From: Lytechinus pictus
Lineage: Eukaryota
Length of the DNA: 64,000 bases
NCBI RefSeq assembly: GCF_037042905.1
Contig: NC_087245.1
Coordinates: 4,216,001-4,280,000 of the forward strand
Reading direction: 5' to 3'
Shown: positions 1 through 64,000 of the stretch, one piece after another
Layout of the letters: each line of letters starts with the position of its first letter
Numbering within the stretch: the stretch's first letter is position 1
Made by a program: the position numbers and the translations under genes
The notes under the pieces: model-generated
Database searches by the model: none
What the model was told of the DNA's origin: nothing
The model's input: only the letters and a program-made list of their open reading frames with translations

Positions 1-375
1 GGCTTTGGGAAGGGGTCTGATCAATAATTATCAGGAAGAAGTGAGAAGGGTGGGGGCTTTGGGGAGGGGTCTGATCAATAATTATCAGGAAGAAGTGAGA
101 AGGGTGGGGGCTTTGGGAAGGGGTCTGCTCAATATTATCAGGAAGAAGTGAGAAGGGTGGGGGCTTTGGGGAGGGGTCTGATCAATAATTATCAGGAAGA
201 AGTGAGAAGGGTGGGGGCTTTGGGGAGGGGTGTGATCAAAAATTATCAGGAAGAAGTGAGAAGGGTGGGGGCTTTGGGGAGGGGTGTGATCAAAAATTAT
301 CAGGAAGAAGTGAGAAGGGTGGGGGCTTTGGGGAGGGGTCTGATCAATAATTATCAGGGTGAAGTGAGAAGGGTG
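1..375. repeat. 54-bp G-rich minisatellite, ~7 copies (runs off the window start)
   Basis: Unit GGCTTTGGGGAGGGGTCTGATCAATAATTATCAGGAAGAAGTGAGAAGGGTGGG restarts at 1, 55, 109 and onward. It explains the 18-aa periodic ORFs 85..396 and 148..399. Confidence 0.95.
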
Positions 376-661
376 GATTTCTATTGTTTTCACCAATAGA
401 CTTGCTCTTAGCCAATCAAATGACAGTATTTCAGTGGCTTATAATAGTTGTCGATGAAAATCACTCGCAAATTGCTTCATGAAAGGCTTCAAGGCTTGCC
501 ATTACTTGCTAAATGCGATTCACTATGCCTCTCAAAACGAATCATTACTGTTGACTTTTCCACACATTTCGTAATGACAGTCATGGCATTTACACCATCA
601 TCATCCTTTTAAATTCGGATAGGATTGGTTTGATCTCCAGCTGATCTTATTGCACCTATGT

Positions 662-1469
662 TCAAGTAGAATTATCATGATTATCGATGTCCGATGACGA
701 TGTTGGTGATTCTGATGGCATATCGGTAGCATCAATATCGTTTTCCATATCAAACTCTGTTGGTGATTCTGGAGATGTACTGGTAGCATTGATATCGTCT
801 TCCATTTCAAAACCAGTGTTATCGTGGCTATTATCGATATCCTCCGAATTAGTATCATTCACTTCTTCAATCTTTTCTGAAACATCTTCAGTATCAACGT
901 TCACATCGTCGGATAATTCACTCTCTTTTGTCGATACATGATCGTCTTCTTTATTATGACTTTCGATCGTTGTTTCGTCAGGGGGGTCGTACGGAGGATC
1001 ATCCGGAGGATCAGTCGTAATTATCGAAACATCCTGTTCAAGATCAGTTGGAGATTGACTTAAGTTCCTTTCATTATCACTCTCCTCTTCTCTACTCGAT
1101 TCCCGACCCAACTTAATTGGCCCGTTAAATAATGATGTTTCAAATATTTCGTCCAATCCTATATCAAATCCTGGATTATCGAATCCTACGGACAGCGGGC
1201 GTTCATTGACGTCCTCGGCAATCGTCGGCAATTTCGAAGTTTCTGACGTGATTGTTTCATTTCGTAATCGTCCATATTGATTATTCTGAATGACTTCACT
1301 ATCATTAGTCCCAGCTATTAAGTCTGGTGTGGAGTAACCCATCTGCACGGGTGTGTATTCTGAAGCGTCTTTTTGTTTTTCTTGGTTGGTTATCGCTTCT
1401 TCCCAAGTAGATAGGACACGGAAAGTGGGAGCTTGATCTCCAATCGGATGTCTTTCGTGAAAACTATGA
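662..1469 (-). CDS. Receptor locus A, terminal exon: acidic, low-complexity cytoplasmic tail with Tyr motifs (SEYTPV, QYGRL)
   Basis: Open frame 662..1573. Polypyrimidine/AG acceptor at 1470-1471. Phase 2 matches the donor of the TM exon at 2137, the same arrangement as in loci B and C. Confidence 0.75.
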
Positions 1470-2136
1470 CTGAAATATAAAAAAAAAATATTGAGAAAAG
1501 GAGAAATAGAGAAGCGTAAGGGTCCTCTTCTGATTAAAAAATAATTTATTTTCATAACAAACATTATGCCCATTGCAAAATATAAGTTTTCTATAGATGT
1601 AGGAAAGAATCAACGCTTTAGACGATGTATTTTAGCTATCAAATTATCTTATTAAAATGTATCATTTTCATATTTTAAGGAGTTAATGATACGGACAAGA
1701 AGTTAAAAAAAAGAAGAAATTGTTAAATGCTGCCAAAGCATGCATTCCCATTATGAAGTTGACAAACTCTTTCTTAATTCTCTTTGAGGTTTGGATTGCA
1801 TATTTTTTTTCTTAAAGAAAACACTATTCAATCATATTGAGGGTAATCCCGTGGGGGTGGACGGGGGACGTGCCCCCCCTCGATTTTTGAATTTTGTACA
1901 GCAATATACGGGAGAGGGTCGACGGAACAAACATCTCACGAAATTGCCGCCTATGATTCAAATTGAAACAGAAGTCACTAAACCTCTAACATGCAAATTG
2001 TAAATTTTTTAACAGGTTTATGACTTCCCAAAAAGAAGTGGGATAGATTGAGCTTTAACATTCGGTACTTTATCGAGTGGACACTAACACACCTTACTAA
2101 CTTCCTCAATAAACCGTAACCATCAAATATGCTTAC

Positions 2137-2233
2137 CTTTGCTTCTTTCTTTTGAAATAGCACCAGAAGTATACAACAAGGCCCACAACAACAATAGCTA
2201 CAACAACCGCTACAACAGCTCCAATTATGGCAC
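2137..2233 (-). CDS. Receptor locus A, transmembrane exon (GAIIGAVVAVVVAIVVVGLVVYFWCYFKRKKQ)
   Basis: Hydrophobic helix followed by a basic stop-transfer cluster. TTTTAG acceptor and GTAAG donor. Phases 1/2 as in the TM exons of B and C. Confidence 0.8.
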
Positions 2234-3699
2234 CTAAAACAAAACCAAACATGTTCAAATAATTATACACAAATGTTGATAACCACATTACACTCAACAA
2301 CAAAATTGAAATAATATACCTTATCACAGTGGTATAAGTTCTATCAGAAAAAAAATATTGAAAATGTTAAAATGATATTCCTTTAATTGACACGATACTT
2401 GGTTTTTGGACGATAAATGTTTCATTTTTTATTTAAAAAGATGCTAAATGTCCCTAAGGCGAGGCACATTTTGAGTAGACTATCAAAGTCTATTATTCCT
2501 GCAGTAGATTTCAGATATGAGGAATTGGTAGGCAGGTAACTACGATATCCCCCTATAAAAAAAAAAGCTGATGGAAAATGTAAGCATTATTGAATTAGTA
2601 AATAATTTCGGTTTATTATGTAGTGTGTGAATACGACACTCAGAAAGTAAATTAAAGTATATTTGTGGCAAGTTCTTACACTAATGAGAAGAGATTGTAT
2701 AAATCATAATTTGTCATTTGATTTATTATTTGCTAATGGGTGAAAGTAGATATTTAATCTCATAAATCTTTCGTGAGAATAATGAGAATGAGGGGAGACA
2801 TCATATCAACGTAACAGATGGCGGTATAATATTCTCTCTGATAAGCAAACAAGATCTCGGAGTGAGAAAGGGGGGGGGTGAGAATTTGCTTAATTCAGAA
2901 GACATATACAGAGAGTGGGGGCAGAAAAGAACACAACAAAATAATCAGAGATACGTGTGAAAGTACGGAGACACTTCATAAAGGAATAACAAGAGTATGA
3001 GATGAGTTTTAAGTTTCATTTTGTGATGCCGCGTTCAAGCAGCTCCTGATTAACCTGCCATGTGATTTTTTTTAATGAAAGGCTATTTCCTCAGAAAATC
3101 AAAATAACTTTAAATATGTTTTTAAGACATTATCATGCAATGATTGCTTCTCTGGAAAATTGTCAGTCATCATAAACCATTAAGAAATTGGCATTTACAC
3201 TTTAAATCACAAGACATATCGGGAAAACTGCTATCAAGTAAAGACCAAAAAACAAACAAAGGGAATAATAAAAAATATAAGTTTTTCTTGACGCACAGTA
3301 CACTTTAAAAAGAAAAAAAAGACTGGAACTGAATTCAACCGATATCTTTCAAAATAGATGTGACATAACTCCTTTAAAAGTGACCCTACTCCTTTTAATC
3401 CACAAGATGGCGCACTTCTGCCACGGCACTTATGTTACCCGGGATGTTACCATGGTTGTAGAAGATGCCGTTGGCCAAGTTGTGCCTTATTTTTCGTCTG
3501 ACAAGGACATTACTAAAGAATCCGCACCATATTGAATGGACACGCACTATATGTGACTGATCCAGTTTATTGAACCAGTTTGCGTCTGTGAGAAAACTGG
3601 TTCTTTTTTGTTATCATGGCCACACTCTATTCCTAACTTCGGATTCGATATTTATTATTTCATTCCGAACAGTAAGGCAATCATAATGCAAACTACTTA

Positions 3700-4221
3700 G
3701 GGTGCGTTTATCCGCCACTTTTTTACCCTATAATCATGATTCCAATCATGATTCAAATCACGATTCTGCAGAATCACGATTGCGTTTAGTCGAAATTGAA
3801 TATAATCATGATTAGAATCACAAACATGAACTACGAAAAAAAGGGCGTTTGGAAAGACGTTTCTGCAGAATCACGTACGAAAATGTTCGGATAAACGATA
3901 TCGTGATTTGAATCATGATTATATGACGTCATTGTGTCGAGCTATTTCCGGTTCTTGCCAAGGCGCGCGCCCCACGTTGTCACATCACATGTACGTCGCC
4001 GACCTCCAATTAAGTGTCCAACGTTGACCTATACTTCCTGGGTCAAACTGCGCACTGTGATGCGCACTGGATCGGTCCGAATCCGAGGAGAAACAGCGTT
4101 GGAACGAAGGTCGTCTAAACCCTGATTCTGTAGTAATTGTGATTCATGTTTGTGATTTGAATCATGATTCCAATCATGATTCAAATCACGATTCTGGCTT
4201 GAGGTCGGATAAACGCAGCCC
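3700..4221. mobile_element. MITE, PIF/Harbinger-like, with internal AATCATGATT repeats
   Basis: TIR GGGTGCGTTTATCCG ... CGGATAAACGCAGCCC, flanked by TTA/TAG. Confidence 0.7.
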
Positions 4222-4254
4222 TAGTCTCCTCTGCTGCAACAAATTCTTTCTTAC

Positions 4255-4403
4255 CTGTGTTAACCGAAGATCCATCCATATTCGGCGGAGATGTCGTCAC
4301 AGCTGGTTGAGTTTGTGATTGGTTAGTTGACATCGATGACAGCCGATCGAGTCGTTAACATATATGATAATGAGTGGTAATCATCACACAATATTAAGGT
4401 GCC
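4255..4403 (-). pseudogene. Receptor locus A, stalk exon with an apparent +1 frameshift
   Basis: AG acceptor at 4404-4405 and GTAAG donor at 4250-4254. The 5' part reads in phase with the upstream exon but hits a stop. The 3' part (MSTNQSQTQPAVTTSPPNMDGSSVNT) is in phase with the TM exon. Length 149 where 148 is needed. Confidence 0.55.
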
Positions 4404-4446
4404 CTGAATAACAAAAAGAAATAGAAATAAGATGATGAAGTTATAA

Positions 4447-5040
4447 GCTACGGTAAAAATGTTCGTATGAACGATGCGCTCGTACGATTCTCACTGTTCG
4501 TACGAATTTTGGAGTTATAGAGAATAAATTCTTACGAACACCTTAAGACATTCTTGAGAAAAGGAATGATTTTTGGTCATACAATAGCCCTAGAATTCGT
4601 ACATTTTTCGTAAGAATGCCTCGAGATATTCTTTCGTCAGACTTACGGCCATCTTACAATTTCTTGTCGTATGTGCAACTTACGGTACTCTCGGTCATTC
4701 GTGAGAAGATTTTATTCAACAGTTGCGCAAATTGCCGTAAGAGCCTTTTATGAACAACAAGGCTTTTTTACGATCATCGTAAGAATTTAAGGCGTCTACA
4801 ATTGACCCTCGATCATACATCGTTCTTACGATGTTCTTATGACGTTTGTAAGGCCCGCCTTACGAAGAGAGGATTTCGTACGACGTTTAAAAATCTTGCA
4901 CAAGACCATCGACCAAGAACGGGCTGACTAACATATTTTACATCATTCTTGAGAAGATCTTAGAAAATCTGGTTCAGTAAAAAAAACAAAATCACATATA
5001 CGGCTTTCGTAGCCGTTCTTAGTGGTATCTATGACCGTGT
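4447..5040. mobile_element. Degenerate non-autonomous DNA transposon (CGTA/TACG-rich)
   Basis: CpG-rich block with many CGTAAG/CTTACG motifs and imperfect inverted ends (GCTACGGT ... ACCGTGTC). Boundaries approximate. Confidence 0.4.
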
Positions 5041-5643
5041 CATTTCTATTTTATTCATATCTGGATCATTCGTTTCATTTTCTTTCTTTTTGTATTTTGT
5101 AGACCTGAAATATGATTTATAATTTGAATAAAGGGCTCTAATTATAAGGTATGATGATAAGAGTGAAGGTGAACGAGATGATTTATTTAATGTCCTACAT
5201 ACAGGGGGGAGTGAGAGGGGGAGTGAGTGAGGGGGGTTAATGAGACGGGGAAGAAAAGGATGGACAGATGGTTATAAATATAAACAGAGAGAGAGAGTGG
5301 AGTTGGAGGAGGGAACAAGGCAGGAAAATAAATAGCAACTATATATAGAGAGCGAGGGAAAATAATTGACCAGCTTTTACTTGGACTAAGATGAATAAAC
5401 CGCAATACAAACGGAACCGGAAACAGATTGAGGTTTTGACCATTCTTGTCAAATCTGTTTAACAAAGACAAGTCTGCTTGTGTTTATTTATACTTATCAT
5501 ATTCAATGATATAGCATCGTGTATACAAAAGGTGAAAAATTGCATCTTTGGCGTATGAAATTTACAATAAGTGATGAATTGCAAGCATTAGCAGTGGTAA
5601 TTAGGAAATGAATAATTGCTTACTTAATGTTCGTATTGCTTAA

Positions 5644-6226
5644 AGGACAAGTCCACCCCAACAAAAAGTTGATTTGAATAAAAAGAGAAAAATCCAACTG
5701 GCATAACACTGAAAATTTCATCAAAATCGGATGTAAAATAAGAAAGTTATGACATTTTAAAGTTTCGCCTAATTTCACAAAACAGTTATATATGCACATC
5801 CTGGCTGGAATGCAAATGAGGAGAATATGACGTAGTCCACTCACTATTTCTTTTGCATTTCATTGTATGAAATGTTCTAATTTTCTCCTCATTGTCAAGT
5901 GATACAACGATTAATTCCTCCCTTAACATGTGGAATTGGTCTTGTTTAATACTATATGATTCGGTCAAGTTGGTCCTTATTGTCAAATCTAAAAAAAATG
6001 AAATATTGTATAATTCAAACGATAAAAAAAAAAAATAGTGAGTGATGGACATAATCGACTGACTCACCTAATTGTGCATTTCACTGTTTTGTGAAAAATA
6101 AGCGAAACTTTTAAATGTCATAACTTTCTTATTTTACATCCGATTTTGATGAAATTTTCAGCACTATGCTAGTTTGATTTTTCTCTATTTATTCAAGTCA
6201 GCATTTTCCTGGGGTGGACTTCACCT
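5644..6226. mobile_element. TTAA-flanked MITE (Kolobok-like), copy 1
   Basis: TTAA on both sides. TIR AGGACAAGTCCACCCCA / TGGGGTGGACTTCACCT. Near-identical copy at 48285-48870. Confidence 0.9.
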
Positions 6227-6334
6227 TTAAATATCTGTTTCATCAAGGCGCATGATAATGTATCCCTGGAAAGACAGGCTGTCTACCCCCCCCCCTTTAT
6301 TGTCTAAAAGCAGGATAACAATACACACCATTAC

Positions 6335-6425
6335 CTGACCAGGTGTTTCATATAGAGGGCGTCGTGACTGAAATCCATTAGGGTGTTGACGCTGATCAAC
6401 GCTGAAATGGAAAACTAATCCGTGT
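6335..6425 (-). CDS. Receptor locus A ectodomain exon resembling the C-terminal strands of a CUB domain (HGLVFHFSVDQRQHPNGFQ)
   Basis: AG/GT bounded. Resembles the CUB pattern L-x-x-x-F-x-S/V-D-x5-G-F. Domain call by eye only. Confidence 0.45.
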
Positions 6426-6656
6426 CTGTTCAGAACAAAAAAAATAGGGAAAAGGAATAAGTGATAAAAAATGCATTCGAACACATTGACAACACTCTGT
6501 CCCTCTTAGGAGGAACAATGAGTATCACAATGAGTCAAAATGAATAAAAATTGGGAACAAAGCACTGTAGAATAGTCGAACCTGAATACAAAATGTTACA
6601 AGATAATCGTGATATCGAAGAAAAAAAAAACAATAGCAGTGCAGTGGTATGGTATA

Positions 6657-6836
6657 CCTGAATTGGAATTTAACCTCGCTGAAGCATGCACGAGTGCCAT
6701 ATTTCCGCGATAATGACAGGAAAATTCCTCCTATATTGTTAAAAATCGTGTAATCAAATCTCGAACTGGGAGTTAAACGCAGTCACATTTCACATACATA
6801 GTCACATTTCCCAAATACATCTTCAGTCTGATTAAC
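6657..6836 (-). pseudogene. Receptor locus A degenerate Cys-containing ectodomain exon with an in-frame stop
   Basis: AG/GT bounded and in phase with the 6335-6425 exon. Reads VNQTEDVFGKCDYVCEM*LRL. The stop lies in a short duplication of GAAATGTGACT. Confidence 0.35.
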
Positions 6837-9800
6837 CTGTTACAGAACATAGGCCTATGTATATTCTCTTGTAAATTGGTTACTCGAGCAGGATTCGTTG
6901 CATATCCTTTCGACAACTATTTCCATCGGCTTTGAGCGTCTCCCTTTTTTGTTGGGATTATCTTGTTCTGTGGAGATTTTGATTGTAAGATATAATTGAA
7001 GCAGAAAGGAATTTCCCCGGGCTTCACATTCTTACCATGTACTCTATTCAAATTAATCCTTAAACGAGCTATTATACCCAAGATGTAAATTCCATAAGGA
7101 ATAATCATGTATTTGCATAATATGTTCGAAATATCACAGAGTATTTAAAATTTGAATAGATTTTGCGTAAACAAAGTGAAACCGTTAAATCAGTGGCGTA
7201 ATAACCCCCAAATTTAAAGGGGGCTAGATATGGAGCATCGCGTAAAGTTGGTTGTGATTTTTATTTATGGGGGGAGCAGCCCCCCCCCTCCTCATCTGTA
7301 CGCCAGTGATTTAAATGATGTGAGTCTTGAAGATATCATCCGAGGATATGTCCGATGACAGCCATGACTCTTATAATAGGCTAAAGGTTAAAATGAGGGT
7401 TGAACTTATTTTCACGATGTTTTGGGGTAATTCGAATTCAACTTTCTGTTATAGTAATTCATTTTCCATAACTTTATACGATGTCGCTAAATTGTTCAGA
7501 GACATTCATAGATCCAACTCAATATTGTGAAACTTTATTTTGTTGTTTCTATATTATCGCTAACTTCATAAGCTAAAAAGTCGTCATCGAATGTTTTAGT
7601 CCCATAACACCACGAACGTGTAGGAGGTGTATAAATAAAAATAAATGAATTTATTTCAAATATGTATTAATTTGATATATTAGGTGTACAATATATCCAC
7701 GAGATAACACAATATGTATCAGTCACTATTAAACACAAACACGACATCATCATGTTTTGACAACCCCTTAAAAGACAAAGGATAAAACAATGAAATGGAA
7801 GAATATATGCGTAAAACTAAAAATTGAAAAACAAAATAGGAAGCAAGAGAAAAAAAGGGGGAAAAAGGAAAGATGACAGGGCAGAAAGAAAGGAGGAATA
7901 ATAGACAAGAGATGTTTATTAATCCTCATTTCCACTGTATTGTGATCCATTATGAACGTGACGATTGGCCCTTAGTAGCTGATCTCGAACTTTTTAACCG
8001 TTCAATCTTTTTTCTACGATCAATTCGATTGCCACGACTAATCTAATACGATCACTACGAATACTTCACGAGTAAGATCGCCGTTTCAGTCGCGGCGCGA
8101 ATTCTTACAGTGGGAACTAGATAAATAAAGATAATAAGTAGAATATCATGAATGTGATCAAATGACGGGACAGTGCTACAGGGGCAGGGGGTGGACCATT
8201 AGACTTGTACAAGAGGAGAAAAAAGGGAGGAAAGAAAAAATAGAATATCAGAAAAAAAAGGGTGGGTGTAACACTCTTTTAAAATGGAACTGGCGTCTCT
8301 TTTTGCCTCCCTACCAAATACAATGGCGCCATCCATAAATAGGAACACCTGTACAGGTACACGGTCCCCCGCCCTTCCCCTTGTCACAATTATGTACTAA
8401 TAATGTTATATAATTCTAGCCCCCCCCCCCCCGCCCCTCCCTGCCCATTGGTACTTCGATTGGTTGGAATCCTTCCTAGAATAGAAAAGTATATTATTGA
8501 AGAAGTCATATCACGTTCCCATAATATATATTACTTTAATAATAAAACAAAAATGTGACTTGATATGAATTTAAACCATGAGGAAATGATCTTGACGGAT
8601 GAAACCACGTTAGTTTATGGTTGATGTATTATGGTCAGGATTATTAATTAGATAGACATGTTATTGGTGATGATATTATATGACGTCATAATGATTGACG
8701 TATCCAGAGTGGGGCATGTATACTCCTATGGAAAGCCGTTTCATATGCGTCCCCATTCCGACCTCTCAACGTTTCAAGGCAAACAGAAGTCCTACAACCG
8801 ATACCTCAATACATAATCGCAGCGATATTAGTATATCATTATATAAATATCATGATAGAAACTGTTATAAAGCAAAATGGTTTGGAAAAGTTTAAGGGAA
8901 GAATGTACATGTTTCGTCGTTATTGATGAGCAAAATTATTTTATTTTATACAAGCAAACAAACAATGACAAACCAATGTACTTAGTCACAGTTTACTAAC
9001 CAAGAGTAAAACGCCAATATGTGAATGAAAAACAGTTACAAAAGACATTCCCTTGCACATAATTATATAGAGGCTGATTCATTCTCGAAAATAATGAAAT
9101 GAAATAAAAATTGAATCACACACACGACTGAAAACAAGAACAGAACGAAATCTAAACATTTTATTTTCCTTTTGAAATGACTCAAAACATGTTTGTGATT
9201 ATATTTTAAAGCCATGTTAAAAACAAATATCATGGATAATACAATGAGTCATGGTGAATAAGCTTTGTATGTAAATCCGTTTAAATGATCCATGACAAAA
9301 ACTGATTTTGAGATACATTTTACTTTTAAACAGCGCAATTTGTTTGTTTGGCAAGTGATCAAAGCGTGATGTTGAAACTTTTTTCCAATAATCGATCAAT
9401 AATTGTTATCGTAAAAAAATGCGGGGATAGGCTTTCTAAGAAATACAAAAATAAGGATCAACATTATTCAATACTCTGAAGGACAACATTTTAGGTATTA
9501 ACATCTCAAACTCTATACAACCCCAACATCTTGTAAGGCTATTGAAGTTCTTGCAATTTCTTGTTAAAAATTTGTCTATGGCTAGGCACTTGTACAGATA
9601 CTTTACAGTGCATTCAAATAGCGATAGGGCGTAAAGGTTCAAATCACCCCTTAAAATGACCGAAATTTCTTCTGAAGGAACTTTTTTTTAAGGTGGATAA
9701 ATCTGACTCCTCGATCCCTTTCTACCCTTTCCGTCATTTGCGTTTTAGCTGTGAAAGGGATATAATAAGTGCTAGCCATAGAGATAGTATTACATCTCTA

Positions 9801-12047
9801 TATGGTGCTATATAGCCAAGTACTTTGCTAGGTAGCCCTCATGTGTCGCTAAAGGAATACAAGAATCATGATTCAATTGTATAGGCCTATTACAATAATC
9901 ATAATTATTTTACCAGTAGATTATTCACATATCAAAGGTCCGGGCAGGAATATAACTACACCACCGCTCTTATATTTTGGCCCGTCCTTCTTTGCAACCT
10001 CGAATGTGTTATAAAACTGAACCTAAAGAAAACATCTTTATATAGAGTTTCGTTTGTGCAATGCATAATGGTCCGTAAAATTAAATGGTTAATTTTCATA
10101 AGGAAGTGCGGAATCGAGTCAATGGAACATACTTTGAATTCATTGAATCGCTACTACATTCAATTCATGTTATTAAAATAATCTTTACATTAGGTAAGGA
10201 ACATACTGTAAGATATTGCCCCTCGCTTAGGAATATTATTTTTTTTGTAAGTTTCAGACTTCAGAGCGTTCACCATGATACCTTTAGGGGCAGATAGATA
10301 ATTTCCTAAAGGGGGAGGGGCACAGAAAATGATTCTACTCTTCTTGGATTTTTAGGAGGCAGCCCATGGAAAAATGAGCTCTCGTTGCCAAGAAATTACT
10401 TAATAACATCTTCTCCGAAAGTATTAACAAGGACAAAAAATGCTATCAGTTTAAATGCGGTCATAATTTTCCTGGGTTTTTTTCATGTGAGAAGTGAACA
10501 AAAACAGATTTTCGCCTTTTTTTCGGGGGAGGAGGGGTGGTCAATAATTATACAGATCCACCATTGGATACTTCTATCTTATCAATTCTACCTTTAGTTC
10601 ATCTCACTCATTCCAATGCCCATGTGCTCTTAAAAAAGTGAGGAAAAAATAGATGAATATGAAACTAAGGACTGAATCACATGAAATGAAAAGTAAATCT
10701 ATATCTCGCAAGTACTGTAAGAAAACGAACTATTGATTTTGTTTTCACATACTGTTTAATAGACGGTTGAGCATACTCACCACTAGGATTCGACCGTTTT
10801 TTTGTGTGAGTCTGCCATAATGATTGCTAGTTTTAAAGACGCATTGATTATTTACCTTCAGCATCTCCATCCATTGTTAAGCAGGGTCACCAAAAATCAA
10901 AGAGACATTTCTATTTTCTCGAAGCCATCAAAATTACAACGGATTCATTTGAAATGATGGTATCCTGCATGCATGTATCACACTTTGATATACTTAGAGA
11001 TTTTCAGGGTTCTAATGAAGGGTTTTAGCAAACAACACAGGAAGTTTGTTGCTCAAACTTTCAAAGTAAGATTACTTCAACCAAACCAATGTAAAAACAC
11101 AAACTGTCTGCCTATTGTTGTATTTATCTTTTTATTTATAAACAAAAAGTATGTCTACCTGAATAGTCACATTAATATCATAATTTAGTTGGTGACATCA
11201 AACATCGTGTTTAACATTGTCATTTATCGCGGTAGAGGTATCACATACGTATCACATGTAAATGCAAATAAAGCAGAAACTTATCCTACATGTTTTACAG
11301 GGACTAAAGTTGATATGCAATTTTCATTAAATAATTACTAGTTGCAGGTAAATAGTTTATAAAATCCATAAACTTGACCGGATATAATACTATCAGTGTG
11401 TATAGATAGATAATTGTAACAATTTTTTTTTTCTGCATTACATTACATGGACAGAAAATATGCGAAGGAAGGAAAATAATCGCTGTCCCCTATGTTCTCT
11501 TTGCTTTGGACTTTCGTGAAGAAACTAAGCTAATATTGACATAACTCCTCTCAGTATACATTCGAATACAATCAAAGTCTTTCTCTTTTTTTTTCTTACA
11601 AAGGCATTGTGTGTACTTTTATAAACAGACAAGGAATTTTTTCACTATAGGTAAGAATCCCAAGGGTTTTAGTCATAGGAATGTGTAATGAATGTTACGC
11701 CCCCAATATGAAAAACGGATGGAAAAAAATATTGGCATGCAGCGGCGTACTGATGCAAAATTTGACGGAATTGGGCTCTGATAAAGTGCATTATTTAAAA
11801 AAAATACAAGCGAGTGAAGCAAATGATATTTTCAATCTGCCTTTAATAATCAATTTGATTCTGCCATAGATTGCATTCAAAGAAATTCACAATTTTATTT
11901 TTCACAATTAAAAATATATATAAATTGTTGCGTATTTTGCGTCGGGTGGGAGACCCTTTTATCCCCACCGGTACGCCAGAATTGGTGTGATTCATTATGA
12001 TACGATAGGCCTATACCATCTTACAGTTAGGTCAGGATATCAGCTTG

Positions 12048-12065
12048 ATAATAATAATAATAATA

Positions 12066-12109
<44 letters not shown>

Positions 12110-12232
12110 AATAATAATAATAATGATATGATTATGATGATGCTGATGATGCTGATAATGATGATTATGATAATAACAATAGCAATAATAATAATAATAA
12201 CAGTAATAATAAAGATAATAATAATAATAACA
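12048..12232. repeat. Compound (AAT)n/(GAT)n microsatellite
   Basis: Directly visible trinucleotide runs. Confidence 0.95.
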
Positions 12233-12553
12233 ATTTATAGTATTAATGTATTAAATAGATATCTACATGCCTTTGTAACACCTCTTTATATGATGCTTGA
12301 CAGTTTAAGATTAGACCATATTACAACCAATAGTACACTCTGCAGAATATGATTATGATAACGCTATATACAGAGCATTGAGAGCAATCAAAGTATATCA
12401 ACAAATAACTCTACGCCACTTATATAGTCACGGGGAATCATGGCACAGTTTTTAGCATAATTGTTTTACATTCATCATATCAAATGGTTCATCTTTTGTA
12501 GATTTACATAAGTGAGATTTCTACTGATAAAACATTACACATAGGAATCATAC

Positions 12554-12693
12554 CTGTGAAGGCTTGCTTTAGACCCGAGATCGATCGTCTTCGGATAGTA
12601 CACGCCCCACTGGCAGCTACACTCCTACTTCGCATTCAACAAGTTATTCTCAAACTCCGATGATTGCTGATACTGTATATTTCCATCTGGGTT
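12554..12693 (-). pseudogene. Possible degenerate SRCR C-terminal exon of locus A
   Basis: CAG acceptor and GTATGA donor. GAAGTAGGAGTGTAGCTGCCAG resembles the E-x-G-V-x-C-Q end of the SRCR exons of B and C, but stops/frameshifts occur in all frames. Confidence 0.3.
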
Positions 12694-15021
12694 CTGAGAA
12701 TAAAGTAAAGCGTCAACTCCGCTTAATAATACCAATATATATTCCACATGTATAGTTTGTCGTATATCTGTACGAAATGGCGTCCCTTACAACGACATGT
12801 GAAACATATCCCTATCTTTTTTCAGAAAGGTTGTTCCGCATTTACGGTCTATTGGGCGAGATCCAAAATGGTATTATTCATGTTCTTTTATCTACTCGTC
12901 TCCTCTTTATCCGCTAATATCTCCCTCAGTGAGTTTCTTTTATTCTATTTCGTGAGAACGTTTATTCAAACTGTCGCCACCACTGTGTGTTCGGTTAGTC
13001 CTGAAACGACACACACCTTTGGACTAGACTATAGAAGCCCGTATAGAAGTCTCACGACGTCATTATCATCGGTGAATGGAACAAACAGAGTAGAATGCAA
13101 ATGGCTGGGTCTACGAATGATGACAGAAAGGGTGATTCCCCGTTAAGCTTATCTGAAAGATGGTCAATCCTAGGATGAAGATGTGTTCCTCGAGCTAAAA
13201 TCGGAGCATAGTCTGAGATTAATGTTGTTATATGTACGTTTTCCACCACCAACAGAAAGATGTAAACAAAAAAGCGCGTTTTGGTGCACAAATAACTGAC
13301 TATATACCAGTAGGCCTACCGGTATTCTCATTCCTTCGTGTTTTAAGCTAGCATTTGAGGGGAACCAAAGTAACATGAAACACGTTTTTACCCCCCCCCC
13401 CTTTTCCTTAAAAAAACAACGAAAATTTCCCCTTCTTTCATCATAATTTATTATATGAGTATATCCTGCTAGACCCAGGTGAATAGAAACTTGTGAACTA
13501 TAACTATACTAGTGCATGATGGGTCAAAGGTGACACTCCTTTCTTCTTCTCTCTCTTCATGTATGCCTGTCTGTATATGTCACTCCTTCTCTCTCTTCAT
13601 GACCCCCCCCCCCATTCTCCCCCTCCCTCCCTCCCTCTCTCTCTATCTCTCTCTCTCCCTCCCTCGCTTTCTCTGTCATAATTTTACTGAAGAGATCTTG
13701 TTGTTTTCTTCCCATCACATACCCACCCAAGGCTAACTTGAGCTTGTTTTTCGTGTCAGGAGTCGTATTCAAGGTATTCATCAGGGCTTGTCATTTCTAT
13801 TGTTGGTTTGGTTGTATGACTAACAGCCTTATTATCATGACAATAGAAGTCAACCAAAGCTATTCATGGAACGTGTTCGTATTCCCTGCATTCATTGATG
13901 ACAGCTAATGAAAAGTCGATAAAAGTGTATAAAAATGCCTGCTTTGTCGGTCAATTAACAAAGGTTATTATGTCAAGATTTTATTTTCTCTGTTTATGGA
14001 AGCAAACGTCTTTTTAATTTTTTTTTCAAAATAAATCTACACCCATGAATCCCACATCATAAATTAAAACAGAAATCAACAATGAGCACATGCAAATTTT
14101 AATGATACGTAAACACTTTTTTGGGGAGTATGTACTTAGGCTTTTGATATCCAGGCTGCTGAATGAGTGACGTAATATGTTATTCTATATTGTAGCCCAA
14201 CTGAACAGGTCTCTCGTCATCCCAAGATTAGTACAGAATGTCGTGTATTGTCAGTTAAAAATAAAGAACCGTTTAGTATACATGTATGTGGGTAATTATT
14301 ATTTAAAAGCATATATAATTCAATGAAATATGACAATGTTTATGCGGGTAAGTCTTTCAGTGAATAAAAAATATTACATTACTTCTCAAGACAAAATCTT
14401 ATTAAAAGAACATATCGCCATCTCGAAGCATCATAACTGAAAACAACCTGGCCGAGAAAGAAGTTCAAATTTATAAGGCAAAATGTTCAATATGAAGTAC
14501 GCCTATAACAATCAATATACTGAGATACCGTACTGATATGTTCCCTTTTATTGTAATATTCTATGAGATGTCGCTTTATATTCATTATTCCTTTTACCTT
14601 CATTAAAATTTTAAAAAAACTTAGCTAGTTAATGTTTGTATATTTTACGTCAGACAATCTAAACCCCCTCTCCATCAGTACCCAATGGCCCCCATCCAAT
14701 ACGCTCGTGTCATGCAGGGGGGGGGGGGGGCAAACATTTTGAATCAAGTATAAAGTGTGCTCATCTTAGGGGCAGGGGACTCACGTCCCTGATTGGGGGT
14801 AAAGTGGGAGTAGGGGAAAGTACACCCTCCCTCTCAATTCAATCGATCTTTCATCACACCTGGATTGAATACATAGGTGACTTCATCAAACCTTTCAGTA
14901 TTTTGTATGATGAAGTGACGGAGGAATTAGTTTGATCAATTGATTTAATCACAAAACACGCGACATCTTGATACCATACGAGCAAACGTACCGATCGTTG
15001 AATAATGTTTTATTGTGCGTA

Positions 15022-15541
15022 CCGTGCGTCCCACAAAAAATGAAACCCATTTTCAGAGAAATATATTTTAAAATTATTAAATATGTTTTTACTACAAATT
15101 TGATATTTATGGTAAGAGTAGAATCTCATCATTAATATGACCAACATCTTAGCAAATCGTTCGCGCATGGCAGATTAAAAACTATAAATATTGAGGCATG
15201 TCAGAAATGATTTGCGCCGAAAGTCACGTGTGAATCCGAATCCACTCTCATTTCAGGGATCAGTGAGAGAAATTTAAAACAAGTGAGCCACTCGTCGAAT
15301 AAGCACGGTCGTCGCATCACGATCCAATCTTGCTCAACTTTTCTGCGCAACCTGATTTTGACATTAAAATTTCAAACTCGTCTTGTTCATTAATGCGTGA
15401 AGTGTTCATCTCATACTAGTATTAGGTATCAAAATATAAAGCAATAATTGAATTGTATGATGTAAATGAAATATCATAAGTTATTTTTCTTTGAAGAAAA
15501 AAAAGTGGGAATCCCGGTTTCCCTTTTCCTGGAAAATACTG
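15022..15541. mobile_element. TA-flanked Tc1/mariner-like MITE
   Basis: TA|CCGTGCGTCCCA..AAACCC at the left and GGTTTC..GGAAAATACTG|TA at the right. Imperfect TIRs. Confidence 0.45.
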
Positions 15542-15962
15542 TATTTAGTTTTCACCAAGACAATAACAATCAGCACACATGCAGGCAGATATATATAAAT
15601 ATTTCGGTCACTTTCTCTCCAGTTTTATTTTTTACAATATTCATGACGTCAAAACTATTTTATTTCTTACGTTTCTAGAATATTAAACGAACGGATAACA
15701 AAGAGATTGTCTTCTATAGAAGATTCCATATTTCATGCCCAACCCACTGATCTGAATATCATTGGCCCAACCCGCGAACAGTTAACTTGGAAACAACTGT
15801 AGATGGCAGTATCACGATGAAAGTTTACAATATAAAATTTATGTTATAGGAAATCGGCAAATTGTCTTCTTCCTCTTCCTTCCTCCTCTTTTTTTTCTTC
15901 AGTCCTCGTTTTTCTTTTAATTTTCTTGTTTTTCTTGGGGGGGGGATCCATGTCAAACTAAT

Positions 15963-16093
15963 GGCGCAGTCACATTTCCCCTACGGCGGCCGTACAGCGA
16001 GTCGAAACAGCCATTTTATTCATTTTTATTCGAACCACCTATACGTAGCTGGTTAAAAAATTGTTAAAACGGCTGTTTTAGACTCGCAGTATG
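15963..16093. mobile_element. Short MITE (related copy at ~55378-55524)
   Basis: TIR GGCGCAGTCACATTTC / GAAATGTGACTGAGCC. Internal GCGAGTCGAAACAGCC shared with the 55.4-kb copy. Confidence 0.6.
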
Positions 16094-17077
16094 TAGGAGA
16101 AATGTGACTGAGCCATCTAGCACCGGTTAAAATGGCAAAATATAGCACAATATTCCTGATGGGGGCAACCCTTCGATTTGCAGTGAACCTAGAATATTGA
16201 AGCTTATAATCACAAACTAAGTAACTAATCTCTTTTATTTAAATAATCGAATCATAATCTTTTAAGACATTCGTCTCATCATTTTTACCTGCGAATAGAG
16301 TAGGCCCTTCAAAGACTATGTAGACTGTCTTGTAAACTGTAGCATCTCTGTGACCATCCGCGGTCTACCATGTTAGATTTTTATGGGTATGAATTGTTTT
16401 TACCGCCTTTACAAAGTATACTTTTCATTAATTTTTATCCACGTATATACAGTATGCGTTATGTTGTATTCAACTCGATCTAAAGCTTGAAGATCTCGTT
16501 GACGAAGCCATTATATCATAACACATGACCCAACCAACTATATTGTAAAGATAAAATCACATTTATTATGGCAATATGTTTTGTTTTTGTTTATATTATT
16601 ATAGATTCGTTGTAAGTACACATTTTCATAGAGCATGTGTGGATAAAATAAGTAAATTTTGACAATAAGTGATATAGTTTAACATTATAATCAACTTTTT
16701 TTTTACCACATCTGGAATAGTAGAACGAAATATAAATCATTTTAGGTGATTACACAAAATATACAAAAATTACGAACTGATGGTGTCAAATAATGTCAAA
16801 CTGATGTCCTATACCCAGTCCTTATAGCTTTTTTTTCAGAAATAATAAATTTGGGTTTCGGGATAAAGCTTTCAAACTTGATTCCGATGAAGCAGATGAT
16901 GTGGAATTTTCAATGGATTCATGTTAAGGTGCATTGTTCCGGCAAGCATGATATATGCTAGGTCCCGGCTGACAACTATACCAATATGACCTCCAAAGAA
17001 ATGTTAAAACTGACCAAACAATTATCCGTTGGCAAGAAGTTGGTTGTTCTTACTTACCCGAAAAAGAATACCTAAAT

Positions 17078-17927
17078 CTATCCCACTATTTCTGAATCGT
17101 GGCGTGACAATGTACAGTTTTGCTCATTAGCTTCTGAACGTTTGTCAGATGGTTTTTCCGATCTAGCAGTTTTGTTGACTGTTGCATACTCGGGTATTGA
17201 AGAAATTGTATTTTCTTTGCTGACTTCATGACTTGTGTCATCAGGAGTTTCGATCAGGGTTGAACCAATCTCTATTTGTCGTGGAGAACTGGCAGGTTGA
17301 GGCTGGATATCGTGATATGTCGGGCAAGTGTCCGCAATAGGACTGCTTACTTCTGAGTAATGGCTACCGATGGGATCTGATTTTATTTCATAATAGTTTG
17401 GAGATAAAGAATCTGTTTGTAAGTTCAATTTATCTGTAGGGTTGTTAAGACTATTATCAGTCATATTTGAACGTTCTGGTTCATCGCAAAGCTTGTTATC
17501 GGTTGAGAAATAATTCTCGTGTTTATTCGATGTTAGATCAATCTTCATCTGTTGGGATTTAAGGGATGCATGTTGATCATGTGATGTTTCATCTTGGGAA
17601 TGTGATTCCATTTCGAAGACATCATAGTTGTTCATACTTGAGTCTCCTTCTCTCCATGATGGTTTGTAAAGGACATTGTCTATGAGTCCGTGCTGAGGGG
17701 TATCAATCGGCGATTCGAGCTCGTATTGATGTGGCTCCGATCGGACATCATCGGCCGATTCGTACAAAACCGTAACACCATTATCGAGATCACTGCTTTT
17801 AGGAGCAGAATTCTTTACAACTTCGTAGTAATTTGGATCTTCATTGATTAAAACGTTCTTCGTATTATGAACCAAGACATCTGATTTGGGTTTATAGCTT
17901 ATTGTGTCATCTTGCTTCATTGCAGAT
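17078..17927 (-). CDS. Receptor B terminal exon, cytoplasmic tail
   Basis: ORF 17078..17974 with acceptor at 17928-17929. Motifs YYEV, NVLYKP, YYEI, SHYSEV, YHDI, YATV. Confidence 0.88.
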
Positions 17928-20900
17928 CTGAATAAAAACAGAAAAGAAAGAGTATCCCTTTGTGACTTATTCAAACATTAATGAATATTGCTGTTGTTGA
18001 TTTGTGTCAATCTTCTACACAAGCGTTCATATGGGGGTTGGGACTATGGACCCTACCCCTCCCCCCAAAAAATAAATAAATGAAATAAAATGAAGCTTAG
18101 GGAAAAGGTAAAGGAAAGTAAAGTAGAATAGAATAGGGATGAAATTTACTTTTTTTCTGAACATTGTATCAAACTTTTTTTTTTAATTGGTATTAACAAA
18201 GATCAAATTTTTGCTACCTCGTTACGCTTGCTCGCAGTTTTTTTTTAATTGCCTTGCTATAGCCATGCCTGACCCCATAAATTTCTTTGGCCCATAACGC
18301 CACTGAATTACTATATTCAATGTTCAAGTACAGTATAATAATTCTGATCATCCACGGACATCGAAAGTTGGGCCTTTGCGTTATACAAGTAACCACCAAT
18401 ATGATTATTGTTATTATTAAATGAATATATATTTTTTGAATTGCACAATATTCTCCGTCAAAATGGAATATCGGTGTAGATACTTACTGCTTTCTTTTAT
18501 TTTTGATGAAGTACATTGCTAAACAGGCTGCCATCAGTACCACAATGCTAACAACGGTCACTGCGGGTGCTACTACCAAAACTGACATATAGGATTAAAG
18601 GGGGGAAACAAGATGGAATGATTGTCTAATGATCCAGATTGTTGGTAAATTCGGATGTTTTCTAGATATTTAAGAATATATAGAATATATTGACCAATGT
18701 ATTATCATCTCGGAAACGAGGTTATGGGTTTTAATGGATGCACTTGGAAGAAGTTCCTGTGACCCCCTGGTCAAGAGAAAGGGTCATTAAATAATACGTT
18801 GGCCATTAAGGGGTACTCCGGGATAAGAATATGTGTATGTAGATAAATAGAGCAAAATTCACAGAGCAAAATGCCGAAAGTTTCATCAAAATCTGATAAC
18901 AAAAATAGCGGAGTTATTGAATTTTGAAGTTTAGCAATATATTGCGAAAACAGTTTTATACACGTTGTCATGAATATTCATTAGGTGGGCTGATGATGTC
19001 ACGTCCCCACTTTCCTTTTTCCTATGATATTACATTAAATCATAATTGTTTCATTTTTTATTCTGAATCAAATGCGTTCAAGGAAACCTAATTTCCATAA
19101 CACCTAATCACTTTTTTAGTCGCGTTATAACCCAACTCTGTGACGGGCCCCAAAATGATAGAATGAAACATTCCATGATACAATAACAGTTTTAATATTC
19201 GTTATGATTATTAAACAAAGATAAAGAAAATCTACTGAATCCTTACAAAGGCAATGAATTCTTTTTAGTCTTACCAATGATAGAAGATGAGCCCGAGTCA
19301 ATGACCATGGTTACAGTATTCAAGCTCGTGGTATCTGAAATAAGTATCAAGTAGATAAATATTATGAAAAAATAGTAAAATCGAAGTAATGTAGTAAAAT
19401 ACATGTAATCTACCGATTATCAAGACCACTTTAAAAATATGATTAGATTAAGATGTTGATGAATGATAGCGATGACGATTCATATAATTTTGTAATGCGC
19501 CATACCTATCTCCCCCGCCCCCCCCCCCCCAAAAAAAAAAATGAAATGGCTTTCGAGTTATCAGGCGTAAAATGTTAGCAATGACTTTAGGTTTGAAGTC
19601 TACTCTATCAAAATAGATTTATCATTAATGAAGGAAAAGTGGTAAAAGCAGTAATGTTAGTATTATCGATTTACCTGTATGAAGGTGAGGTGTCAACGTC
19701 TTTCTTGTCTGATCTGTTGAAGGGTCACTTGTCATTCTTGGTTGAATCGTAATCATATCTGTATGCAATGTTTACATAATACACAGTATTAAATATGGAT
19801 ACATAAATCAATATTTTAACCTAATGCATTTCCCTGATATTTTTCATCGAAATATTCGAACATCTTTATCAAGTTAAAATAATTAGAGTAATATCCATGG
19901 CCCTGGGAAGCGGGGGTGCTGGGGGTGCTGAAGCACACCCAAGATTTTCTCAGGGGGTGCTGCGTGAGTATTATTTTCCAGAGGAAGCATCCCCTGTAAT
20001 TCTGTGTGTCAAATTGGAGAAATGTATTGAAAATGGTCACCATTTTGCAGTGAAAACTTTTTTTTTTGCTTGTTAAATTTACTTCAGCACCCTAGCATAA
20101 ATGTTTTCCAGGAGGACAAAATGGGTTTGAGAACGTCAAAAGACATAGGTTTCAAACTTGAGGCAAGTTTTAACTGTTTACCCAATATGATTTTTGGGAT
20201 ACTTCTTTTTCTACAAAGTTATGTTTCGAGAAAAACGCTCATTTGGACCCCCCCCCAAAAAAAAAATACATGACACAGGTTGTCGGGAAAAGAAGATGGT
20301 TTCATACCGATACATGCAGGAATTGTACCATTCCATTGAAATATATCAGGACCGCCCACACATTGCAAGGCATCATCGCCCATCAGCTGTTTGCCACCAC
20401 TACAATTCGCCCTCACTATGTCACCAAATCGGTACCTTCCATACACGTTCAGATTGACGTCGGAGATCTCGGGGCAGAATCCTACAGATACTGGAAAAAG
20501 GGTATAAAATGGAAAACCATAGGAGGAAGCAGTATCATCAGTGACGGTATTACCATTGACGATCTGTCAGTAACTCTGATAATGAATCCTCTGTTAATTG
20601 CCAAATTGAGACAGTTTCTCTATTTAATAGCACGGCCCGCTGGTATAACAGTTTTCGAAACTGAAGTGGCTACCCTGGGTAAATATACTTATATTATTAT
20701 TATCATTATTATTAATTATTAAGAATGAGAATACGTCATATTTGTTAATGAAACTTAATTGAATTGTCTTCTAACAATACAATTCGCCCTCACTAAGTCA
20801 CAGAATCAGTATCTCCCTTAATTATTCTAATTGACGCAAGGAATCTTGGGGAACATTGGTTGATTATGTTACGGATTTACATTTCATTGCTTCCCAGATA

Positions 20901-23900
20901 AATGTCAAGAAATTGCAAAAACCATTCCAAGCACTTTCTAAATTTATTCAATTCATGGGTTAAAAGAAGTTTTGATTTTTTTTTCCAAACAAATAAATCT
21001 TTTATGTGAATGCTTACCATTGAATACAATATATGAATCCCTCTGTTTTCTTCCGCAAAACTGTTCTGGATTTCCGGTGCATTTTGTGTTACAGACACGC
21101 TCTTTGGATGAAATCGTGAAGTTGTTCAAGCAGTAACAGGTATCACCCCTTTGAGCAGCAAATGAGGCCGATAGATCCATACATATATCAAGACATTGTT
21201 CATTGGTTAATACTTGACTTGTCTCTGAAATATTGATGTGTGGCAATTCAGAAGAGCGAATCAGAAAGCAACCTAAATATCCAGGTTCTGCAGAAGATCG
21301 GATGGAAAACGGCATTGTTATATAAATTCGAAATTCGAAGATATAGTAATATGAGAACAAAATTGTCAATGTTGGTGGGTGCTTAATAGACAAACTTCAT
21401 AAAGCTGTTCGTAATAAGTTACGAACAACTACGAATGGCTAGTTCCCTTTCTTGAGGTAAATTATGCGCACAAACCTATTCAGTTGTGTTGATTTAGAAA
21501 GAAGGGATCACCAGTCGCTCGTAACTTACGAACAGCTTTATGAAACAAATACCAGTTAAATATGACTTAGAGTCACACTTAAATTCCCAGTTACGTGCGG
21601 TATATTAAAGAGTTAAGTATGACTTAGAGGCACACTTAAATTCCCAGTTGCGTGCGGTATATTAAAACACATCAACGTATTGGATTGCCAAGAGGACGAG
21701 CGCTGTATAATGCGTTCCTCCTGTCCTTTTCTTTCAAAATTTTGAATCTCTTGAGAAAAGAAATGGCAAATTTCATGTCAATGATAATCTTTAATTCATG
21801 TTTATAGAATATGGAATAAGTCAGTTACCAGTTACCTTTGTTCTAATGCACGACCATCTATGAGAATAGAATCACAATAATATTTAATGCTAAAATTCAA
21901 ACTTTGAAATTATACCTACTTTGGCACACAACGCCAGCTGCTTCAATTTCGCTACAGTTGCCCAAGCCATCTGAATCACAATCAGGAACTACTAAAAAAC
22001 AATATCACATTGAAAAAGTAAATCTGTAAAATGAATGTCTCGATGAATGAGATAACAACTAATATTCAAGTCAAGTTTTCATGATGATGAATGTTTTGTG
22101 TAACCAGATTCACTTGCAATAGTTGTATGATGTATTATAATTCAGGATGCTATTTGGATGAAAAGAACAAGACAATAATAGGTGATTTGTTGCATGGGGC
22201 TTATACGACCTGAACACAATTATCAAACTGACTGCTTCTTGGGCGTTGTGACGTTGTGAGCTGACTGACCTTGAAGTGAACATCATTATGGGCTTGGCCA
22301 CACTGCCCCAGTCCTCAGACGACAACGACACTATGGTTATTTCAAGAGCAATTTTGACATTCCCCGAAAATAGAGCCAATCAATATATGTGTCTTTTCAA
22401 ATATATTTATATATTTTTTCTAATTTCTTGCCTCAGTTTATATTTTCTGACCTTAGAGAATTCTAAAGTAAGTAATTTTACTAATTATGAATAAAATTCC
22501 TTACAGACCTTAAATTCTTATTAAGACTTGATATTTATGGAAATCAATAGACATTGTAATGGTGGCCACCGGGGTGGCCAGTTGGGCAACGTACCCTTCA
22601 CCCCCTCCCTTCCCGGTACGTATAGGGATCCCATCCAGACAGATGGAAAAGTGGTCCTGGACCATAATTACATATACTACTTTATATATATTTCAGTCAT
22701 AATGCGGGTCATACTCCCTTGTAAGCATGCATGGTAATAGCAAATGCCGTGGGCATTATCTATCTGATTCATACCCCGGTCCCCGGAGAAGAACATTTTC
22801 TATAGACATCTTTTATCCCTAATTGACAAAGAAAAATACTATTTAGATGTGTTACATCAGCAATATACGACGTTACCTAACGTCCTGTTGTCAATGCTGA
22901 ATATATCTGATTGTAGGCCTCTCCCAAATCTGTTATCATCAGGTAGAAATACTGCATGGCGATATTCAAGCTCTTCACATACCCAGTTAGCTTCATCGAT
23001 TGTCCACCTGTCATTAGATACTACAACACCTCTTAACTCTTCACCATCTTCGTCTATTACTGTCGCCTCCACACGGCCTTCGTTAGGCGAACCACCGTTG
23101 ACCAAGTGAACTACGTAGTGACAAATGAATCGAAAAGGGCTCATAAAACGCAATTTTGTATCAGAATGGAGCTTCGAATCAAAGTTTCGAAGTGACAATC
23201 ACAACGGACATTTCATATTTCTGTTTGTTTTAAACATGGACCTACTACAGTATACTCTAGGTCCATGTTTTAAACAAGGTAACAGCATGGGTAGTAAGGT
23301 ACTGTGAACATTTTTTTCGTTATCAATAATGTTTGATAATATGATCAAGGGAATGATGCTCTGAAGAATAATGGCTAGACATTTAATTACTTTGGAGTGA
23401 AATATTGTTCAATACCAATGCAATCATATCCTCTATTTGAATCAGAATATTTTGTTTTGTACCTTCTACTGATCAATGTAGGATCAATCATGTTATCAAG
23501 GAGGTCATTTCCTCTCACTATCGGACAAGGAAATAAAGACAATGTAAGGCTATAGCTTTCTCTATATTTCATGTATTTAGGGTCGAAGTATATAATTACA
23601 TCAACTCTGTTTAGAATTATTAGTGAATGCGTTGTGGAAAACATATTCTTGAATTATTATACCAGCTGGTAATTTAACATATAATTCATTATGATATAGT
23701 GTCCTATAAAAATAATATGAATCTTGAAATCTTAAAGGATGTTAAGATGATTGAGAAATAAGATTAAAGGGTTGAGACCAAAAATTTAGATTTCTGGCAA
23801 AATTGAAATGTCCAGAATTTTCGGAACGCAAGATTGTAATACAGAATTTTGCGCGCGTACCCAAAAATGTGAAATTTAGAATGTTTATATATATTTTCAT

Positions 23901-24287
23901 ATGCCAAGTTTAATGGTTTTATAATGCTTTCCCATGATCTTTAATAAATGTATTAGCATTGCATATTCCTTCATTATTAGGAGGGGAAATCGATCTGTTT
24001 GCTCCCCAATATTTCCAATAGCTAGCGATCGCCCCTTTCACTCCATGATCGACACAATTGTTCAAAAGACATCAATTAAATCATTGATTCTTTTTCTCTT
24101 CATCGCTTGAATATTTTGTGTTGTAGAAATTCATTCCATGCATTCCAAGACTATACCTCATATCAAAACTGATTTTAAGAAATAATGATCATAATTGATA
24201 CTTACATGATGAAAGGATATAGCAATCTGACCAGGCAAAATAACTTGATACCAGATACATCATTGACACGCAATATGATGACTTCAT
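17078..24287 (-). CDS. Receptor B: signal - SRCR - WSC - CCP/Sushi - mucin-like stalk - TM - Tyr-rich tail, ~642 aa
   Basis: Exons 24206-24287, 22877-23110, 21920-21991, 21018-21287, 20308-20490, 19675-19758, 19275-19334, 18488-18581, 17078-17927. All GT-AG and phase-consistent; total 1929 nt with no internal stop. SRCR motifs LVNGG..EGRVE, WT..EA.WVC..L.Y, FG.G, AGVVC. WSC motifs YLGCF, CLDIC, CYC, C..KC.G....CG. CCP motifs C-P..C..L.G...LQC...W....P.C. Confidence 0.88.
18488..18581 (-). CDS. Receptor B transmembrane exon
   Basis: VLVVAPAVTVVSIVVLMAACLAMYFIKNKRK; AG/GTAAG bounded. Confidence 0.85.
20308..20490 (-). CDS. Receptor B CCP/Sushi exon
   Basis: FCPEISDVNLNVYGRYRFGDIVRANCSGGKQLMGDDALQCVGGPDIFQWNGTIPAC; four Cys plus the conserved Trp. 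Confidence 0.9.
20775..20853 (-). pseudogene. Remnant of a second CCP exon (5' half) in the WSC-CCP intron of receptor B
   Basis: Colinear with the CCP exon. Reads FPKIPCVN*NN*GRY*FCDLVRANC against CPEISDVNLNVYGRYRFGDIVRANC. Shares TACAATTCGCCCTCACTA exactly. Confidence 0.8.
21018..21287 (-). CDS. Receptor B WSC domain exon
   Basis: PGYLGCF...CLDIC...FAAQRGDTCYC...CNTKCTGNPEQFCG...YIVF; 8-Cys WSC pattern. Confidence 0.9.
21395..21546. mobile_element. Small inverted-repeat element
   Basis: TTCATAAAGCTGTTCGTAA ... TTACGAACAGCTTTATGAA. Confidence 0.6.
21554..21666. repeat. Tandem duplication of ~57 bp
   Basis: GTTAA(A/G)TATGACTTAGAG.CACACTTAAATTCCCAGTT.CGTGCGGTATATTAAA occurs twice. Confidence 0.85.
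22877..23110 (-). CDS. Receptor B SRCR exon 1 (domain completed by exon 21920-21991)
   Basis: HLVNGGSPNEGRVE...WTIDEANWVCEELEY..A...FGRG. Confidence 0.9.
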
Positions 24288-24600
24288 GGTTATAATTTTT
24301 CCGAACAAGTAGGCTTCTAATTAATGTTCTCAATAATAATTTCACCCATCGATACATTCTCTGCTCAGAAACCGACGATATACATGCATGTACTTCAGAA
24401 ACACGTCAATTTATGACGAATTGTTTCTGTGTAGTGTACGAACATTTCCTTGTATGAACATACAGCACTTTTGATCACTGACTAAAATCTAAGAAATAAT
24501 GCGGATTGTCCACAATTCAAACGGAGAGAAGATTTCATTCAAGGAAGACCAACGAGATAATGCGCTTATCTTTTTTTTTAGTCTTTCTCCTCTGCAGAGG

Positions 24601-24745
24601 TAGCCTCTTGTCGAGGCCCTGTCGGCTGCTTTCCGAGCGAACATGGCAAAGCAAGGGAGAGAGCGCCAGGCCTAATTCGCTTCGCGAATTAGGGAATCCC
24701 TCGCTTCGCTCGGGAAGCAGCCGCCAGGGCCTCGACAAGAGGCTA
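24601..24745. mobile_element. 145-bp MITE with a 9-bp TSD
   Basis: TIR TAGCCTCTTGTCGAGGCCCTG / CAGGGCCTCGACAAGAGGCTA. Perfect TSD CTGCAGAGG on both sides. Confidence 0.9.
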
Positions 24746-24964
24746 CTGCAGAGGCGGATCCAGGGGGCGATAGAGGGCGAAACGTCTGCGACTCCGCGCC
24801 TCTTCTATAATGGCGGTGGGGGAAAAGGGGGAAAATAATAACAAAATGATGAAGAATATTTAGGGAGAAGGAAAAGGGGAATAAGGAGGGAGAAGGAAAA
24901 GGGGAATAAGGATGAAGAAGAGGATAATAAGAAGAAGAGGAGGAGGAGGATTGTTGGTTCGATT

Positions 24965-25160
24965 ACAGGCCATGGCGTTTTCCTTCAGCAAGAAATTTAC
25001 CCACATTGTGCTGCACTCAACCCAGTACCGGTTGGAAGTCATTCCGTAAGAAGCTGTGAGCACCGGAATCGATAGACTAGCGTAGCCGGGGTAATATAGG
25101 AGCGCTTTGAGCACCTAACAAGTTAGATACGTGAGCTATACAAATCCTACATTATTTATC
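24965..25160 (+). mobile_element. SINE/LINE-tail-like fragment (related inverted pieces at ~37470-37627 and ~38017-38148)
   Basis: Shared motifs CACATTGTGCTGCACTCAACCCAG and GCCGGGGTAAT..AGCGCTTTG..CACCTAACAAG, followed by an ATT-type tail. Confidence 0.55.
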
Positions 25161-26962
25161 ATAATATCAACCTATACCTCCATCTACCCCCTCTCTCTTC
25201 ACTCTTTATCCCCTCTCTTTTTAATAAGTGCTTTTTTTCGTTTTTAAGCTTTTCTCTCGTTTAACATTTTCTTTCTCCCCTTCTCTCTCCCCCTCCCTCT
25301 CCTTATATACATTCTCCTCCTCCTCTCCATCGCTTTTCACTATTAAACTTTGTTCTCTCCTACAAAATCTTTTTTTTCTTCATTTGTATGACATGAAATA
25401 GAAGTTCAAAAAACAATATTTAGTATTAATTTGGAATATTACAGTTAAGTAACATAAAATTGAAGACAATTGAGAAAATCATTATAAATAAACGAATAAG
25501 GCAAAATATATATTTCTATTATTTAAAATTTAATTTATCAATAAAGACACAAATATTTTTAAGGCATGTTTTATTGTTTTTACTACATTCCCAACAATAA
25601 CGACATAACAATTTCGAAATGTGCAACAACGAAATTGAAAGTAGTATAGCAAACGATCTAAAACAAATTCTTACTCGGACTGGACGTTACCATGATAATG
25701 GGAATGAATGAAAGGGTAATCTTTTTACCCCTACTCCCCCCTCTTTATGAAATTGGCATGGAGGAAGAGTGGATAAAGAACAGATTTATGGAATACCGAC
25801 TTTAATCATTTTCTTGATCTACACCTGGTATGAAAAGACTATCGACTCGGTATATGCCTACGGGAAGTTCACATTTTTATGAACGAATTAGGATCGTGTA
25901 TGAAAAATACTCTATCTTACCCCAATCACAAACACGTTTTGATGATTTTCTAGGATCTTTTACGAATCTGAAGTGAAAACCCCAAGGGTCGCCCTTCGTG
26001 AAACAGCACATGGGGTCGTCGATTGATTTTTGTAAAACGCTGTGAATATTATCATCGTAAAATATGTCTCGGGTTAGTTTTGGATGCAAATTTTATTATG
26101 TAGTTTCTGAAATACCCGGGACTGATTGGCCGCGGTTGCAAATGAATTAAAGCCCCTGTCCCCCCTTTTCATGATGGGGACTAAAAGTTTCCATATATTT
26201 TTGGTATATGACCTTTGCTTTAAGCAACAAATAGTTTGACAATAATCTATCACAGACGTTCTTTGTAGTGTTATAAATACATAGCACATATTTTCTTTAG
26301 AGCTATTTCAACACCTAAGTATGCATTTAACGGCCACTCCAACTCCTAGGCCTATGTCGTTTCATTCTATATTTCATTTTATGTTTTAGTTATTCCAATA
26401 ACTGGTCCTTACAATATCAACTTTCTCTGGGATAATCAGTCTATATTCACCACTGACACATAAGCAAACCTTTGTATAAAAATATATACGATGATTGTTA
26501 TTTGGAACATTATTGTAGTCTATTTCATGACAGGCAATTCAGTATAAAATTTGATTATAAAATATGATTAAAATGAAAGTTGACAAAATAGAAAAATGGA
26601 ATTGCGATAACTCTAAAGAAATAGATAATTAATAAAATAGCTATGAATTTCAAACAACAAACGACGACTTAAATCTATACCTAAATCCCAATTTGGCAAA
26701 TCGTTTAGCATGCAGGGCAAAACATTTATATGATTAATGATAATCAATTCTTTGTTTCCTCAGAGTATCTTTCAAGATAAATCACACATAGCATATTGTG
26801 TAGACGAAAACAATAGTTAAAATTACCAAAGGTTAGTCTGTATCTTGTAGTTAACATGAAAAGTCGTATTGTCCTGAAATAATACCATGGATTGAGCATT
26901 TCATGAAGAGACGTAAGAGTTGAGAAAACAATGAGAAGACGCAGCAAAAGGATTGATTAGCC

Positions 26963-28399
26963 CAGTGTCGTACCGTGGGTCGAGGCATTGGGGGGCACCA
27001 GCAAAAATTTTGAGTCACTTTTTGTGCGAGCGCGAAGCGCGCTTAAATGCCAGGTATACTAACATAATAGAGACATTTTAAGGACTGTGCCATTAAACGG
27101 ATATGTATCTCACTCATCAAACAACGCGAGTGCGAACACCGAGCTGATTTTTTTTATATTCAGACTTAAAAAAGGGACATTATAAGCAACTTTTTGTAAT
27201 CATGATATGTACCTGTCTCACTATACAAACATTGCGAGCGCGAAGCGCGAGCTGAAATTTTTTCTATATATTGACCCCAAACGGACATTTATGGACTCTT
27301 TTAGGAATTCCCGAAGAGCACACATTTCTCAACATACATGACATAGTCATCTAACATGTCTAACGCGAGCACCAACACTATAAAAATATTGGGTAAAAAT
27401 GTTCCATGAGGGTAATTATGTGTCCAACCAACATTGGGCATTTCTTTTTGGCATTTTTATTGATCCAGTGTGATGAAAATTTTGTTCATTCTTAAGTAAT
27501 TGCTGCTTATTTTTTAACCTTACTGGACAATATGCTTCACGCATTGGGTAAAATACGTACTGCCCAAAATTGGTTGGACACATAATTACCCTAGTCATGC
27601 TAGTGTTGGTTGAAATTTAACCCAATATCTTTTACAGTGAAGCACTTGCTGATTTTGATAATGATTTCAATAAAAATCCACCTAAACACATAAAGCACTT
27701 TTTGTAGTCATATTAATCATGAACATGATACGTATCTCGTAAAATAATGCGAGCGCAAAGCGCGAGCTGAAAATTTTTGAAATTCAGACCTGAAGAGGGG
27801 CATTCGAAGGCTTGTTTGTGGGAATTCACTAAGACCAAGTATTTCACAAACTAAATGATGCGAGCGCGAAGTGCGAGATGAAAAGTTTTAATATTCAGAC
27901 CAGAAAAAATTGACATTTTGACTGTTTTTAGGAAATCATGAAGAGCAGACATATCTCACCAATCCACTGATGCGAACGTAAGCACGGACTGGCCGGGGCC
28001 ATTCACTTTAAGTAGGCCTAGTCATGAAAAAGAAGCATATGTCACTAAATAAAGCAATGATAACTCGAAGTGTGAGGAAATTTTTGGTGTATACTGACTT
28101 GAAAACGGGATGTTTTAGATTAACAGGATTGTTTTTATCTTCAACTGACAATGCGAGCACCAGGAATGATGAACACATAGGCCATATGGCCTACGCAAAT
28201 TATGTTTCATATAAAGTTATGAAAAAATATTTCTTATGTAATATGATATAACATAATATATACAATAATTTCTTCTTCCTCCACTATACGTTTCTCCTTC
28301 TTTCTCCCTCTTTTTCTCCTTTTCCCCCGTTTTTTTTTTTTTTTTTTTTTTTGGGGGGGGGGGCACGTGCCCCCCATGCCCGCCGTAGTTACGCCACTA
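26963..28399. mobile_element. ~1.4-kb non-autonomous hAT-like element with GCGAGCGCGAAGCGCGAGC subrepeats
   Basis: Ends CAGTGTCGTA / TACGCCACTA. The internal motif recurs about every 60-120 bp. No clear TSD. Confidence 0.65.
27376..27639. mobile_element. CACT-terminated MITE (EnSpm/CACTA-like) nested in the 26963 element
   Basis: CACTATAAAAATATTGGG ... CCCAATATCTTTTACAGTG with a 2-bp AA TSD. Second copy at 36878-37131. Confidence 0.85.
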
Positions 28400-28537
28400 T
28401 TGTTTTTATGAATTTAATAATTTCAATATCATTATTATTAATATTATTAATATTCTCATATTGTGAAAGGTACATTATTCAATGAAGAGTAAAACTTTGC
28501 AAGGCTTCTACTCCACTAGCGCAGAATTTGAAATGGT

Positions 28538-29507
28538 TTATGACTTCTTCTGCACAGTGGCGTAGCGAGGAAAGGGTTTGTTCTTTTCAAAGGAAGAAGT
28601 AGCAACATATGTAGAAGGATTCTTTGATGCGAAGTCCCCATCGATATCAACATCGATGTATTCATGACTCGTTGATGTCGGGTCATCTGAGCGAACTACA
28701 AGTCGCTGACCACTACGATCTGAGGTCGTAAGCTCTGAAGCATCGTCGTCGATGCCGTGTACAGAGTCGTATCCAGTGAATTTGGTACGTGACGGAGTGG
28801 GTGCTGACTGAGGTTCGATGTCATGATACCTTGGTCCGTCCGTAACAATGTTCCCTGAAAATAGAGGATCTGCTCCTTCGTAATCGACAGGAGTAAATCC
28901 TGGTTTGATTTCATAGTATTTTCTTGAAGCAAAATCAGGTTGTCTTGTTTGGTTATCAGCAGGTTTGTAGAGTATGTTATCAATCATTTTTCCTTCTTGA
29001 TGAAAGCCTCGAGATGTTTCTCCGTCTGGGTATGCATACTCGGAATCATTCGGTGGAAGATCGTTGCCGTTCGGTGATTGCCGAAAGTTATCCGATGCAT
29101 GAATTTGTGTGTTTCCCGCGTTTTCGACTGGTTTGTAAAGAACATTGTCTATGAGTCCATAGCGAGGTGTGTCATTTGGTGAAGTCTGATTGTGTTTCTG
29201 TAGATTCGGATCTCTTCGGATATTATCGGCCGGTTTGTACAAAATATTGTCAATCAGTCCGTACTGAGATGGATTTTGCGATGAGCCCTTATCAGGTTGT
29301 TCATTCGTATCTCTTCGGACATCATCGGCTGGCTTGTACAGGACATTGTCTATGAGACCATCAGTACCTATAATTGTGTCTGGTGCAAGTGTATTTGGTT
29401 TAACTTCATAGTAACTTGGCCCATCGTTGTTGGGAATTTTGTGCATACTATAACTCTTGTTGTTGAACTCCGATTCTCGACGCGTCGGTTCTGGTTTCAT
29501 ATCAGAT
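28538..29507 (-). CDS. Receptor C terminal exon, cytoplasmic tail with four IDN(V/I)LYKP repeats
   Basis: ORF 28538..29542 with acceptor at 29508-29509. Ends RYATVQKKS. Confidence 0.9.
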
Positions 29508-32500
29508 CTACAGAAAATGAAAATCAGATAGGGACAAATCATTCTTTTTTTCAGATGATAGTCTTATTTAAATTACTTTCAAGGGATAAAAGACATGAAT
29601 AAATGATGTAGACCTGAATGGAAAATTAATACAAGCATTTGAAATTTGTGTAAAAATTATTCAGCAGGCAATGTAAACTAATTCATTTTGATATTTCCAG
29701 GAATAATACACTTTTTTTTTGGGGGGGCGAGGTGTTACAATACTTACTCTGTCTTTCTCATTCTGTTGAAGTAGAAGAATATGGATGTAGCAAGAACCGC
29801 TATAATCACCACACTGATAACAGACACAGTTATTGGAACTAGAATTAACAAGGGAAAAGAAACAAGTTATGGATACGCCTCAACCTTTCAAGATATGTTT
29901 ATTACTTTTTATTATTTTCATTTATTCGTGTTTTTCATACTGCATGACCATACTTCACAGTAAAGGCAACACTGTTTTGAACATGATTGTTTCTTCATCA
30001 ATCTAATAAGTTATTATATTGATATTTTGTTTTGATATCCTAGAACCAAATTTTCCATACTGATTAATTGGTTGGCTCATTGACTGGCAGGGAAGTGTAA
30101 TTATATCAAAAAGTTTCTATTAAGGTGTCATCTGTTACTGTAATAAATGACATTGATGCCTTCAATCGTATTCAATTAATAAAGATCAGTTTTTTCCATC
30201 AATAATTTTTATTTCCTAGTAAAACTCAATAATGAATAGCTATGTACTGTTAGCAAACCAACCATAATCAGGAGTCCGACTTAATATCACCTAATATCGT
30301 TCAACTTCTTTTCGAAAATTTGGGCAATCATCCAAAAATAAATAAGTAATCAATTTGGGTTTCCTTAGAAATTCCACAGTTTTATCCCCTCCCATACGTG
30401 ACAGTTTTTGGTGTAGATCAAATATTACACAATCATTCTCTTACCAGCTAAAGATTTGGAGTCCGATCTGGCTCCCATCCCCATACCGCTTACCGTTGAC
30501 ATGGTTGGTGAAATATCTATGTAATGGAAAAAAAGAGTTCTATTTATAATTTTTATTACAAAACAAACTAAAGTCGATTTTGGGAAGAGGGTTTTCATCG
30601 GCCGTACATGTCGATATTTAGATCGTGTTAACAAAGTTACCAGATTAGTTGACAATAGTTATAAAAGCACAACGGATATTAACATAATGCTGGTATTAAT
30701 GAAACAGGGAAGAGTAGTTTAAGAATTATTATTCATGAGAAGAAACGCAGGCCTTACATTTTGACATTTTTATGGCAATTTTTTTCTTTCTGTTGGGCGT
30801 TTTCACAGCATAAATACCAATGAGAGTGGCAGTGATGCCAATCAGAAGGGCATGGCACTGAATTCAAGCCTTGGGAATCCCATTCTCGATCAAAAGATAA
30901 AGGTTTATGCTTATATATTCATTTGATTAGATTGATTATTGATAATCACTGTCATCCTAATGAACCACGTCATCCTATTTTGATTTGTTACTAATCACAT
31001 ATTGTTTTACCTGTCATTATTTCACCTCCTGTACCTGTTGGTGTGAGTGTTGTACCCATTCCTATAGGCCGAGTTATTGGAGAAATGGTAACTATTGGTC
31101 CTACTGTGGAACCATCTGATGATAGATAAGAAATATTTTTCTGTTTTTATGCTCAGGCGCAGATCGGGGGAAATGGGGAACGTGCCCCTTTATTGAGGAT
31201 TCCTTGTTACGTTTTTTTTATATAACTAAAAAAAATTGCTTCCTGCTTGTGGTGATATGTTTTTTTCAATTGTATTTTTGTTCTGTATCCACCCCTGATC
31301 ATGCTTGAATGAAAACGATGTATCTGTTCCTTTTAAATATTCATCTAATTGGATTTAACCCTACATACTCGATTTCCATTCTACTTATACATTTACATCA
31401 CCCTTTTGTCATAATTTTATATCCCAACTCTAAAAGAAAATTTTATATACTTTACGCCTTATTACTTTGCTCTTCTTCTTTAAAAAAAAATCTGTATGAT
31501 CTTGATCCTTGTCTGAGCTAGTCATGTATCATGAAACATAAATCACATTTCTTCCAGTTTATTTTCAATAACATTTTTCAAAACTATTCGTTGCAAACAG
31601 GCACATCGTAAGCCTAAGGCTTAAGCAAAAAAAAAGAGAAAGACATGGGTTTCGTTCATGCGCCATATTCAAGATTTTAAGATAAACCTCATGCATGAAA
31701 ATTTCGTTAATTGAAAATTTTCAAAAGAAAAGGATGAATTTACTTCATACCTACACATGTCGGAATGGTACCATTCCATTGAAATACATCAGGTCCGCCA
31801 ACACATTGCAAGACAGCATCGCCCATCAGCTGTTTGCCACCACTACAATTCGCCCTCACTATGTCACCAAATCGGTACCTTCCATATACGTTCAGATTGA
31901 CGCCAGAGATCTCGGGGCAGAATCCTACATATACTGAGGAAATGAATATAATATATTTTTTTAAATAAATGAATAAACGCATTGACCGTACATTTACCAA
32001 ATTGTTATGCTCTGTAACGAAACACACGTGATGGCTACTAAAGGTTTATGACACGGGTTCAATGCGCTCGATCTTTAGAAATTCCACTATCAATAATTGT
32101 GATATCAATTTCAATTCAATTCAAATTCAATTTATTCTTGATAATAATAAAAACGTCATCAAATTGTACATTCGTATATATAGAAATATCATTACAAGAA
32201 AAGGAGGGCAACAAAAAGTTTACACTTGAAAATAAGAAGCCTCCAAAGAAATGACCATTCAAAAGAATGCACGCTTTATCATTTTTCAGAGATTCATTGC
32301 AATTTATTTTAAGAATAGGGGCAAATAATTTGGTAACACCTGGTCCTGTCATACATTATGAATGTATACCAACGATGAAGAAATAAGTTCGATAAACATG
32401 TTTGTATAAATTCTATACACGCAACTTAAAAACCTCCGGTCCTCTATCAAATTGAAATCAATAATAAAATATAAATCAAATCATGGTACATGTATATAGA

Positions 32501-35500
32501 GACATAACGTGGTTCTTACCATTAAAAACTGTAAACACATCTCGTCCCCTACCACATAGCTGTCTATCATTACCAGTGCATGGCCTGTTGCAACCCTCAT
32601 CTGCATCATTTAAAACGGAAGAGTCATTGAAGCAGAAACACATTTCGTCTCTCTGTGCAGCAAAGAGAGTTCCATCTCCCTGACATAGCAGCAGACATTC
32701 TTCGTTGGTTCTTTTTCCATTTTCTTCTATTATTTTGACACTATTCCGTTCGGGACCGGGAATTCGAAAACATTTGGGTTCTGTATATAAGATAAAAAAA
32801 TTAAAATGTCACCTAATCTTCAAAAGTTATATAATTCAACACTGTCCCTCAAAATGCAAATTAGTTGTTCCACATGGAAATATAAAAAAAATCATAGAAA
32901 TAATAACACAGACATAATAACTTATTCAGAAGTACTATGAATTTAGATTGAGTGATTTACTGCTATGAATACTTCATGTTGAAAGTTTGTCGATTTAGAT
33001 TTTTCGAACATAGTTTTTCAAATCATTCATACTCTCAAAATATGCCTGACCACTTGGTAAAGATTGTGATCATCATTATTTCCAAATATGTGTTAAAATG
33101 TTACAGAATTTGATTACTCTAATTTCAAAGCCATTATAGAAATATTATTTCGTCATCAAATTACTACAGAGAAAAAAATGCTTGATATTCGCTTATCTAT
33201 ATAACTTATTGAATCCAAAAACCATAGGTATCTGAGCGAGTGCGGCACTATACAGGAATAATGCTTATTTCACCTTTGTTGTCGCATTTGTTTGACTGTT
33301 CCATTAGAAATATACTTCGCTACCTGGGGCGGATCCAGGATTTTTCGAAAGGGGGACACATTTTCCCGAGAAAAAAAATTGACAAGCAAAAAAAAAAAAA
33401 AGAAAGGGGGTTTAACCCAAAATTTAGGGTGTTTCGTCCATGAAAAATTTTGACAAGCCCTCCCCCCCAAAAAAGGTCTTCACTTTCAAAAGGGGGGCAC
33501 ACTTCTGTTTAAACGACATTTTTACATTACAGATTTTTATTGTGCCTCTCAAAAGGGGGGAGGCGGGCCGGCTGTGCCCCCCTCCCATGGATCCGCCAGT
33601 GTTCGTTACTAACCATAATTTCCAACATAACATTGTTACATTGCTTGCCTAATCTGATTAATTACTTAACCATCTTGCATAAAAATGTTTCCGAATCATA
33701 ATACGAGTGGGGTGAAGCAATCGAAAAATAAGCGTTATTATTGAGGAAATTATATATACTTTCTGAGGGGTAGTCCTAAGAAGAAAAGGAGTTTTATCAA
33801 TATTTACCCAGGGGCGGATCCAGCTTTCGCCAAAAGGGGGGGGGGGTCGAATTATTTTCACCTATATTTCCCCCGGTCGGCCACTCAAAGTTGATGTCCT
33901 GAAAAATTGAATATTCTGGGCAACGTTTGAGATCCTGAACAAGATCATAAAGATGCGTATGTGGTTATATACTTACTGCGAATGCAAGCAGAAATTTTTA
34001 ATATACGTTCTGGTCTGATCGAAAAGGGACCTGTTAAGGTCTACCGTGAAGACGATGCATATTTCAACAATCAAATAATGCGAGCGCGAAGCGCGAGCTG
34101 AAAAGTTTTGACAATACAACCTAAAAATTGGACGTTCTAAGCACTTTTTACAATCATGAAAAGGATAGGTACGTAACTAAACAATGCGAGGGCGAAGCGC
34201 GAGTAGAAAAAAAGAAAGTTAGACCTAAAAGCGGGACACTCTATTCATGTTTTGTAAATCATGAAAAGAATGGGTAATTGGGAACCTTCCTAACATTAAT
34301 AATGCGAGCGTGAAGCGCAAGCAGAAATTTTTTGATATTCTGATCTGAAACGGGATAATCTAAGAATGCTTTGATAAAGAACATGCTTGCGCGTGTTTTA
34401 GATTTAGACATAGAGGGCCGGATTCTGAAGTCAGGTTTAAAGGTATTGTTTAACTTTGTGAGGAGCCGATTAAAAAAATTCTCAAACCAAGATGAAACAT
34501 GTGTACAAGTGCATGTATTAGAACTAATAAACCCTGAAAACAACTATTATTGAGAATGAAAAGCTAAAACTACAAGGCAAACCCCGATTTTGTAAATAGG
34601 CGTCTTATAGACGCCTAAATAGTACACATAAGTGTATGGGATGAAATTAAGATGGTGTTTTCGGTCACTTTATATTTCAATTTTTGAAGCACTAAATAAT
34701 TATTTTCGAACGCAATTTTTTCTGGGCTTCTTTTTTGTAACATATCACAGACACAGGTGACAAGTGTGACCTTCTAGCTCAGATTTTTTTAAAGTCAAAC
34801 CAATGTTAACCAATCACTTTAACTTAGACCATGGTCTAACTCTGTGCTAAAGTTATGGGGAGCCAAAAATTCAAAAATTGTGTGCTATTGTATATTTCTT
34901 ATGTTAAATATTTTGCTTTCATAATGAAGAAAAATACATCAAAATACTTAAGTCATCATTCCCAGACAAATATGAACAATTTGGGTGTCATATGAGTTAA
35001 TAAATTTGATGTGTTCTGTTACTAAGGATTCGTGCCCCATTTGGCTCTTAACATGCTGAAGCACTAATTCAAGCACTGTTTGTGAAAATTGTGAAGTGGA
35101 TATGGATCGAACTTAATAAATGATGCGAGCGCAAAGCGTGAACTGATATTTTCTTTATTATTATTTTGACCTAGGGCTGGGAGTCTGGGACTGTCATATG
35201 AAACATGATGAATATCTTCCTATTCTTCTTCCCATAAGCGCGACATAAAACTTGCCGATATTCCCTTCTGAAAAAAGGGACAATTTAATTATTAGGAATT
35301 CATTAAAATGTTATTATCTTGTTTATTGATATAATACATTATGAGAGCCCGAAAACTGATGATATTGAGTCCTGGAAACTAGACATTTTAAGCACTTTTG
35401 TAATAAATAGGACGCATGGGTTAATATCGCGATCCGAAATTTTTGATAAACTGTCATGAAAAGGGAATTTTAAGTAGTTTCTTATAAATTTATATACTAC

Positions 35501-38500
35501 TCACCAATGAAAATTCGAGTGCGCAGCGTTAGCTGAAAGGTTTTGATAATCAACCATGAAAAGGGATATTTTGAGAACTATTATGGAATACACGAACATA
35601 GCAGGTAATTGACAAATCAATAATGCGAGCGCGCAGCGCGAGCTGTAAATGTTGATATATCAATAACACGGACATTTTACAGAGCACTTTTTGAAAATCA
35701 ATTTGTAAATCAAATAAACTAATGAAAGCTCGATGTCCGAGCTGAAATATGTTTTGTATATTGACTTCAAAACTTAATATAAGCTTCATATTAGCCTATT
35801 TATTGAGCAAGATAATCTCATCGAACATGCAATGCGAAAATTTTATATAGTGACACGATATTTTTTATTGTCCAAGTCTTCCCCTCGCCTTACTCCTCTT
35901 TTTTCCCTCTTCTTACTTTTCCTTTTTTTTCTTCCTTTCCCCTTTTTCATTTTTTGACTAAGCCATTAGGGGGCCCCCCTGGATCCCCCTATGTTTACCA
36001 TCATCCGGGCCATCATCTTACTTTTCTTACTTACTATTACATGTAACACCTGCGGTCTGTACGTTCACCTGGCTGCAGTCAGCAACAGATTCTCCGCTTT
36101 CGTCATCACTGTCTCCCTCATATACACAAACCAGTGTAACTGTACACAACAACCACAATAAAAAGTGAATGTAAGTTGTTTTTTTCCAAATGTAAATAGA
36201 GTACCGAAGTATGACGTCATATGATTTTTAATTTTTTGCATATCCGCATTTCTTTATACCACATTTCGGTGGAGCAATACACCCAAAATCAAAATTGGGT
36301 GGGAATCGGTCAATGGGGGCCCAATTAAGATATGACCTCATGAATATAAAATAGCCCAATTGAAATAATTGTTTATTGGCCTGAGTCTAAATTTGTGAAC
36401 TATGTCGGCCAATATACATTGATTTCAATATTATTAACCATCTAGGTGGATGAAGAGTCTCCACTTCACCCCCCCCCCCTCCATCTGTTCTACAATTCAT
36501 GATAGGCCGGCCGTTTTAGGTCACAATAGCCAAGTAGTCATGATCTTCTCCGATTAAATGTTTTCTCAAAATAATCAGCATAATTACCATTGTTTGGGAT
36601 ATCTTCAATTCCGAAAACTTTCGAGTGTTGCCCCCTGCCAAATCTCGAATGACCAGGGGCAAAAATAGCATTGGGAAAGCCTACAATCTGACAAACCCGA
36701 TCTGCTGTGTCAATTGTCCAGCCAATGTCCGATAAGACTCCATATTCATCCTCCTCATCAATATTGACCTTGACTTCAATACGTCCTTCATGAGTAGAGC
36801 TCCCATCCACAAGGGCAACTGATAGTAGAAGAAAATAGATAAATGACCTTAACATCACACAAAAATTTAACTACGTACACTCTAAAAATATTGGGTGCTC
36901 CATGAGGGTACTTTATGTGTCCAACCAACATTGGGTTGGACATCTTTTGGGCATTTTTATTTATCCAGTGTGATGAAAATTTTGCCCATATTGCTGCATA
37001 TTTTCTAACCTTACTGGACAACATGCTTCCCGCATTGGATAAAATACTGACCAAATTGGTTGGACACATAATTACCCTCGTGGTGGTAAAAAATTTACCC
37101 AATCAATATTTGCAAGATTTTTTTTACAGTGTATACATTTAGCCCAGCTATGCAATAGTTAGGTCCATAGCACAACCTCTATCCGCTGCTGGAGGTCACA
37201 TTGAACAGTTGAAGGAGGGCGACACTGCATGGGACACTGCATTATGTGCGGAAACCACAAAATGTCATCTCCGGGAAGTGTAGTGGGCAAATAAGTTTTG
37301 TGATGACCATATACATAGGGATTTGTCAGAATGTATGTGGTAGAGTGTCAGATCGAACGTCGGATTGCACGCTTTAAAAACAATTTAGTAAAGGGCTAGC
37401 AGGGTGCAATTGTTATCTCAGTATGTTTCACTATTATTCTAGTCATGTTTGTACTATAATACAATCTTTCGATCCTGACGAGAATAGCGCGCGCCCATCC
37501 ATCTTGTTAGGTGTTCAAGACGCTCCTATTACACCAGCTTTAATTATGTTGCTCACAGCTATTTGATGAATTATCAACCCTTTACACATCATTCACCTCA
37601 CCTGGGTTGAGTGCAGCACATTGTGGATCAATATACATGTAGTAAAATGTATGAATCTAGAAGTTGCACCCAGCTTACTACTGATCGAGTCAACTTGATT
37701 GATTTGTTTTTAGAGAGTTTGTTTTTACCGGCAGTTTCGTATTCATGATCATCACATTTTAGTAAATCTTTGGTCACGTTGGTAGGCTATATTCAGCAAT
37801 GATGTTCTTATATAATTCTGTGTATCTGAAACATTTTCAATATCGAATTTTTTTCTCAATATATATATATACATATATATATATATCACAGAACTAAAAA
37901 AGGTTTATAGGTCATACATAAAAACTAAGAATACACTCAAAAGGGATGTGAAACAATAAACCTCTTCACAATATTGTTACCAATTTACGTTTGACTAATG
38001 GCCACGTTTTTTTTTAAATAATAATAATAGTTGGATTTATAAAGCGCTTTTTGCCAGAGGATACAAAGCGCTGCTATTATTACCCCGGCTTTAGCTCGAG
38101 CTACCATCACCGGCGCTCAGTGCATGCAAGGAATTACTCCTGCCGGGTATATCTCATACAGGGATATCTCATACAGGGAACTCATATCAGTATCTTTTAT
38201 TCATGCACCAATCTACAGCACTGCTTTACAAGGAAATACATCAGAGTAAATGAATTACGTAATAAGAGAGACAACGAGGAAGAACTTCAATTTCATCGTG
38301 CATTTGCGTCAACTCGGTGCAGAACCCCCACCCCCCGAAATTATTTCGACCCTGTTAAAAAAGAAAATGACTTGAAAAGGTGAATTAGCAGTTTGAATTA
38401 TTTGTTTTGTGCAGTATTCCACTACTAAATCTCTGACTAAAATGAAAAAGGTTCATTTATACTTACAACCTGAAATATAGTATCCGTCTGAAGAAAGCCA

Positions 38501-38548
38501 TAAATTCGTTTCCAAAATCATTACAAACAATAAACAAAATGATTTCAT
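28538..38548 (-). CDS. Receptor C: signal - SRCR - WSC - CCP/Sushi - mucin-like stalk - TM - Tyr-rich tail, ~699 aa; paralog of B
   Basis: Exons 38467-38548, 36588-36818, 36035-36139, 32520-32780, 31751-31933, 31011-31115, 30445-30516, 29748-29838, 28538-29507. GT-AG and phase-consistent; total 2100 nt. Same exon count and phases as B; the first exon is 82 nt in both and starts MKS. Confidence 0.88.
29748..29838 (-). CDS. Receptor C transmembrane exon
   Basis: VPITVSVISVVIIAVLATSIFFYFNRMRKT; AG/GTAAG bounded. Confidence 0.85.
31751..31933 (-). CDS. Receptor C CCP/Sushi exon
   Basis: FCPEISGVNLNVYGRYRFGDIVRANCSGGKQLMGDAVLQCVGGPDVFQWNGTIPTC. Confidence 0.9.
32520..32780 (-). CDS. Receptor C WSC domain exon (missed by the ORF track)
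   Basis: Hand translation: PKCFRIPGPERNSVKIIEENGKRTNEECLLLCQGDGTLFAAQRDEMCFCFNDSSVLNDADEGCNRPCTGNDRQLCGRGRDVFTVFN. Confidence 0.9.
33324..33601. mobile_element. hAT-like MITE
   Basis: Ends CTGGGGCGGATCCA / TGGATCCGCCAGTG. 8-bp TSD TTCGCTAC/TTCGTTAC. Confidence 0.75.
33809..35991. mobile_element. ~2.2-kb hAT-like non-autonomous element with GCGAGCGCGAAGCGCGAGC subrepeats and nested insertions
   Basis: Ends CAGGGGCGGATCCAG / CTGGATCCCCCTA. 8-bp TSD TATTTACC/TGTTTACC. Confidence 0.75.
34441..34818. mobile_element. TTAA-flanked MITE nested in the 33809 element
   Basis: TTAA|AGGTATTGTTTAAC ... GTTAACCAATCACT|TTAA. Confidence 0.6.
36588..36818 (-). CDS. Receptor C SRCR exon 1 (domain completed by exon 36035-36139)
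   Basis: ALVDGSSTHEGRIEV...WTIDTADRVCQIVGF..A...FGRG. Confidence 0.9.
36878..37131. mobile_element. CACT-terminated MITE, copy 2
   Basis: CACTCTAAAAATATTGGG ... TTTTTACAGTG with a TA TSD. Body matches 27376-27639. Confidence 0.85.
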
Positions 38549-40371
38549 AATTGGAAGTTTGTTGTACACATTCACGAGTTTGCGCCAAAATTATTGTTCT
38601 CAAATGAAGTAAATTGTGAAGGCTTTTCTTTTCTTTATTTCAGATTAAGGTTCCACAGTATATCCATTAGTATACCAAAACACAACTCGACCAATCGACT
38701 AGATCCGTATATATCGTGTTAAAATCTGAACAATCACCACTCTTCCACAGTCCTCTGGAGGCGAAGAAAATTATCGCTTAATGACTATATGAAATATGAC
38801 AGATATACAAAATACTATGACTTCTTGGTCGGTGAGATCTCATGTGCCAGCATGCTGTTTTGGATCTGTGCTTATTGTCAGAGATAAACTGGTTATGTTC
38901 CGGTCTTTTGATGACGATATAACCAGTAAACGATGTCATCGAAGCGGGAAGTTGATCAGAATAGTACTGTTGATCTATTTCTGCCCTTTTTATTGTGCGC
39001 ATTTTAATTAGCCTGGATCCACCCCCCCCTCTGGGTCGTTTGTGGTATCTGTTTCTGTCTCTTCTAACCACTTCCCTCTGTCACTGGAATCTATAAGAGT
39101 AGCTGTAAGCAGAAAAAACCTCACATTTTGCAGGGAAAAGTCTTCTCTATCATGTTTATAGACACTTACCTTTAAAAAAAATCTCTACAACAAAAATGTA
39201 CAATTTCAGGTCAAACGTTACAAGTTAAAAGTCTGATCGGAGATTTAGGGAGACAGAAATTGCATCTCTAACGTATCCAAGTTATTTTGATGTTTCTCTG
39301 TTTCTCTTTAAACGTAAAAAAATTGTAGGTTTACAGAGGTTTAAAAAAAAATATTCCCCTTATATTAAGATTCAGCAAACATGGATATCAGACAGTTCTC
39401 GCCAGAAAGAACCCATTTAAAGGCAGTATACCACACCCACCTTGAAGAGCATCTCGGCTACAGTCATGAGCTCCAACTGTCCTGGAATCCCTCCCCAGAA
39501 TGCAATATTCTGATGATCAGATTGGCATGGTATCATATGCCCATCAGGTAACTAATCTATCTACATTTCCCAACATTCACATCACAAATAACTTCACAGT
39601 TAGAAATAATTACAGTAAGCTTTCAAACAATATGTTGTCTTCCAATAGGTCAAGACAGTGGCAATCGTAAATCATTGCATCAAAATTTCACAGGTATGAT
39701 ATAAAGACAAATGCTCCAAAACAGGGGTCAAATAAGAGGCCAGTCCACAAACGACTGACATTTTGTTTTAATTCCATCGTCTTTGATCGATTCTTTACAT
39801 TTCTAAGGCTTAAAAGAAATGATCGCAAGTGACGGCATGAACTTAAAAAGGAAATATTATGTTGAGTGGTCGGATATATATAGGGAAGTTATACGATGTG
39901 GTTTCGGGAAATGAGCATTAAATAGATGGTCGAAGACATGAATTACTAATCCATAATAATGAGTCAGCTTTCTGATATGATAGACGATTCAGCCGTGACA
40001 GGGCATATTCTAACTACAGAAGCAAACAAACAAAAGAGGCGTAGAGACATATTAGGCGGTTCGATCCCCCCCCCCCCCCCCCCTATTGGCGGAGCAAAAA
40101 AAGGAAAAAGGGGATAGAGAGAAAACAAGAGAAAAGAAGAAAGAAGGAAAAAGAGAGGAGAAAAAAAAGAAGAGAAAAATAAGAGGAAGACGAGTAATAA
40201 CATAAAATTATGATGAGGGGAAGACTTGGAAGAAAAACAAATCTTTCATGTCGCTATATTAAATCCCTTCTCCTCAGTGTGGCATGATTAGTGCTGGCAA
40301 ACATGAATTCCAATAAAGTATATACTACTGTTGCTAACACTATACACTGTTGATGCTGCAACTATATATAA

Positions 40372-40406
<35 letters not shown>

Positions 40407-40411
40407 ATAGT

Positions 40412-40985
40412 CCCGGGGGGGCCACTTACATTGACGAGTGGATACCATGCGCGACCAAAAAAACACGTAAAAAGGATGTCTTTTTCAAGATAGGGCACGT
40501 TACGTACGTAACGTGATAAGGGTGTCAAAAACACAAAAATAATGAAAAAAGGGTATCTATTTCGCTAGGAAAGCTACGTGTTTAGGGTCAAATTTGCGGG
40601 GATGATGAAACAAAATTAAAATGTTGTATAAAGGATGTCCTTTTTGCCCCAACACTACGCGTGTTTAGAGTCCCGATTTGCGCGAGGTGAGGAAAGTGGG
40701 GCCGTATAAACCAAATGGTGTGTAAATTAGGTAAAACCGACGACCGACGGACGCGTGACACAACAATAAAATATCGCTGTATACTTGTTTAGGGGTTCAT
40801 TTCAGGGAATACTTGCCAAGAGTATATTTTTGTTTCCAATACTTGTTAAGGGTAGGGTTTCAGACACCAATACTTGTTAAGGGGTGCATTTTCAGAACAT
40901 GGAAAATACGTGTTTAGGGTGCTTTTCGAGACCCCGTGGTCGCGCATGGTATCCACTCGTCAATGGAAGTGGCCCCCCCCCCGGG
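40412..40985. mobile_element. CCCGGG-terminated MITE with an 8-bp TSD (inverted relative at ~53494-53984)
   Basis: Long TIR CCCGGG(G)nCCACTT.CATTGACGAGTGGATACCATGCGCGACC. Perfect TSD GTAATAGT. Confidence 0.9.
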
Positions 40986-41020
40986 GTAATAGTGTAGTAG
41001 TAGTATAGTAGTAGTAGTAT

Positions 41021-41064
<44 letters not shown>

Positions 41065-41103
41065 GTAATAGCAGCAGCAGCGGTGGTGGTGGTGGTGGTA
41101 GTA

Positions 41104-41157
<54 letters not shown>

Positions 41158-41164
41158 CAGCAGC

Positions 41165-43455
41165 CATGGGCGGAAATCCCAGGGGGGACAGGGGGGACGT
41201 GTCCCCCCTACCAAAAATAGTAGGGGGGACACAATATCAAATGTCCCCCCTACTATTTTTGGTCTTTTATGATGGAGAAAAATGCATGATATGCATCATT
41301 CACATTCGAAATAATACGTGTATTTTGGACTAAATGACCTTACATTTTGGGCGAAAACCTTTGTTTTTTTTTTGCTTGTCAAATTTTCCAGAGTAAATAA
41401 AATAAGATGAGGGGAAAACTTGGAAAATAAAAAGAATCTTTCATGTCACTATATAAAATTTTCGCTCGCGCTTCGCGCTCGCATTGCCTGTTAGGTGATT
41501 TTTCAATATGGAGCTTAAATATCATGTTTGGAAGTCAATATACATTATACATATTTCACCTCGGAAATCAAACTTTCATTATTTTGTGTGATTTACAAAC
41601 GGATTTAAAAAAAAGTGATCTGTAAAAGGTACATTATTATGGTCTGAATATTGACATTTTCTACTCGCACTGAGCGCTCGCAAAATTCGATTTATTCAGT
41701 ACCTATTATTTTTGTGTATTCCATTTAGTTTGAAAATATCCCTTTTCAAGTCTGATTGTCAAAACGTAGCAGATAGTGCTACTCGTATTTTGATAGGCGA
41801 TCTATGTATGTCTTAATATTGATTTTCATGACAGTTTATCAAAGATTTTGGCTCGCGATTTGCGCTCGCATTGATGGTTAAAATGTTTTAACTGATGCAT
41901 TCTATTCCTAATTACAAAAGTGCTTGAAATGTCCAGTTTCCAGGCCATAATATCATCAGATTCTCGCCCGCATTATGCACTAATAAATAAGATATCAATT
42001 TAATGATTAAATTGTCCCTTTTGTTTCATCTTGCGCTTTATAAGAGGAAGAGGAAGATAGTCATCATTTTCATATGACTTGTCCTAAGGATGTCACGGTC
42101 CTATGTCAAAACTCAAATAATAATGAAAAATATCAGCTCTTTATTAAGTGTGATCCATATCCACCTCACAATTTTCCTACAAAGTGCTTGAAATATATAG
42201 CTGAAATTGACTCTTTTTTTCAGATCGGAATATCAAATAGTTTAAACTCGTGCTTCGCGCTCGCTGATAGATGTGTAAAATGCCGAGATTCTAGGTCTAA
42301 ATCTGTAACACGCTCATGTTTATTCAGATATTCAATTTGTTCTCTATTTAAATCATTATCCAGTTTCAGATCACAATATCAAAAATTTTCTGCTTGCGCT
42401 TTGTGCTCGCATTATTAATGTAGAAAGATCCCCTATTACTCATCCTTTTCATGATTTACAAAACATAAGTAGAGTGTCCCGTTTTTAGGTCTAAATCTCG
42501 AATTTTTCTGCTCAAGCTTCGATTACATCAATTGTTTAGTTATATAGCTACCCTGTTCACGATTACTAAATTTGATTAAAATTTTCGATTGTTTTTGAAA
42601 AAATGTCAAAAATTTTTAGCTCGCGATTCGCGCTAGCATTGATTGTTGAAATATGTAACGTCTTCATGGCTAAGTGCAAGCAGTCCTTAACAAGTACCCT
42701 TTCGATCAATTCAAATTAAACGTATATGAACATTTTCTGGCTGCATTTTGCACTCGCTTTATTAATGTAAGGACCGGGTGTAAGAAAGACCCCAATTACT
42801 CATCCTTTTCATGATTTACAAAAAATGAACAGAGTGTCTCGTTCTTAGGTCTAAATCTCAAAACCTTCCGCTCGTGCTTCGCGTTCGCATCAATTGTTTA
42901 GTTAGATACCTATTATATGTTTAAGTTACAAAAAGTGCTTAGAATTTCCAGTCTTTAGGTAAAAATTTCAAAAAAATTCAGCTCGCGCTTCGCGCTCGCA
43001 TTATTTGATTGTTGAAATATGTAACGTCTTCATGGCTAATTGCAAGCAGTCTTTAACAGGTACCTTTTCCATCAGTTATCCTCTGTTCGCACTTCGCGAT
43101 CGTAGTAAATATTTAGTTGTATATACATCTTTTTCAGGATAACAAACATTGCCCAGAATGTTCAAATTTTAGAAAAAAAATACATAAATTTTCCAAAAAA
43201 AATTTGCTCGCGCTTCGCGCTCGCATTATATAAATAAGGACAACGATATCATATATTTATGTTGATTTATAAGGATAAAGCTAAAAAGTGACCATGAGGA
43301 CTACTCCTTCAATGAAACAGACAAAAATTACCTTCGAGCTGCCGATCGGGGATTAACATATGACTGAAAATGTTTTCGCCCCCCCCCCCCTATTGGCGAA
43401 GACTGGATCAGCCCCTGTTGTCCCCCCTACCTTTCGGGACAGATTTCCGCCCATG
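41165..43455. mobile_element. 2.3-kb non-autonomous hAT-like element with GCTCGCGCTTCGCGCTCGC subrepeats
   Basis: TIR CATGGGCGGAAATC / GATTTCCGCCCATG. Perfect 8-bp TSD GCAGCAGC. Internal sequence is homologous (inverted) to 33809-35991. Confidence 0.88.
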
Positions 43456-43463
43456 GCAGCAGC

Positions 43464-43531
<68 letters not shown>

Positions 43532-45173
43532 AGTTTTGTTTCTCCTTTCTCTACTTTTTCTGTACAGTATAGTTAAAAAGTGTGTTAACCTCCAGAAAAT
43601 AAGGATGTCACAAAGCAAGTTGGCGAATGAGGGAGTTGGGAGGCGAGGGGTAGAAATGGCGGGAGGAAAAAAGTCGCTGTGGAAGGGGTAAAGTATACAT
43701 GTACATCAGTACATGTATATCTTTACCTCCGATGACAAATCATTGGTCGGATTTGGTGGATCATAATTATATAGTAAAATTTATTTAGTTCGATTATACC
43801 TTCTGGCAATACGAGAGATGTTCGAATTCAAAGGTTTAAAATAACCATAAAAATGAATAAAAGTGAGGTGCCTTGTGCCCGAGCGCACCTACAATTGTAT
43901 AAAATCATTGTAAGAAAAGTCACATAGTGTACTTAATATTTCTACTTGTTTATCGTTATTATAAACATCAGTACACTCATTCTGATTTATCATTTCCGAA
44001 AATTTCATAATCGAAACCGATACACATTTTTTGTTGTTGCTGAATTCGTGAAGTTTCAAATATATCCAGATATAGTAACAAGCTTTATTCGGGATAACAC
44101 ACGAACGCGGAAGAGCTTTTCATATAATAGACCTAATGCTCAAAATCATATTTAATGGAGATCATATCGTATTCAGTCTGAGACTGATGATGAAAACCAA
44201 TCAGAGAATAATATCTCTAATCATGAGTGTCTACCTCGGGGGGGGGGGGGGGTAGGGATGGGGATATAGGCCCTCCAAATATTTCAGGTGGGGGTGGTCC
44301 GTGTTATCATTCCAAATATAAATATAAGTTCGAACATCATTTTTTGATGAAACATTTGACAAGAATAATTATGATGATAAGCAGGGATTCAAAATGATCT
44401 TGAAATTCTTGATCATTATATGAAGGCAGTACTGCCTGTTGTATACTGGTATACGCTTGGTGACCAAGTTCTCTTTCCTCTCGGAGTTTTGAGATAATAA
44501 TTGGCTTCCAGTTTATATTTTAGAAATGGATGTCGATCTGTGTTCACGGCCTTTTGGGGGGATGATCGAGTGTCACACACACATTTTGTTCTCTGTAAAG
44601 GAATTTTTTGGGCCGGGGGTGGGGCAGTGGCTTGGCGAGTCTAAAAAATTATGGGGCGCCAGACATGGCGTAAAGGAAAAATGCCGCGAGAGGGTGAAGA
44701 GAATGAGCCAATTAAAATGTTGACCTTTTTAATGCAAAAATCTAATATTGTGATAGATTTTGACATTTCACCCTTTTTCTTTTCTTTTCCTTTCTTATCT
44801 TTCTAAGTCGTGAAATTTTTTGTGGTCCGTGTCCCCAAAGCGAAAGCCCCACATCTATATGCCGGGGGTATTAATATAAGACTGAAGTTTTAAGTTCATG
44901 TTTGTTAGCTATATTTTTAAAGGAATATTTCTGTAAGGACTAGATCAATATTCAGGTCGCCGAAGCTCGAGCTGCCATATTATTTTTTCTAAAGATTTAC
45001 CTGATACGAGCGGCCATATTGAAGACTCTTGGTTGTTCTAAATGTCCCTTTTATACTTTATTTCGAATTTCAATTCTCATTGCTTTCTTATGGTCTCCTC
45101 TTAGTTTACATTATAAACCGGGATAAATAATATAGGCCTTGTAACAAAATGAATAAGGGTGGTAAAGTAAACG

Positions 45174-45697
45174 CCCGGGGGGGCGGGGGCACTCGACCAA
45201 AAAAGTAGTAGGTGTGTGCCGCGGGCGAGACAAAAACGCGGGGGCCTTGGAGCGGGCTTATTGCAAAAAGGAGGGTCCTCGGAACGGGCTTCGGAACTAC
45301 AAATGTTTGTGAAAACGGGGGTCCTTGGAACGGGTCGCCTGCGTTTGAGTGCGTATATCCCTATGGAACGTGCATGCAGCTAGCCCGGCGGCACGACTGC
45401 CGGGCGCGCTAGCGCGGAGGCGATGGTCGGACAGCGCTCTGCGGCCGCTTTTCACCAAAATTGCGACCGGAACGGCGTAACGGAAAATATGCGAAGCTTT
45501 GGAGCGGATATCTTTCTTCTTTTTTTCTCGCTAAGAAGAAAATGCTATGCTTTGGAGCGGCTTTCTTTGTTCTTTTTCTCAATAAGACAAAAATGCTATG
45601 CCTTAATGGAACGGAAATTTGAGTGTAAAAATGGGGGTCCCCTCCGCGACACATACCCACTATGCATTATATACTGAGTGCCCCCCCCCCCCCGGGG
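45174..45697. mobile_element. GC-rich CCCGGG-terminated MITE with an 8-bp TSD
   Basis: CCCGGG(G)n..CACTC / GAGTG(C)nGGGG ends. TSD AGTAAACG on both sides. Confidence 0.85.
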
Positions 45698-46316
45698 AGT
45701 AAACGGTTCACGTACCCCATATGCGCTTTGTTGCGGAGAGGAGTGATTAAATTTAAAAGATAAAGTCATATACAAATTTTTCCCCCTTTTCCAGTCTGTT
45801 TCTACCAATTTTTGTTTAAAGGAACATGGTTTTGTTCAATAACAATAAACATAATAATTCAGGAATTCCGTCAAAATATCTTGATTTGTAGCCTATAGCA
45901 ACTGATTAAAGCATGATTAAAGTAACCGAGAATATTGCATTCAGCGCCGATATCCAGTTGGCCCCTCCCCCTCCCATTGTCTTCTGCTGTACCTTTGACC
46001 CCGCACCAATGCACAGCTGACATGTGTACTTGTTACTACGCAGAGAAATACTTCGGTCCCATGCGTTTCGATTCATGTAGAGTCAACTTGCAACTTTAAG
46101 AACGCTATTGAATTCAAGTAATGTTTTCGAAGTTTTAAAAGCTAGAAAATTGGAATTGAGCTTGCCTACACAGAGCACATTCCTGCCAGCCTTGTGTGAA
46201 CAAACAACGCCATTATTTTACCCGGTGATATGGTGAGTTAAGACTTGTTTTATCGTCGGCCTATGTGAAATGAAGATTTTAACTTGAGTCGTGAGACCGA
46301 GTTTCTGAGTTGAACT

Positions 46317-46762
46317 TAGACAGCTGGCAGCCGTCTGTTTCGAGGAGTTTTTTAACTTTTTTTTTTTTAATTTCTCCTCGTACACAGACGGCTCGCTAGC
46401 GTGCAGCCACCATTAGGGGACTTGCAATGCAAAATCCCCCCATCGGGGCTCTTCAATTTTTGTCTTTACTGAATAAAAATTTTGAAAATTAACGCGACCA
46501 AAATGCAAATTAATATTCCCTCTTGGCATTAATTGCCAAAAAACAGAGAAAAATCAAGTTAAAAGGAACAAAAACAGTGACTTACCTCGGCTGTCGCGCA
46601 AATTCACTTCCCCGTTTTATCCGATCTTAAGTACATAAACATATGGCCATTGAGTCCCCTGTACAGATCGCGCTAGAACTTCGGTCTCTGTATTTGGTGA
46701 GTGAAGCCAACAGAGTTCAGCTGAACAACCAACATAACAGAGAGACCGAAGCTTTTGGTCTA
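46317..46762. mobile_element. 446-bp insertion with TAGAC/GTCTA ends and a 9-bp TSD
   Basis: TSD AGTTGAACT at 46308-46316 and 46763-46771. The empty site is visible in the adjacent tandem duplicate (~46877-46885). Confidence 0.85.
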
Positions 46763-47142
46763 AGTTGAACTAACCCAGGGTCAGACATTATTTCACCGGG
46801 TGATATGGTGAGTTAAGACTTGTTTTATCGTATGTGAAATGAAAATTTTAACTTGAGTCGTGAGACTGAGTTTCTGAGTTGAACTAACCCAGGGTCAGAG
46901 CCGGAGCCCAGGACTAAGCCACTCACACGTATTGCGAGGTTAGTATTAGTATACTAACCTCGCACCACGAACCGCGTTTGGCAGTGGATTTCTAACTAGT
47001 GGGTCGCGCGTGCTGGGATCTCAGTCTCGCTTCTTGGGTCCACAACACACGACTTCTATGGCTTGAATTTTCTGTGCGCGGCGGCATGTAATGAACCCTT
47101 GGGTGGGACTAAGCAGGACTCGTCCGTGTAATACGAGGCGGA

Positions 47143-47551
47143 CATATGCTTTCCAAAATGGGGTAGAATGGCCATGGGGTCGCAATAACACTCCAAATAA
47201 AAGGGGGGAAAATAAATTATGCACTTACCTCGATTATATGGATTATGGATGAAGGTCTATCCTGAGACACAGAATCCTGACATCGAGGCACAAACTGGAC
47301 CCTCAAAAAAGGAAAAGTTAGACCTGTCACGTTCGATTTCGATCGGCCATTTTGTTTTCAATTTTGACAGAGGGAGAACGAACGAGACAGAACTTTTCCT
47401 TTTTTTGGGGTCCAGTTTGTGCCTCGATGTCAGAATTCTGTGTCTCACGATAGACCTTCATCCATATAATTGATAGAGGTAAGTGCATAATTTATATTTT
47501 CCCCTTTTGAGTGCTATTGCGACCCCATTCTACCCCATTTGGAGAGCATAT
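47143..47551. mobile_element. Foldback/palindromic MITE with ~185-bp arms
   Basis: Left arm ..GATGAAGGTCTATCCTGAGACACAGAATCCTGACATCGAGGCACAAACTGGACCC.. is the reverse complement of the right arm. Confidence 0.85.
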
Positions 47552-48284
47552 ATCAATAAAATTTAACATCGAAATCTCATCACTTTTGTAATTTGTTATC
47601 AATCGTCAAAATTCACATGCAAACGCCACAGGTTAGGAGCTCCCGGGATAGCTAACGTGTACACATAGTACTAACATGGAAAATGGCAGAGATTATAAAA
47701 AGTATTTTGCAATGATGTGGGTGCAATATGGAAATCTTGAATTAAAGAAAATATCTTTGAAACAGTTGTCATTATTACCCCCCCAAAAAAATTAATTAAA
47801 TGTACAAAGTTAAATAGATCTTACGTGAATTCTTTTAAGTAGTTTTTCTAAATTAAAAATAGAGATTGAAAAATGACAATTTTCTGGCAATTTTATTTTC
47901 CACACCTAAAGGGCATGTACACTAATAAAAAATATGCCCAAAATTCATATTTTTGAGCGATCTGGTGAATGAATACAAAAATGATCCCCATTCCCCAAGT
48001 TACTAATGAAAAGTAAATTGCAACTGTATGGAAATTAGTGATAGTGATATTTTAATGAACTTTTTAAGTGTGTGCTGTGTACTGCATTGCCATTGGCATA
48101 CATTCCCCACAGGCAGGGTAGTTGCAGCATGCAGTGAACAAGAGGTCTAATCTAGCCATCTGGCTCCCATAATCTAGATCTAGAAAAAAAGTCAGTCTAT
48201 TTGTCAGGGATATGCTCTGCAGAGTCTTTGTTTTGCTTCGCGTCATCCCCTAGCAGGAGGACTAAAAAATCAGAAAATGTTTAA

Positions 48285-48870
48285 AGGACAAATCCACCCC
48301 AACAAAAAGTTGATTTGAATAAAAAGAGAAAAATCGAACAAGCATAATACTGAAAATTTCATCAAAATCGAATGTAAAATAAGAAAGGTATGACACTTTA
48401 AAGTTTCGCTTAATTTCACAAAAGAGTTATATGCAGATCCTGGTCGGTATGCAAATGAGGAGACTGATGACGTCATTTACTCACTATTTCTTTTGTATTT
48501 ATGAAATATTCTGATTTTATCCTCATTGTTAAGTGATACAACAATTAATTCCTCCCTGAACATGTGGAATTAGTATTGTTTAATACTATATGGTTCAGTC
48601 AAGTTGGTCCTTATTGTCAAATCTATAAAAAAATGAAATACTAGTATTGTATAATTCAAACAATAAAAAACAAAAGAAATAGTGAGTGATGGACATCATC
48701 GACTGACTCACCTAGTTGTGCATATCACTGTTTTGTGAAGAATAAGCGAAATTTAAAAATGTCATAACTTTCTTATTTTACATCCGATTTTGATGAAATT
48801 TTCAGCACTGTGTTGGTTTGATTTTTCTCTATTTATTTAAGTCAGCATTATCCTGGGGTGATATTGACCT
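48285..48870. mobile_element. TTAA-flanked MITE (Kolobok-like), copy 2
   Basis: Colinear with 5644-6226; TTAA flanks. Confidence 0.9.
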
Positions 48871-49535
48871 TTAAAAATTCATACGAAACTGCAGATTTTT
48901 CAGTCTGATCTAGATCTATCAATAATTATCATGTCTGAGAATTTGAACGATGACTTCAAGATCGGAGCCCAAATAAAGCTGTTTCCGATCGCGATATTCG
49001 GAAAAACCATGGGCATGTTGTCGACCTTGAATTGTGATTGACAGACATTTGCGAACAATTTGAATACTTATAGGGAAATGGTCAACTGGTGCGAAACTGC
49101 ATTAAAACTAAAAGCCATTAGCGCCAATCTTTTGATACATCCAATTTCGAAATCCAATCTGACTTTAATCTAATTAATCTAAAGATATAAAGGGATGTAT
49201 ATTAATGAATCTACCCAGCATTCCTCAAATTGGTAAGAATCCTACACAAGATGTCAAAAGACAAAATTAGAGTGATCATGAAATTGAAATGCATTTATGG
49301 ATGTACATGGAGGATAATATTTAAAAACAAAATTTCATTATAATTTTTCAATTTTTGTTGTTTAGATTTGGTTTTAGGGGATGGAGTATTCTGCAATGAA
49401 TTGAGCCCAATGCAATGGATACTTTTTTTTTCATTTATTACTTTGGAAATACAGGTATCAGGCACCAAGAGCTCATTTTCATCAAGGGGATGAAGCACTG
49501 CCCTAAGAGAATCATTTGCCATTAGAACAGAGACC

Positions 49536-51911
49536 ATGGTGAAGAAGAGAAGTATTGCCTACTTCCTATGGTTAGTAGGTGGTTGGTTTGGACTTCATCA
49601 TTTCTACCTTGGAAGGGACAGACATGCATTTGTTTGGTGGTGCACATTAGGTGGATTCTTTGGACTTGGATGGCTCCGAGATCTCTTCTGTATTGGGCGT
49701 TATGTTGATACAGCAAACGATGAACCATCTTATGTTGAATACTACACAGAGCTCTTAAGAAAGGGCAGGTATCCATCTTTCAGTATATCCAGATTTGCGG
49801 GTCAACTTTTTGTCAGCGCATTCTTTGGATTGCTTGCAACCTCTGCAGTACCTAACGATGTCGCAGATGTTTTCCCCATCCTGCGACCACTTCTTGCCCC
49901 ATTTGCTGTAGCCCTAGGAGTGCATTTGGTTGGAAACATTGGCAGAGAGGAAGGGTCATTGAAAAATGCTCTTATTGGAGCATATATACCAGGTATTCTT
50001 CTGTATGCTGACCCCAATAATATAGTGTATCTATCAATATGCAGTGCTGTTTACTTCAGGAAAAGTGTTGCCTATAGGCGGACACCAGAAAGATGGAAAA
50101 CAGAAGACATATGTGAAAGGATAGTTATCTTAGGATTAGCTGGTAAGTTGATAACCAAAGCCATTGGTAGATTTCACTCTTTCTGTAATTTTTATTCCAG
50201 ATCAGAAGGTAAATCTGACAATGTGTGAATCTTTTGAATATATGCTATCAAGATGCATCCACTGTCAAATGTGAAATTGAAAATAAGGGGATCATTTTAA
50301 AACAGACTGATTTGATTACTGTGACCTGGAGATCCTTGAATTAAGCGTGTTATGTAAATCACTTTTCCATTGAGTTTAAGTTGTTTCATTTGTTGAAATG
50401 ATTCATGTTGTTGACATAACTTTAACAATAAGAATACTTAGCAAATTAAATAAATATGTTGGAGTAAATGATATTTGTATTATAAATACCAATTATACAA
50501 GAATAACCCTTCGCTATCCTTGATTTACCATTTATAGGAGCTTTAGTGTGTACTGCTTGGGGCTGTGCTATATATTACAACATGTCTGTGACCACTGCCG
50601 AAGGAGAGACCATCTATGTAAAGGATGCCCTCACACATTTCTTTGAGTCACCTGCCTGGAAGGACTTCAAGGAAGTGATTGGACAAATCTGGAAGTTGAT
50701 TCAGGAGCGAGGTTGGAAGGAGGCTTATAATGAGTTTGTTGAAGCCTTGGATCCGGAAGGAGAAGCTGCTGCTCATAAGGTAAGCTCCTTGGGCTTTTAA
50801 AATCAGAATTGATAATAATGTAGAGGTTTTTAAGTTTGAGTAAGAACATATTGCTTGCAGTATATCCTTACTACTAAATATATGATCAGGGTCTTCAAAT
50901 CTAAATTTATAGGCATTTACAGTAGAGCTGGGGAGCGTGTTCATCAATATTTGTCAGATCTGACATCTTTCCTTGCTTTTGATTGGCTGAGAAGCACCAT
51001 TACTATGACGATTGTCTGATAAAACAGGACTCGTCGGATAAAAAAAATAATTTTCATGAAATGCTCTTCTGATATAGAAATATGCACACTATGCTTACTG
51101 AGCTGAAAATAAGTACACATGTAATTACGCTACATTAACCTAATATTTTGAATGCGATTTCAATTGTTTAGTAAGTTACATGTACATACCACATTCATTT
51201 TCAGATATGTATTTCCTACTCATCTTCTAGATATATTTTTTATTTATTTTTAAGTACAGGAAATTTTGGTTCACAAATAATAAGTAAAAAAGGATAGTTC
51301 TTGATTTGAACAATAGTATGCATGCTGTGACTGTTGGTTGTATCATCATTTTCAAACAATCATAAAATAGATTACAGTGTCATCTCATAAATCCACATTT
51401 TGAAATAATCATCATATCCAAGTCCAGTGGTATAAAGCTAAATGTTTTGTGGTGGTTTCATTCATGTGAATTACGTGAAAAAAAGCCCAAAACTTGACAG
51501 ATTGTTGATTTTTGCATTGTGACCTACATGTAATATGTAAAAACTGAATGAAAAAGCTATAAAATTGTGAAAGTATACTCACATGAATTTCCTGTCTTGA
51601 AGAAAAATTATGAAATACATGCATGTCATATTGATTGAAGATCAGCGTTAACGTCTTTAGTTTACTTTGAATTCTAATATTTTCAGACTTTAGAGTTAGA
51701 GGAAGGAGCAAGCCAAGAAGAAATCACTCAGCGATATCGTAAACTAGTGCGTAAATGGCATCCTGATAAACACAAAGGTGAGAAGAAGGAAGAAGCTTCT
51801 ATTCGTTTTATGGAGATACAGGAAGCTTATGAGAGACTGTCAACCATCAACGCTCGCAGGGCTAGTCATAGGAAAGAACATAGCTTTGAAGACGAACCAA
51901 GAAGGTATTAA
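49536..51911 (+). CDS. DNAJC22: DnaJ homolog subfamily C member 22 (wurst ortholog): N-terminal TM2 domain, multi-pass membrane region, C-terminal J domain; ~357 aa
   Basis: Exons 49536-50142, 50538-50779, 51687-51911, GT-AG, total 1074 nt. TM2 motif AYFLWLVGGWFGLHHFYLGR. J domain LELEEGASQEEITQRYRKLVRKWHPDK...FMEIQEAYERL with HPD. Confidence 0.95.
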
Positions 51912-53493
51912 AGATTAACAGAGAAAGCATTCAAAATTAGTGAAAGGAAAACATCTGAAGGAAAGCTCAAAGGAATGCAATATTAAAAAAAAAAAAAATT
52001 CATTCTATCATTGAGCTTACCAAACAAATAAATAGCTGTGCCTTTAAAGAATGAATGAACCAATGGGGTTTGATGAATTCAAAATAGATCCACGAATTCA
52101 GGAATTTTGAACATGAAAAGAAAATCATGTATAATGATGATGACATAACTGGTATCATCATCATGTATAGATTTTTAATTTGATGTAATTTTCTAAATGT
52201 TGTAAATTATCAGTCTTGAAGGTTTTCTTCAAAACTTGTTATGCAATATGCCACTTTCGTATAAAATTGCTATGTTTCAATGTTTACAGTACGAGTAAGT
52301 ATAATTATATATTTTATGTGTGATAGTACTGCTCATATTAATAATTCCATTGTGATGAAATATTGTATAAATAATTTGTGATCTTTAGTTATTATATTTC
52401 ATTTTTTGAATTAATAAGTTTCTAGTGCTTTTATTACATGTATATTTTGCCAAGAAACATTCCAAAAAGTCAATGTATCAATGCATTGTCTATCAGAATA
52501 TTCATAGTTATGCATAGGCAGGGAAAGGTTCTTTAAAAAAAAAGATTGCATTTTTACGAGGATAAGTCACTCTAATCAAGGTGATTGTTGGGTAAATAAC
52601 TGAAAATGAAAACAAATAAATTCCTGTCTTGAATATTTTATAGATTACGAGTTAATCTTATATTAAGTTGCTGTGCTATCACCAAGCTCAGTTTATGAAC
52701 TTTATGCTTACTACTTCCATCTTTTGGATGTCTGTCGTTTAATTGCATGATTTGACCCAGCCAAACATAAACTCTTTTATGGCGTCTGATCATTCTAGGT
52801 TTGTTCATGAAATTGGGAGCCATATTTATGATCCTCATATGAAGTTAGTGGCTCATTTCAGCCTTCCTTTAAAAGTTTCTTTTTAATTTAGATCAATAAC
52901 ATGTATGTTTCACTGCATGTGTGATACAACCACATTTTAGTTTCAGATGGATACACCCCCAACACCCCCCCCCCCCTGACTCTTCATGGGCAGATCAAGT
53001 ACAGGCAGTATAAAACATGGTCTACTTGGTGTAAACTTGCTGAATGACACACTTGACAAATTATCACAGTGGGTTTTAACCAAAAAAAAGGTCATCTGAT
53101 AACCCTGATTCATTTAGCTTGTTAGATGCTATCATTTATAGGCCACCCAAATGATGGAAATTGATTAGTTATTAAAAGAGCACATTAATTGTTCCAGCAT
53201 TATTATTGATAAAAATTTAATTAAAGGGGCTACAGTATTTGATGGCAGAGAAGAAATCAAGGCTATGAGAGAACAAATAAACAACGTCTTGATTATAAAA
53301 AAAAAACCATGATTGTATGTATGATTTGCCAAAGACCTGTTACTTTATATTATGAATATGATTATAATGCATTTCTACCTCCTTGTAAAAAATAATAAGC
53401 TTTTAGATATTTAAACAAGAAGAAGAAACCAATCCTCCATGTTGTTACTGGTTTAGTACAGGAAAGTGCCCAATGTGATAGTATCATATTCAA

Positions 53494-53984
53494 CCCCAGG
53501 GGGGGGGGGGCACTTCCATTGACGAGTGGATACCATGCGTGTCCATGGGGTTTCGGAAAGCACCCTAAACAAGTATTTGCAATGTTCTAAAATTACACCC
53601 TTGACAAGTATCTCCTTAATTTGACCCCCTAAACAAATACAGCAATATTTTAATTATGTCACGGACATGATCACATACGTAGGCTTTACCTCGGGTTTAG
53701 TAACGCCCCACCTCCCACACCTCGGTCAATGCAAATCGGACACTAAATACGTAGTGTTGGGGAAAAAAGTACATCCTTTACAAAGCATGTTAGTCTTTTT
53801 ATACCCACTCACTTAGACCGTAAACACAGCTTTCCTTGCAAAATATATACCTTTGGTCAGTATTTTGGGATTTTGACACCCTTATTACGTAACGTGCCCA
53901 ATCTTCAAAAAGAGATCCTTTTTACACATTTCTTTGAACACACATGATATCCACTTGTCAATGGAAGTGCCCCCCCCCCCCCCC
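53494..53984. mobile_element. Diverged inverted copy of the 40412-40985 MITE
   Basis: CACTTCCATTGACGAGTGGATACCATGCG at the left end. ATATTCAAC repeated on both flanks. Confidence 0.8.
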
Positions 53985-54693
53985 ATATTCAACATGTACA
54001 TTTATTATGTAGAGGGTGTGTGTGTGTCCAGGGTATTATATTCAAAGTAGATATAGCAAGAAGGAAATCATAGCATGACAATCAGTTTATTAAGAAAAAT
54101 TAGGGTGTCATACTGGAACATTTTAGCTAGTATATGCCATCATACATAGGCTATTACAAGCCATTTCCATTCGAGAATTTGTGAAACAAATTATTTTATT
54201 TATTTGATATACATAGTACTACTCTGATATTCAAGATTTTATTCTAATCCTATGCATAACAAAGGTGGAAAAATTTTCATGCCATTTGTATCACGTTTCT
54301 GTATTTCAGTACTTTTTCATAATGGGGGCTCATATTACCCCCAAAAAAGAGAAAGAAAATAATATGAAATGTTTTAATTCTGTGAAAAATGGGATTTTGG
54401 AATCAAGCTACATTAAAAAAAAAAGGAAATTAATTCTAATAATAGTCACTCTGAAGTAGTTTTTATAAGCAAACAAAACTGCATGTAAGTCTGCATAACT
54501 CTATATTTTCATTGTCCAAAAAAAAATGTCAGTAAAGGTCATTTGTGTTAGCTTTCATAGGAATGGATTATTACATGTATTTGCTGATCCCAGAATTTGT
54601 ACATTTACCTGTAATAGAGACTTCTTTTGGGATAAGCAAACTTATTATACCAGCCATAAATTCTTTGGCCAAGTGTAGCTCAATCTCGGGCAA

Positions 54694-54826
54694 CAATGTC
54701 AGGCCAGGGAAGGTGAGATGACTTTGCCATAAAGTTGGTTTCCAGTGGCATTACAATATGTCATGCCACTCGAAACTAACTTATGGTAAAGTGAAAGTCA
54801 TCTCACTTTCCCTGGCCCGACATTGA
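54694..54826. repeat. ~130-bp palindrome (hairpin-type MITE remnant)
   Basis: CAATGTCAGGCCAGGGAAGGTGAGATGACTTT ... AAAGTCATCTCACTTTCCCTGGCCCGACATTG. Confidence 0.75.
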
Positions 54827-57578
54827 GCTAAGCTTGGGTAATCTCTGCTGGTCACAAATCATCTTCTACTCTGGGTGATTTGCATCCGAATGGATTCAAA
54901 TTCTCTTTAAAAAGTGTCACCCATATATGACTTAAAACAGGTCTGCAAATCAAACCATCCACTTTTTTTCTTCAGCCATTTAAACATGCAATTTTTTTAT
55001 AAGTTTAGTTACGATTAGATCTTTAAAGAGTATATTAAAGTAAAGAATGATATGTATGAATCATATTATAGAACATGTAGTACGATTCATGTAATTTGTA
55101 TTATTGCTTTCAAAACTTTATGATCATGTGTCTTGAACTTGATTAAAATTAATGGTGCCTTGCCTTCTACATACATGTATTTGTTCATTTCTTTGGGCCG
55201 TTCACAACATTAATTTTCAATAGCTACATGTATGAAGTGATTCCTTTGTTTGGAATGAGGGTAGGGCAGCTTTTCACGGAACAGATTAAGTTGACCAATA
55301 ATATCCCTTCTACTTGCTTTAGATGTATTCCAAGAAGACTGTTTTTGTGAAATCATCCAATGATTTCATCCAGCCTTATACCTTGGTCACAATTGCTCTA
55401 TGGCGGCTGTATGCCGAGTCGAAAACAGCCGTTTTAACACTCTTGAACCAGCTAAATATAGGTGGTTTGAATAAAAATGAATGAACTGTTTTCCACTCAC
55501 CATAGAGCAAATATGACCGAGGTATTAGCATACCCTTAATACAGGCCTCACAATTTATGCCAATTCATTGTGTATACAATGGCATTTTTAATAGAGGGCA
55601 GAATACATGGATTGCCAGTAGCAGCCATCTTTAATTTTCATAGAGCTCTACATTAACTTAGTTGTTTACCTTGCTTTACTTTGAAATCTTATATTTTCAC
55701 AAGGCTTCACCTTTCTTTTGTGAGGGTTTAAGATAGAAGACAGAGAGATATACATGTTAAAAGACAAATGCATGAAGAGGAAGATATGAAAGAGGGAGGG
55801 AGTAGTGGGAATAACGAGTATACAACAAGAGTGAGACAGAAAGGATGAGATGAGGAAGATGGAAGATTGTGAGAGGTTGGAAAAAAAAGCCAAAAGGGGA
55901 AGGAGTAAGTTAATTTGAGGTAGAATAACAAAACAAGTGGGCTGGGGGATTAAGGGGTTTTAGAATATCTAGATACACTCAACAGAATTTAATATTATTT
56001 TTAAGTTCCTTTATTGATATTTTGAACAAGCACTGAAGGTGAATGTACCATATTGTAAAACAGAATAAAAACCCTGTAACTGTACTATAAAACTAAGTCT
56101 TTTTCCCCCCTTTGCAATTTGTCAATTGAGTACCAGAGTAGTGACATCACATTTCAATGTTTTATGATAACATGTCTTGATGGAGCATGATGAGAAATAT
56201 CCCAGCCCAAAGTTGATGGGATTTGGTTCATGGTACCAAAGACTAAACCTATTTACACTGATTTCAATGGAGATATTCATGTGTCCTTACCATTGGCCAC
56301 AGGGAACCTATTCAATCATATTTGGTGTGAGGTTTCATAATGCGCTACCAAAATATGAATTTCACACTGCGCTACTAAAATATAATCGTAAAAAAGCATA
56401 AATGCATAAAAATAGATTAAAAAAAATTGATGACATCCCACTTTCATACTCTATTGTAAAGTTGGGTACCAGCTAATCCACAATATATTAACACCGGTAT
56501 GTAACAAAACATGAGCCAAATAAATTAAGAAGTGGCACTTGATTGCACCAATATAATGTATAATTTAAGATGCCTATCATATTCATGAGCAAGCACTGAT
56601 TAAAGTTATTTCAATTATGAATTGTACGGAAGAAAAAGTGCCATTGACTTGACGAGATGGGACGATATATTATCTTTCCAAGTTGACTTATGGACGTTCC
56701 ACAGTTAAATGAAATCCATGCGCATGTACATAAATGTCACCAAAATTTGCATAGTGAATATGGTACCTATATTAAAAAAAAAATAATAATGTAGGTTCAT
56801 GGCCTAATTTTTTTTCTATGGACTTTTCAAGTTCACAAATGTATACTGATGGGATCAAGATATTTTAGCCTCTGTTGTTAGGCCTCAAGGAATAGCAATG
56901 TTGAGTTAAAATCCTTATTCCACTGACAAGACCCATGCAAGTTTCATCAGACTTTTACTTTCATTCAGAAATATACATAATTTTATATTAAGTTGACACT
57001 CAACTTTTGATAAGCTGACAGGGCATGATGGTATATTTCGCCAAGTCGATTGCACCTTTAAGCTTCCGTAGAATGGCAGCAGATTGGAACACAAAGAAAT
57101 TCACACTTTTATGATAAAGTTATATTAGTGTGAAACTTTTGTTGCTACTTCACTTACCATTCTACCTTTTTTTCTCAGATATTTATATCATTCTAGAAAT
57201 TTGAATTTCATAATTGGCAATCAATCAATCAAATCAGGGAACTTTGAAGTCATGAATTAACAAGTTCCAATCATGTGAATACTTTCTGAAATATGATTGG
57301 TTCAGTTGGAACGAAAGATCAACCCTCCATTAATTTTCAATCATCAATAATTAATTTAGGTAATGGTACATAATGAGATACCTGTTGTTATTCAGACACA
57401 CAAATGAATTCTGAGGAATAAATGTCCAGCTGAAATAGCTATCGGTATTATTCTATAATCAGTTGCAAGTCTATTGCCTTGACTATATCTTCATAATCCT
57501 AATCAGAGCTTAGTTCACGAAAACAAGATGAAACATTCAAGCATCCAGGTTTTAAGAAGCCATGTCAAGGTATGTCTG

Positions 57579-60500
57579 CTAAGACTCTGTAGATATTTCT
57601 TTAAGGGGTTGCTGTCCACTTATTGCACCATCCATTGCATGTTTCTTGTGAATTTTAATCCTTGGTAGAGTCCATGGGTCACATGTTGATGCTATAGAGT
57701 TCCGAGGGACGATAGGAACGTCTTCCCCATTCTCAGATTGGAAGATTGATGGAAGGCTAGGACCCAATTTATGACGGTCCTCCTATACCATGAAAAATTG
57801 ACAATGATGAAAGGTTCATAGATACTTAGTATTTAACCATTTGGTCAACAGCCAAGATCATCTAACACTGCAACGGCTGTGCTTATAGGCAGAAACAGAT
57901 CCAGCCGGATGAGACACAATGGCCCGAATTCACAAAGATGTTTTTAAAACCATCGGTTGAACCCATGGTTTATGCATATTTCCTTTTTAAATTACACTTA
58001 TTTACCGCGTATATTTAAAAATGTCCAATGCTGATGCGCGCTTTTGTCACAGTGCACCAAATTGATGCATGTTGCCATGGTTAACCCTAAAAGGACGGGG
58101 GGGGGGGGGGGGGGGCATGATGCCCCCCCTTTTAGAGTTAAGTACGCTATTTTATTCGAGTCCACTGTTTGAAGAGTAGACTCATTAATTCATAACAGTG
58201 GACTCATGAATCAATTAATAAATTAATGAGACTACTCTTCATACAGTGGACTCATGAATAAAATAGCATACTTAACCATGGCAACAGGCGTCGATTTGGC
58301 GCAGTGTGACATCAGAATTGGACATATTTTAATATATGCAGTAAATGTAATTTATACAGGAAATCTGTATTTGTGAATTCGGGCCAATAGTTATGAGAGG
58401 CCAAGTATTGTTCAAAACAATATGGGACCTGAAATAGTATTTTTTCACCTGGCTAGATTTGCCACAGCTTATAGATCCAATTGCCATTTCAACATATCCT
58501 TACATAATTTGGGCTGAATTTAATTGCATCTAATGACAAAATTTGTATAATCTATCTGGAAATTAAAAAATATGTTAATTATTAAATGGTTGCTAGAACT
58601 TGTTGTAGAAGAAATGGTATTGAACCAAGTAAGGTATGATACTTACAGGAATGAGACAAGGCAGATATTACACCGAGCGGAATTAGCCCAAGAATCAATT
58701 CTCCAAAGTGTGTAATTGTGCAAAATCATGATTTTCTTAGGTATGTGCAAGTATGTCACATGAAATAATTAATTTTATAAAAATAGAAAAAATATTTACA
58801 TTCAGTATCAGTAAAATAGAAATCTACATGTATATAGATGTGTGTCACAAACTTTTTTTTATGTAATACTTTAACTCCCAATTTTCATTGTGCTTTTAAT
58901 TTGACCCCTCCTTTCTGTCTACATTCTCTCCAATTAGTCCCTAAAAATATAAAATGCAGAGGATATAAATGTATTCTTGTATTTACCTGATCACAAAGGC
59001 GACATGGTTTCTTTGGCTTCTCAGTTTCCTTTTCTGTTGGTTCGAAAGACACCATAGGCAAAGGTGTTTCCCATTGAAATAGATTCCCCTTCTTGTTAGG
59101 ACGAGGTTCACTGAGCCTACAAAAATATAATTAAGTAAAAACAGACTTCATGTAAAAATATATTTACAAATATTTTGGCGATTTATTACTTTTTTCAATG
59201 TGTATAAATCAGAACTATTAAGGATAGAAATTTAAAAAATTAATTTTTCACAGAAATTGAATATACAACCAGAAGTCATCTCAGAAGTGGATTAAGCCCT
59301 GAAATATAACAAGGGGCATAGCAAAGTAAAGATCATTAAGAATAGTTTATGACCAAAAGATCTGACAAAAGCTAAACCCCAAAATGGCCAGGGTCCCCAA
59401 GACATTTTTGTGCCATATCTCTACAACTCATGAAGGGGTATGCAGGATATTTCATGACTTTCTTGCTAAGAATCTTGCTCATCTTTAGAGACTAAGATCA
59501 TAACATCTAGGTTTGTGGCTCTGAAGTTATGCAATACATGTATACAGCAGTATCTCGGACTGGAAATTGCTTTTAAAAAAGCGATTGCATATACAACTTC
59601 AATATGATTTGTTTTTTTAGCCAATATTAAGAAATGTATGATTGATATTACTTTTCTTGATAAAAAGTAATACAATACTTGCTCTTAATAAAGTTTGTAC
59701 CTTGAACATTAGCCTAATCTATGTATTAACAAATAGTAGTCAAATAGAAAGTTCATGCCTGTATTTTCAACCAACCACTGTCCTGAAATAAGAAAAGGTT
59801 CTATTGCCATGGAGTATTCCTCACCTTCTCTTGATGAAATCTATCTCCTGCAGAGCAAAAAGAGATGGATATAGCATTTGTGTTCTCAACCATATCTTCT
59901 TATCAGCATTATATTTCTTCCATTCCTCTTTCTTTCTCTCAGATGCCCCTAGAGACAAGTCATGTTTCCCGGTTCCCATGGTAACACAATGACCTTCCTG
60001 TCTTTGTTGGGCAGAGTATCGTGGAACCATGTTAGACCAGGTCATCTGCAGCGCGCCATATCCTGTGATGCCTCGCTTTCTAAAGTCGTGAAAATCAAAA
60101 TGTTTTGGAAGGGCAAAAGCAAAACATATTGGATATATGTACGGTGTGAATTATATATTCTTCAAATTACTACATGTATCTTTAATAGAATCTCCTGTAA
60201 TAATTGTGTTTAATTAACTAGAATATTCGGTCTTTGAATCTGGGAAGTGTTTCATTAAAGGACATTGTGGCATTTTTATCTGACAAAGCCCATGGTATTG
60301 AACATTTAACATAACAGTCGGACATCTGTGCTTCTCAGCGAATCAAAACCAAGATAAGGTGTCAGATCTGATAGATGTTGATGAAACATTCTCCCGGTTT
60401 TCAAACAGACTTAATCAATTTTCTAAAATGGTATTCTATATTCTCATCCAGAATCATCAAAAGATCAAAACAGAACTGACTCTACATAACTTCTTTGAAA

Positions 60501-63500
60501 AACAAATAATAATGTACAATCACAACATTACTCACCCCAAGGATGGACCCTCAAGGATGTCTCCTCGTCCTCCAATGCCTTGGCCTTTGCCCTTTGACCC
60601 CACTGTGATGTCATGTAGTACCCTTTGGTTACTAATGCCTGGAGTAAGAGGGATTCCTGATGGAACATACTTGATCTTTGTTGGTTTCTTAGGTCTTTTC
60701 TCATAAACTCTACTATTGCCCCTTTGGAGCTCTTGAAGTAATTCATGGTGCCTTCGCTTGTCTTCGATCATCGGAAGGTGAAAGAAGTCACGCCAATTTT
60801 CTTTCGGCTGAAGGTAAGAGGAAACAGAGCACTAATATGTGAGCAAATACATACTGACTTTAGTTTAACATTGACACAGATGAGGATGATGATGCAGTTA
60901 CCATGTTTTATTATGCAATGATGTATACAAAATTTGAAAGAAAAAAGTCTAACAAGCCAAGGGCCTTCTTGCTACTTCAACATGAGCCATGATCGTGTTC
61001 TTCTAAATAAACAACTTGAGTAATAGGTATCATCACACTGAGAAGACTGATAATCTGATAGAATAATGTAACAAAATGAAAACTCTTCTATACTTCAAAA
61101 TTTGAAAATCACACTAATCAATAACTTGAGACCTACCACAATCTGTGAGTCTCTGTCATCTTTGTGTGCACTGAGGAGTTCATGTCTTTTAACATTAGCC
61201 ATGGTGAGGTTTGACTTTGGTCTGCTACTCTCATCTTGTCTTGATTGAATCCCACTGCTGCCACCAGTTTTTGAACCAATTACATATTCACTGAATGTAT
61301 CACTAGTACCTGTCCCTGTACCAGTCAACAAGCTTTCTCCAAGACCAGAGTCTCCTGTGGGTTCCACAGGGGTGTTGAACCTGGGTCGAAATGGCGCACC
61401 CCAACCCTTAGCGATCATCTCATCATCCTCCAATCGCCTCCTGTCCCTATAAAAATGAATCCCTTTCCCAAAGCTCCTTTTCTCAATTTTTTTCTTGCTG
61501 TTTTCTCTTGAAATTGGCTGAATAACTGGCTTTCTGAGAGATTGTTCTGGAGTGGTGGCCTCCTCTTCTTCTTCCTCTATTGGAAGATGCACCATTTGTC
61601 GGAGGCTAGTTTGAAAAGAGGTTTGTTCTGTTTCAGATACCACAGATTGATACGACGCCTCCTCTTGTACCACTACAGATATTTGTGAATCATGGCTGGA
61701 TCTTTCTGCCACAATGCTTGTGGTTGTTTCAGTCCTCTGAACAGAAGATTGAGACTTCAGTATTGCTTTGATATCTCGTCTTGCTCCCTGGTACACTTTC
61801 CCACCCACATTCTCTGGTTTTACATTCTCTGGTTTAGAGTAATACTTGTAGTACTGCGCATCATAAGGTAGTAGATGCTTTAGCTTTCGCCGTTTCTTCT
61901 TCATGGCTTCTTCATACTCCTCCATATGTTTCCTCATCTTTTCTTTAGCTTTTTTCTCCATGATTGCTTTTTCCCTCTCAGCAGTCATCTCTTTAGCTTT
62001 CATCATGGCTTGGTGTTTGTTCAGTTTCACAGGTCTTGATAGATGCTCTTCTTCAGGATGTCTTGCAAAGCTCTCCATCTCCACAAGCTTCTCCTCCCAT
62101 TCATCTTCCATACTTTCATCTTTTTCTTCATCTTTCTCTTCATCCTCCTCCTCATCTCCTTCTTCACTTCCATAACCACTCAAAGCTTCATCACTTAATT
62201 CTTCTTCTTCTGCCAGGGCTATTTTCTCCCCAGTTGCTGTGGGCCTATGCACTCTGTGTGTGAGTGACATTCTGCGCTTTTTCTTGTGGATAGGTGCATG
62301 AATCTTTAAACCTTTGGGCTGGGATAAAAAGAAAGACAAACAAATAAGATCACACAATACATAGAATTATATATAGAACTATATAGATAATCTTACTCAA
62401 CAATCTAAACTTAAAAAAAAAAATAAGAGGGGAAAAATCCTATTCAGATATAAACATTTTCAAAACACAAAATAGTTGTGGGATTATACAACTTTTTAAC
62501 ATGGTCTCTGAATCAACAAATCATTCATGACAATGGATTCTTTAAATCTCTTTTTAATCAGCTTGTATTTTTCAAATTGCCAACAGTATTATTTTACTTA
62601 CATTCCTGCCAAAAAGAAAAAAAATAAATGTAGCTTATGCATCTTAAATACATAGAGATTGAAAAACAATATATTTTTAAATCAAAAATTACTTTTATTT
62701 TTTGACATTCCAATACATTGCCACAATCTCAGAATTTCAGCAATTTTTCCCTGAGAAGTGAATCCATCCTGATGACAAGTTGAATTCAATAAACACGATT
62801 ATAAAATAGGTGTATTATTTCAAGCATCGCGATTGGCCAATACACGTCACATGACATCCAACTTATTTGGTGCACTGCACGGCAGTGCAAAAGGTGCGCA
62901 ACGAAAATTGACATTGCACGCTCAAGCAAACCAGTGCGGTAGAAGTCCAACAAAACTGTACTGTAACTTTTCAAGAATTTGTTTCTGTGTTGCTATTTTA
63001 TAAAACAAATAATGCACTTGCTATGTCGTGCGTAAAAGTAAAAGCAGAGAAAGCTCGGTTTCTTCAGATGGTGCACACTGGGCACTCGCCGCCAGCGGCT
63101 CGTGCACAGTGCGGCACCCATCTAAAGAAACCTCGCGTGCTCTGCATTTCCACTAATGCACTCGGCTGCATGCATTATTTGTATACAATTGAGAGAAACA
63201 TATTTAATGAAGTAAGGTGAAATTCCCCTTTAAATGCTTCTAAACATTAACAAAAACTAGTGCTATAAATGGCTTTGACTTGAAAGACTAGCAAAAGAAA
63301 TTAAATCAAAGGAAGGGGGAGGATCATACAACAATTTCATTTTTTTTAATTCTATATAACAGGAGTGAACTGCTAGTTTTAAGAGTTGTTTAGAACAGAA
63401 AAAGGGACTAATCAATATCAAGAGTTTTTGCATGAAATGTTAAAATTGTTTGAATTAAATATAATACACCCTGCTAAACCTTGTTTACAATTTTTCCCCC

Positions 63501-63861
63501 TAATCCCTCTGGAATTTTCATGAAAAATTGGCATTAAATCTATGGTTGTAGTGTACATTACTTCTCCCCTATCATGAGTCAAATATACAAAAAAGTCATT
63601 ATTGACTTTGATGATTTGTTTTAAATTATGAACAGCCCAAAGTTGAGTTTACTTTGAAGGGTTTACCTTGTACTGATAAAGATCTTTGTTGCCTAGGTAA
63701 GTCCGTAGCCAATCCTTCACTCTCTCTGGACTATAAGATGAAGGAAGGTGAGATTGTGAGGATTGACTGCGTTCTAGGAAATGAGTCGCAGCACTATGTA
63801 GTTGGGTCTCTCCTTGTCTGGCCTCGCGTCGGAATCGCCTGGCAAGGTCATCCAATGGATC
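57579..63861 (-). CDS. Uncharacterized protein, 3' six coding exons (5' end outside the window); charged/low-complexity, with a likely coiled-coil segment
   Basis: Exons 63667-63861, 61137-62318, 60536-60807, 59825-60079, 58987-59116, 57579-57782. All GT-AG with phases 0/0/2/2/0 joining without stops. No domain recognised. Confidence 0.85.
57921..58385. mobile_element. Palindromic Harbinger-like MITE containing a tiny TTAA-flanked insertion (58081-58140)
   Basis: TIR GGCCCGAATTCACAAA / TTTGTGAATTCGGGCC with a 3-bp AAT TSD. Internal TTAACCCTAAAAGG..CCTTTTTAGAGTTAA. Confidence 0.8.
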
Positions 63862-64000
63862 CTGTGATACAAACAATTATTACATCATTTTTCATTCCAC
63901 TTCCACAATCATTCATCCTACAGAGAATTCAGAACAACACAATACAACTAGTTAATGAATAAAAACAAAGAATATGTACACAATTGTGTTTATGGTCTGA

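What the first reader, a model, noticed from the sequence alone, without database searches (positions are those of the whole stretch)
662..38548. Tandem cluster of SRCR-WSC-CCP receptors with long tyrosine-motif tails: candidate undescribed innate-immune signalling receptor family
Seen: two complete paralogs (B, C) with the same 9-exon layout (signal, split SRCR, WSC, CCP, two stalk exons, TM, ~280-320-aa tail), plus a third related locus, all head-to-tail on the minus strand. Established: SRCR, WSC (carbohydrate/glucan-binding in several proteins) and CCP modules are typical of pattern-recognition proteins, and most SRCR scavenger receptors have short tails. Inference: these are recognition receptors that signal through phosphotyrosine docking sites without a kinase, TIR or death domain. 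The distal domains are diverging quickly, as in diversified immune receptor clusters. I do not recognise a named family with this exact architecture, but I cannot search.
Basis: partly seen in the sequence, partly recalled or inferred. Interest (0 to 1): 0.85.

Follow-up and report, generated by a model that had tools for sequence, protein, structure and literature searches.

The report
Sea-urchin SRCR-WSC-CCP receptor gene pair
Two neighbouring sea-urchin genes really do encode membrane receptors with an SRCR-WSC-CCP outside and a long tyrosine-motif tail inside, but they are a conserved, already annotated (uncharacterised) two-gene pair rather than a diversifying immune cluster, and an immune role is untested.

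Summary
Genes B (window 24287-17078) and C (38548-28538), both on the minus strand, each have nine exons: signal, split SRCR, WSC, CCP, two stalk exons, TM and a tail of about 280-320 aa. Spliced RNA contigs confirm seven of B's eight introns. My models equal RefSeq Lytechinus pictus LOC129278720 (642 aa) and LOC129256018 (699 aa), both named "uncharacterized protein".

- The pair is not an expanding cluster. This 812-Mb genome holds only these two copies of the tail.
- One-to-one orthologs with the same exons and the same neighbouring gene exist in L. variegatus and S. purpuratus. The S. purpuratus ones are listed in a 2024 SRCR census.
- Selection is mostly purifying (omega 0.13-0.32 against S. 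purpuratus). Only C's SRCR and WSC exons run near 0.9 within Lytechinus.
- Locus A is an intact, unrelated-looking 327-aa acidic membrane protein gene.
- The tails have no Pfam domain, ITAM or NPxY. They keep tyrosine islands: four (L/M)IDN(V/I)LYKP repeats in C, one in B, plus YYEI/V, YHDIxPQ and YATV.

Best reading: non-enzymatic adaptor-docking or endocytic receptors that work like CD5/CD6. Immune function is untested. The scan noted similar WSC-receptor families elsewhere in this genome (s1-313789, s1-324873).

The parts
24206..24287 (-). Gene B exon 1: ATG at 24287, signal peptide, phase-1 donor. The 5'UTR runs beyond 24340.
   Evidence: Joint 23110|24206 in RNA contigs of X1 and X13; sequence read; model.
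22877..23110 (-). Gene B exon 2: first part of SRCR (78 codons).
   Evidence: Pfam SRCR 2.3e-6; joints 21991|22877 and 23110|24206. RefSeq isoforms X3 and X4 skip this exon.
21920..21991 (-). Gene B exon 3: end of SRCR (..CDSDGLGNC..AAGVVC).
   Evidence: Joints 21287|21920 and 21991|22877.
21018..21287 (-). Gene B exon 4: WSC domain with 8 Cys.
   Evidence: Pfam WSC 1e-12, 48.5 bits; KREMEN1 WSC 1.3e-8; joints.
20308..20490 (-). Gene B exon 5: CCP/Sushi, 4 Cys plus Trp.
   Evidence: Pfam Sushi 18.9 bits, below the cut-off; DAF and CR1 matches; joints 19758|20308 and 20490|21018.
19675..19758 (-). Gene B exon 6: stalk 1.
   Evidence: Joints 19334|19675 and 19758|20308.
19275..19334 (-). Gene B exon 7: stalk 2.
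   Evidence: Joints 18581|19275 and 19334|19675.
18488..18581 (-). Gene B exon 8: transmembrane helix plus KNKRKQ, phase-2 donor.
   Evidence: Joint 18581|19275; donor CA|GTAAGT read; AF2 helix 333-363 in a low-confidence model.
17078..17927 (-). Gene B exon 9: 283-aa cytoplasmic tail and stop codon. Motifs: YYEV, VLYESADDVR, GLIDNVLYKP, YYEIK, YHDIQPQP, PEYATV.
   Evidence: Open frame; model equals RefSeq P0027; motifs.
38467..38548 (-). Gene C exon 1: ATG at 38548, signal peptide.
   Evidence: Homologous to B exon 1; sequence; model equals RefSeq P0016.
36588..36818 (-). Gene C exon 2: first part of SRCR.
   Evidence: Pfam SRCR 6.4e-7; CD163 matches.
36035..36139 (-). Gene C exon 3: end of SRCR (..AGVTC).
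32520..32780 (-). Gene C exon 4: WSC, 8 Cys.
   Evidence: tblastx to B's WSC exon. The L. variegatus ortholog scores WSC 27.2 bits, just under the 27.8 cut-off.
31751..31933 (-). Gene C exon 5: CCP/Sushi, 92% nt identical to B exon 5.
   Evidence: Pfam Sushi 21.9 bits.
31011..31115 (-). Gene C exon 6: stalk 1.
   Evidence: The only phase 1-1 open candidates found by the splice scan; confirmed by identity of the model to RefSeq.
30445..30516 (-). Gene C exon 7: stalk 2.
29748..29838 (-). Gene C exon 8: transmembrane helix plus NRMRKTE.
28538..29507 (-). Gene C exon 9: 323-aa tail and stop codon. Motifs: three GLIDN(V/I)LYKP plus one MIDNILYKP, YYEV, YYEIK, YHDIEPQ, HEYIDV, and PRYATVQKKS at the C-terminus.
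   Evidence: Open frame; 0.73-1.00 of its words held by 8 RNA-like runs from 2 studies; motif conservation.
20775..20853 (-). Degenerate CCP exon remnant with in-frame stops, in the WSC-CCP intron of B.
   Evidence: blastn 76.6% to C's CCP exon; tblastx shows stops; depth is zero in all four runs in the bin that holds nearly all of it (20750-20949).
662..4333 (-). Locus A: a separate 3-exon gene (4333-4255, 2233-2137, 1469-662). It encodes 327 aa: a 26-aa N-terminus, a TM helix and an acidic tail. It is not demonstrably a family member.
   Evidence: Model; 91.7% identical to L. variegatus 'acidic repeat-containing protein-like' P0032, which lies about 15 kb downstream of the B ortholog. No similarity to B or C.

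Best explanation
B and C are an old tandem pair of type I membrane glycoprotein genes of the SRCR superfamily. So far they are seen only in camarodont sea urchins (Lytechinus and strongylocentrotids).

Shown: each is transcribed and spliced from nine exons. The product is a signal peptide, one 4-cysteine SRCR domain, one 8-cysteine WSC domain, one CCP domain, a short Ser/Thr/Pro stalk, one TM helix, and a 280-320-aa tail that matches no Pfam family and got no secondary structure in a low-confidence AlphaFold model.

Inferred: the ectodomain binds an extracellular ligand, probably a glycan or polyanion. The tail has no enzyme or death-fold domain and works through short linear tyrosine motifs. 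These are four (C) or one (B) Phi-x-N-x-x-Y units ((L/M)IDN(V/I)LYKP) of the type read by PTB-domain adaptors such as Shc, Dab, Numb and GULP, plus YxxPhi sites (YYEV, YYEI, YHDI, YATV) that could serve SH2 domains after phosphorylation or AP-2 without it. Ligand engagement would therefore recruit cytosolic adaptors for signalling, internalisation, or both, as CD5/CD6 and CED-1/LRP-type receptors do.

Whether the setting is immune, developmental or adhesive is not known.
For: Gene structure and expression: seven spliced junctions; exon-only depth; first mates on + in stranded runs, so the RNA is on the minus strand; C tail in RNA-like runs; identity to RefSeq models.

Domains.

Conservation:
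- The same nine exons occur in L. variegatus and S. purpuratus orthologs.
- The TM2-DnaJ gene, C and B keep the same order.
- Omega against S. purpuratus is 0.13-0.26 for the ectodomains and 0.32 for the C tail.

Tail:
- No Pfam domain, and no secondary structure in a low-confidence AF2 model.
- 17 of 19 Tyr in the L. pictus C tail are kept in S. purpuratus, against 63% of other residues (p=0.015).
- The C tail (pN 0.168) is better kept than its SRCR and WSC exons (0.23).
- All four IDNxLYKP units, YYEIK, Y(H/Y)D(I/F)EPQ and PRYATVQKK are kept in S. purpuratus.
- The LIDN(V/I)LYKP coding pattern occurs only in these two genes in 812 Mb, with zero control hits.

Analogy: CD6 is an SRCR-ectodomain receptor with a long non-enzymatic tail that docks GADS and SLP-76 on phosphotyrosines (PMC5440646, PMC6305463). 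PTB recognition of Phi-x-N-P/x-x-Y is established knowledge.
Against: - No phosphorylation, binding, ligand or cell-type data exist.
- The motifs are short. Position -2 is V or I, not the canonical Pro of NPxY.
- There is no ITAM and no canonical ITIM conserved in all orthologs.
- B's tail is loosely constrained: omega 0.54-0.76, the S. purpuratus B model lacks several motifs, and L. pictus B has lost the Tyr of its fourth unit (MTDNSLN).
- The signal peptide is weakly hydrophobic and was not tested with a predictor.
- The AF2 model was too poor (pLDDT 29) to support any structural statement.
Confidence: 0.6

Rival explanations
1. They are pure endocytic or phagocytic cargo (scavenger) receptors. 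The Phi-x-N-x-x-Y units act as FxNPxY-like internalisation signals read without phosphorylation by Dab2, ARH, Numb or GULP. The YxxPhi sites are AP-2 sorting signals. The proteins clear ligands rather than signal.
For: The motif types are exactly those of LDLR/LRP/CED-1-class endocytic tails (established knowledge), and they occur here 4+ times. The ectodomain is of scavenger-receptor type. No ITAM is present and no ITIM is conserved in all orthologs.
Against: No uptake data exist. Canonical NPxY is absent. Nineteen tyrosines, mostly conserved, in acidic contexts (YYEV, EYATV, HEYIDVD) look more like kinase substrates. This rival overlaps the main explanation rather than excluding it.
Confidence: 0.3
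2. They are non-immune receptors or adhesion molecules, for development, epithelium or nervous tissue. A conserved two-gene pair under purifying selection would serve a housekeeping cell-cell or matrix-recognition role, as KREMEN (a WSC protein) does in Wnt co-receptor endocytosis.
For: One-to-one orthologs, conserved synteny and no copy-number expansion. Omega is well below 1 over the longer comparison. KREMEN1 is the best solved match to the WSC domain. Transcripts are present at low depth in several general RNA data sets of the species.
Against: Tissue and cell type of the runs are unknown. Sea-urchin SRCR genes as a class are associated with immunity in the literature (PMC10855680). C's SRCR and WSC exons show raised omega (about 0.9) within Lytechinus.
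Confidence: 0.3
3. One reading: a rapidly diversifying tandem cluster of innate-immune pattern-recognition receptors that signal through phosphotyrosine docking.
For: The architecture is as described. Tyr motifs are conserved. C's distal domains have a higher N:S ratio than its tail within Lytechinus (p=0.005). An exon-limited gene conversion and a dead CCP exon show some local dynamism.
Against: Only two members exist in the genome. Orthology is stable across three species. No omega exceeds 1 for any domain exon. The only value above 1 is a 35-codon stalk exon of C (4.17 within Lytechinus, 0.63 against S. purpuratus). B's ectodomain has omega 0.13. There is no evidence on immune expression.
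Confidence: 0.1
4. Locus A is a degenerate third family member that lost its ectodomain exons and now acts as a short-ectodomain transmembrane adaptor.
For: It lies on the same strand about 13 kb downstream of B. Its TM exon enters in phase 1 and leaves in phase 2, as in B and C. The junction YFKRKKQ|S resembles B's YFIKNKRKQ|S. The gene is intact and conserved in L. variegatus at the same relative position.
Against: No detectable sequence similarity to B or C: the best blastp E-value is 0.11, in the TM segment only, and tblastx and tblastn find nothing. The tail is acidic and lacks the B/C motifs. Phase 1 to 2 TM exons and basic stop-transfer stretches are common.
Confidence: 0.15

Closest known systems
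RefSeq L. pictus LOC129278720 and LOC129256018. Orthologs: L. variegatus LOC121428426/LOC121428595 and LOC121428412/LOC121428590; S. purpuratus LOC754555 and LOC105445040.
   Same: Identical proteins (B = XP_063964116.1, 642 aa; C = XP_054750307.2, 699 aa). Orthologs share the 9 exons, the domain order, the tail motifs and the flanking TM2-DnaJ gene.
   Different: Nothing differs: these are the same genes. All are named 'uncharacterized protein'. The S. purpuratus ones appear only as entries Spu008 and Spu055 in an SRCR census (PMC10855680 supplement).
CD5/CD6 (vertebrate group B SRCR lymphocyte receptors)
   Same: Type I membrane proteins with an SRCR ectodomain and a long tail that has no enzyme activity. 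In CD6 the tail docks adaptors on phosphotyrosines (PMC5440646, PMC6305463). This is the closest 'works like' model.
   Different: CD5 and CD6 have three 8-Cys SRCR domains and no WSC or CCP. Their tails are unrelated in sequence. Here there is a single 4-Cys SRCR. No homology exists beyond the SRCR fold.
S. purpuratus LOC100891625 (P0035), and the SRCR-WSC-mucin-TM and WSC-CCP-TM genes of sea urchins
   Same: The same ectodomain order, SRCR-WSC-CCP-stalk-TM. WSC-CCP-TM exon series occur at other loci of this genome. 36 of the S. purpuratus SRCR genes carry WSC (PMC10855680).
   Different: 29% identity over 39% of the length. It has a canonical multi-Cys SRCR, a roughly 190-aa Thr-rich mucin stalk and a short 70-aa tail without IDNxLYKP units (only a faint YEPQP resemblance).
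KREMEN1/2 (Kringle-WSC-CUB-TM)
   Same: It is the best solved match to the WSC domain (E 1.3e-8). It is a single-pass receptor that drives endocytosis of a partner.
   Different: The flanking domains differ (Kringle and CUB rather than SRCR and CCP), and the tail is unrelated.
CED-1/Draper/MEGF10 and LDLR/LRP-family engulfment and endocytic receptors
   Same: Their tails act through NPxY-type PTB-docking motifs plus YxxL/Phi motifs, without a catalytic domain (established knowledge).
   Different: Their ectodomains are EGF/EMI or LDL-A, and their motif is canonical NPxY. Here position -2 is V or I, and the unit is repeated four times in a conserved 10-residue block.

Membership tests
SRCR superfamily (SRCR-SF) | At least one SRCR domain recognised by the family profile | tested here: met
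   Pfam PF00530 scores 28.3 and 30.1 bits on the exon-2 ORFs against a 26.1 cut-off. On the L. variegatus B ortholog it scores 32.5 bits and covers profile positions 2-100 of 100. PDB matches to CD163, DMBT1, SCARA5 and MSR1.
SRCR superfamily (SRCR-SF) | Canonical group A (6 Cys) or group B (8 Cys) cysteine pattern | tested here: not met
   Both SRCR domains have only 4 Cys (B: WVC, PDC, GNC, VVC; C: RVC, LVC, ADC, VTC), read from the models. The Cys of the 'GTVCDD' position and its usual partner both look missing, by my reading against the consensus recalled from memory.
WSC domain proteins | WSC profile match and 8 conserved cysteines | tested here: met
   B scores 48.5 bits against 27.8. 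The L. variegatus C ortholog scores 27.2 and 25.9 bits, just under the cut-off. C's exon aligns to B's WSC and keeps all 8 Cys. KREMEN1 WSC match 1.3e-8.
CCP/Sushi module | Four Cys, a conserved Trp and a profile match | tested here: met
   The sequence is CPE..C..C..W..C in both genes. Pfam scores 21.9 bits (C, above 20.7) and 18.9 bits (B, below). DAF, CR1 and factor H matches.
ITAM-bearing immune receptors | YxxL/I-x(6-12)-YxxL/I in the tail | tested here: not met
   A regex scan of six ortholog tails found none.
ITIM/ITSM inhibitory receptors | (S/I/V/L)xYxx(I/V/L) or TxYxx(V/I), conserved across orthologs | tested here: not met
   Matches are sporadic and none is kept in every ortholog: VLYKPV in all three C tails, SHYSEV/IHYSDV in L. 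pictus and S. purpuratus B but not L. variegatus B (RHYSEV). The conserved (P/H)EYAxV and PRYATV sites have P or H at position -2.
NPxY/PTB-docking receptors | Canonical NPxY | tested here: not met
   Zero NPxY in any tail. The relaxed Phi-x-N-x-x-Y form is present four times in C (plus an FNNKSY match) and once in B, and is conserved in S. purpuratus.
NPxY/PTB-docking receptors | Physical binding of a PTB domain to the motif | not testable with these tools
   No sea-urchin PTB domain could be supplied to the complex predictor, so no job was sent.
Diversified innate immune receptor cluster (for example sea-urchin SRCR arrays, Sp185/333) | Multi-copy lineage-specific expansion with turnover | tested here: not met
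   Two copies only in the genome. One-to-one orthologs and synteny across three species. The second L. variegatus block is colinear at about 94% including introns, so it is a haplotig or a recent block duplication.
Diversified innate immune receptor cluster | Positive selection (omega > 1) on recognition domains | tested here: not met
   NG86 omega for the ectodomains is 0.13 (B) and 0.26 (C) against S. purpuratus. The highest domain value is about 0.9 for C's SRCR and WSC exons within Lytechinus. Site models were not run because there are too few species.
Diversified innate immune receptor cluster | Expression in immune cells, induced by challenge | not testable with these tools
   Run metadata are coded and carry no tissue. 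No paper mentions the genes.
CD5/CD6 family | Three group B SRCR domains and homologous tail motifs | tested here: not met
   There is one 4-Cys SRCR plus WSC and CCP. The tail profile finds only echinoid proteins among 1.84 billion representatives.

The most novel reading that the evidence does not exclude
The repeated, genome-unique (L/M)IDN(V/I)LYKP unit defines a previously unrecognised echinoid adaptor-docking module. C would be a multivalent scaffold (four PTB sites plus SH2 sites) with a fast-evolving glycan-sensing ectodomain. B would be its partner, with a conserved ectodomain and a reduced tail. Together they would form a lineage-specific microbial-sensing or engulfment receptor pair in sea-urchin immune cells.
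Probability: 0.12. Interest if true: 0.6.

Novelty: new variant of a known kind. Interest (0 to 1): 0.35.

Why it matters
Sea urchins carry hundreds of SRCR genes, and almost none has a known ligand, signalling route or cell type. This pair is small, conserved across about three sampled species, cleanly modelled and expressed. Its tail is among the better-conserved parts of the protein (clearly so in C) and has an unusual four-fold Phi-x-N-x-x-Y unit found nowhere else in the genome.

That makes it a tractable entry point for asking how an invertebrate SRCR/WSC receptor couples to the cytoplasm. L. pictus is a genetically tractable urchin.

The pair also gives a clean example of exon-limited concerted evolution. 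The CCP exon is homogenised between the paralogs independently in two genera, while every other exon follows orthology.

It does not reveal a new class of immune system. The genes are already annotated, and their S. purpuratus orthologs are already counted in a published census.

Tried and rejected
1. AlphaFold2 on the 7-sequence family alignment gave mean pLDDT 29 and pTM 0.21. The model is unusable, so no fold search was run.
2. Tail-profile HMM search of 1.84 billion representatives returned only five hits, all echinoid. A word-indexed search with the full-length ortholog and then with the family profile added only S. purpuratus LOC100891625 and a weak Branchiostoma WSC hit. No sea-star, sea-cucumber or vertebrate relative was seen, but absence at this sensitivity is not proof.
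3. Literature searches for all LOC, XP and UniProt ids and for the SRR runs found nothing.
4. The SRCR census supplement lists the S. purpuratus orthologs only in an id table. No architecture or expression row is held as text.
5. Logan contigs carrying tail ORFs from a strongylocentrotid relative (L028-L031) have intron-like sequence upstream, so they give no splicing evidence.
6. A search for lost ectodomain exons near locus A by tblastn found nothing.
8. No complex-prediction job was sent, because no sea-urchin PTB or SH2 partner sequence was available by reference.
9. Rejected: pseudogenes or a gene-prediction artefact (intact frames, canonical splice sites, spliced RNA, conserved orthologs).
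10. Rejected: a signal peptide lying inside C's exon 2 (MLRSFIYFLLLSVA). The upstream exon 1 is homologous to B's RNA-confirmed exon 1 and completes the RefSeq model.

Full report
**What the window is.** The sequence is AT-rich (34-42% GC) and holds short exons in long introns. The proteins it encodes are identical to RefSeq proteins of Lytechinus pictus. The window lies at 4.216-4.280 Mb of a 44.3-Mb contig in an 812-Mb assembly.

**Checking the observation.**
- Pfam on the raw exon ORFs finds SRCR (2.3e-6 and 6.4e-7, both above the gathering score), WSC (1e-12) and Sushi/CCP (2e-3 and 2.3e-4). The long terminal ORFs match nothing.
- tblastx shows that B (about 17.1-24.3 kb) and C (about 28.5-38.5 kb) are paralogous exon by exon.
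- I read the splice sites on the minus strand. I then laid public reads and contigs on 18350-24340.
- Two contig sets (X1, X13) and raw RNA reads gave seven CT..AC joints (GT..AG on the minus strand) at exactly the predicted boundaries. Depth was confined to exons apart from three intronic repeats. In the stranded raw reads, exonic first mates lie on the + strand, as expected for an RNA made from the minus strand.
- Assembling the exons gives an open 642-aa protein for B. With two stalk exons found by a phase-aware splice scan, C gives a 699-aa protein.
- Both proteins are letter-for-letter equal to RefSeq XP_063964116.1 and XP_054750307.2.
- C's tail exon is held at 0.73-1.00 of its words by eight runs from the same two RNA-like studies.

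Exons 1 to 7 all end in phase 1. The TM exon ends in phase 2.

**The third locus.** Locus A is a real gene with three exons (4333-4255, 2233-2137, 1469-662). It encodes 327 aa: a 26-residue N-terminus, a TM helix and a very acidic tail. It is 91.7% identical to L. variegatus "acidic repeat-containing protein-like", which lies at the same relative position downstream of the B ortholog. It shares with B and C only the strand, the phases of the TM exon and a YF-basic-Q|S junction. blastp, tblastx and tblastn find no similarity and no leftover ectodomain exons. I do not count it as a family member.

**How big and how old the family is.**
- In the whole 812-Mb genome the C tail matches only itself and B. 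A degenerate DNA pattern for LIDN(V/I)LYKP hits only these two genes, with no control hits.
- The WSC and SRCR exons have no other close relative. The next best hits are 33-47% identical and lie elsewhere.
- A tail profile run against 1.84 billion representative proteins returns five hits, all echinoid.
- Full-length searches add L. variegatus and S. purpuratus orthologs, one distant S. purpuratus SRCR-WSC-CCP-mucin-TM protein and a weak Branchiostoma WSC protein.
- In both other species the order TM2-DnaJ gene (opposite strand), then C, then B, is the same as here (the TM2 ORF lies at 49536-50228 on the + strand).
- All four orthologs have the same nine exons.
- L. variegatus has a second colinear block 0.8 Mb away that is about 94% identical including introns. 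It is a retained haplotype or a recent block duplication.

The B/C duplication therefore predates the Lytechinus-Strongylocentrotus split, and the pair has been stable since.

**Rates of change.** Nei-Gojobori estimates are.

| Comparison | Region | B | C |
|---|---|---|---|
| L. pictus vs S. purpuratus | ectodomain (SRCR+WSC+CCP) | 0.13 | 0.26 |
| L. pictus vs S. purpuratus | tail | 0.54 (partial) | 0.32 |
| L. pictus vs L. variegatus | SRCR and WSC | about 0.4-0.5 | about 0.9 |
| L. pictus vs L. variegatus | tail | 0.76 | 0.25 |

- Within Lytechinus, C's SRCR and WSC exons have N:S differences of 37:11 against 20:22 in its tail (Fisher p=0.005).
- In B the contrast is reversed over the long comparison (p=5e-7).
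- "Distal domains diverging quickly" is thus true only for C and only recently, and it stays below omega = 1. The large B-C distance simply reflects age (dS is saturated).

**The CCP exon.** This exon is the exception. It is 92% identical between B and C here and 89% between the two S. purpuratus genes, but only 81-84% between genera. All other exons group by orthology, at 54-58% between paralogs. That pattern indicates repeated exon-limited gene conversion in both lineages. A degenerate CCP copy with stop codons lies in B's WSC-CCP intron.

**The protein.**
- The SRCR domain spans the whole profile (positions 2-100 of 100 in the L. variegatus B ortholog) but has four cysteines instead of six or eight.
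- The WSC domain has all eight cysteines. The CCP domain has four cysteines and the Trp.
- Solved relatives are CD163, DMBT1 and SCARA5 (SRCR), KREMEN1 (WSC), and DAF and CR1 (CCP).
- The tails have no Pfam domain. They are 5-6% Tyr and 16-18% acidic.
- An AF2 attempt on the shallow alignment failed (pLDDT 29). It showed only the TM helix and no secondary structure in the tail.

**Tail motifs.** An alignment of eleven tails shows conserved islands:
- P(S/N)YYE(V);
- three GLIDN(V/I)LYKPA-x-(V/I)RR units plus (M/L)IDN(I/V)LYKPADNQ in C (B keeps one full unit and degenerate ones);
- (K/N)YYEIK;
- Y(H/Y/C)D(I/F)xPQ;
- (P/H)EYAxV;
- in C, a C-terminal KPFP(R/S)YATVQKK.

Seventeen of nineteen tyrosines of L. 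pictus C are kept in S. purpuratus, against 63% of other residues (p=0.015). There is no ITAM, no NPxY and no ITIM conserved in all orthologs.

**Mechanism.**
- Shown: B and C are expressed, conserved type I membrane proteins with an SRCR-WSC-CCP ectodomain and a domain-free tail whose tyrosine-centred motifs are under constraint.
- Inferred: the IDNxLY units fit the Phi(-5)-x-N(-3)-x-x-Y(0) pattern read by PTB domains. The YxxPhi sites could serve SH2 domains after phosphorylation or AP-2 without it. The receptors would then recruit adaptors for signalling, uptake or both.
- The closest working analogue among SRCR proteins is CD6, whose long non-catalytic tail docks GADS and SLP-76 on phosphotyrosines (PMC5440646, PMC6305463). 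The motif type also recalls CED-1 and LRP-class engulfment and endocytic receptors (established knowledge).
- Which of signalling or endocytosis dominates, and whether the setting is immune, cannot be decided here. Run metadata carry no tissue, and no paper mentions these genes.

**Comparison with what is known.**
- The genes are members of the loosely defined SRCR superfamily. The S. purpuratus orthologs are entries Spu008 and Spu055 of a 2024 census, which also reports that 36 S. purpuratus SRCR genes carry WSC and 38 carry Sushi (PMC10855680).
- The same ectodomain order occurs in S. purpuratus LOC100891625, which has a mucin stalk and a short tail.
- WSC-CCP-TM exon series occur at other loci of this genome. 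This fits two earlier notes of this scan on WSC-receptor families elsewhere in the genome.
- What is particular to B and C is the 4-Cys SRCR, the compact stalk and, above all, the long tail with its unique repeated unit.

**Verdict.** I rate it a new variant of a known kind and of modest interest.

Noticed in passing
window 20308-20490 and 31751-31933: The CCP exon evolves in concert. It is 92-97% nt identical among all four Lytechinus B and C copies and 89% between the two S. purpuratus genes, but 81-84% between genera. Every other exon groups by orthology at 54-58% between paralogs. This indicates repeated exon-limited gene conversion in two lineages.
   Followed up: yes
window 20775-20853: A degenerate CCP exon copy with in-frame stops lies in B's WSC-CCP intron. 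Depth is zero in all four runs in the bin that holds nearly all of it (20750-20949).
   Followed up: partly
window 662-4333: Locus A is an intact 3-exon gene for a 327-aa short-ectodomain membrane protein with a very acidic tail containing DNPGFD. It is conserved at 91.7% and syntenic in L. variegatus, where it is annotated 'acidic repeat-containing protein-like'.
   Followed up: yes
window 49536-50800 (+ strand): ORFs of a TM2-domain plus DnaJ gene lie divergent from gene C. The same neighbour sits next to the C ortholog in L. variegatus and S. purpuratus.
   Followed up: partly
window 18750-19149, 20550-20749, 21350-21549: Three intronic stretches of gene B have summed contig depths of about 760 to 10,000 per bin in the contig runs, on both strands in the raw reads, with many loose ends and an opposite-strand joint at 21546/21547. 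They are probably dispersed, transcribed repeats or transposon fragments.
   Followed up: no
window 1-440: A tandem repeat whose minus-strand translation reads (PPQSPHPSHFFLIIxDxT)n, a minisatellite at the window's edge.
   Followed up: no
window 61095-62357 (- strand): A 420-aa open frame rich in Glu and Lys matches no Pfam family. It is probably a large exon of an unrelated gene.
   Followed up: no
L025 and L044 (L. variegatus CM031015.1, 91.10 and 91.90 Mb): The whole DnaJ-C-B block occurs twice, 0.8 Mb apart, colinear and about 94% identical including introns. It is an uncollapsed haplotype or a recent segmental duplication. L. pictus has one block.
   Followed up: partly
window 22877-23110: RefSeq isoforms X3 and X4 of gene B skip this in-frame phase 1-1 exon, removing most of the SRCR domain. 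Isoform X2 differs by one Val at the exon 2/3 junction, from an alternative acceptor 3 nt away.
   Followed up: partly
genes B and C as wholes: The paralogs show complementary constraint. B keeps its ectodomain (omega 0.13) and lets its tail drift (0.54-0.76, with motifs lost). C keeps its tail (0.25-0.32) while its SRCR and WSC exons run near 0.9 within Lytechinus.
   Followed up: yes
L038 (G000:C17:20.994 Mb), L039 (G000:C1:36.955 Mb), L040 (G000:C17:29.707 Mb): Other loci of the genome carry WSC exons followed by CCP exons, and in L038 and L039 also a TM-like exon. WSC-CCP-TM is therefore a recurrent echinoid ectodomain plan.
   Followed up: partly

Follow-up and report, generated by a model that had tools for sequence, protein, structure and literature searches.

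The window, i.e., the whole stretch of 64,000 nucleotides of Lytechinus pictus DNA that was analysed, contains two neighbouring genes, here called B and C, with the following coding regions.

17081..24287, minus strand: coding span of gene B (LOC129278720), from the exact spliced mapping of NCBI L. pictus protein P0010
24287-24206, 23110-22877, 21988-21920, 21287-21018, 20490-20308, 19758-19675, 19334-19275, 18581-18488 and 17927-17081, minus strand: the nine coding exons of gene B
28541..38548, minus strand: coding span of gene C (LOC129256018), from the exact spliced mapping of NCBI L. pictus protein P0008
38548-38467, 36818-36588, 36139-36035, 32780-32520, 31933-31751, 31115-31011, 30516-30445, 29838-29748 and 29507-28541, minus strand: the nine coding exons of gene C

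The exon boundaries are taken from the fit of P0008 and P0010 to the window, which is exact and gives GT/AG introns. B and C are tandem paralogues in the same orientation, 11.4 kb apart in L. pictus, and each encodes a predicted type-I membrane protein with the domain order SRCR, WSC, CCP, stalk, transmembrane (TM) segment and long tyrosine-rich tail. In L. pictus B, Pfam places SRCR and WSC above threshold and Sushi below it. Both tails are long and have the motifs IDNVLYKP, YYE(V/I)K, YHDI(E/Q)PQ and YATV in common, and no charged residue was found in the TM segment of either protein. The orthologues of L. variegatus and Strongylocentrotus purpuratus were used for comparison, giving three species in total, and the order of a TM2-DnaJ gene, then C, then B is kept in all three. 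The B/C duplication is older than the Lytechinus/Strongylocentrotus split; the two echinoid lineages separated about 45 million years ago. Regarding extra species, Logan contigs with tail homologues were just 0.9–1.6 kb long and carried no CCP exon, and a CCP-only query returned no short fragments.

The product of exon 5 is a module of about 60 residues on one exon, with four invariant cysteines and an invariant tryptophan in the alignment. Its scores against Pfam PF00084 are 17.5 bits for L. pictus C and 16.9 bits for L. pictus B (cut-off 20.7), and the S. purpuratus C module passes the cut-off with 24.3 bits. A profile search against the PDB gave 41 matches, nearly all of them CCP-module proteins (CR2, CR1, factor H, DAF), with the DAF match covering the whole module at E = 1e-6. 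An AlphaFold2 model of the segment, built from six sequences, was too poor for use (pLDDT 45).

The two CCP exons and the high-identity block around them occupy the following positions.

20308..20490, minus strand: gene B exon 5, CCP/sushi module, 183 nt, phase 1-1, from the P0010 mapping
31751..31933, minus strand: gene C exon 5, CCP/sushi module, 183 nt, phase 1-1, from the P0008 mapping
20301..20510, minus strand: full extent of the high-identity block on the B side, i.e., the exon plus 7 nt and 20 nt of intron, from self-BLAST and flank tests
31744..31954, minus strand: full extent of the high-identity block on the C side, from self-BLAST

The original prediction, based on a hand count, had described two 183-nt CCP exons with about 14 differences and an identical run of roughly 70 nt, lying among strongly diverged exons and introns that do not align, and this description is borne out throughout. 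Exon 5 of B and C differs at 14 of 183 positions (92.3% identity), the longest identical run being 70 nt, from position 20374, whereas the remaining exons reach 33–58% nucleotide and 27–45% amino-acid identity. Self-BLAST of the window returned a single block, 20301-20510 against 31744-31954 (90.5% over 211 nt), and no comparable B/C block elsewhere in either gene. Intron similarity is marginal up to 30 nt from exon 5 (p = 0.007–0.02 in Lytechinus, none in S. purpuratus) and absent further out, the alignment ending within about 30 nt. Exon 5 of L. pictus C has 98% identity with its counterpart in L. variegatus C and 95.6% with exon 5 of L. variegatus B. The GENECONV analysis that had been proposed was run as a GENECONV-like permutation test, with a local match/mismatch score of negative drift over all aligned sites; it identified exon 5 as the high-identity block at p ≤ 1e-4 in each of the three species, which supports exon-limited homogenisation. 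An initial score, computed on polymorphic sites only and with a zero-drift penalty, was ill-posed and was rejected (p = 0.008–0.22, with fragments spilling across exons). As a separate observation, genomic BLAST in S. purpuratus gives a second exon-sized B/C block, at exon 1.

Synonymous divergence sets the CCP exon apart as well. Between B and C its dS is 0.188 in L. pictus, 0.127 in L. variegatus and 0.166 in S. purpuratus, compared to saturated values of about 2.1, 2.4 and 0.95, respectively, for the other exons. Between genera the CCP dS amounts to 0.46–0.57 in all four comparisons, orthologous or not, which is three to four times the within-species paralogue value. For a short exon with about 43 synonymous sites, compared in three species, the synonymous differences of each paralogue pair are still fewer than the between-genus rate predicts (binomial p = 0.0002–0.003). 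Of all exons, the CCP exon also shows the lowest dN; SRCR, WSC and the tails have an omega of about 0.5 when the two Lytechinus species are compared. Within exon 5, the central 18 codons (16-33) are slow at synonymous sites between genera, with a pS of 0.175 versus 0.40–0.49 in the flanks. Thus, part of the 70-nt identical run may stem from slow evolution and not from copying, and some constraint at the nucleotide level or a low rate of mutation has a share in it.

The slow core and the low dN speak for an explanation without any exchange, in which purifying selection that includes synonymous sites (splicing enhancers, an embedded element) keeps the exon near-invariant. We regard this as very improbable, since the whole-exon dS between genera is several times that of the paralogues as given above, nine synonymous substitutions are common to both paralogues within a lineage, and the orthology tree is rejected for this exon. 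Nor is there a trace of an RNA element, with no Rfam match within the window and RNA folding of the exon no better than that of shuffled sequences (z = +0.46).

The maximum-likelihood trees of the different exons conflict. In the CCP exon tree the four Lytechinus sequences group together with 100% support, whereas the trees of SRCR, WSC, stalk/TM and tail all separate the genes into one B and one C clade, also with 100% support. AU tests go in the same direction: they reject the orthology tree in the case of the CCP exon (delta lnL 30, p = 1.2e-5) and the lineage tree in the case of SRCR, WSC, stalk/TM and tail (p = 1e-9 to 4e-3). At the level of single sites, 13 CCP positions are common to both paralogues within a genus and different between genera, 9 of them synonymous, and no CCP site supports a B-versus-C split. 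The per-exon dS values and the trees with orthologues were both checks that the original prediction had put forward, and both favour exon-limited homogenisation: in L. pictus a CCP dS of 0.19 stands against saturation elsewhere, and only the CCP exon clusters by lineage, all others clustering by orthology. That prediction had also said what would speak against it, namely a CCP dS similar to that of other exons or an exon equally conserved at synonymous sites between distant species; the CCP dS is unlike that of the other exons and, given its three- to fourfold excess between genera over the paralogues, the exon does not show such conservation.

Could the pattern be an artefact, either of assembly collapse or of B and C having arisen by independent recent duplications in each lineage? 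Nothing but the CCP exon pattern itself favours this, the same structure is found in three independent assemblies, and the one-to-one orthology of B and C across genera (other exons, trees, AU tests, synteny) refutes it, so that we give it next to no weight. Taken together, the dS contrast, the conflicting trees and the shared sites lead to the conclusion that the CCP exon was homogenised independently in both lineages.

The most likely reading is that the exon was copied between B and C in two or more urchin lineages, with short gene-conversion tracts as the most probable route. From the directly observed dS contrast, conflicting trees, shared synonymous states and exon-sized block, we infer conversion, and not another kind of exchange, as the molecular mechanism. 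In our opinion, it is highly probable that short-tract non-allelic gene conversion homogenised exon 5 separately in the Lytechinus and Strongylocentrotus lineages. Outside exon 5, the other eight coding exons and the introns have all diverged to saturation. The tracts would be confined to exon 5 because it is the sole stretch still similar enough to pair, homology setting their limit. Strong purifying selection on the CCP may have both slowed its divergence and allowed copying between B and C to do no harm, and every conversion event would renew the identity that the next event needs. The B/C mismatches concentrate at the ends of exon 5 and the core is identical, as expected if tracts nest inside the exon. 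No conversion tract clearly reaching into an intron was found by the flank tests in the three species; such a tract would directly prove DNA-level exchange and speak against selection on the protein as the cause. With regard to GC-biased conversion, the CCP GC3 (0.41–0.48) shows no clear excess, lying inside the range of the other exons (0.17–0.55).

The ending of the block at the exon borders might also be accounted for if spliced RNA or cDNA had served as the template for conversion. The block does end 3–20 nt from the splice sites in all three species (genomic BLAST), and the second block in S. purpuratus is exon-sized too. However, DNA-templated tracts limited by missing intron homology would look identical, and neither intron loss nor co-conversion of adjacent exons is seen; such a template seems to us very improbable.

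Intron 4 of gene B contains one more feature that bears on the origin of the shared exon.

20765..20852, minus strand: decayed partial copy (5' half) of the CCP exon with in-frame stops (nhmmer E = 4e-12, HMM positions 16-103)

This remnant is 72–78% identical to the live exons and has an orthologous copy in L. variegatus B; nhmmer did not detect it in gene C or in S. purpuratus. Its position about 285 nt upstream of the live B exon, its presence in both Lytechinus species with none detected in S. purpuratus, and its branching next to the live Lytechinus exons in the tree would suit a one-off exon replacement in Lytechinus, in which a CCP copy was inserted beside the resident exon and the resident decayed into 20765-20852, without recurrent conversion. 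We think that such a transplant is unlikely. On both sides of the live B exon the intron sequence is B-orthologous, and not C-like, all the way to the splice sites, the remnant spans only the 5' half, and it is older than the B-C coalescence (72–78% versus 92–95% identity). Moreover, S. purpuratus is equally homogenised with no detectable remnant, and homogenisation in two independent lineages makes a single event insufficient. A search with the CCP region for a third donor locus returned, among proteins of 384–1223 aa, just B and C of the three species. The original prediction had left the choice between gene conversion and exon transplant; conversion is supported, and the transplant is unneeded and fits more poorly than recurrent conversion.

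As to the age of the conversion, the Lytechinus CCP dS values are 0.13–0.19 for paralogues and 0.08–0.10 for orthologues, which gives the last homogenisation in this genus roughly the same age as the separation of L. pictus and L. variegatus, or a slightly greater one. The homogenisation had been called recent, and that word is justified only in a relative sense. Within Lytechinus, AU tests do not distinguish the orthologous arrangement (p = 0.14) from one with L. pictus B as outlier (p = 0.86). L. variegatus has a second copy at a distance of about 0.8 Mb; its introns match those of the first at 91–100% identity, and it probably represents a haplotype left uncollapsed. This copy differs from L. 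variegatus C (LvC) at four CCP sites, just one of which matches the B state, and no clear polymorphic conversion tract was seen between the two haplotype-like copies. An older version of the L. pictus B protein has G at a residue where the window encodes D.

A constant/variable design with the CCP as a putative dimerisation or co-receptor surface shared by both proteins, as had been suggested from the start, may apply here, the one point in its favour being the lowest dN of the CCP exon. It is a further step to suppose that homogenisation was selected and not just tolerated, with B and C docking a common partner (a co-receptor or each other) through an identical CCP; judged from sequence comparison, this would be possible but rather doubtful. 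If it were true, exon-confined conversion would have kept the CCP surface in step in separate echinoid lineages while the distal SRCR/WSC domains and the tails evolve quickly, and the pair would be an invertebrate equivalent of paired-receptor co-evolution, with a constant stalk module as its target rather than a ligand-binding domain. Being both the most constrained part of the B and C proteins and the part in common, the CCP gives functional studies in L. pictus a concrete place to begin. We also see here a well-controlled case of single-exon concerted evolution, with three genomes, conserved gene order and opposed, supported trees for an uncharacterised SRCR-WSC-CCP receptor pair. For annotators and phylogeneticists it is a caution, as exon-scale conversion can mislead trees built from single domains of the large SRCR repertoire of echinoids.

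Like the members of the expanded SRCR superfamily of sea urchins, B and C are SRCR-containing, multi-domain, tandem genes, and Sushi and WSC are among the commonest partner domains of S. purpuratus SRCR proteins (PMC10855680). The terms "gene conversion" and "concerted" are absent from that survey, and in the literature searched no paper names any of the six B/C loci. The CEACAM1-like paired receptors of mammals resemble B and C in being neighbouring paralogues in which one extracellular-domain exon is near-identical by gene conversion and the rest differs. In CEACAMs, however, the homogenised exon encodes the N-domain, a membrane-distal, ligand-binding Ig-V, whereas in B and C it encodes the membrane-proximal CCP and the distal SRCR and WSC are diverged to saturation. 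CEACAM partners also carry opposing ITIM and ITAM tails, while B and C have the same tyrosine motifs in two long tails and uncharged TM segments, with no opposition of signalling parts. Concerted evolution by gene conversion between adjacent paralogues is also found in Siglec-5/14, Siglec-11/16 and KLRC (NKG2), where it is the ligand-binding region that is reported to be affected (PMC5701461, PMC4042635, PMC3210942). Those are activating/inhibitory pairs of vertebrate Ig or C-type lectin receptors, and the converted part is described as the extracellular or ligand-binding region, in contrast to the single small module near the membrane in B and C. The B/C case involves no new mechanism or kind of system; it is a new example of a known process, and its closest precedent is found in the CEACAM and Siglec paired receptors.

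The full-length proteins were retrieved with the tail open reading frame of gene C as query, and their names were provided by follow-up searches. Both are L. pictus proteins and map exactly onto the window with GT/AG introns, which identifies the window as L. pictus DNA, and the boundaries of exon 5, which is of phase 1-1, coincide exactly with those originally predicted.

Gene C, minus strand: LOC129256018, protein P0008, 699 aa
Gene B, minus strand: LOC129278720, protein P0010, 641 aa
Coding exons, nine in each gene: signal peptide; SRCR (two exons); WSC; CCP; stalk (two exons); TM; long tail
20308-20490, minus strand: exon 5 (CCP) of gene B
31751-31933, minus strand: exon 5 (CCP) of gene C

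Exon 5 encodes a module with four cysteines and one tryptophan, FCPEIS...WNGTIP(A/T)C. The SRCR and WSC domains score above the Pfam threshold, and Sushi (cut-off 20.7 bits) reaches ~17 bits in L. pictus and 24.3 bits in the S. purpuratus C ortholog. A PDB search with a profile of six CCP segments matched almost exclusively CCP-module proteins (CR2, CR1, factor H, and DAF), and an AlphaFold2 model of the CCP, made from a shallow alignment, was unusable (pLDDT 45). For gene C, isoforms 33-35 residues shorter are annotated, P0007 (664 aa) in L. variegatus and P0017 (666 aa) in L. pictus. P0007 omits the first stalk exon (exon 6, 31011-31115 in the window), so that its CCP runs straight into the second stalk exon.

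The original prediction was that exon 5 is nearly identical between the two genes amid diverged exons and introns, and direct comparison agrees with it: both exons are 183 nt long and differ at 14 positions (92.3% identity), the longest identical stretch being 70 nt, from 20374. Self-comparison of the window yields one block, 20301-20510 against 31744-31954 (90.5% over 211 nt), besides which the only B-C matches are a weak one between the tail exons (70%) and a third, partial CCP-like piece at 20775-20851. The genomic block extends past exon 5 by only 3-20 nt, and in a four-way alignment the intron sequences pair as orthologs, B with B and C with C, up to the splice sites. As predicted for the flanking introns, the B-C similarity in Lytechinus, measured against random intron pairs, is no more than marginal over the first 30 nt and is gone farther out; in S. 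purpuratus, there is none in the first 30 nt, and two farther bins are marginally above the null. The proposed GENECONV check was performed as a local-score permutation scan of matches and mismatches in the coding alignment, which selects exon 5 in all three species, with 0 of 10,000 codon shuffles equaling the observed score.

In L. pictus the mismatches lie at exon positions 4, 29, 31, and 47 and then at 118-182, flanking an identical core (70-nt gap among 14 mismatches, p = 0.012), which is the pattern expected of tracts nested inside the sole alignable stretch. Part of the identical run may be due to constraint or a low mutation rate at codons 16-33 (VYGRYRFGDIVRANCSGG), because these are slow between genera too (pS 0.175 versus 0.40-0.49 in the flanks). 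The paralog pS is 2.3 to 6.7 times below the between-genus pS in each of three segments of the exon. The Rfam scan of the window gave no family, and the folding of exon 5 RNA is no better than that of shuffled sequence.

The orthologous loci used were L001 and L002 of L. variegatus and L003 (B) and L004 (C) of S. purpuratus. The order TM2-DnaJ gene, C, B and the same nine exons are found in all three species, with a spacing between the CCP exons of 11.4 kb in L. pictus, ~10.1 kb in L. variegatus, and ~16.9 kb in S. purpuratus. The TM2 and DnaJ domain gene that adjoins gene C in the window lies at 49494-51908 (plus strand).

Per-exon divergence by Nei-Gojobori (CCP exon; other exons)
B vs C, L. 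pictus: dS 0.188 (dN 0.051); dS ~2.1 (dN 0.65)
B vs C, L. variegatus: dS 0.127; dS ~2.4
B vs C, S. purpuratus: dS 0.166; dS 0.95
Lytechinus vs Strongylocentrotus, four pairings: dS 0.46-0.57; dS ~0.8-1.6
L. pictus vs L. variegatus orthologs: dS 0.099 (C), 0.221 (B); dS 0.08-0.10

The proposed per-exon comparison thus sets a B-C dS of 0.127-0.188 in the CCP against 0.95 to ~2.4 elsewhere. Equal conservation of synonymous sites between distant species, the alternative raised at the outset, does not fit the between-genus CCP values. These four values are equal for orthologous and non-orthologous pairs, and every within-species paralog pair has fewer synonymous differences than the between-genus expectation (binomial p = 0.0002-0.003); therefore, exon 5 was homogenized after the genus split, separately in each lineage. 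The common ancestor of Lytechinus and Strongylocentrotus lived ~45 million years ago (PMC11586663). The between-genus CCP dN, 0.12-0.14, is the lowest of all exons, and omega between L. pictus and L. variegatus is ~0.13 for the CCP and ~0.5 for the rest of the gene.

The maximum-likelihood trees conflict in the way foreseen. The four Lytechinus CCP sequences form one clade, whereas SRCR, WSC, stalk/TM, tail, and the combined non-CCP partition each separate a B clade from a C clade, all with 100% support. By the AU test, the CCP exon rejects the tree joining orthologs across genera (delta lnL 30, p = 1.2e-5), and SRCR, WSC, stalk/TM, and tail reject the tree grouping paralogs within genus (p 1e-9 to 4e-3). 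At thirteen CCP sites both paralogs of a genus are fixed for a state that differs between the genera, and no CCP site was found dividing the B genes of the three species from their C genes. As nine of the thirteen are synonymous, protein-level convergence is ruled out as the cause. Homogenization of the CCP exon, the main interpretation proposed, is supported by the dS contrast, the conflicting trees, and these shared synonymous sites.

Two further observations concern S. purpuratus. Exon 5 of C (L004:15557-15751) is 195 nt rather than 183 nt, with a 12-nt in-frame insertion repeating the adjacent YGR-coding bases (YGSRYGRY). Exon 1 (signal peptide) is a second exon-sized homogenized block in this species only (L003:9991-10090, L004:9991-10090), with 84% B-C identity over 100 nt versus 52-53% in Lytechinus, ending no more than ~10 nt from the exon borders.

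Judging from divergence, the last full homogenization in Lytechinus dates to around or before the pictus/variegatus split, because paralog dS (0.13-0.19) is somewhat higher than ortholog dS (0.08-0.10). Three nonsynonymous B-C differences are kept in both Lytechinus species (D-A vs A-V; I vs V); selection may shield them, or they may just be outside the tracts. They fall at exon positions 118, 121, and 147 (20371-20374 and 20344 in B; 31814-31817 and 31787 in C), in homogenized surroundings. Two interleaved sites join L. pictus B to L. variegatus C, and L. pictus B has seven private states, five in the last 17 nt and three matching S. purpuratus B. This mosaic is suggestive of two or more small exchanges around the time of speciation, with small counts and an AU test that does not separate the alternatives. 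A second L. variegatus TM2-DnaJ/C/B copy lies ~0.8 Mb off (L009, L010; CM031015.1 ~91.90-91.94 Mb; LOC121428590, LOC121428595). It is probably an uncollapsed assembly haplotype and not a real duplication, since its introns are 91-100% identical to those of the first, and no clear polymorphic conversion tract distinguishes the two.

Intron 4 of gene B contains a degenerate copy of the CCP exon that covers only its 5' half and has internal stop codons (20765-20852). The orthologous remnant is present in L. variegatus B; none was detected in S. purpuratus, nor in gene C. Its 72-78% identity to all live exons and its branching beside the live Lytechinus clade indicate that it predates the last homogenization and arose within the Lytechinus lineage. 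The remnant shows that the CCP exon has been copied or relocated as DNA. A simple exon transplant, the other option initially considered, gains no support from it, since the introns touching the live B exon are B-type.

The window also contains the following features, of which the ~600-nt copies and their relative probably belong to a family of short non-autonomous transposons.

1-376: tandem array, period 54 nt, units ~95% identical
5637-6234 and 48278-48878: two ~600-nt copies, 88.7% identical, with inverted ends inside
18840-18963: weaker relative of these copies, within an intron of gene B
61098-62366, minus strand: open reading frame of 423 aa with many acidic and lysine runs

The searchable literature holds no mention of the B/C loci, and the terms 'gene conversion' and 'concerted' are absent from a recent survey of invertebrate SRCR genes (PMC10855680). 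We think that the CCP could conceivably be a surface common to B and C, the one point in favor being that its dN is the lowest among the exons. Exon-scale homogenization between neighboring receptor paralogs is on record for CEACAM1-like pairs, and it is described similarly, in the accessible part of the sources, for Siglec-5/14, Siglec-11/16, and KLRC. Exon 5 of B and C is a further case of this documented process. Unlike in the CEACAM, Siglec, and KLRC cases, the homogenized module is the membrane-proximal one, the distal domains are the diverged part, and the motifs of the two tails are shared, not opposing.

Follow-up and report, generated by a model that had tools for sequence, protein, structure and literature searches.

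Receptor gene B of Lytechinus pictus carries, besides its working CCP exon, a decayed partial copy of such an exon in the adjoining intron. The gene lies in a window of 64,000 nucleotides (contig NC_087245.1, positions 4,216,001 to 4,280,000). A paralogue, receptor C, lies in the same window and has a CCP exon nearly identical to that of B. The question is what the decayed copy, called the remnant here, represents, and whether it explains the likeness of the two working exons. A sequence-only reading had offered two answers. The remnant could be a decayed local exon duplication, or it could be the original CCP exon of B, pushed aside by the gain of a C-like copy.

The genes of the window are on the minus strand. 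Their open frames encode SRCR, WSC, and Sushi/CCP domains, followed by a transmembrane (TM) segment and a long tail. Receptor B matches the public L. pictus protein P0151 (LOC129278720) and receptor C matches P0156 (LOC129256018), and the exons of both proteins map to the window at approximately 92-100% identity. B and C each have nine exons, one for the signal, two for SRCR, one each for WSC and CCP, two for the stalk, one for the TM segment, and one for the tail. The cytoplasmic tails of B (17081-17977) and C (28541-29563) contain islands, such as GLIDNVLYKP, that are kept in all three species compared, and the remainder diverges. No literature on this SRCR-WSC-CCP receptor family was found. 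No stretches of N were encountered.

The B CCP exon is 183 nt long, is in phase 1 at both ends, and opens with the codons for V-S-V-G, in agreement with P0151. Two L. pictus transcript contigs place its joints at 21018>20490 and 20308>19758 with GT..AG ends on the minus strand, and a single contig of 1672 nt spans four B exons. The exon matches the Sushi/CCP profile PF00084 (E 8e-5; 23.4 bits, cut-off 20.7) and has the four-cysteine framework. At the DNA level, only B and C match the live exon in the 812-Mb genome; the closest other CCP domain has 47% protein identity to it. The coordinates of the features are collected in Table 1.

Table 1. Positions of the remnant, the CCP exons, and neighbouring features; unprefixed positions refer to the window.
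Feature	Position	Strand	Basis
Pseudo-exon fragment (remnant)	20762-20858, core 20765-20851	minus	Similarity to exon nt ~12-105 of 183
Working CCP (Sushi) exon of B, exon 5	20308-20490	minus	Pfam Sushi match, transcript joints (two runs), P0151 mapping
WSC-domain exon of B, exon 4	21018-21287	minus	Pfam, protein mapping, transcript joint straight onto the CCP exon
Intron 4 of B, host of the remnant	20491-21017	minus	Transcript joints and alignment to L. variegatus
CCP exon of paralogue C (LOC129256018)	31751-31933	minus	92% nt identity to the B exon
L. pictus-specific insertion between remnant and live exon	20627-20719 (93 nt)		Alignment gap against L. variegatus
L. variegatus B CCP exon	L021:7266-7448		
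L. variegatus C CCP exon	L022:8114-8296		
S. purpuratus CCP exons	L024:15639-15821; L025:~6557-6751 (C)		
Orthologous remnant in L. variegatus B intron	about L021:6998-7095		

The similarity between the remnant and the CCP exon is significant, as the sequence-only reading had supposed. In a repeat search, the remnant core pairs with 20388-20474 over 87 nt, free of gaps, at 72% identity. With blastn within the window, it matches the B exon at E 1e-8 and the C exon at 76.6% identity over 77 nt. Smith-Waterman alignment gives a score of 39, where shuffled sequences reach 9.9 +/- 1.4. Genome-wide (812 Mb), the only matches to the remnant are itself and the exon of C, and the remnant is equally far from the B and C exons. 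Three in-frame stops are found when the frame of the live exon is followed, and the first cysteine codon has changed from TGC to TTC. The remnant thus corresponds to the first half of a Sushi domain only, with Cys1 gone. A copy with three stops near the live exon had been described correctly. It does not start at the first codon, as was also proposed; it begins approximately 12 nt inside the exon and ends at approximately nt 105. The description of the copy as indel-free holds in L. pictus and not in L. variegatus, where the copy has 2 extra nt in the middle and lacks 5 nt at its 3' edge. The spacing of approximately 290 bp from the live exon includes the 93-nt dispersed-repeat insertion that is specific to L. 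pictus.

The edges of the remnant are informative. On its upstream side, only 3 of the first 12 nt of the exon are matched. No counterpart of the 3' 78 nt of the exon was found anywhere in intron 4, either in register or in gapped alignments compared with shuffles. The flanks of the remnant likewise bear no likeness to those of the live exon, whether aligned in register or with gaps. There is no AG or GT at the remnant edges, and since the match is limited to nt ~12-105 of 183, the remnant comes without either splice site. No tandem unit comprising the whole exon, its flanks, and its splice sites was recognized, and decay by indels could mask one. A cDNA-templated origin was also considered, on the basis of similarity that seemed to run from an exon boundary and of the motif CAATG, common to the end of the WSC exon. 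It was rejected. The transcript joint puts the exon start at 20490 and not at 20481, 9 nt earlier than this origin assumed, so the coincidence at the boundary vanishes.

The transcripts of L. pictus do not use the remnant. The contigs splice the WSC exon directly to 20490 and skip it, and among the two assembled contigs and the very few raw reads there is none over 20692-20943, where read depth is zero. The remnant is removed with the intron; its rare inclusion would be compatible with two contigs and few reads. Between the remnant and the live exon, the inserted sequence (20627-20719) consists of a piece of a dispersed repeat, seen at 20622-20700, and then an AT-rich microsatellite, and it is absent from L. 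variegatus. The repeat has 486 first-look candidates in the genome, with the best matches 96% identical over 76 nt, and it is covered by RNA reads at very high depth. Scans for tRNA and Rfam families gave no match in the region of the remnant and the insertion. Another repeat was seen in B intron 3 (21448-21699), where tandem units of 56 nt (21554-21609 and 21611-21666) are 94.6% identical. Read depth is extreme in this stretch, and around 21499-21547 many reads join opposite strands. The stretch 21448-21699 is probably an abundant inverted-repeat element.

Three species could be compared, L. pictus, L. variegatus, and S. purpuratus; a region-limited protein search matched only these. In L. 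variegatus, an exon profile search identified two single-CCP receptors, B (LOC121428426, P0016) and C (LOC121428412, P0019). A second B-like locus, LOC121428595 (P0153), is also present in that species. Intron 4 of B aligns collinearly with its L. variegatus counterpart at 84-90% identity, within an aligned block of 90% identity over 703 nt. Indels between the two introns amount to a 2-nt, a 5-nt, and a 93-nt event. The L. variegatus remnant sits at the same position in the intron and has in common with that of L. pictus the TGC>TTC change, a TAG stop, and the 3' end. As both copies carry the same Cys-to-Phe change, the same stop, and the same 3' cut-off, the comparison shows that the ancestor from which L. 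pictus and L. variegatus descend already had a disabled remnant.

The two remnants are 91.6% identical over 95 aligned nt. Identity to the four live exons of Lytechinus is 70-72% for the L. pictus copy and 73-75% for that of L. variegatus, and identity to the S. purpuratus exons lies at 68-72% for both copies. Relative to the live Lytechinus exons, the two remnants have 21-22 changes in common; another 5-6 are seen in L. pictus alone and 2-3 in L. variegatus alone. From the ratio of common to private changes (2-6 in either species), the remnant is approximately 6-7 times older than the L. pictus/L. variegatus split, which is an uncalibrated, relative age. Identity between the species is 0.913 for the remnant vs 0.843 and 0.897 for the flanking intron on its two sides, and the remnant thus drifts at the rate of the surrounding intron. 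The common changes are distributed 9:6:7 over the three codon positions, with no third-position excess among these 22 sites. No remnant was detectable in introns 4 or 5 of L. pictus C, L. variegatus C, S. purpuratus B, or S. purpuratus C. One candidate, a resemblance to the 3' half of the exon in intron 4 of L. pictus C (shuffle fraction 0.013-0.023), was put down to chance, L. variegatus C giving 0.26. Intron lengths (433-1137 nt) gave no hint from position as to which copy is the ancestral one.

The placement of the remnant among the live exons was explored with FastTree and 200 column resamplings of approximately 95 sites. The remnants of the two species form a pair in 100% of the resamplings, on a long branch. 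As a pair, they fall outside the four Lytechinus exons in 52% of resamplings and with the L. pictus C exon in 36%, on these 95 sites. Five diagnostic sites, numbered 20, 30, 77, 89, and 90 from window 20481 and 9 higher in the 183-nt exon, separate Lytechinus from Strongylocentrotus exons. At these, the remnant has two states of Strongylocentrotus and two to three of Lytechinus, the third being a partial one. This mix of states would fit both an origin on the Lytechinus stem and an origin near the generic split with ancestral states kept. The remnant arose once, well before the L. pictus/L. variegatus split, and is at most about as old as the split of Lytechinus and Strongylocentrotus. It could possibly be as old as that split and then have been lost in S. 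purpuratus.

The likeness of the B and C exons has a different history. In L. pictus, the two CCP exons are 92% identical in nucleotides, and the similarity is limited to the exon and a few flanking bases. The S. purpuratus orthologues are LOC754555 (P0154) for B and LOC105445040 (P0155/P0158) for C. When whole proteins are aligned, L. pictus B shares 53% identity with S. purpuratus B and 38-41% with the C proteins. Outside the CCP exon, the orthology of B and C across species is clear, and all other exons group by orthologue. Since clear B and C orthologues exist in S. purpuratus, the B/C duplication is older than the genus split. The CCP exon, with 80-90% protein conservation among all six genes, behaves differently. 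The exons of S. purpuratus B and C have many lineage-specific nucleotide states in common, synonymous ones included. In a tree of the six live CCP exons, these two group in 100% of resamplings, and L. pictus B groups with L. variegatus B in 5%.

Synonymous divergence gives the same picture. Within species, the CCP exons of B and C are separated by a dS of 0.21 in L. pictus, 0.11 in L. variegatus, and 0.12 in S. purpuratus. For the SRCR, WSC, stalk, and TM exons it runs from 0.9 to saturated (1.7 to saturated within Lytechinus), and for the tail it is 0.6-1.5. In the SRCR and WSC exons of B vs C, the best 87-nt window is 61% identical and third codon positions are saturated. Between Lytechinus and Strongylocentrotus, dS is 0.42-0.60 for the CCP exon and 0.22-0.35 for its first 31 codons, vs 0.6-2.4 for the other exons. 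The grouping of the CCP exons by lineage points to recurrent, exon-limited gene conversion in each lineage. Repeated homogenization since the genus split has affected the CCP exon alone, and this exon is also unusually constrained. Recurrent conversion together with constraint accounts for the B/C identity, and no replacement event is needed.

Several observations concern the CCP exon itself. In its 3' half, at 20351-20358 and the homologous sites of L. variegatus, L. pictus B has the same letters as L. variegatus C (GTG GGC GGT), and L. variegatus B and L. pictus C have GTT..GGA in common. Of the four Lytechinus CCP exons, those of L. pictus B and L. variegatus B are the furthest apart (dS 0.25). 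Such incongruent site patterns suggest that B and C may have exchanged sequence around or after the L. pictus/L. variegatus split. In L. pictus, three sites in the 5' part of the exon distinguish B from C; at two of them, 20444 and 20460, the B transcript contig of run X2 has the letters of C, and that of run X1 agrees with the reference. The C-like letters could mark a conversion-tract allele or an assembly chimera across a stretch of 70 nt that is identical in B and C. The S. purpuratus C exon contains, at approximately 6600 of L025, an in-frame tandem duplication of 12 nt that adds YGSR after the conserved NLNV motif. Exon use may also vary in L. variegatus, where isoform X2 of C leaves out the first stalk exon (P0157 vs P0019).

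Taken together, the remnant is probably a non-functional pseudo-exon fragment, copied from an internal piece of approximately 95 nt of a B/C-type CCP exon and located in intron 4 of B. The features by which a pseudo-exon can be recognized were found, namely same-strand similarity in the adjoining intron, stops, no use in mRNA at the limited depth available, and neutral evolution. The decayed local exon duplication of the sequence-only reading thus survives in part: the copy is local and decayed, and it represents an internal fragment and not a whole exon. Most likely, it would have come from the exon of B itself by a short-range copying event, such as a template switch or a small duplication. 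Before the repeat insertion, the ancestral spacing from the B exon would have been approximately 200-280 bp (about 280 nt from start to start). The exon of C is a less likely source, as a misplaced product of ongoing B/C exchange; it is still to be considered since the B and C exons were already alike. No flank homology marks a duplication unit, so mechanism and source (B or C) are a matter of likelihood. The fragment was presumably dead on arrival, never having had splice sites and with its changes spread evenly over codon positions. A somewhat different account, possible and rather doubtful, would make the remnant a time-stamped by-product of long B/C exchange, through misplaced conversion or templated insertion. 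If so, the fossil would keep an intermediate state of the exon and could help to date and orient the concerted evolution.

The alternatives to the fragment differ in how much of an exon was once there. Tandem duplication could have produced a second, entire CCP exon and its flanks, perhaps used as an alternative exon, which then died and eroded on both sides, losing the 5' 12 nt, the acceptor, and the 3' 78 nt by later deletions or replacement. The same strand, the same intron, and the close spacing would agree with this, and indels and insertions do happen in this intron, as the 2-nt, 5-nt, and 93-nt differences between the two species show. A spare CCP exon would also be tolerable, since the exon is symmetric (phase 1/1) and a predicted L. 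variegatus B isoform, X3, leaves out exactly this exon in frame (P0152 vs P0016). Yet there is no residual similarity beside the 95-nt core, although the core itself stayed gap-free, and no third-position excess marks a coding phase. At least two extra deletions would be required, both before the L. pictus/L. variegatus split. A whole duplicate is accordingly judged improbable. A functional role in the intron, as a splicing decoy, poison exon, regulatory RNA, or donor template for conversion, would explain why the remnant is kept in two species. Its conservation is no better than that of the flanking intron, however, its length differs between species, and the lack of transcripts over it, of Rfam or tRNA matches, and of AG or GT at its edges all speak against such a role, which is scarcely credible.

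Replacement of the original B exon by a C-like copy, with the remnant as the displaced exon and the B/C identity as the outcome, is very improbable. It does agree with the age of the remnant, which predates the coalescence of the live B and C exons (70-75% identity to them vs 92-98% among them), and with the C-like state at two of the three B/C-differing sites of the remnant. However, in L. variegatus the C-like exon is already present in B alongside the same dead remnant, and this comparison with the sister species is where the replacement model fails. In S. purpuratus, B and C have the exon in common; its synonymous states are specific to that lineage, and no remnant could be detected. This sharing implies that the identity is recurrent and not the product of a single event. 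B was thus already C-like in both species, which speaks against the remnant as the displaced original exon of B. The original exon would also be expected to be more divergent, as the other ectodomain exons of B and C reach at most 61% per 87-nt window and the remnant is still 70-75% identical to the Lytechinus exons over 95 nt. Both exon ends are absent from the remnant, and its changes follow a neutral pattern. Gene conversion, moreover, works in place and would leave no old exon beside the new one. The remnant is not the cause of the near-identical B and C CCP exon, and recurrent exon-limited conversion accounts for the identity that displacement had been proposed to explain.

The pseudo-exon fragment can be compared with known systems. 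Decayed exon duplicates, or pseudo-exons, are known in introns adjoining the parent exon, and surveys of tandem exon duplication in animal genes, reportedly that of Letunic, Copley and Bork (2002) among them, have catalogued such cases. Like them, the remnant is on the same strand, is derived from an exon, lies in the adjacent intron, contains stops, is unspliced, and decays neutrally. Unlike them, it is an internal piece only, has no splice sites or duplicated flanks, and was maybe never a complete exon. Templated insertions from nearby sequence arise during double-strand-break repair or by template switching in replication. The remnant resembles these in being a copy of approximately 100 nt of sequence found a few hundred bp away, without flanks. 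It differs in having accumulated approximately 0.3 substitutions per site, so that junction microhomology is no longer readable. As in concerted evolution by exon-limited conversion, the parent exon is homogenized between B and C in two urchin lineages, with the remaining gene saturated. The remnant, in contrast, stands outside the homogenized set; conversion has passed it by, and an older state of the exon is preserved in it.

The remnant is an ordinary pseudo-exon fragment. By itself, it matters little, being one further dead piece of exon in an intron. It is useful as a control, since it shows that the B/C identity at the CCP exon did not come from a recent exon transplant. More interesting is that a single exon of otherwise saturated paralogues evolves in concert, independently in Lytechinus and Strongylocentrotus. 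This concerted exon and the low synonymous divergence in its 5' half point to a strong common constraint on the domain.
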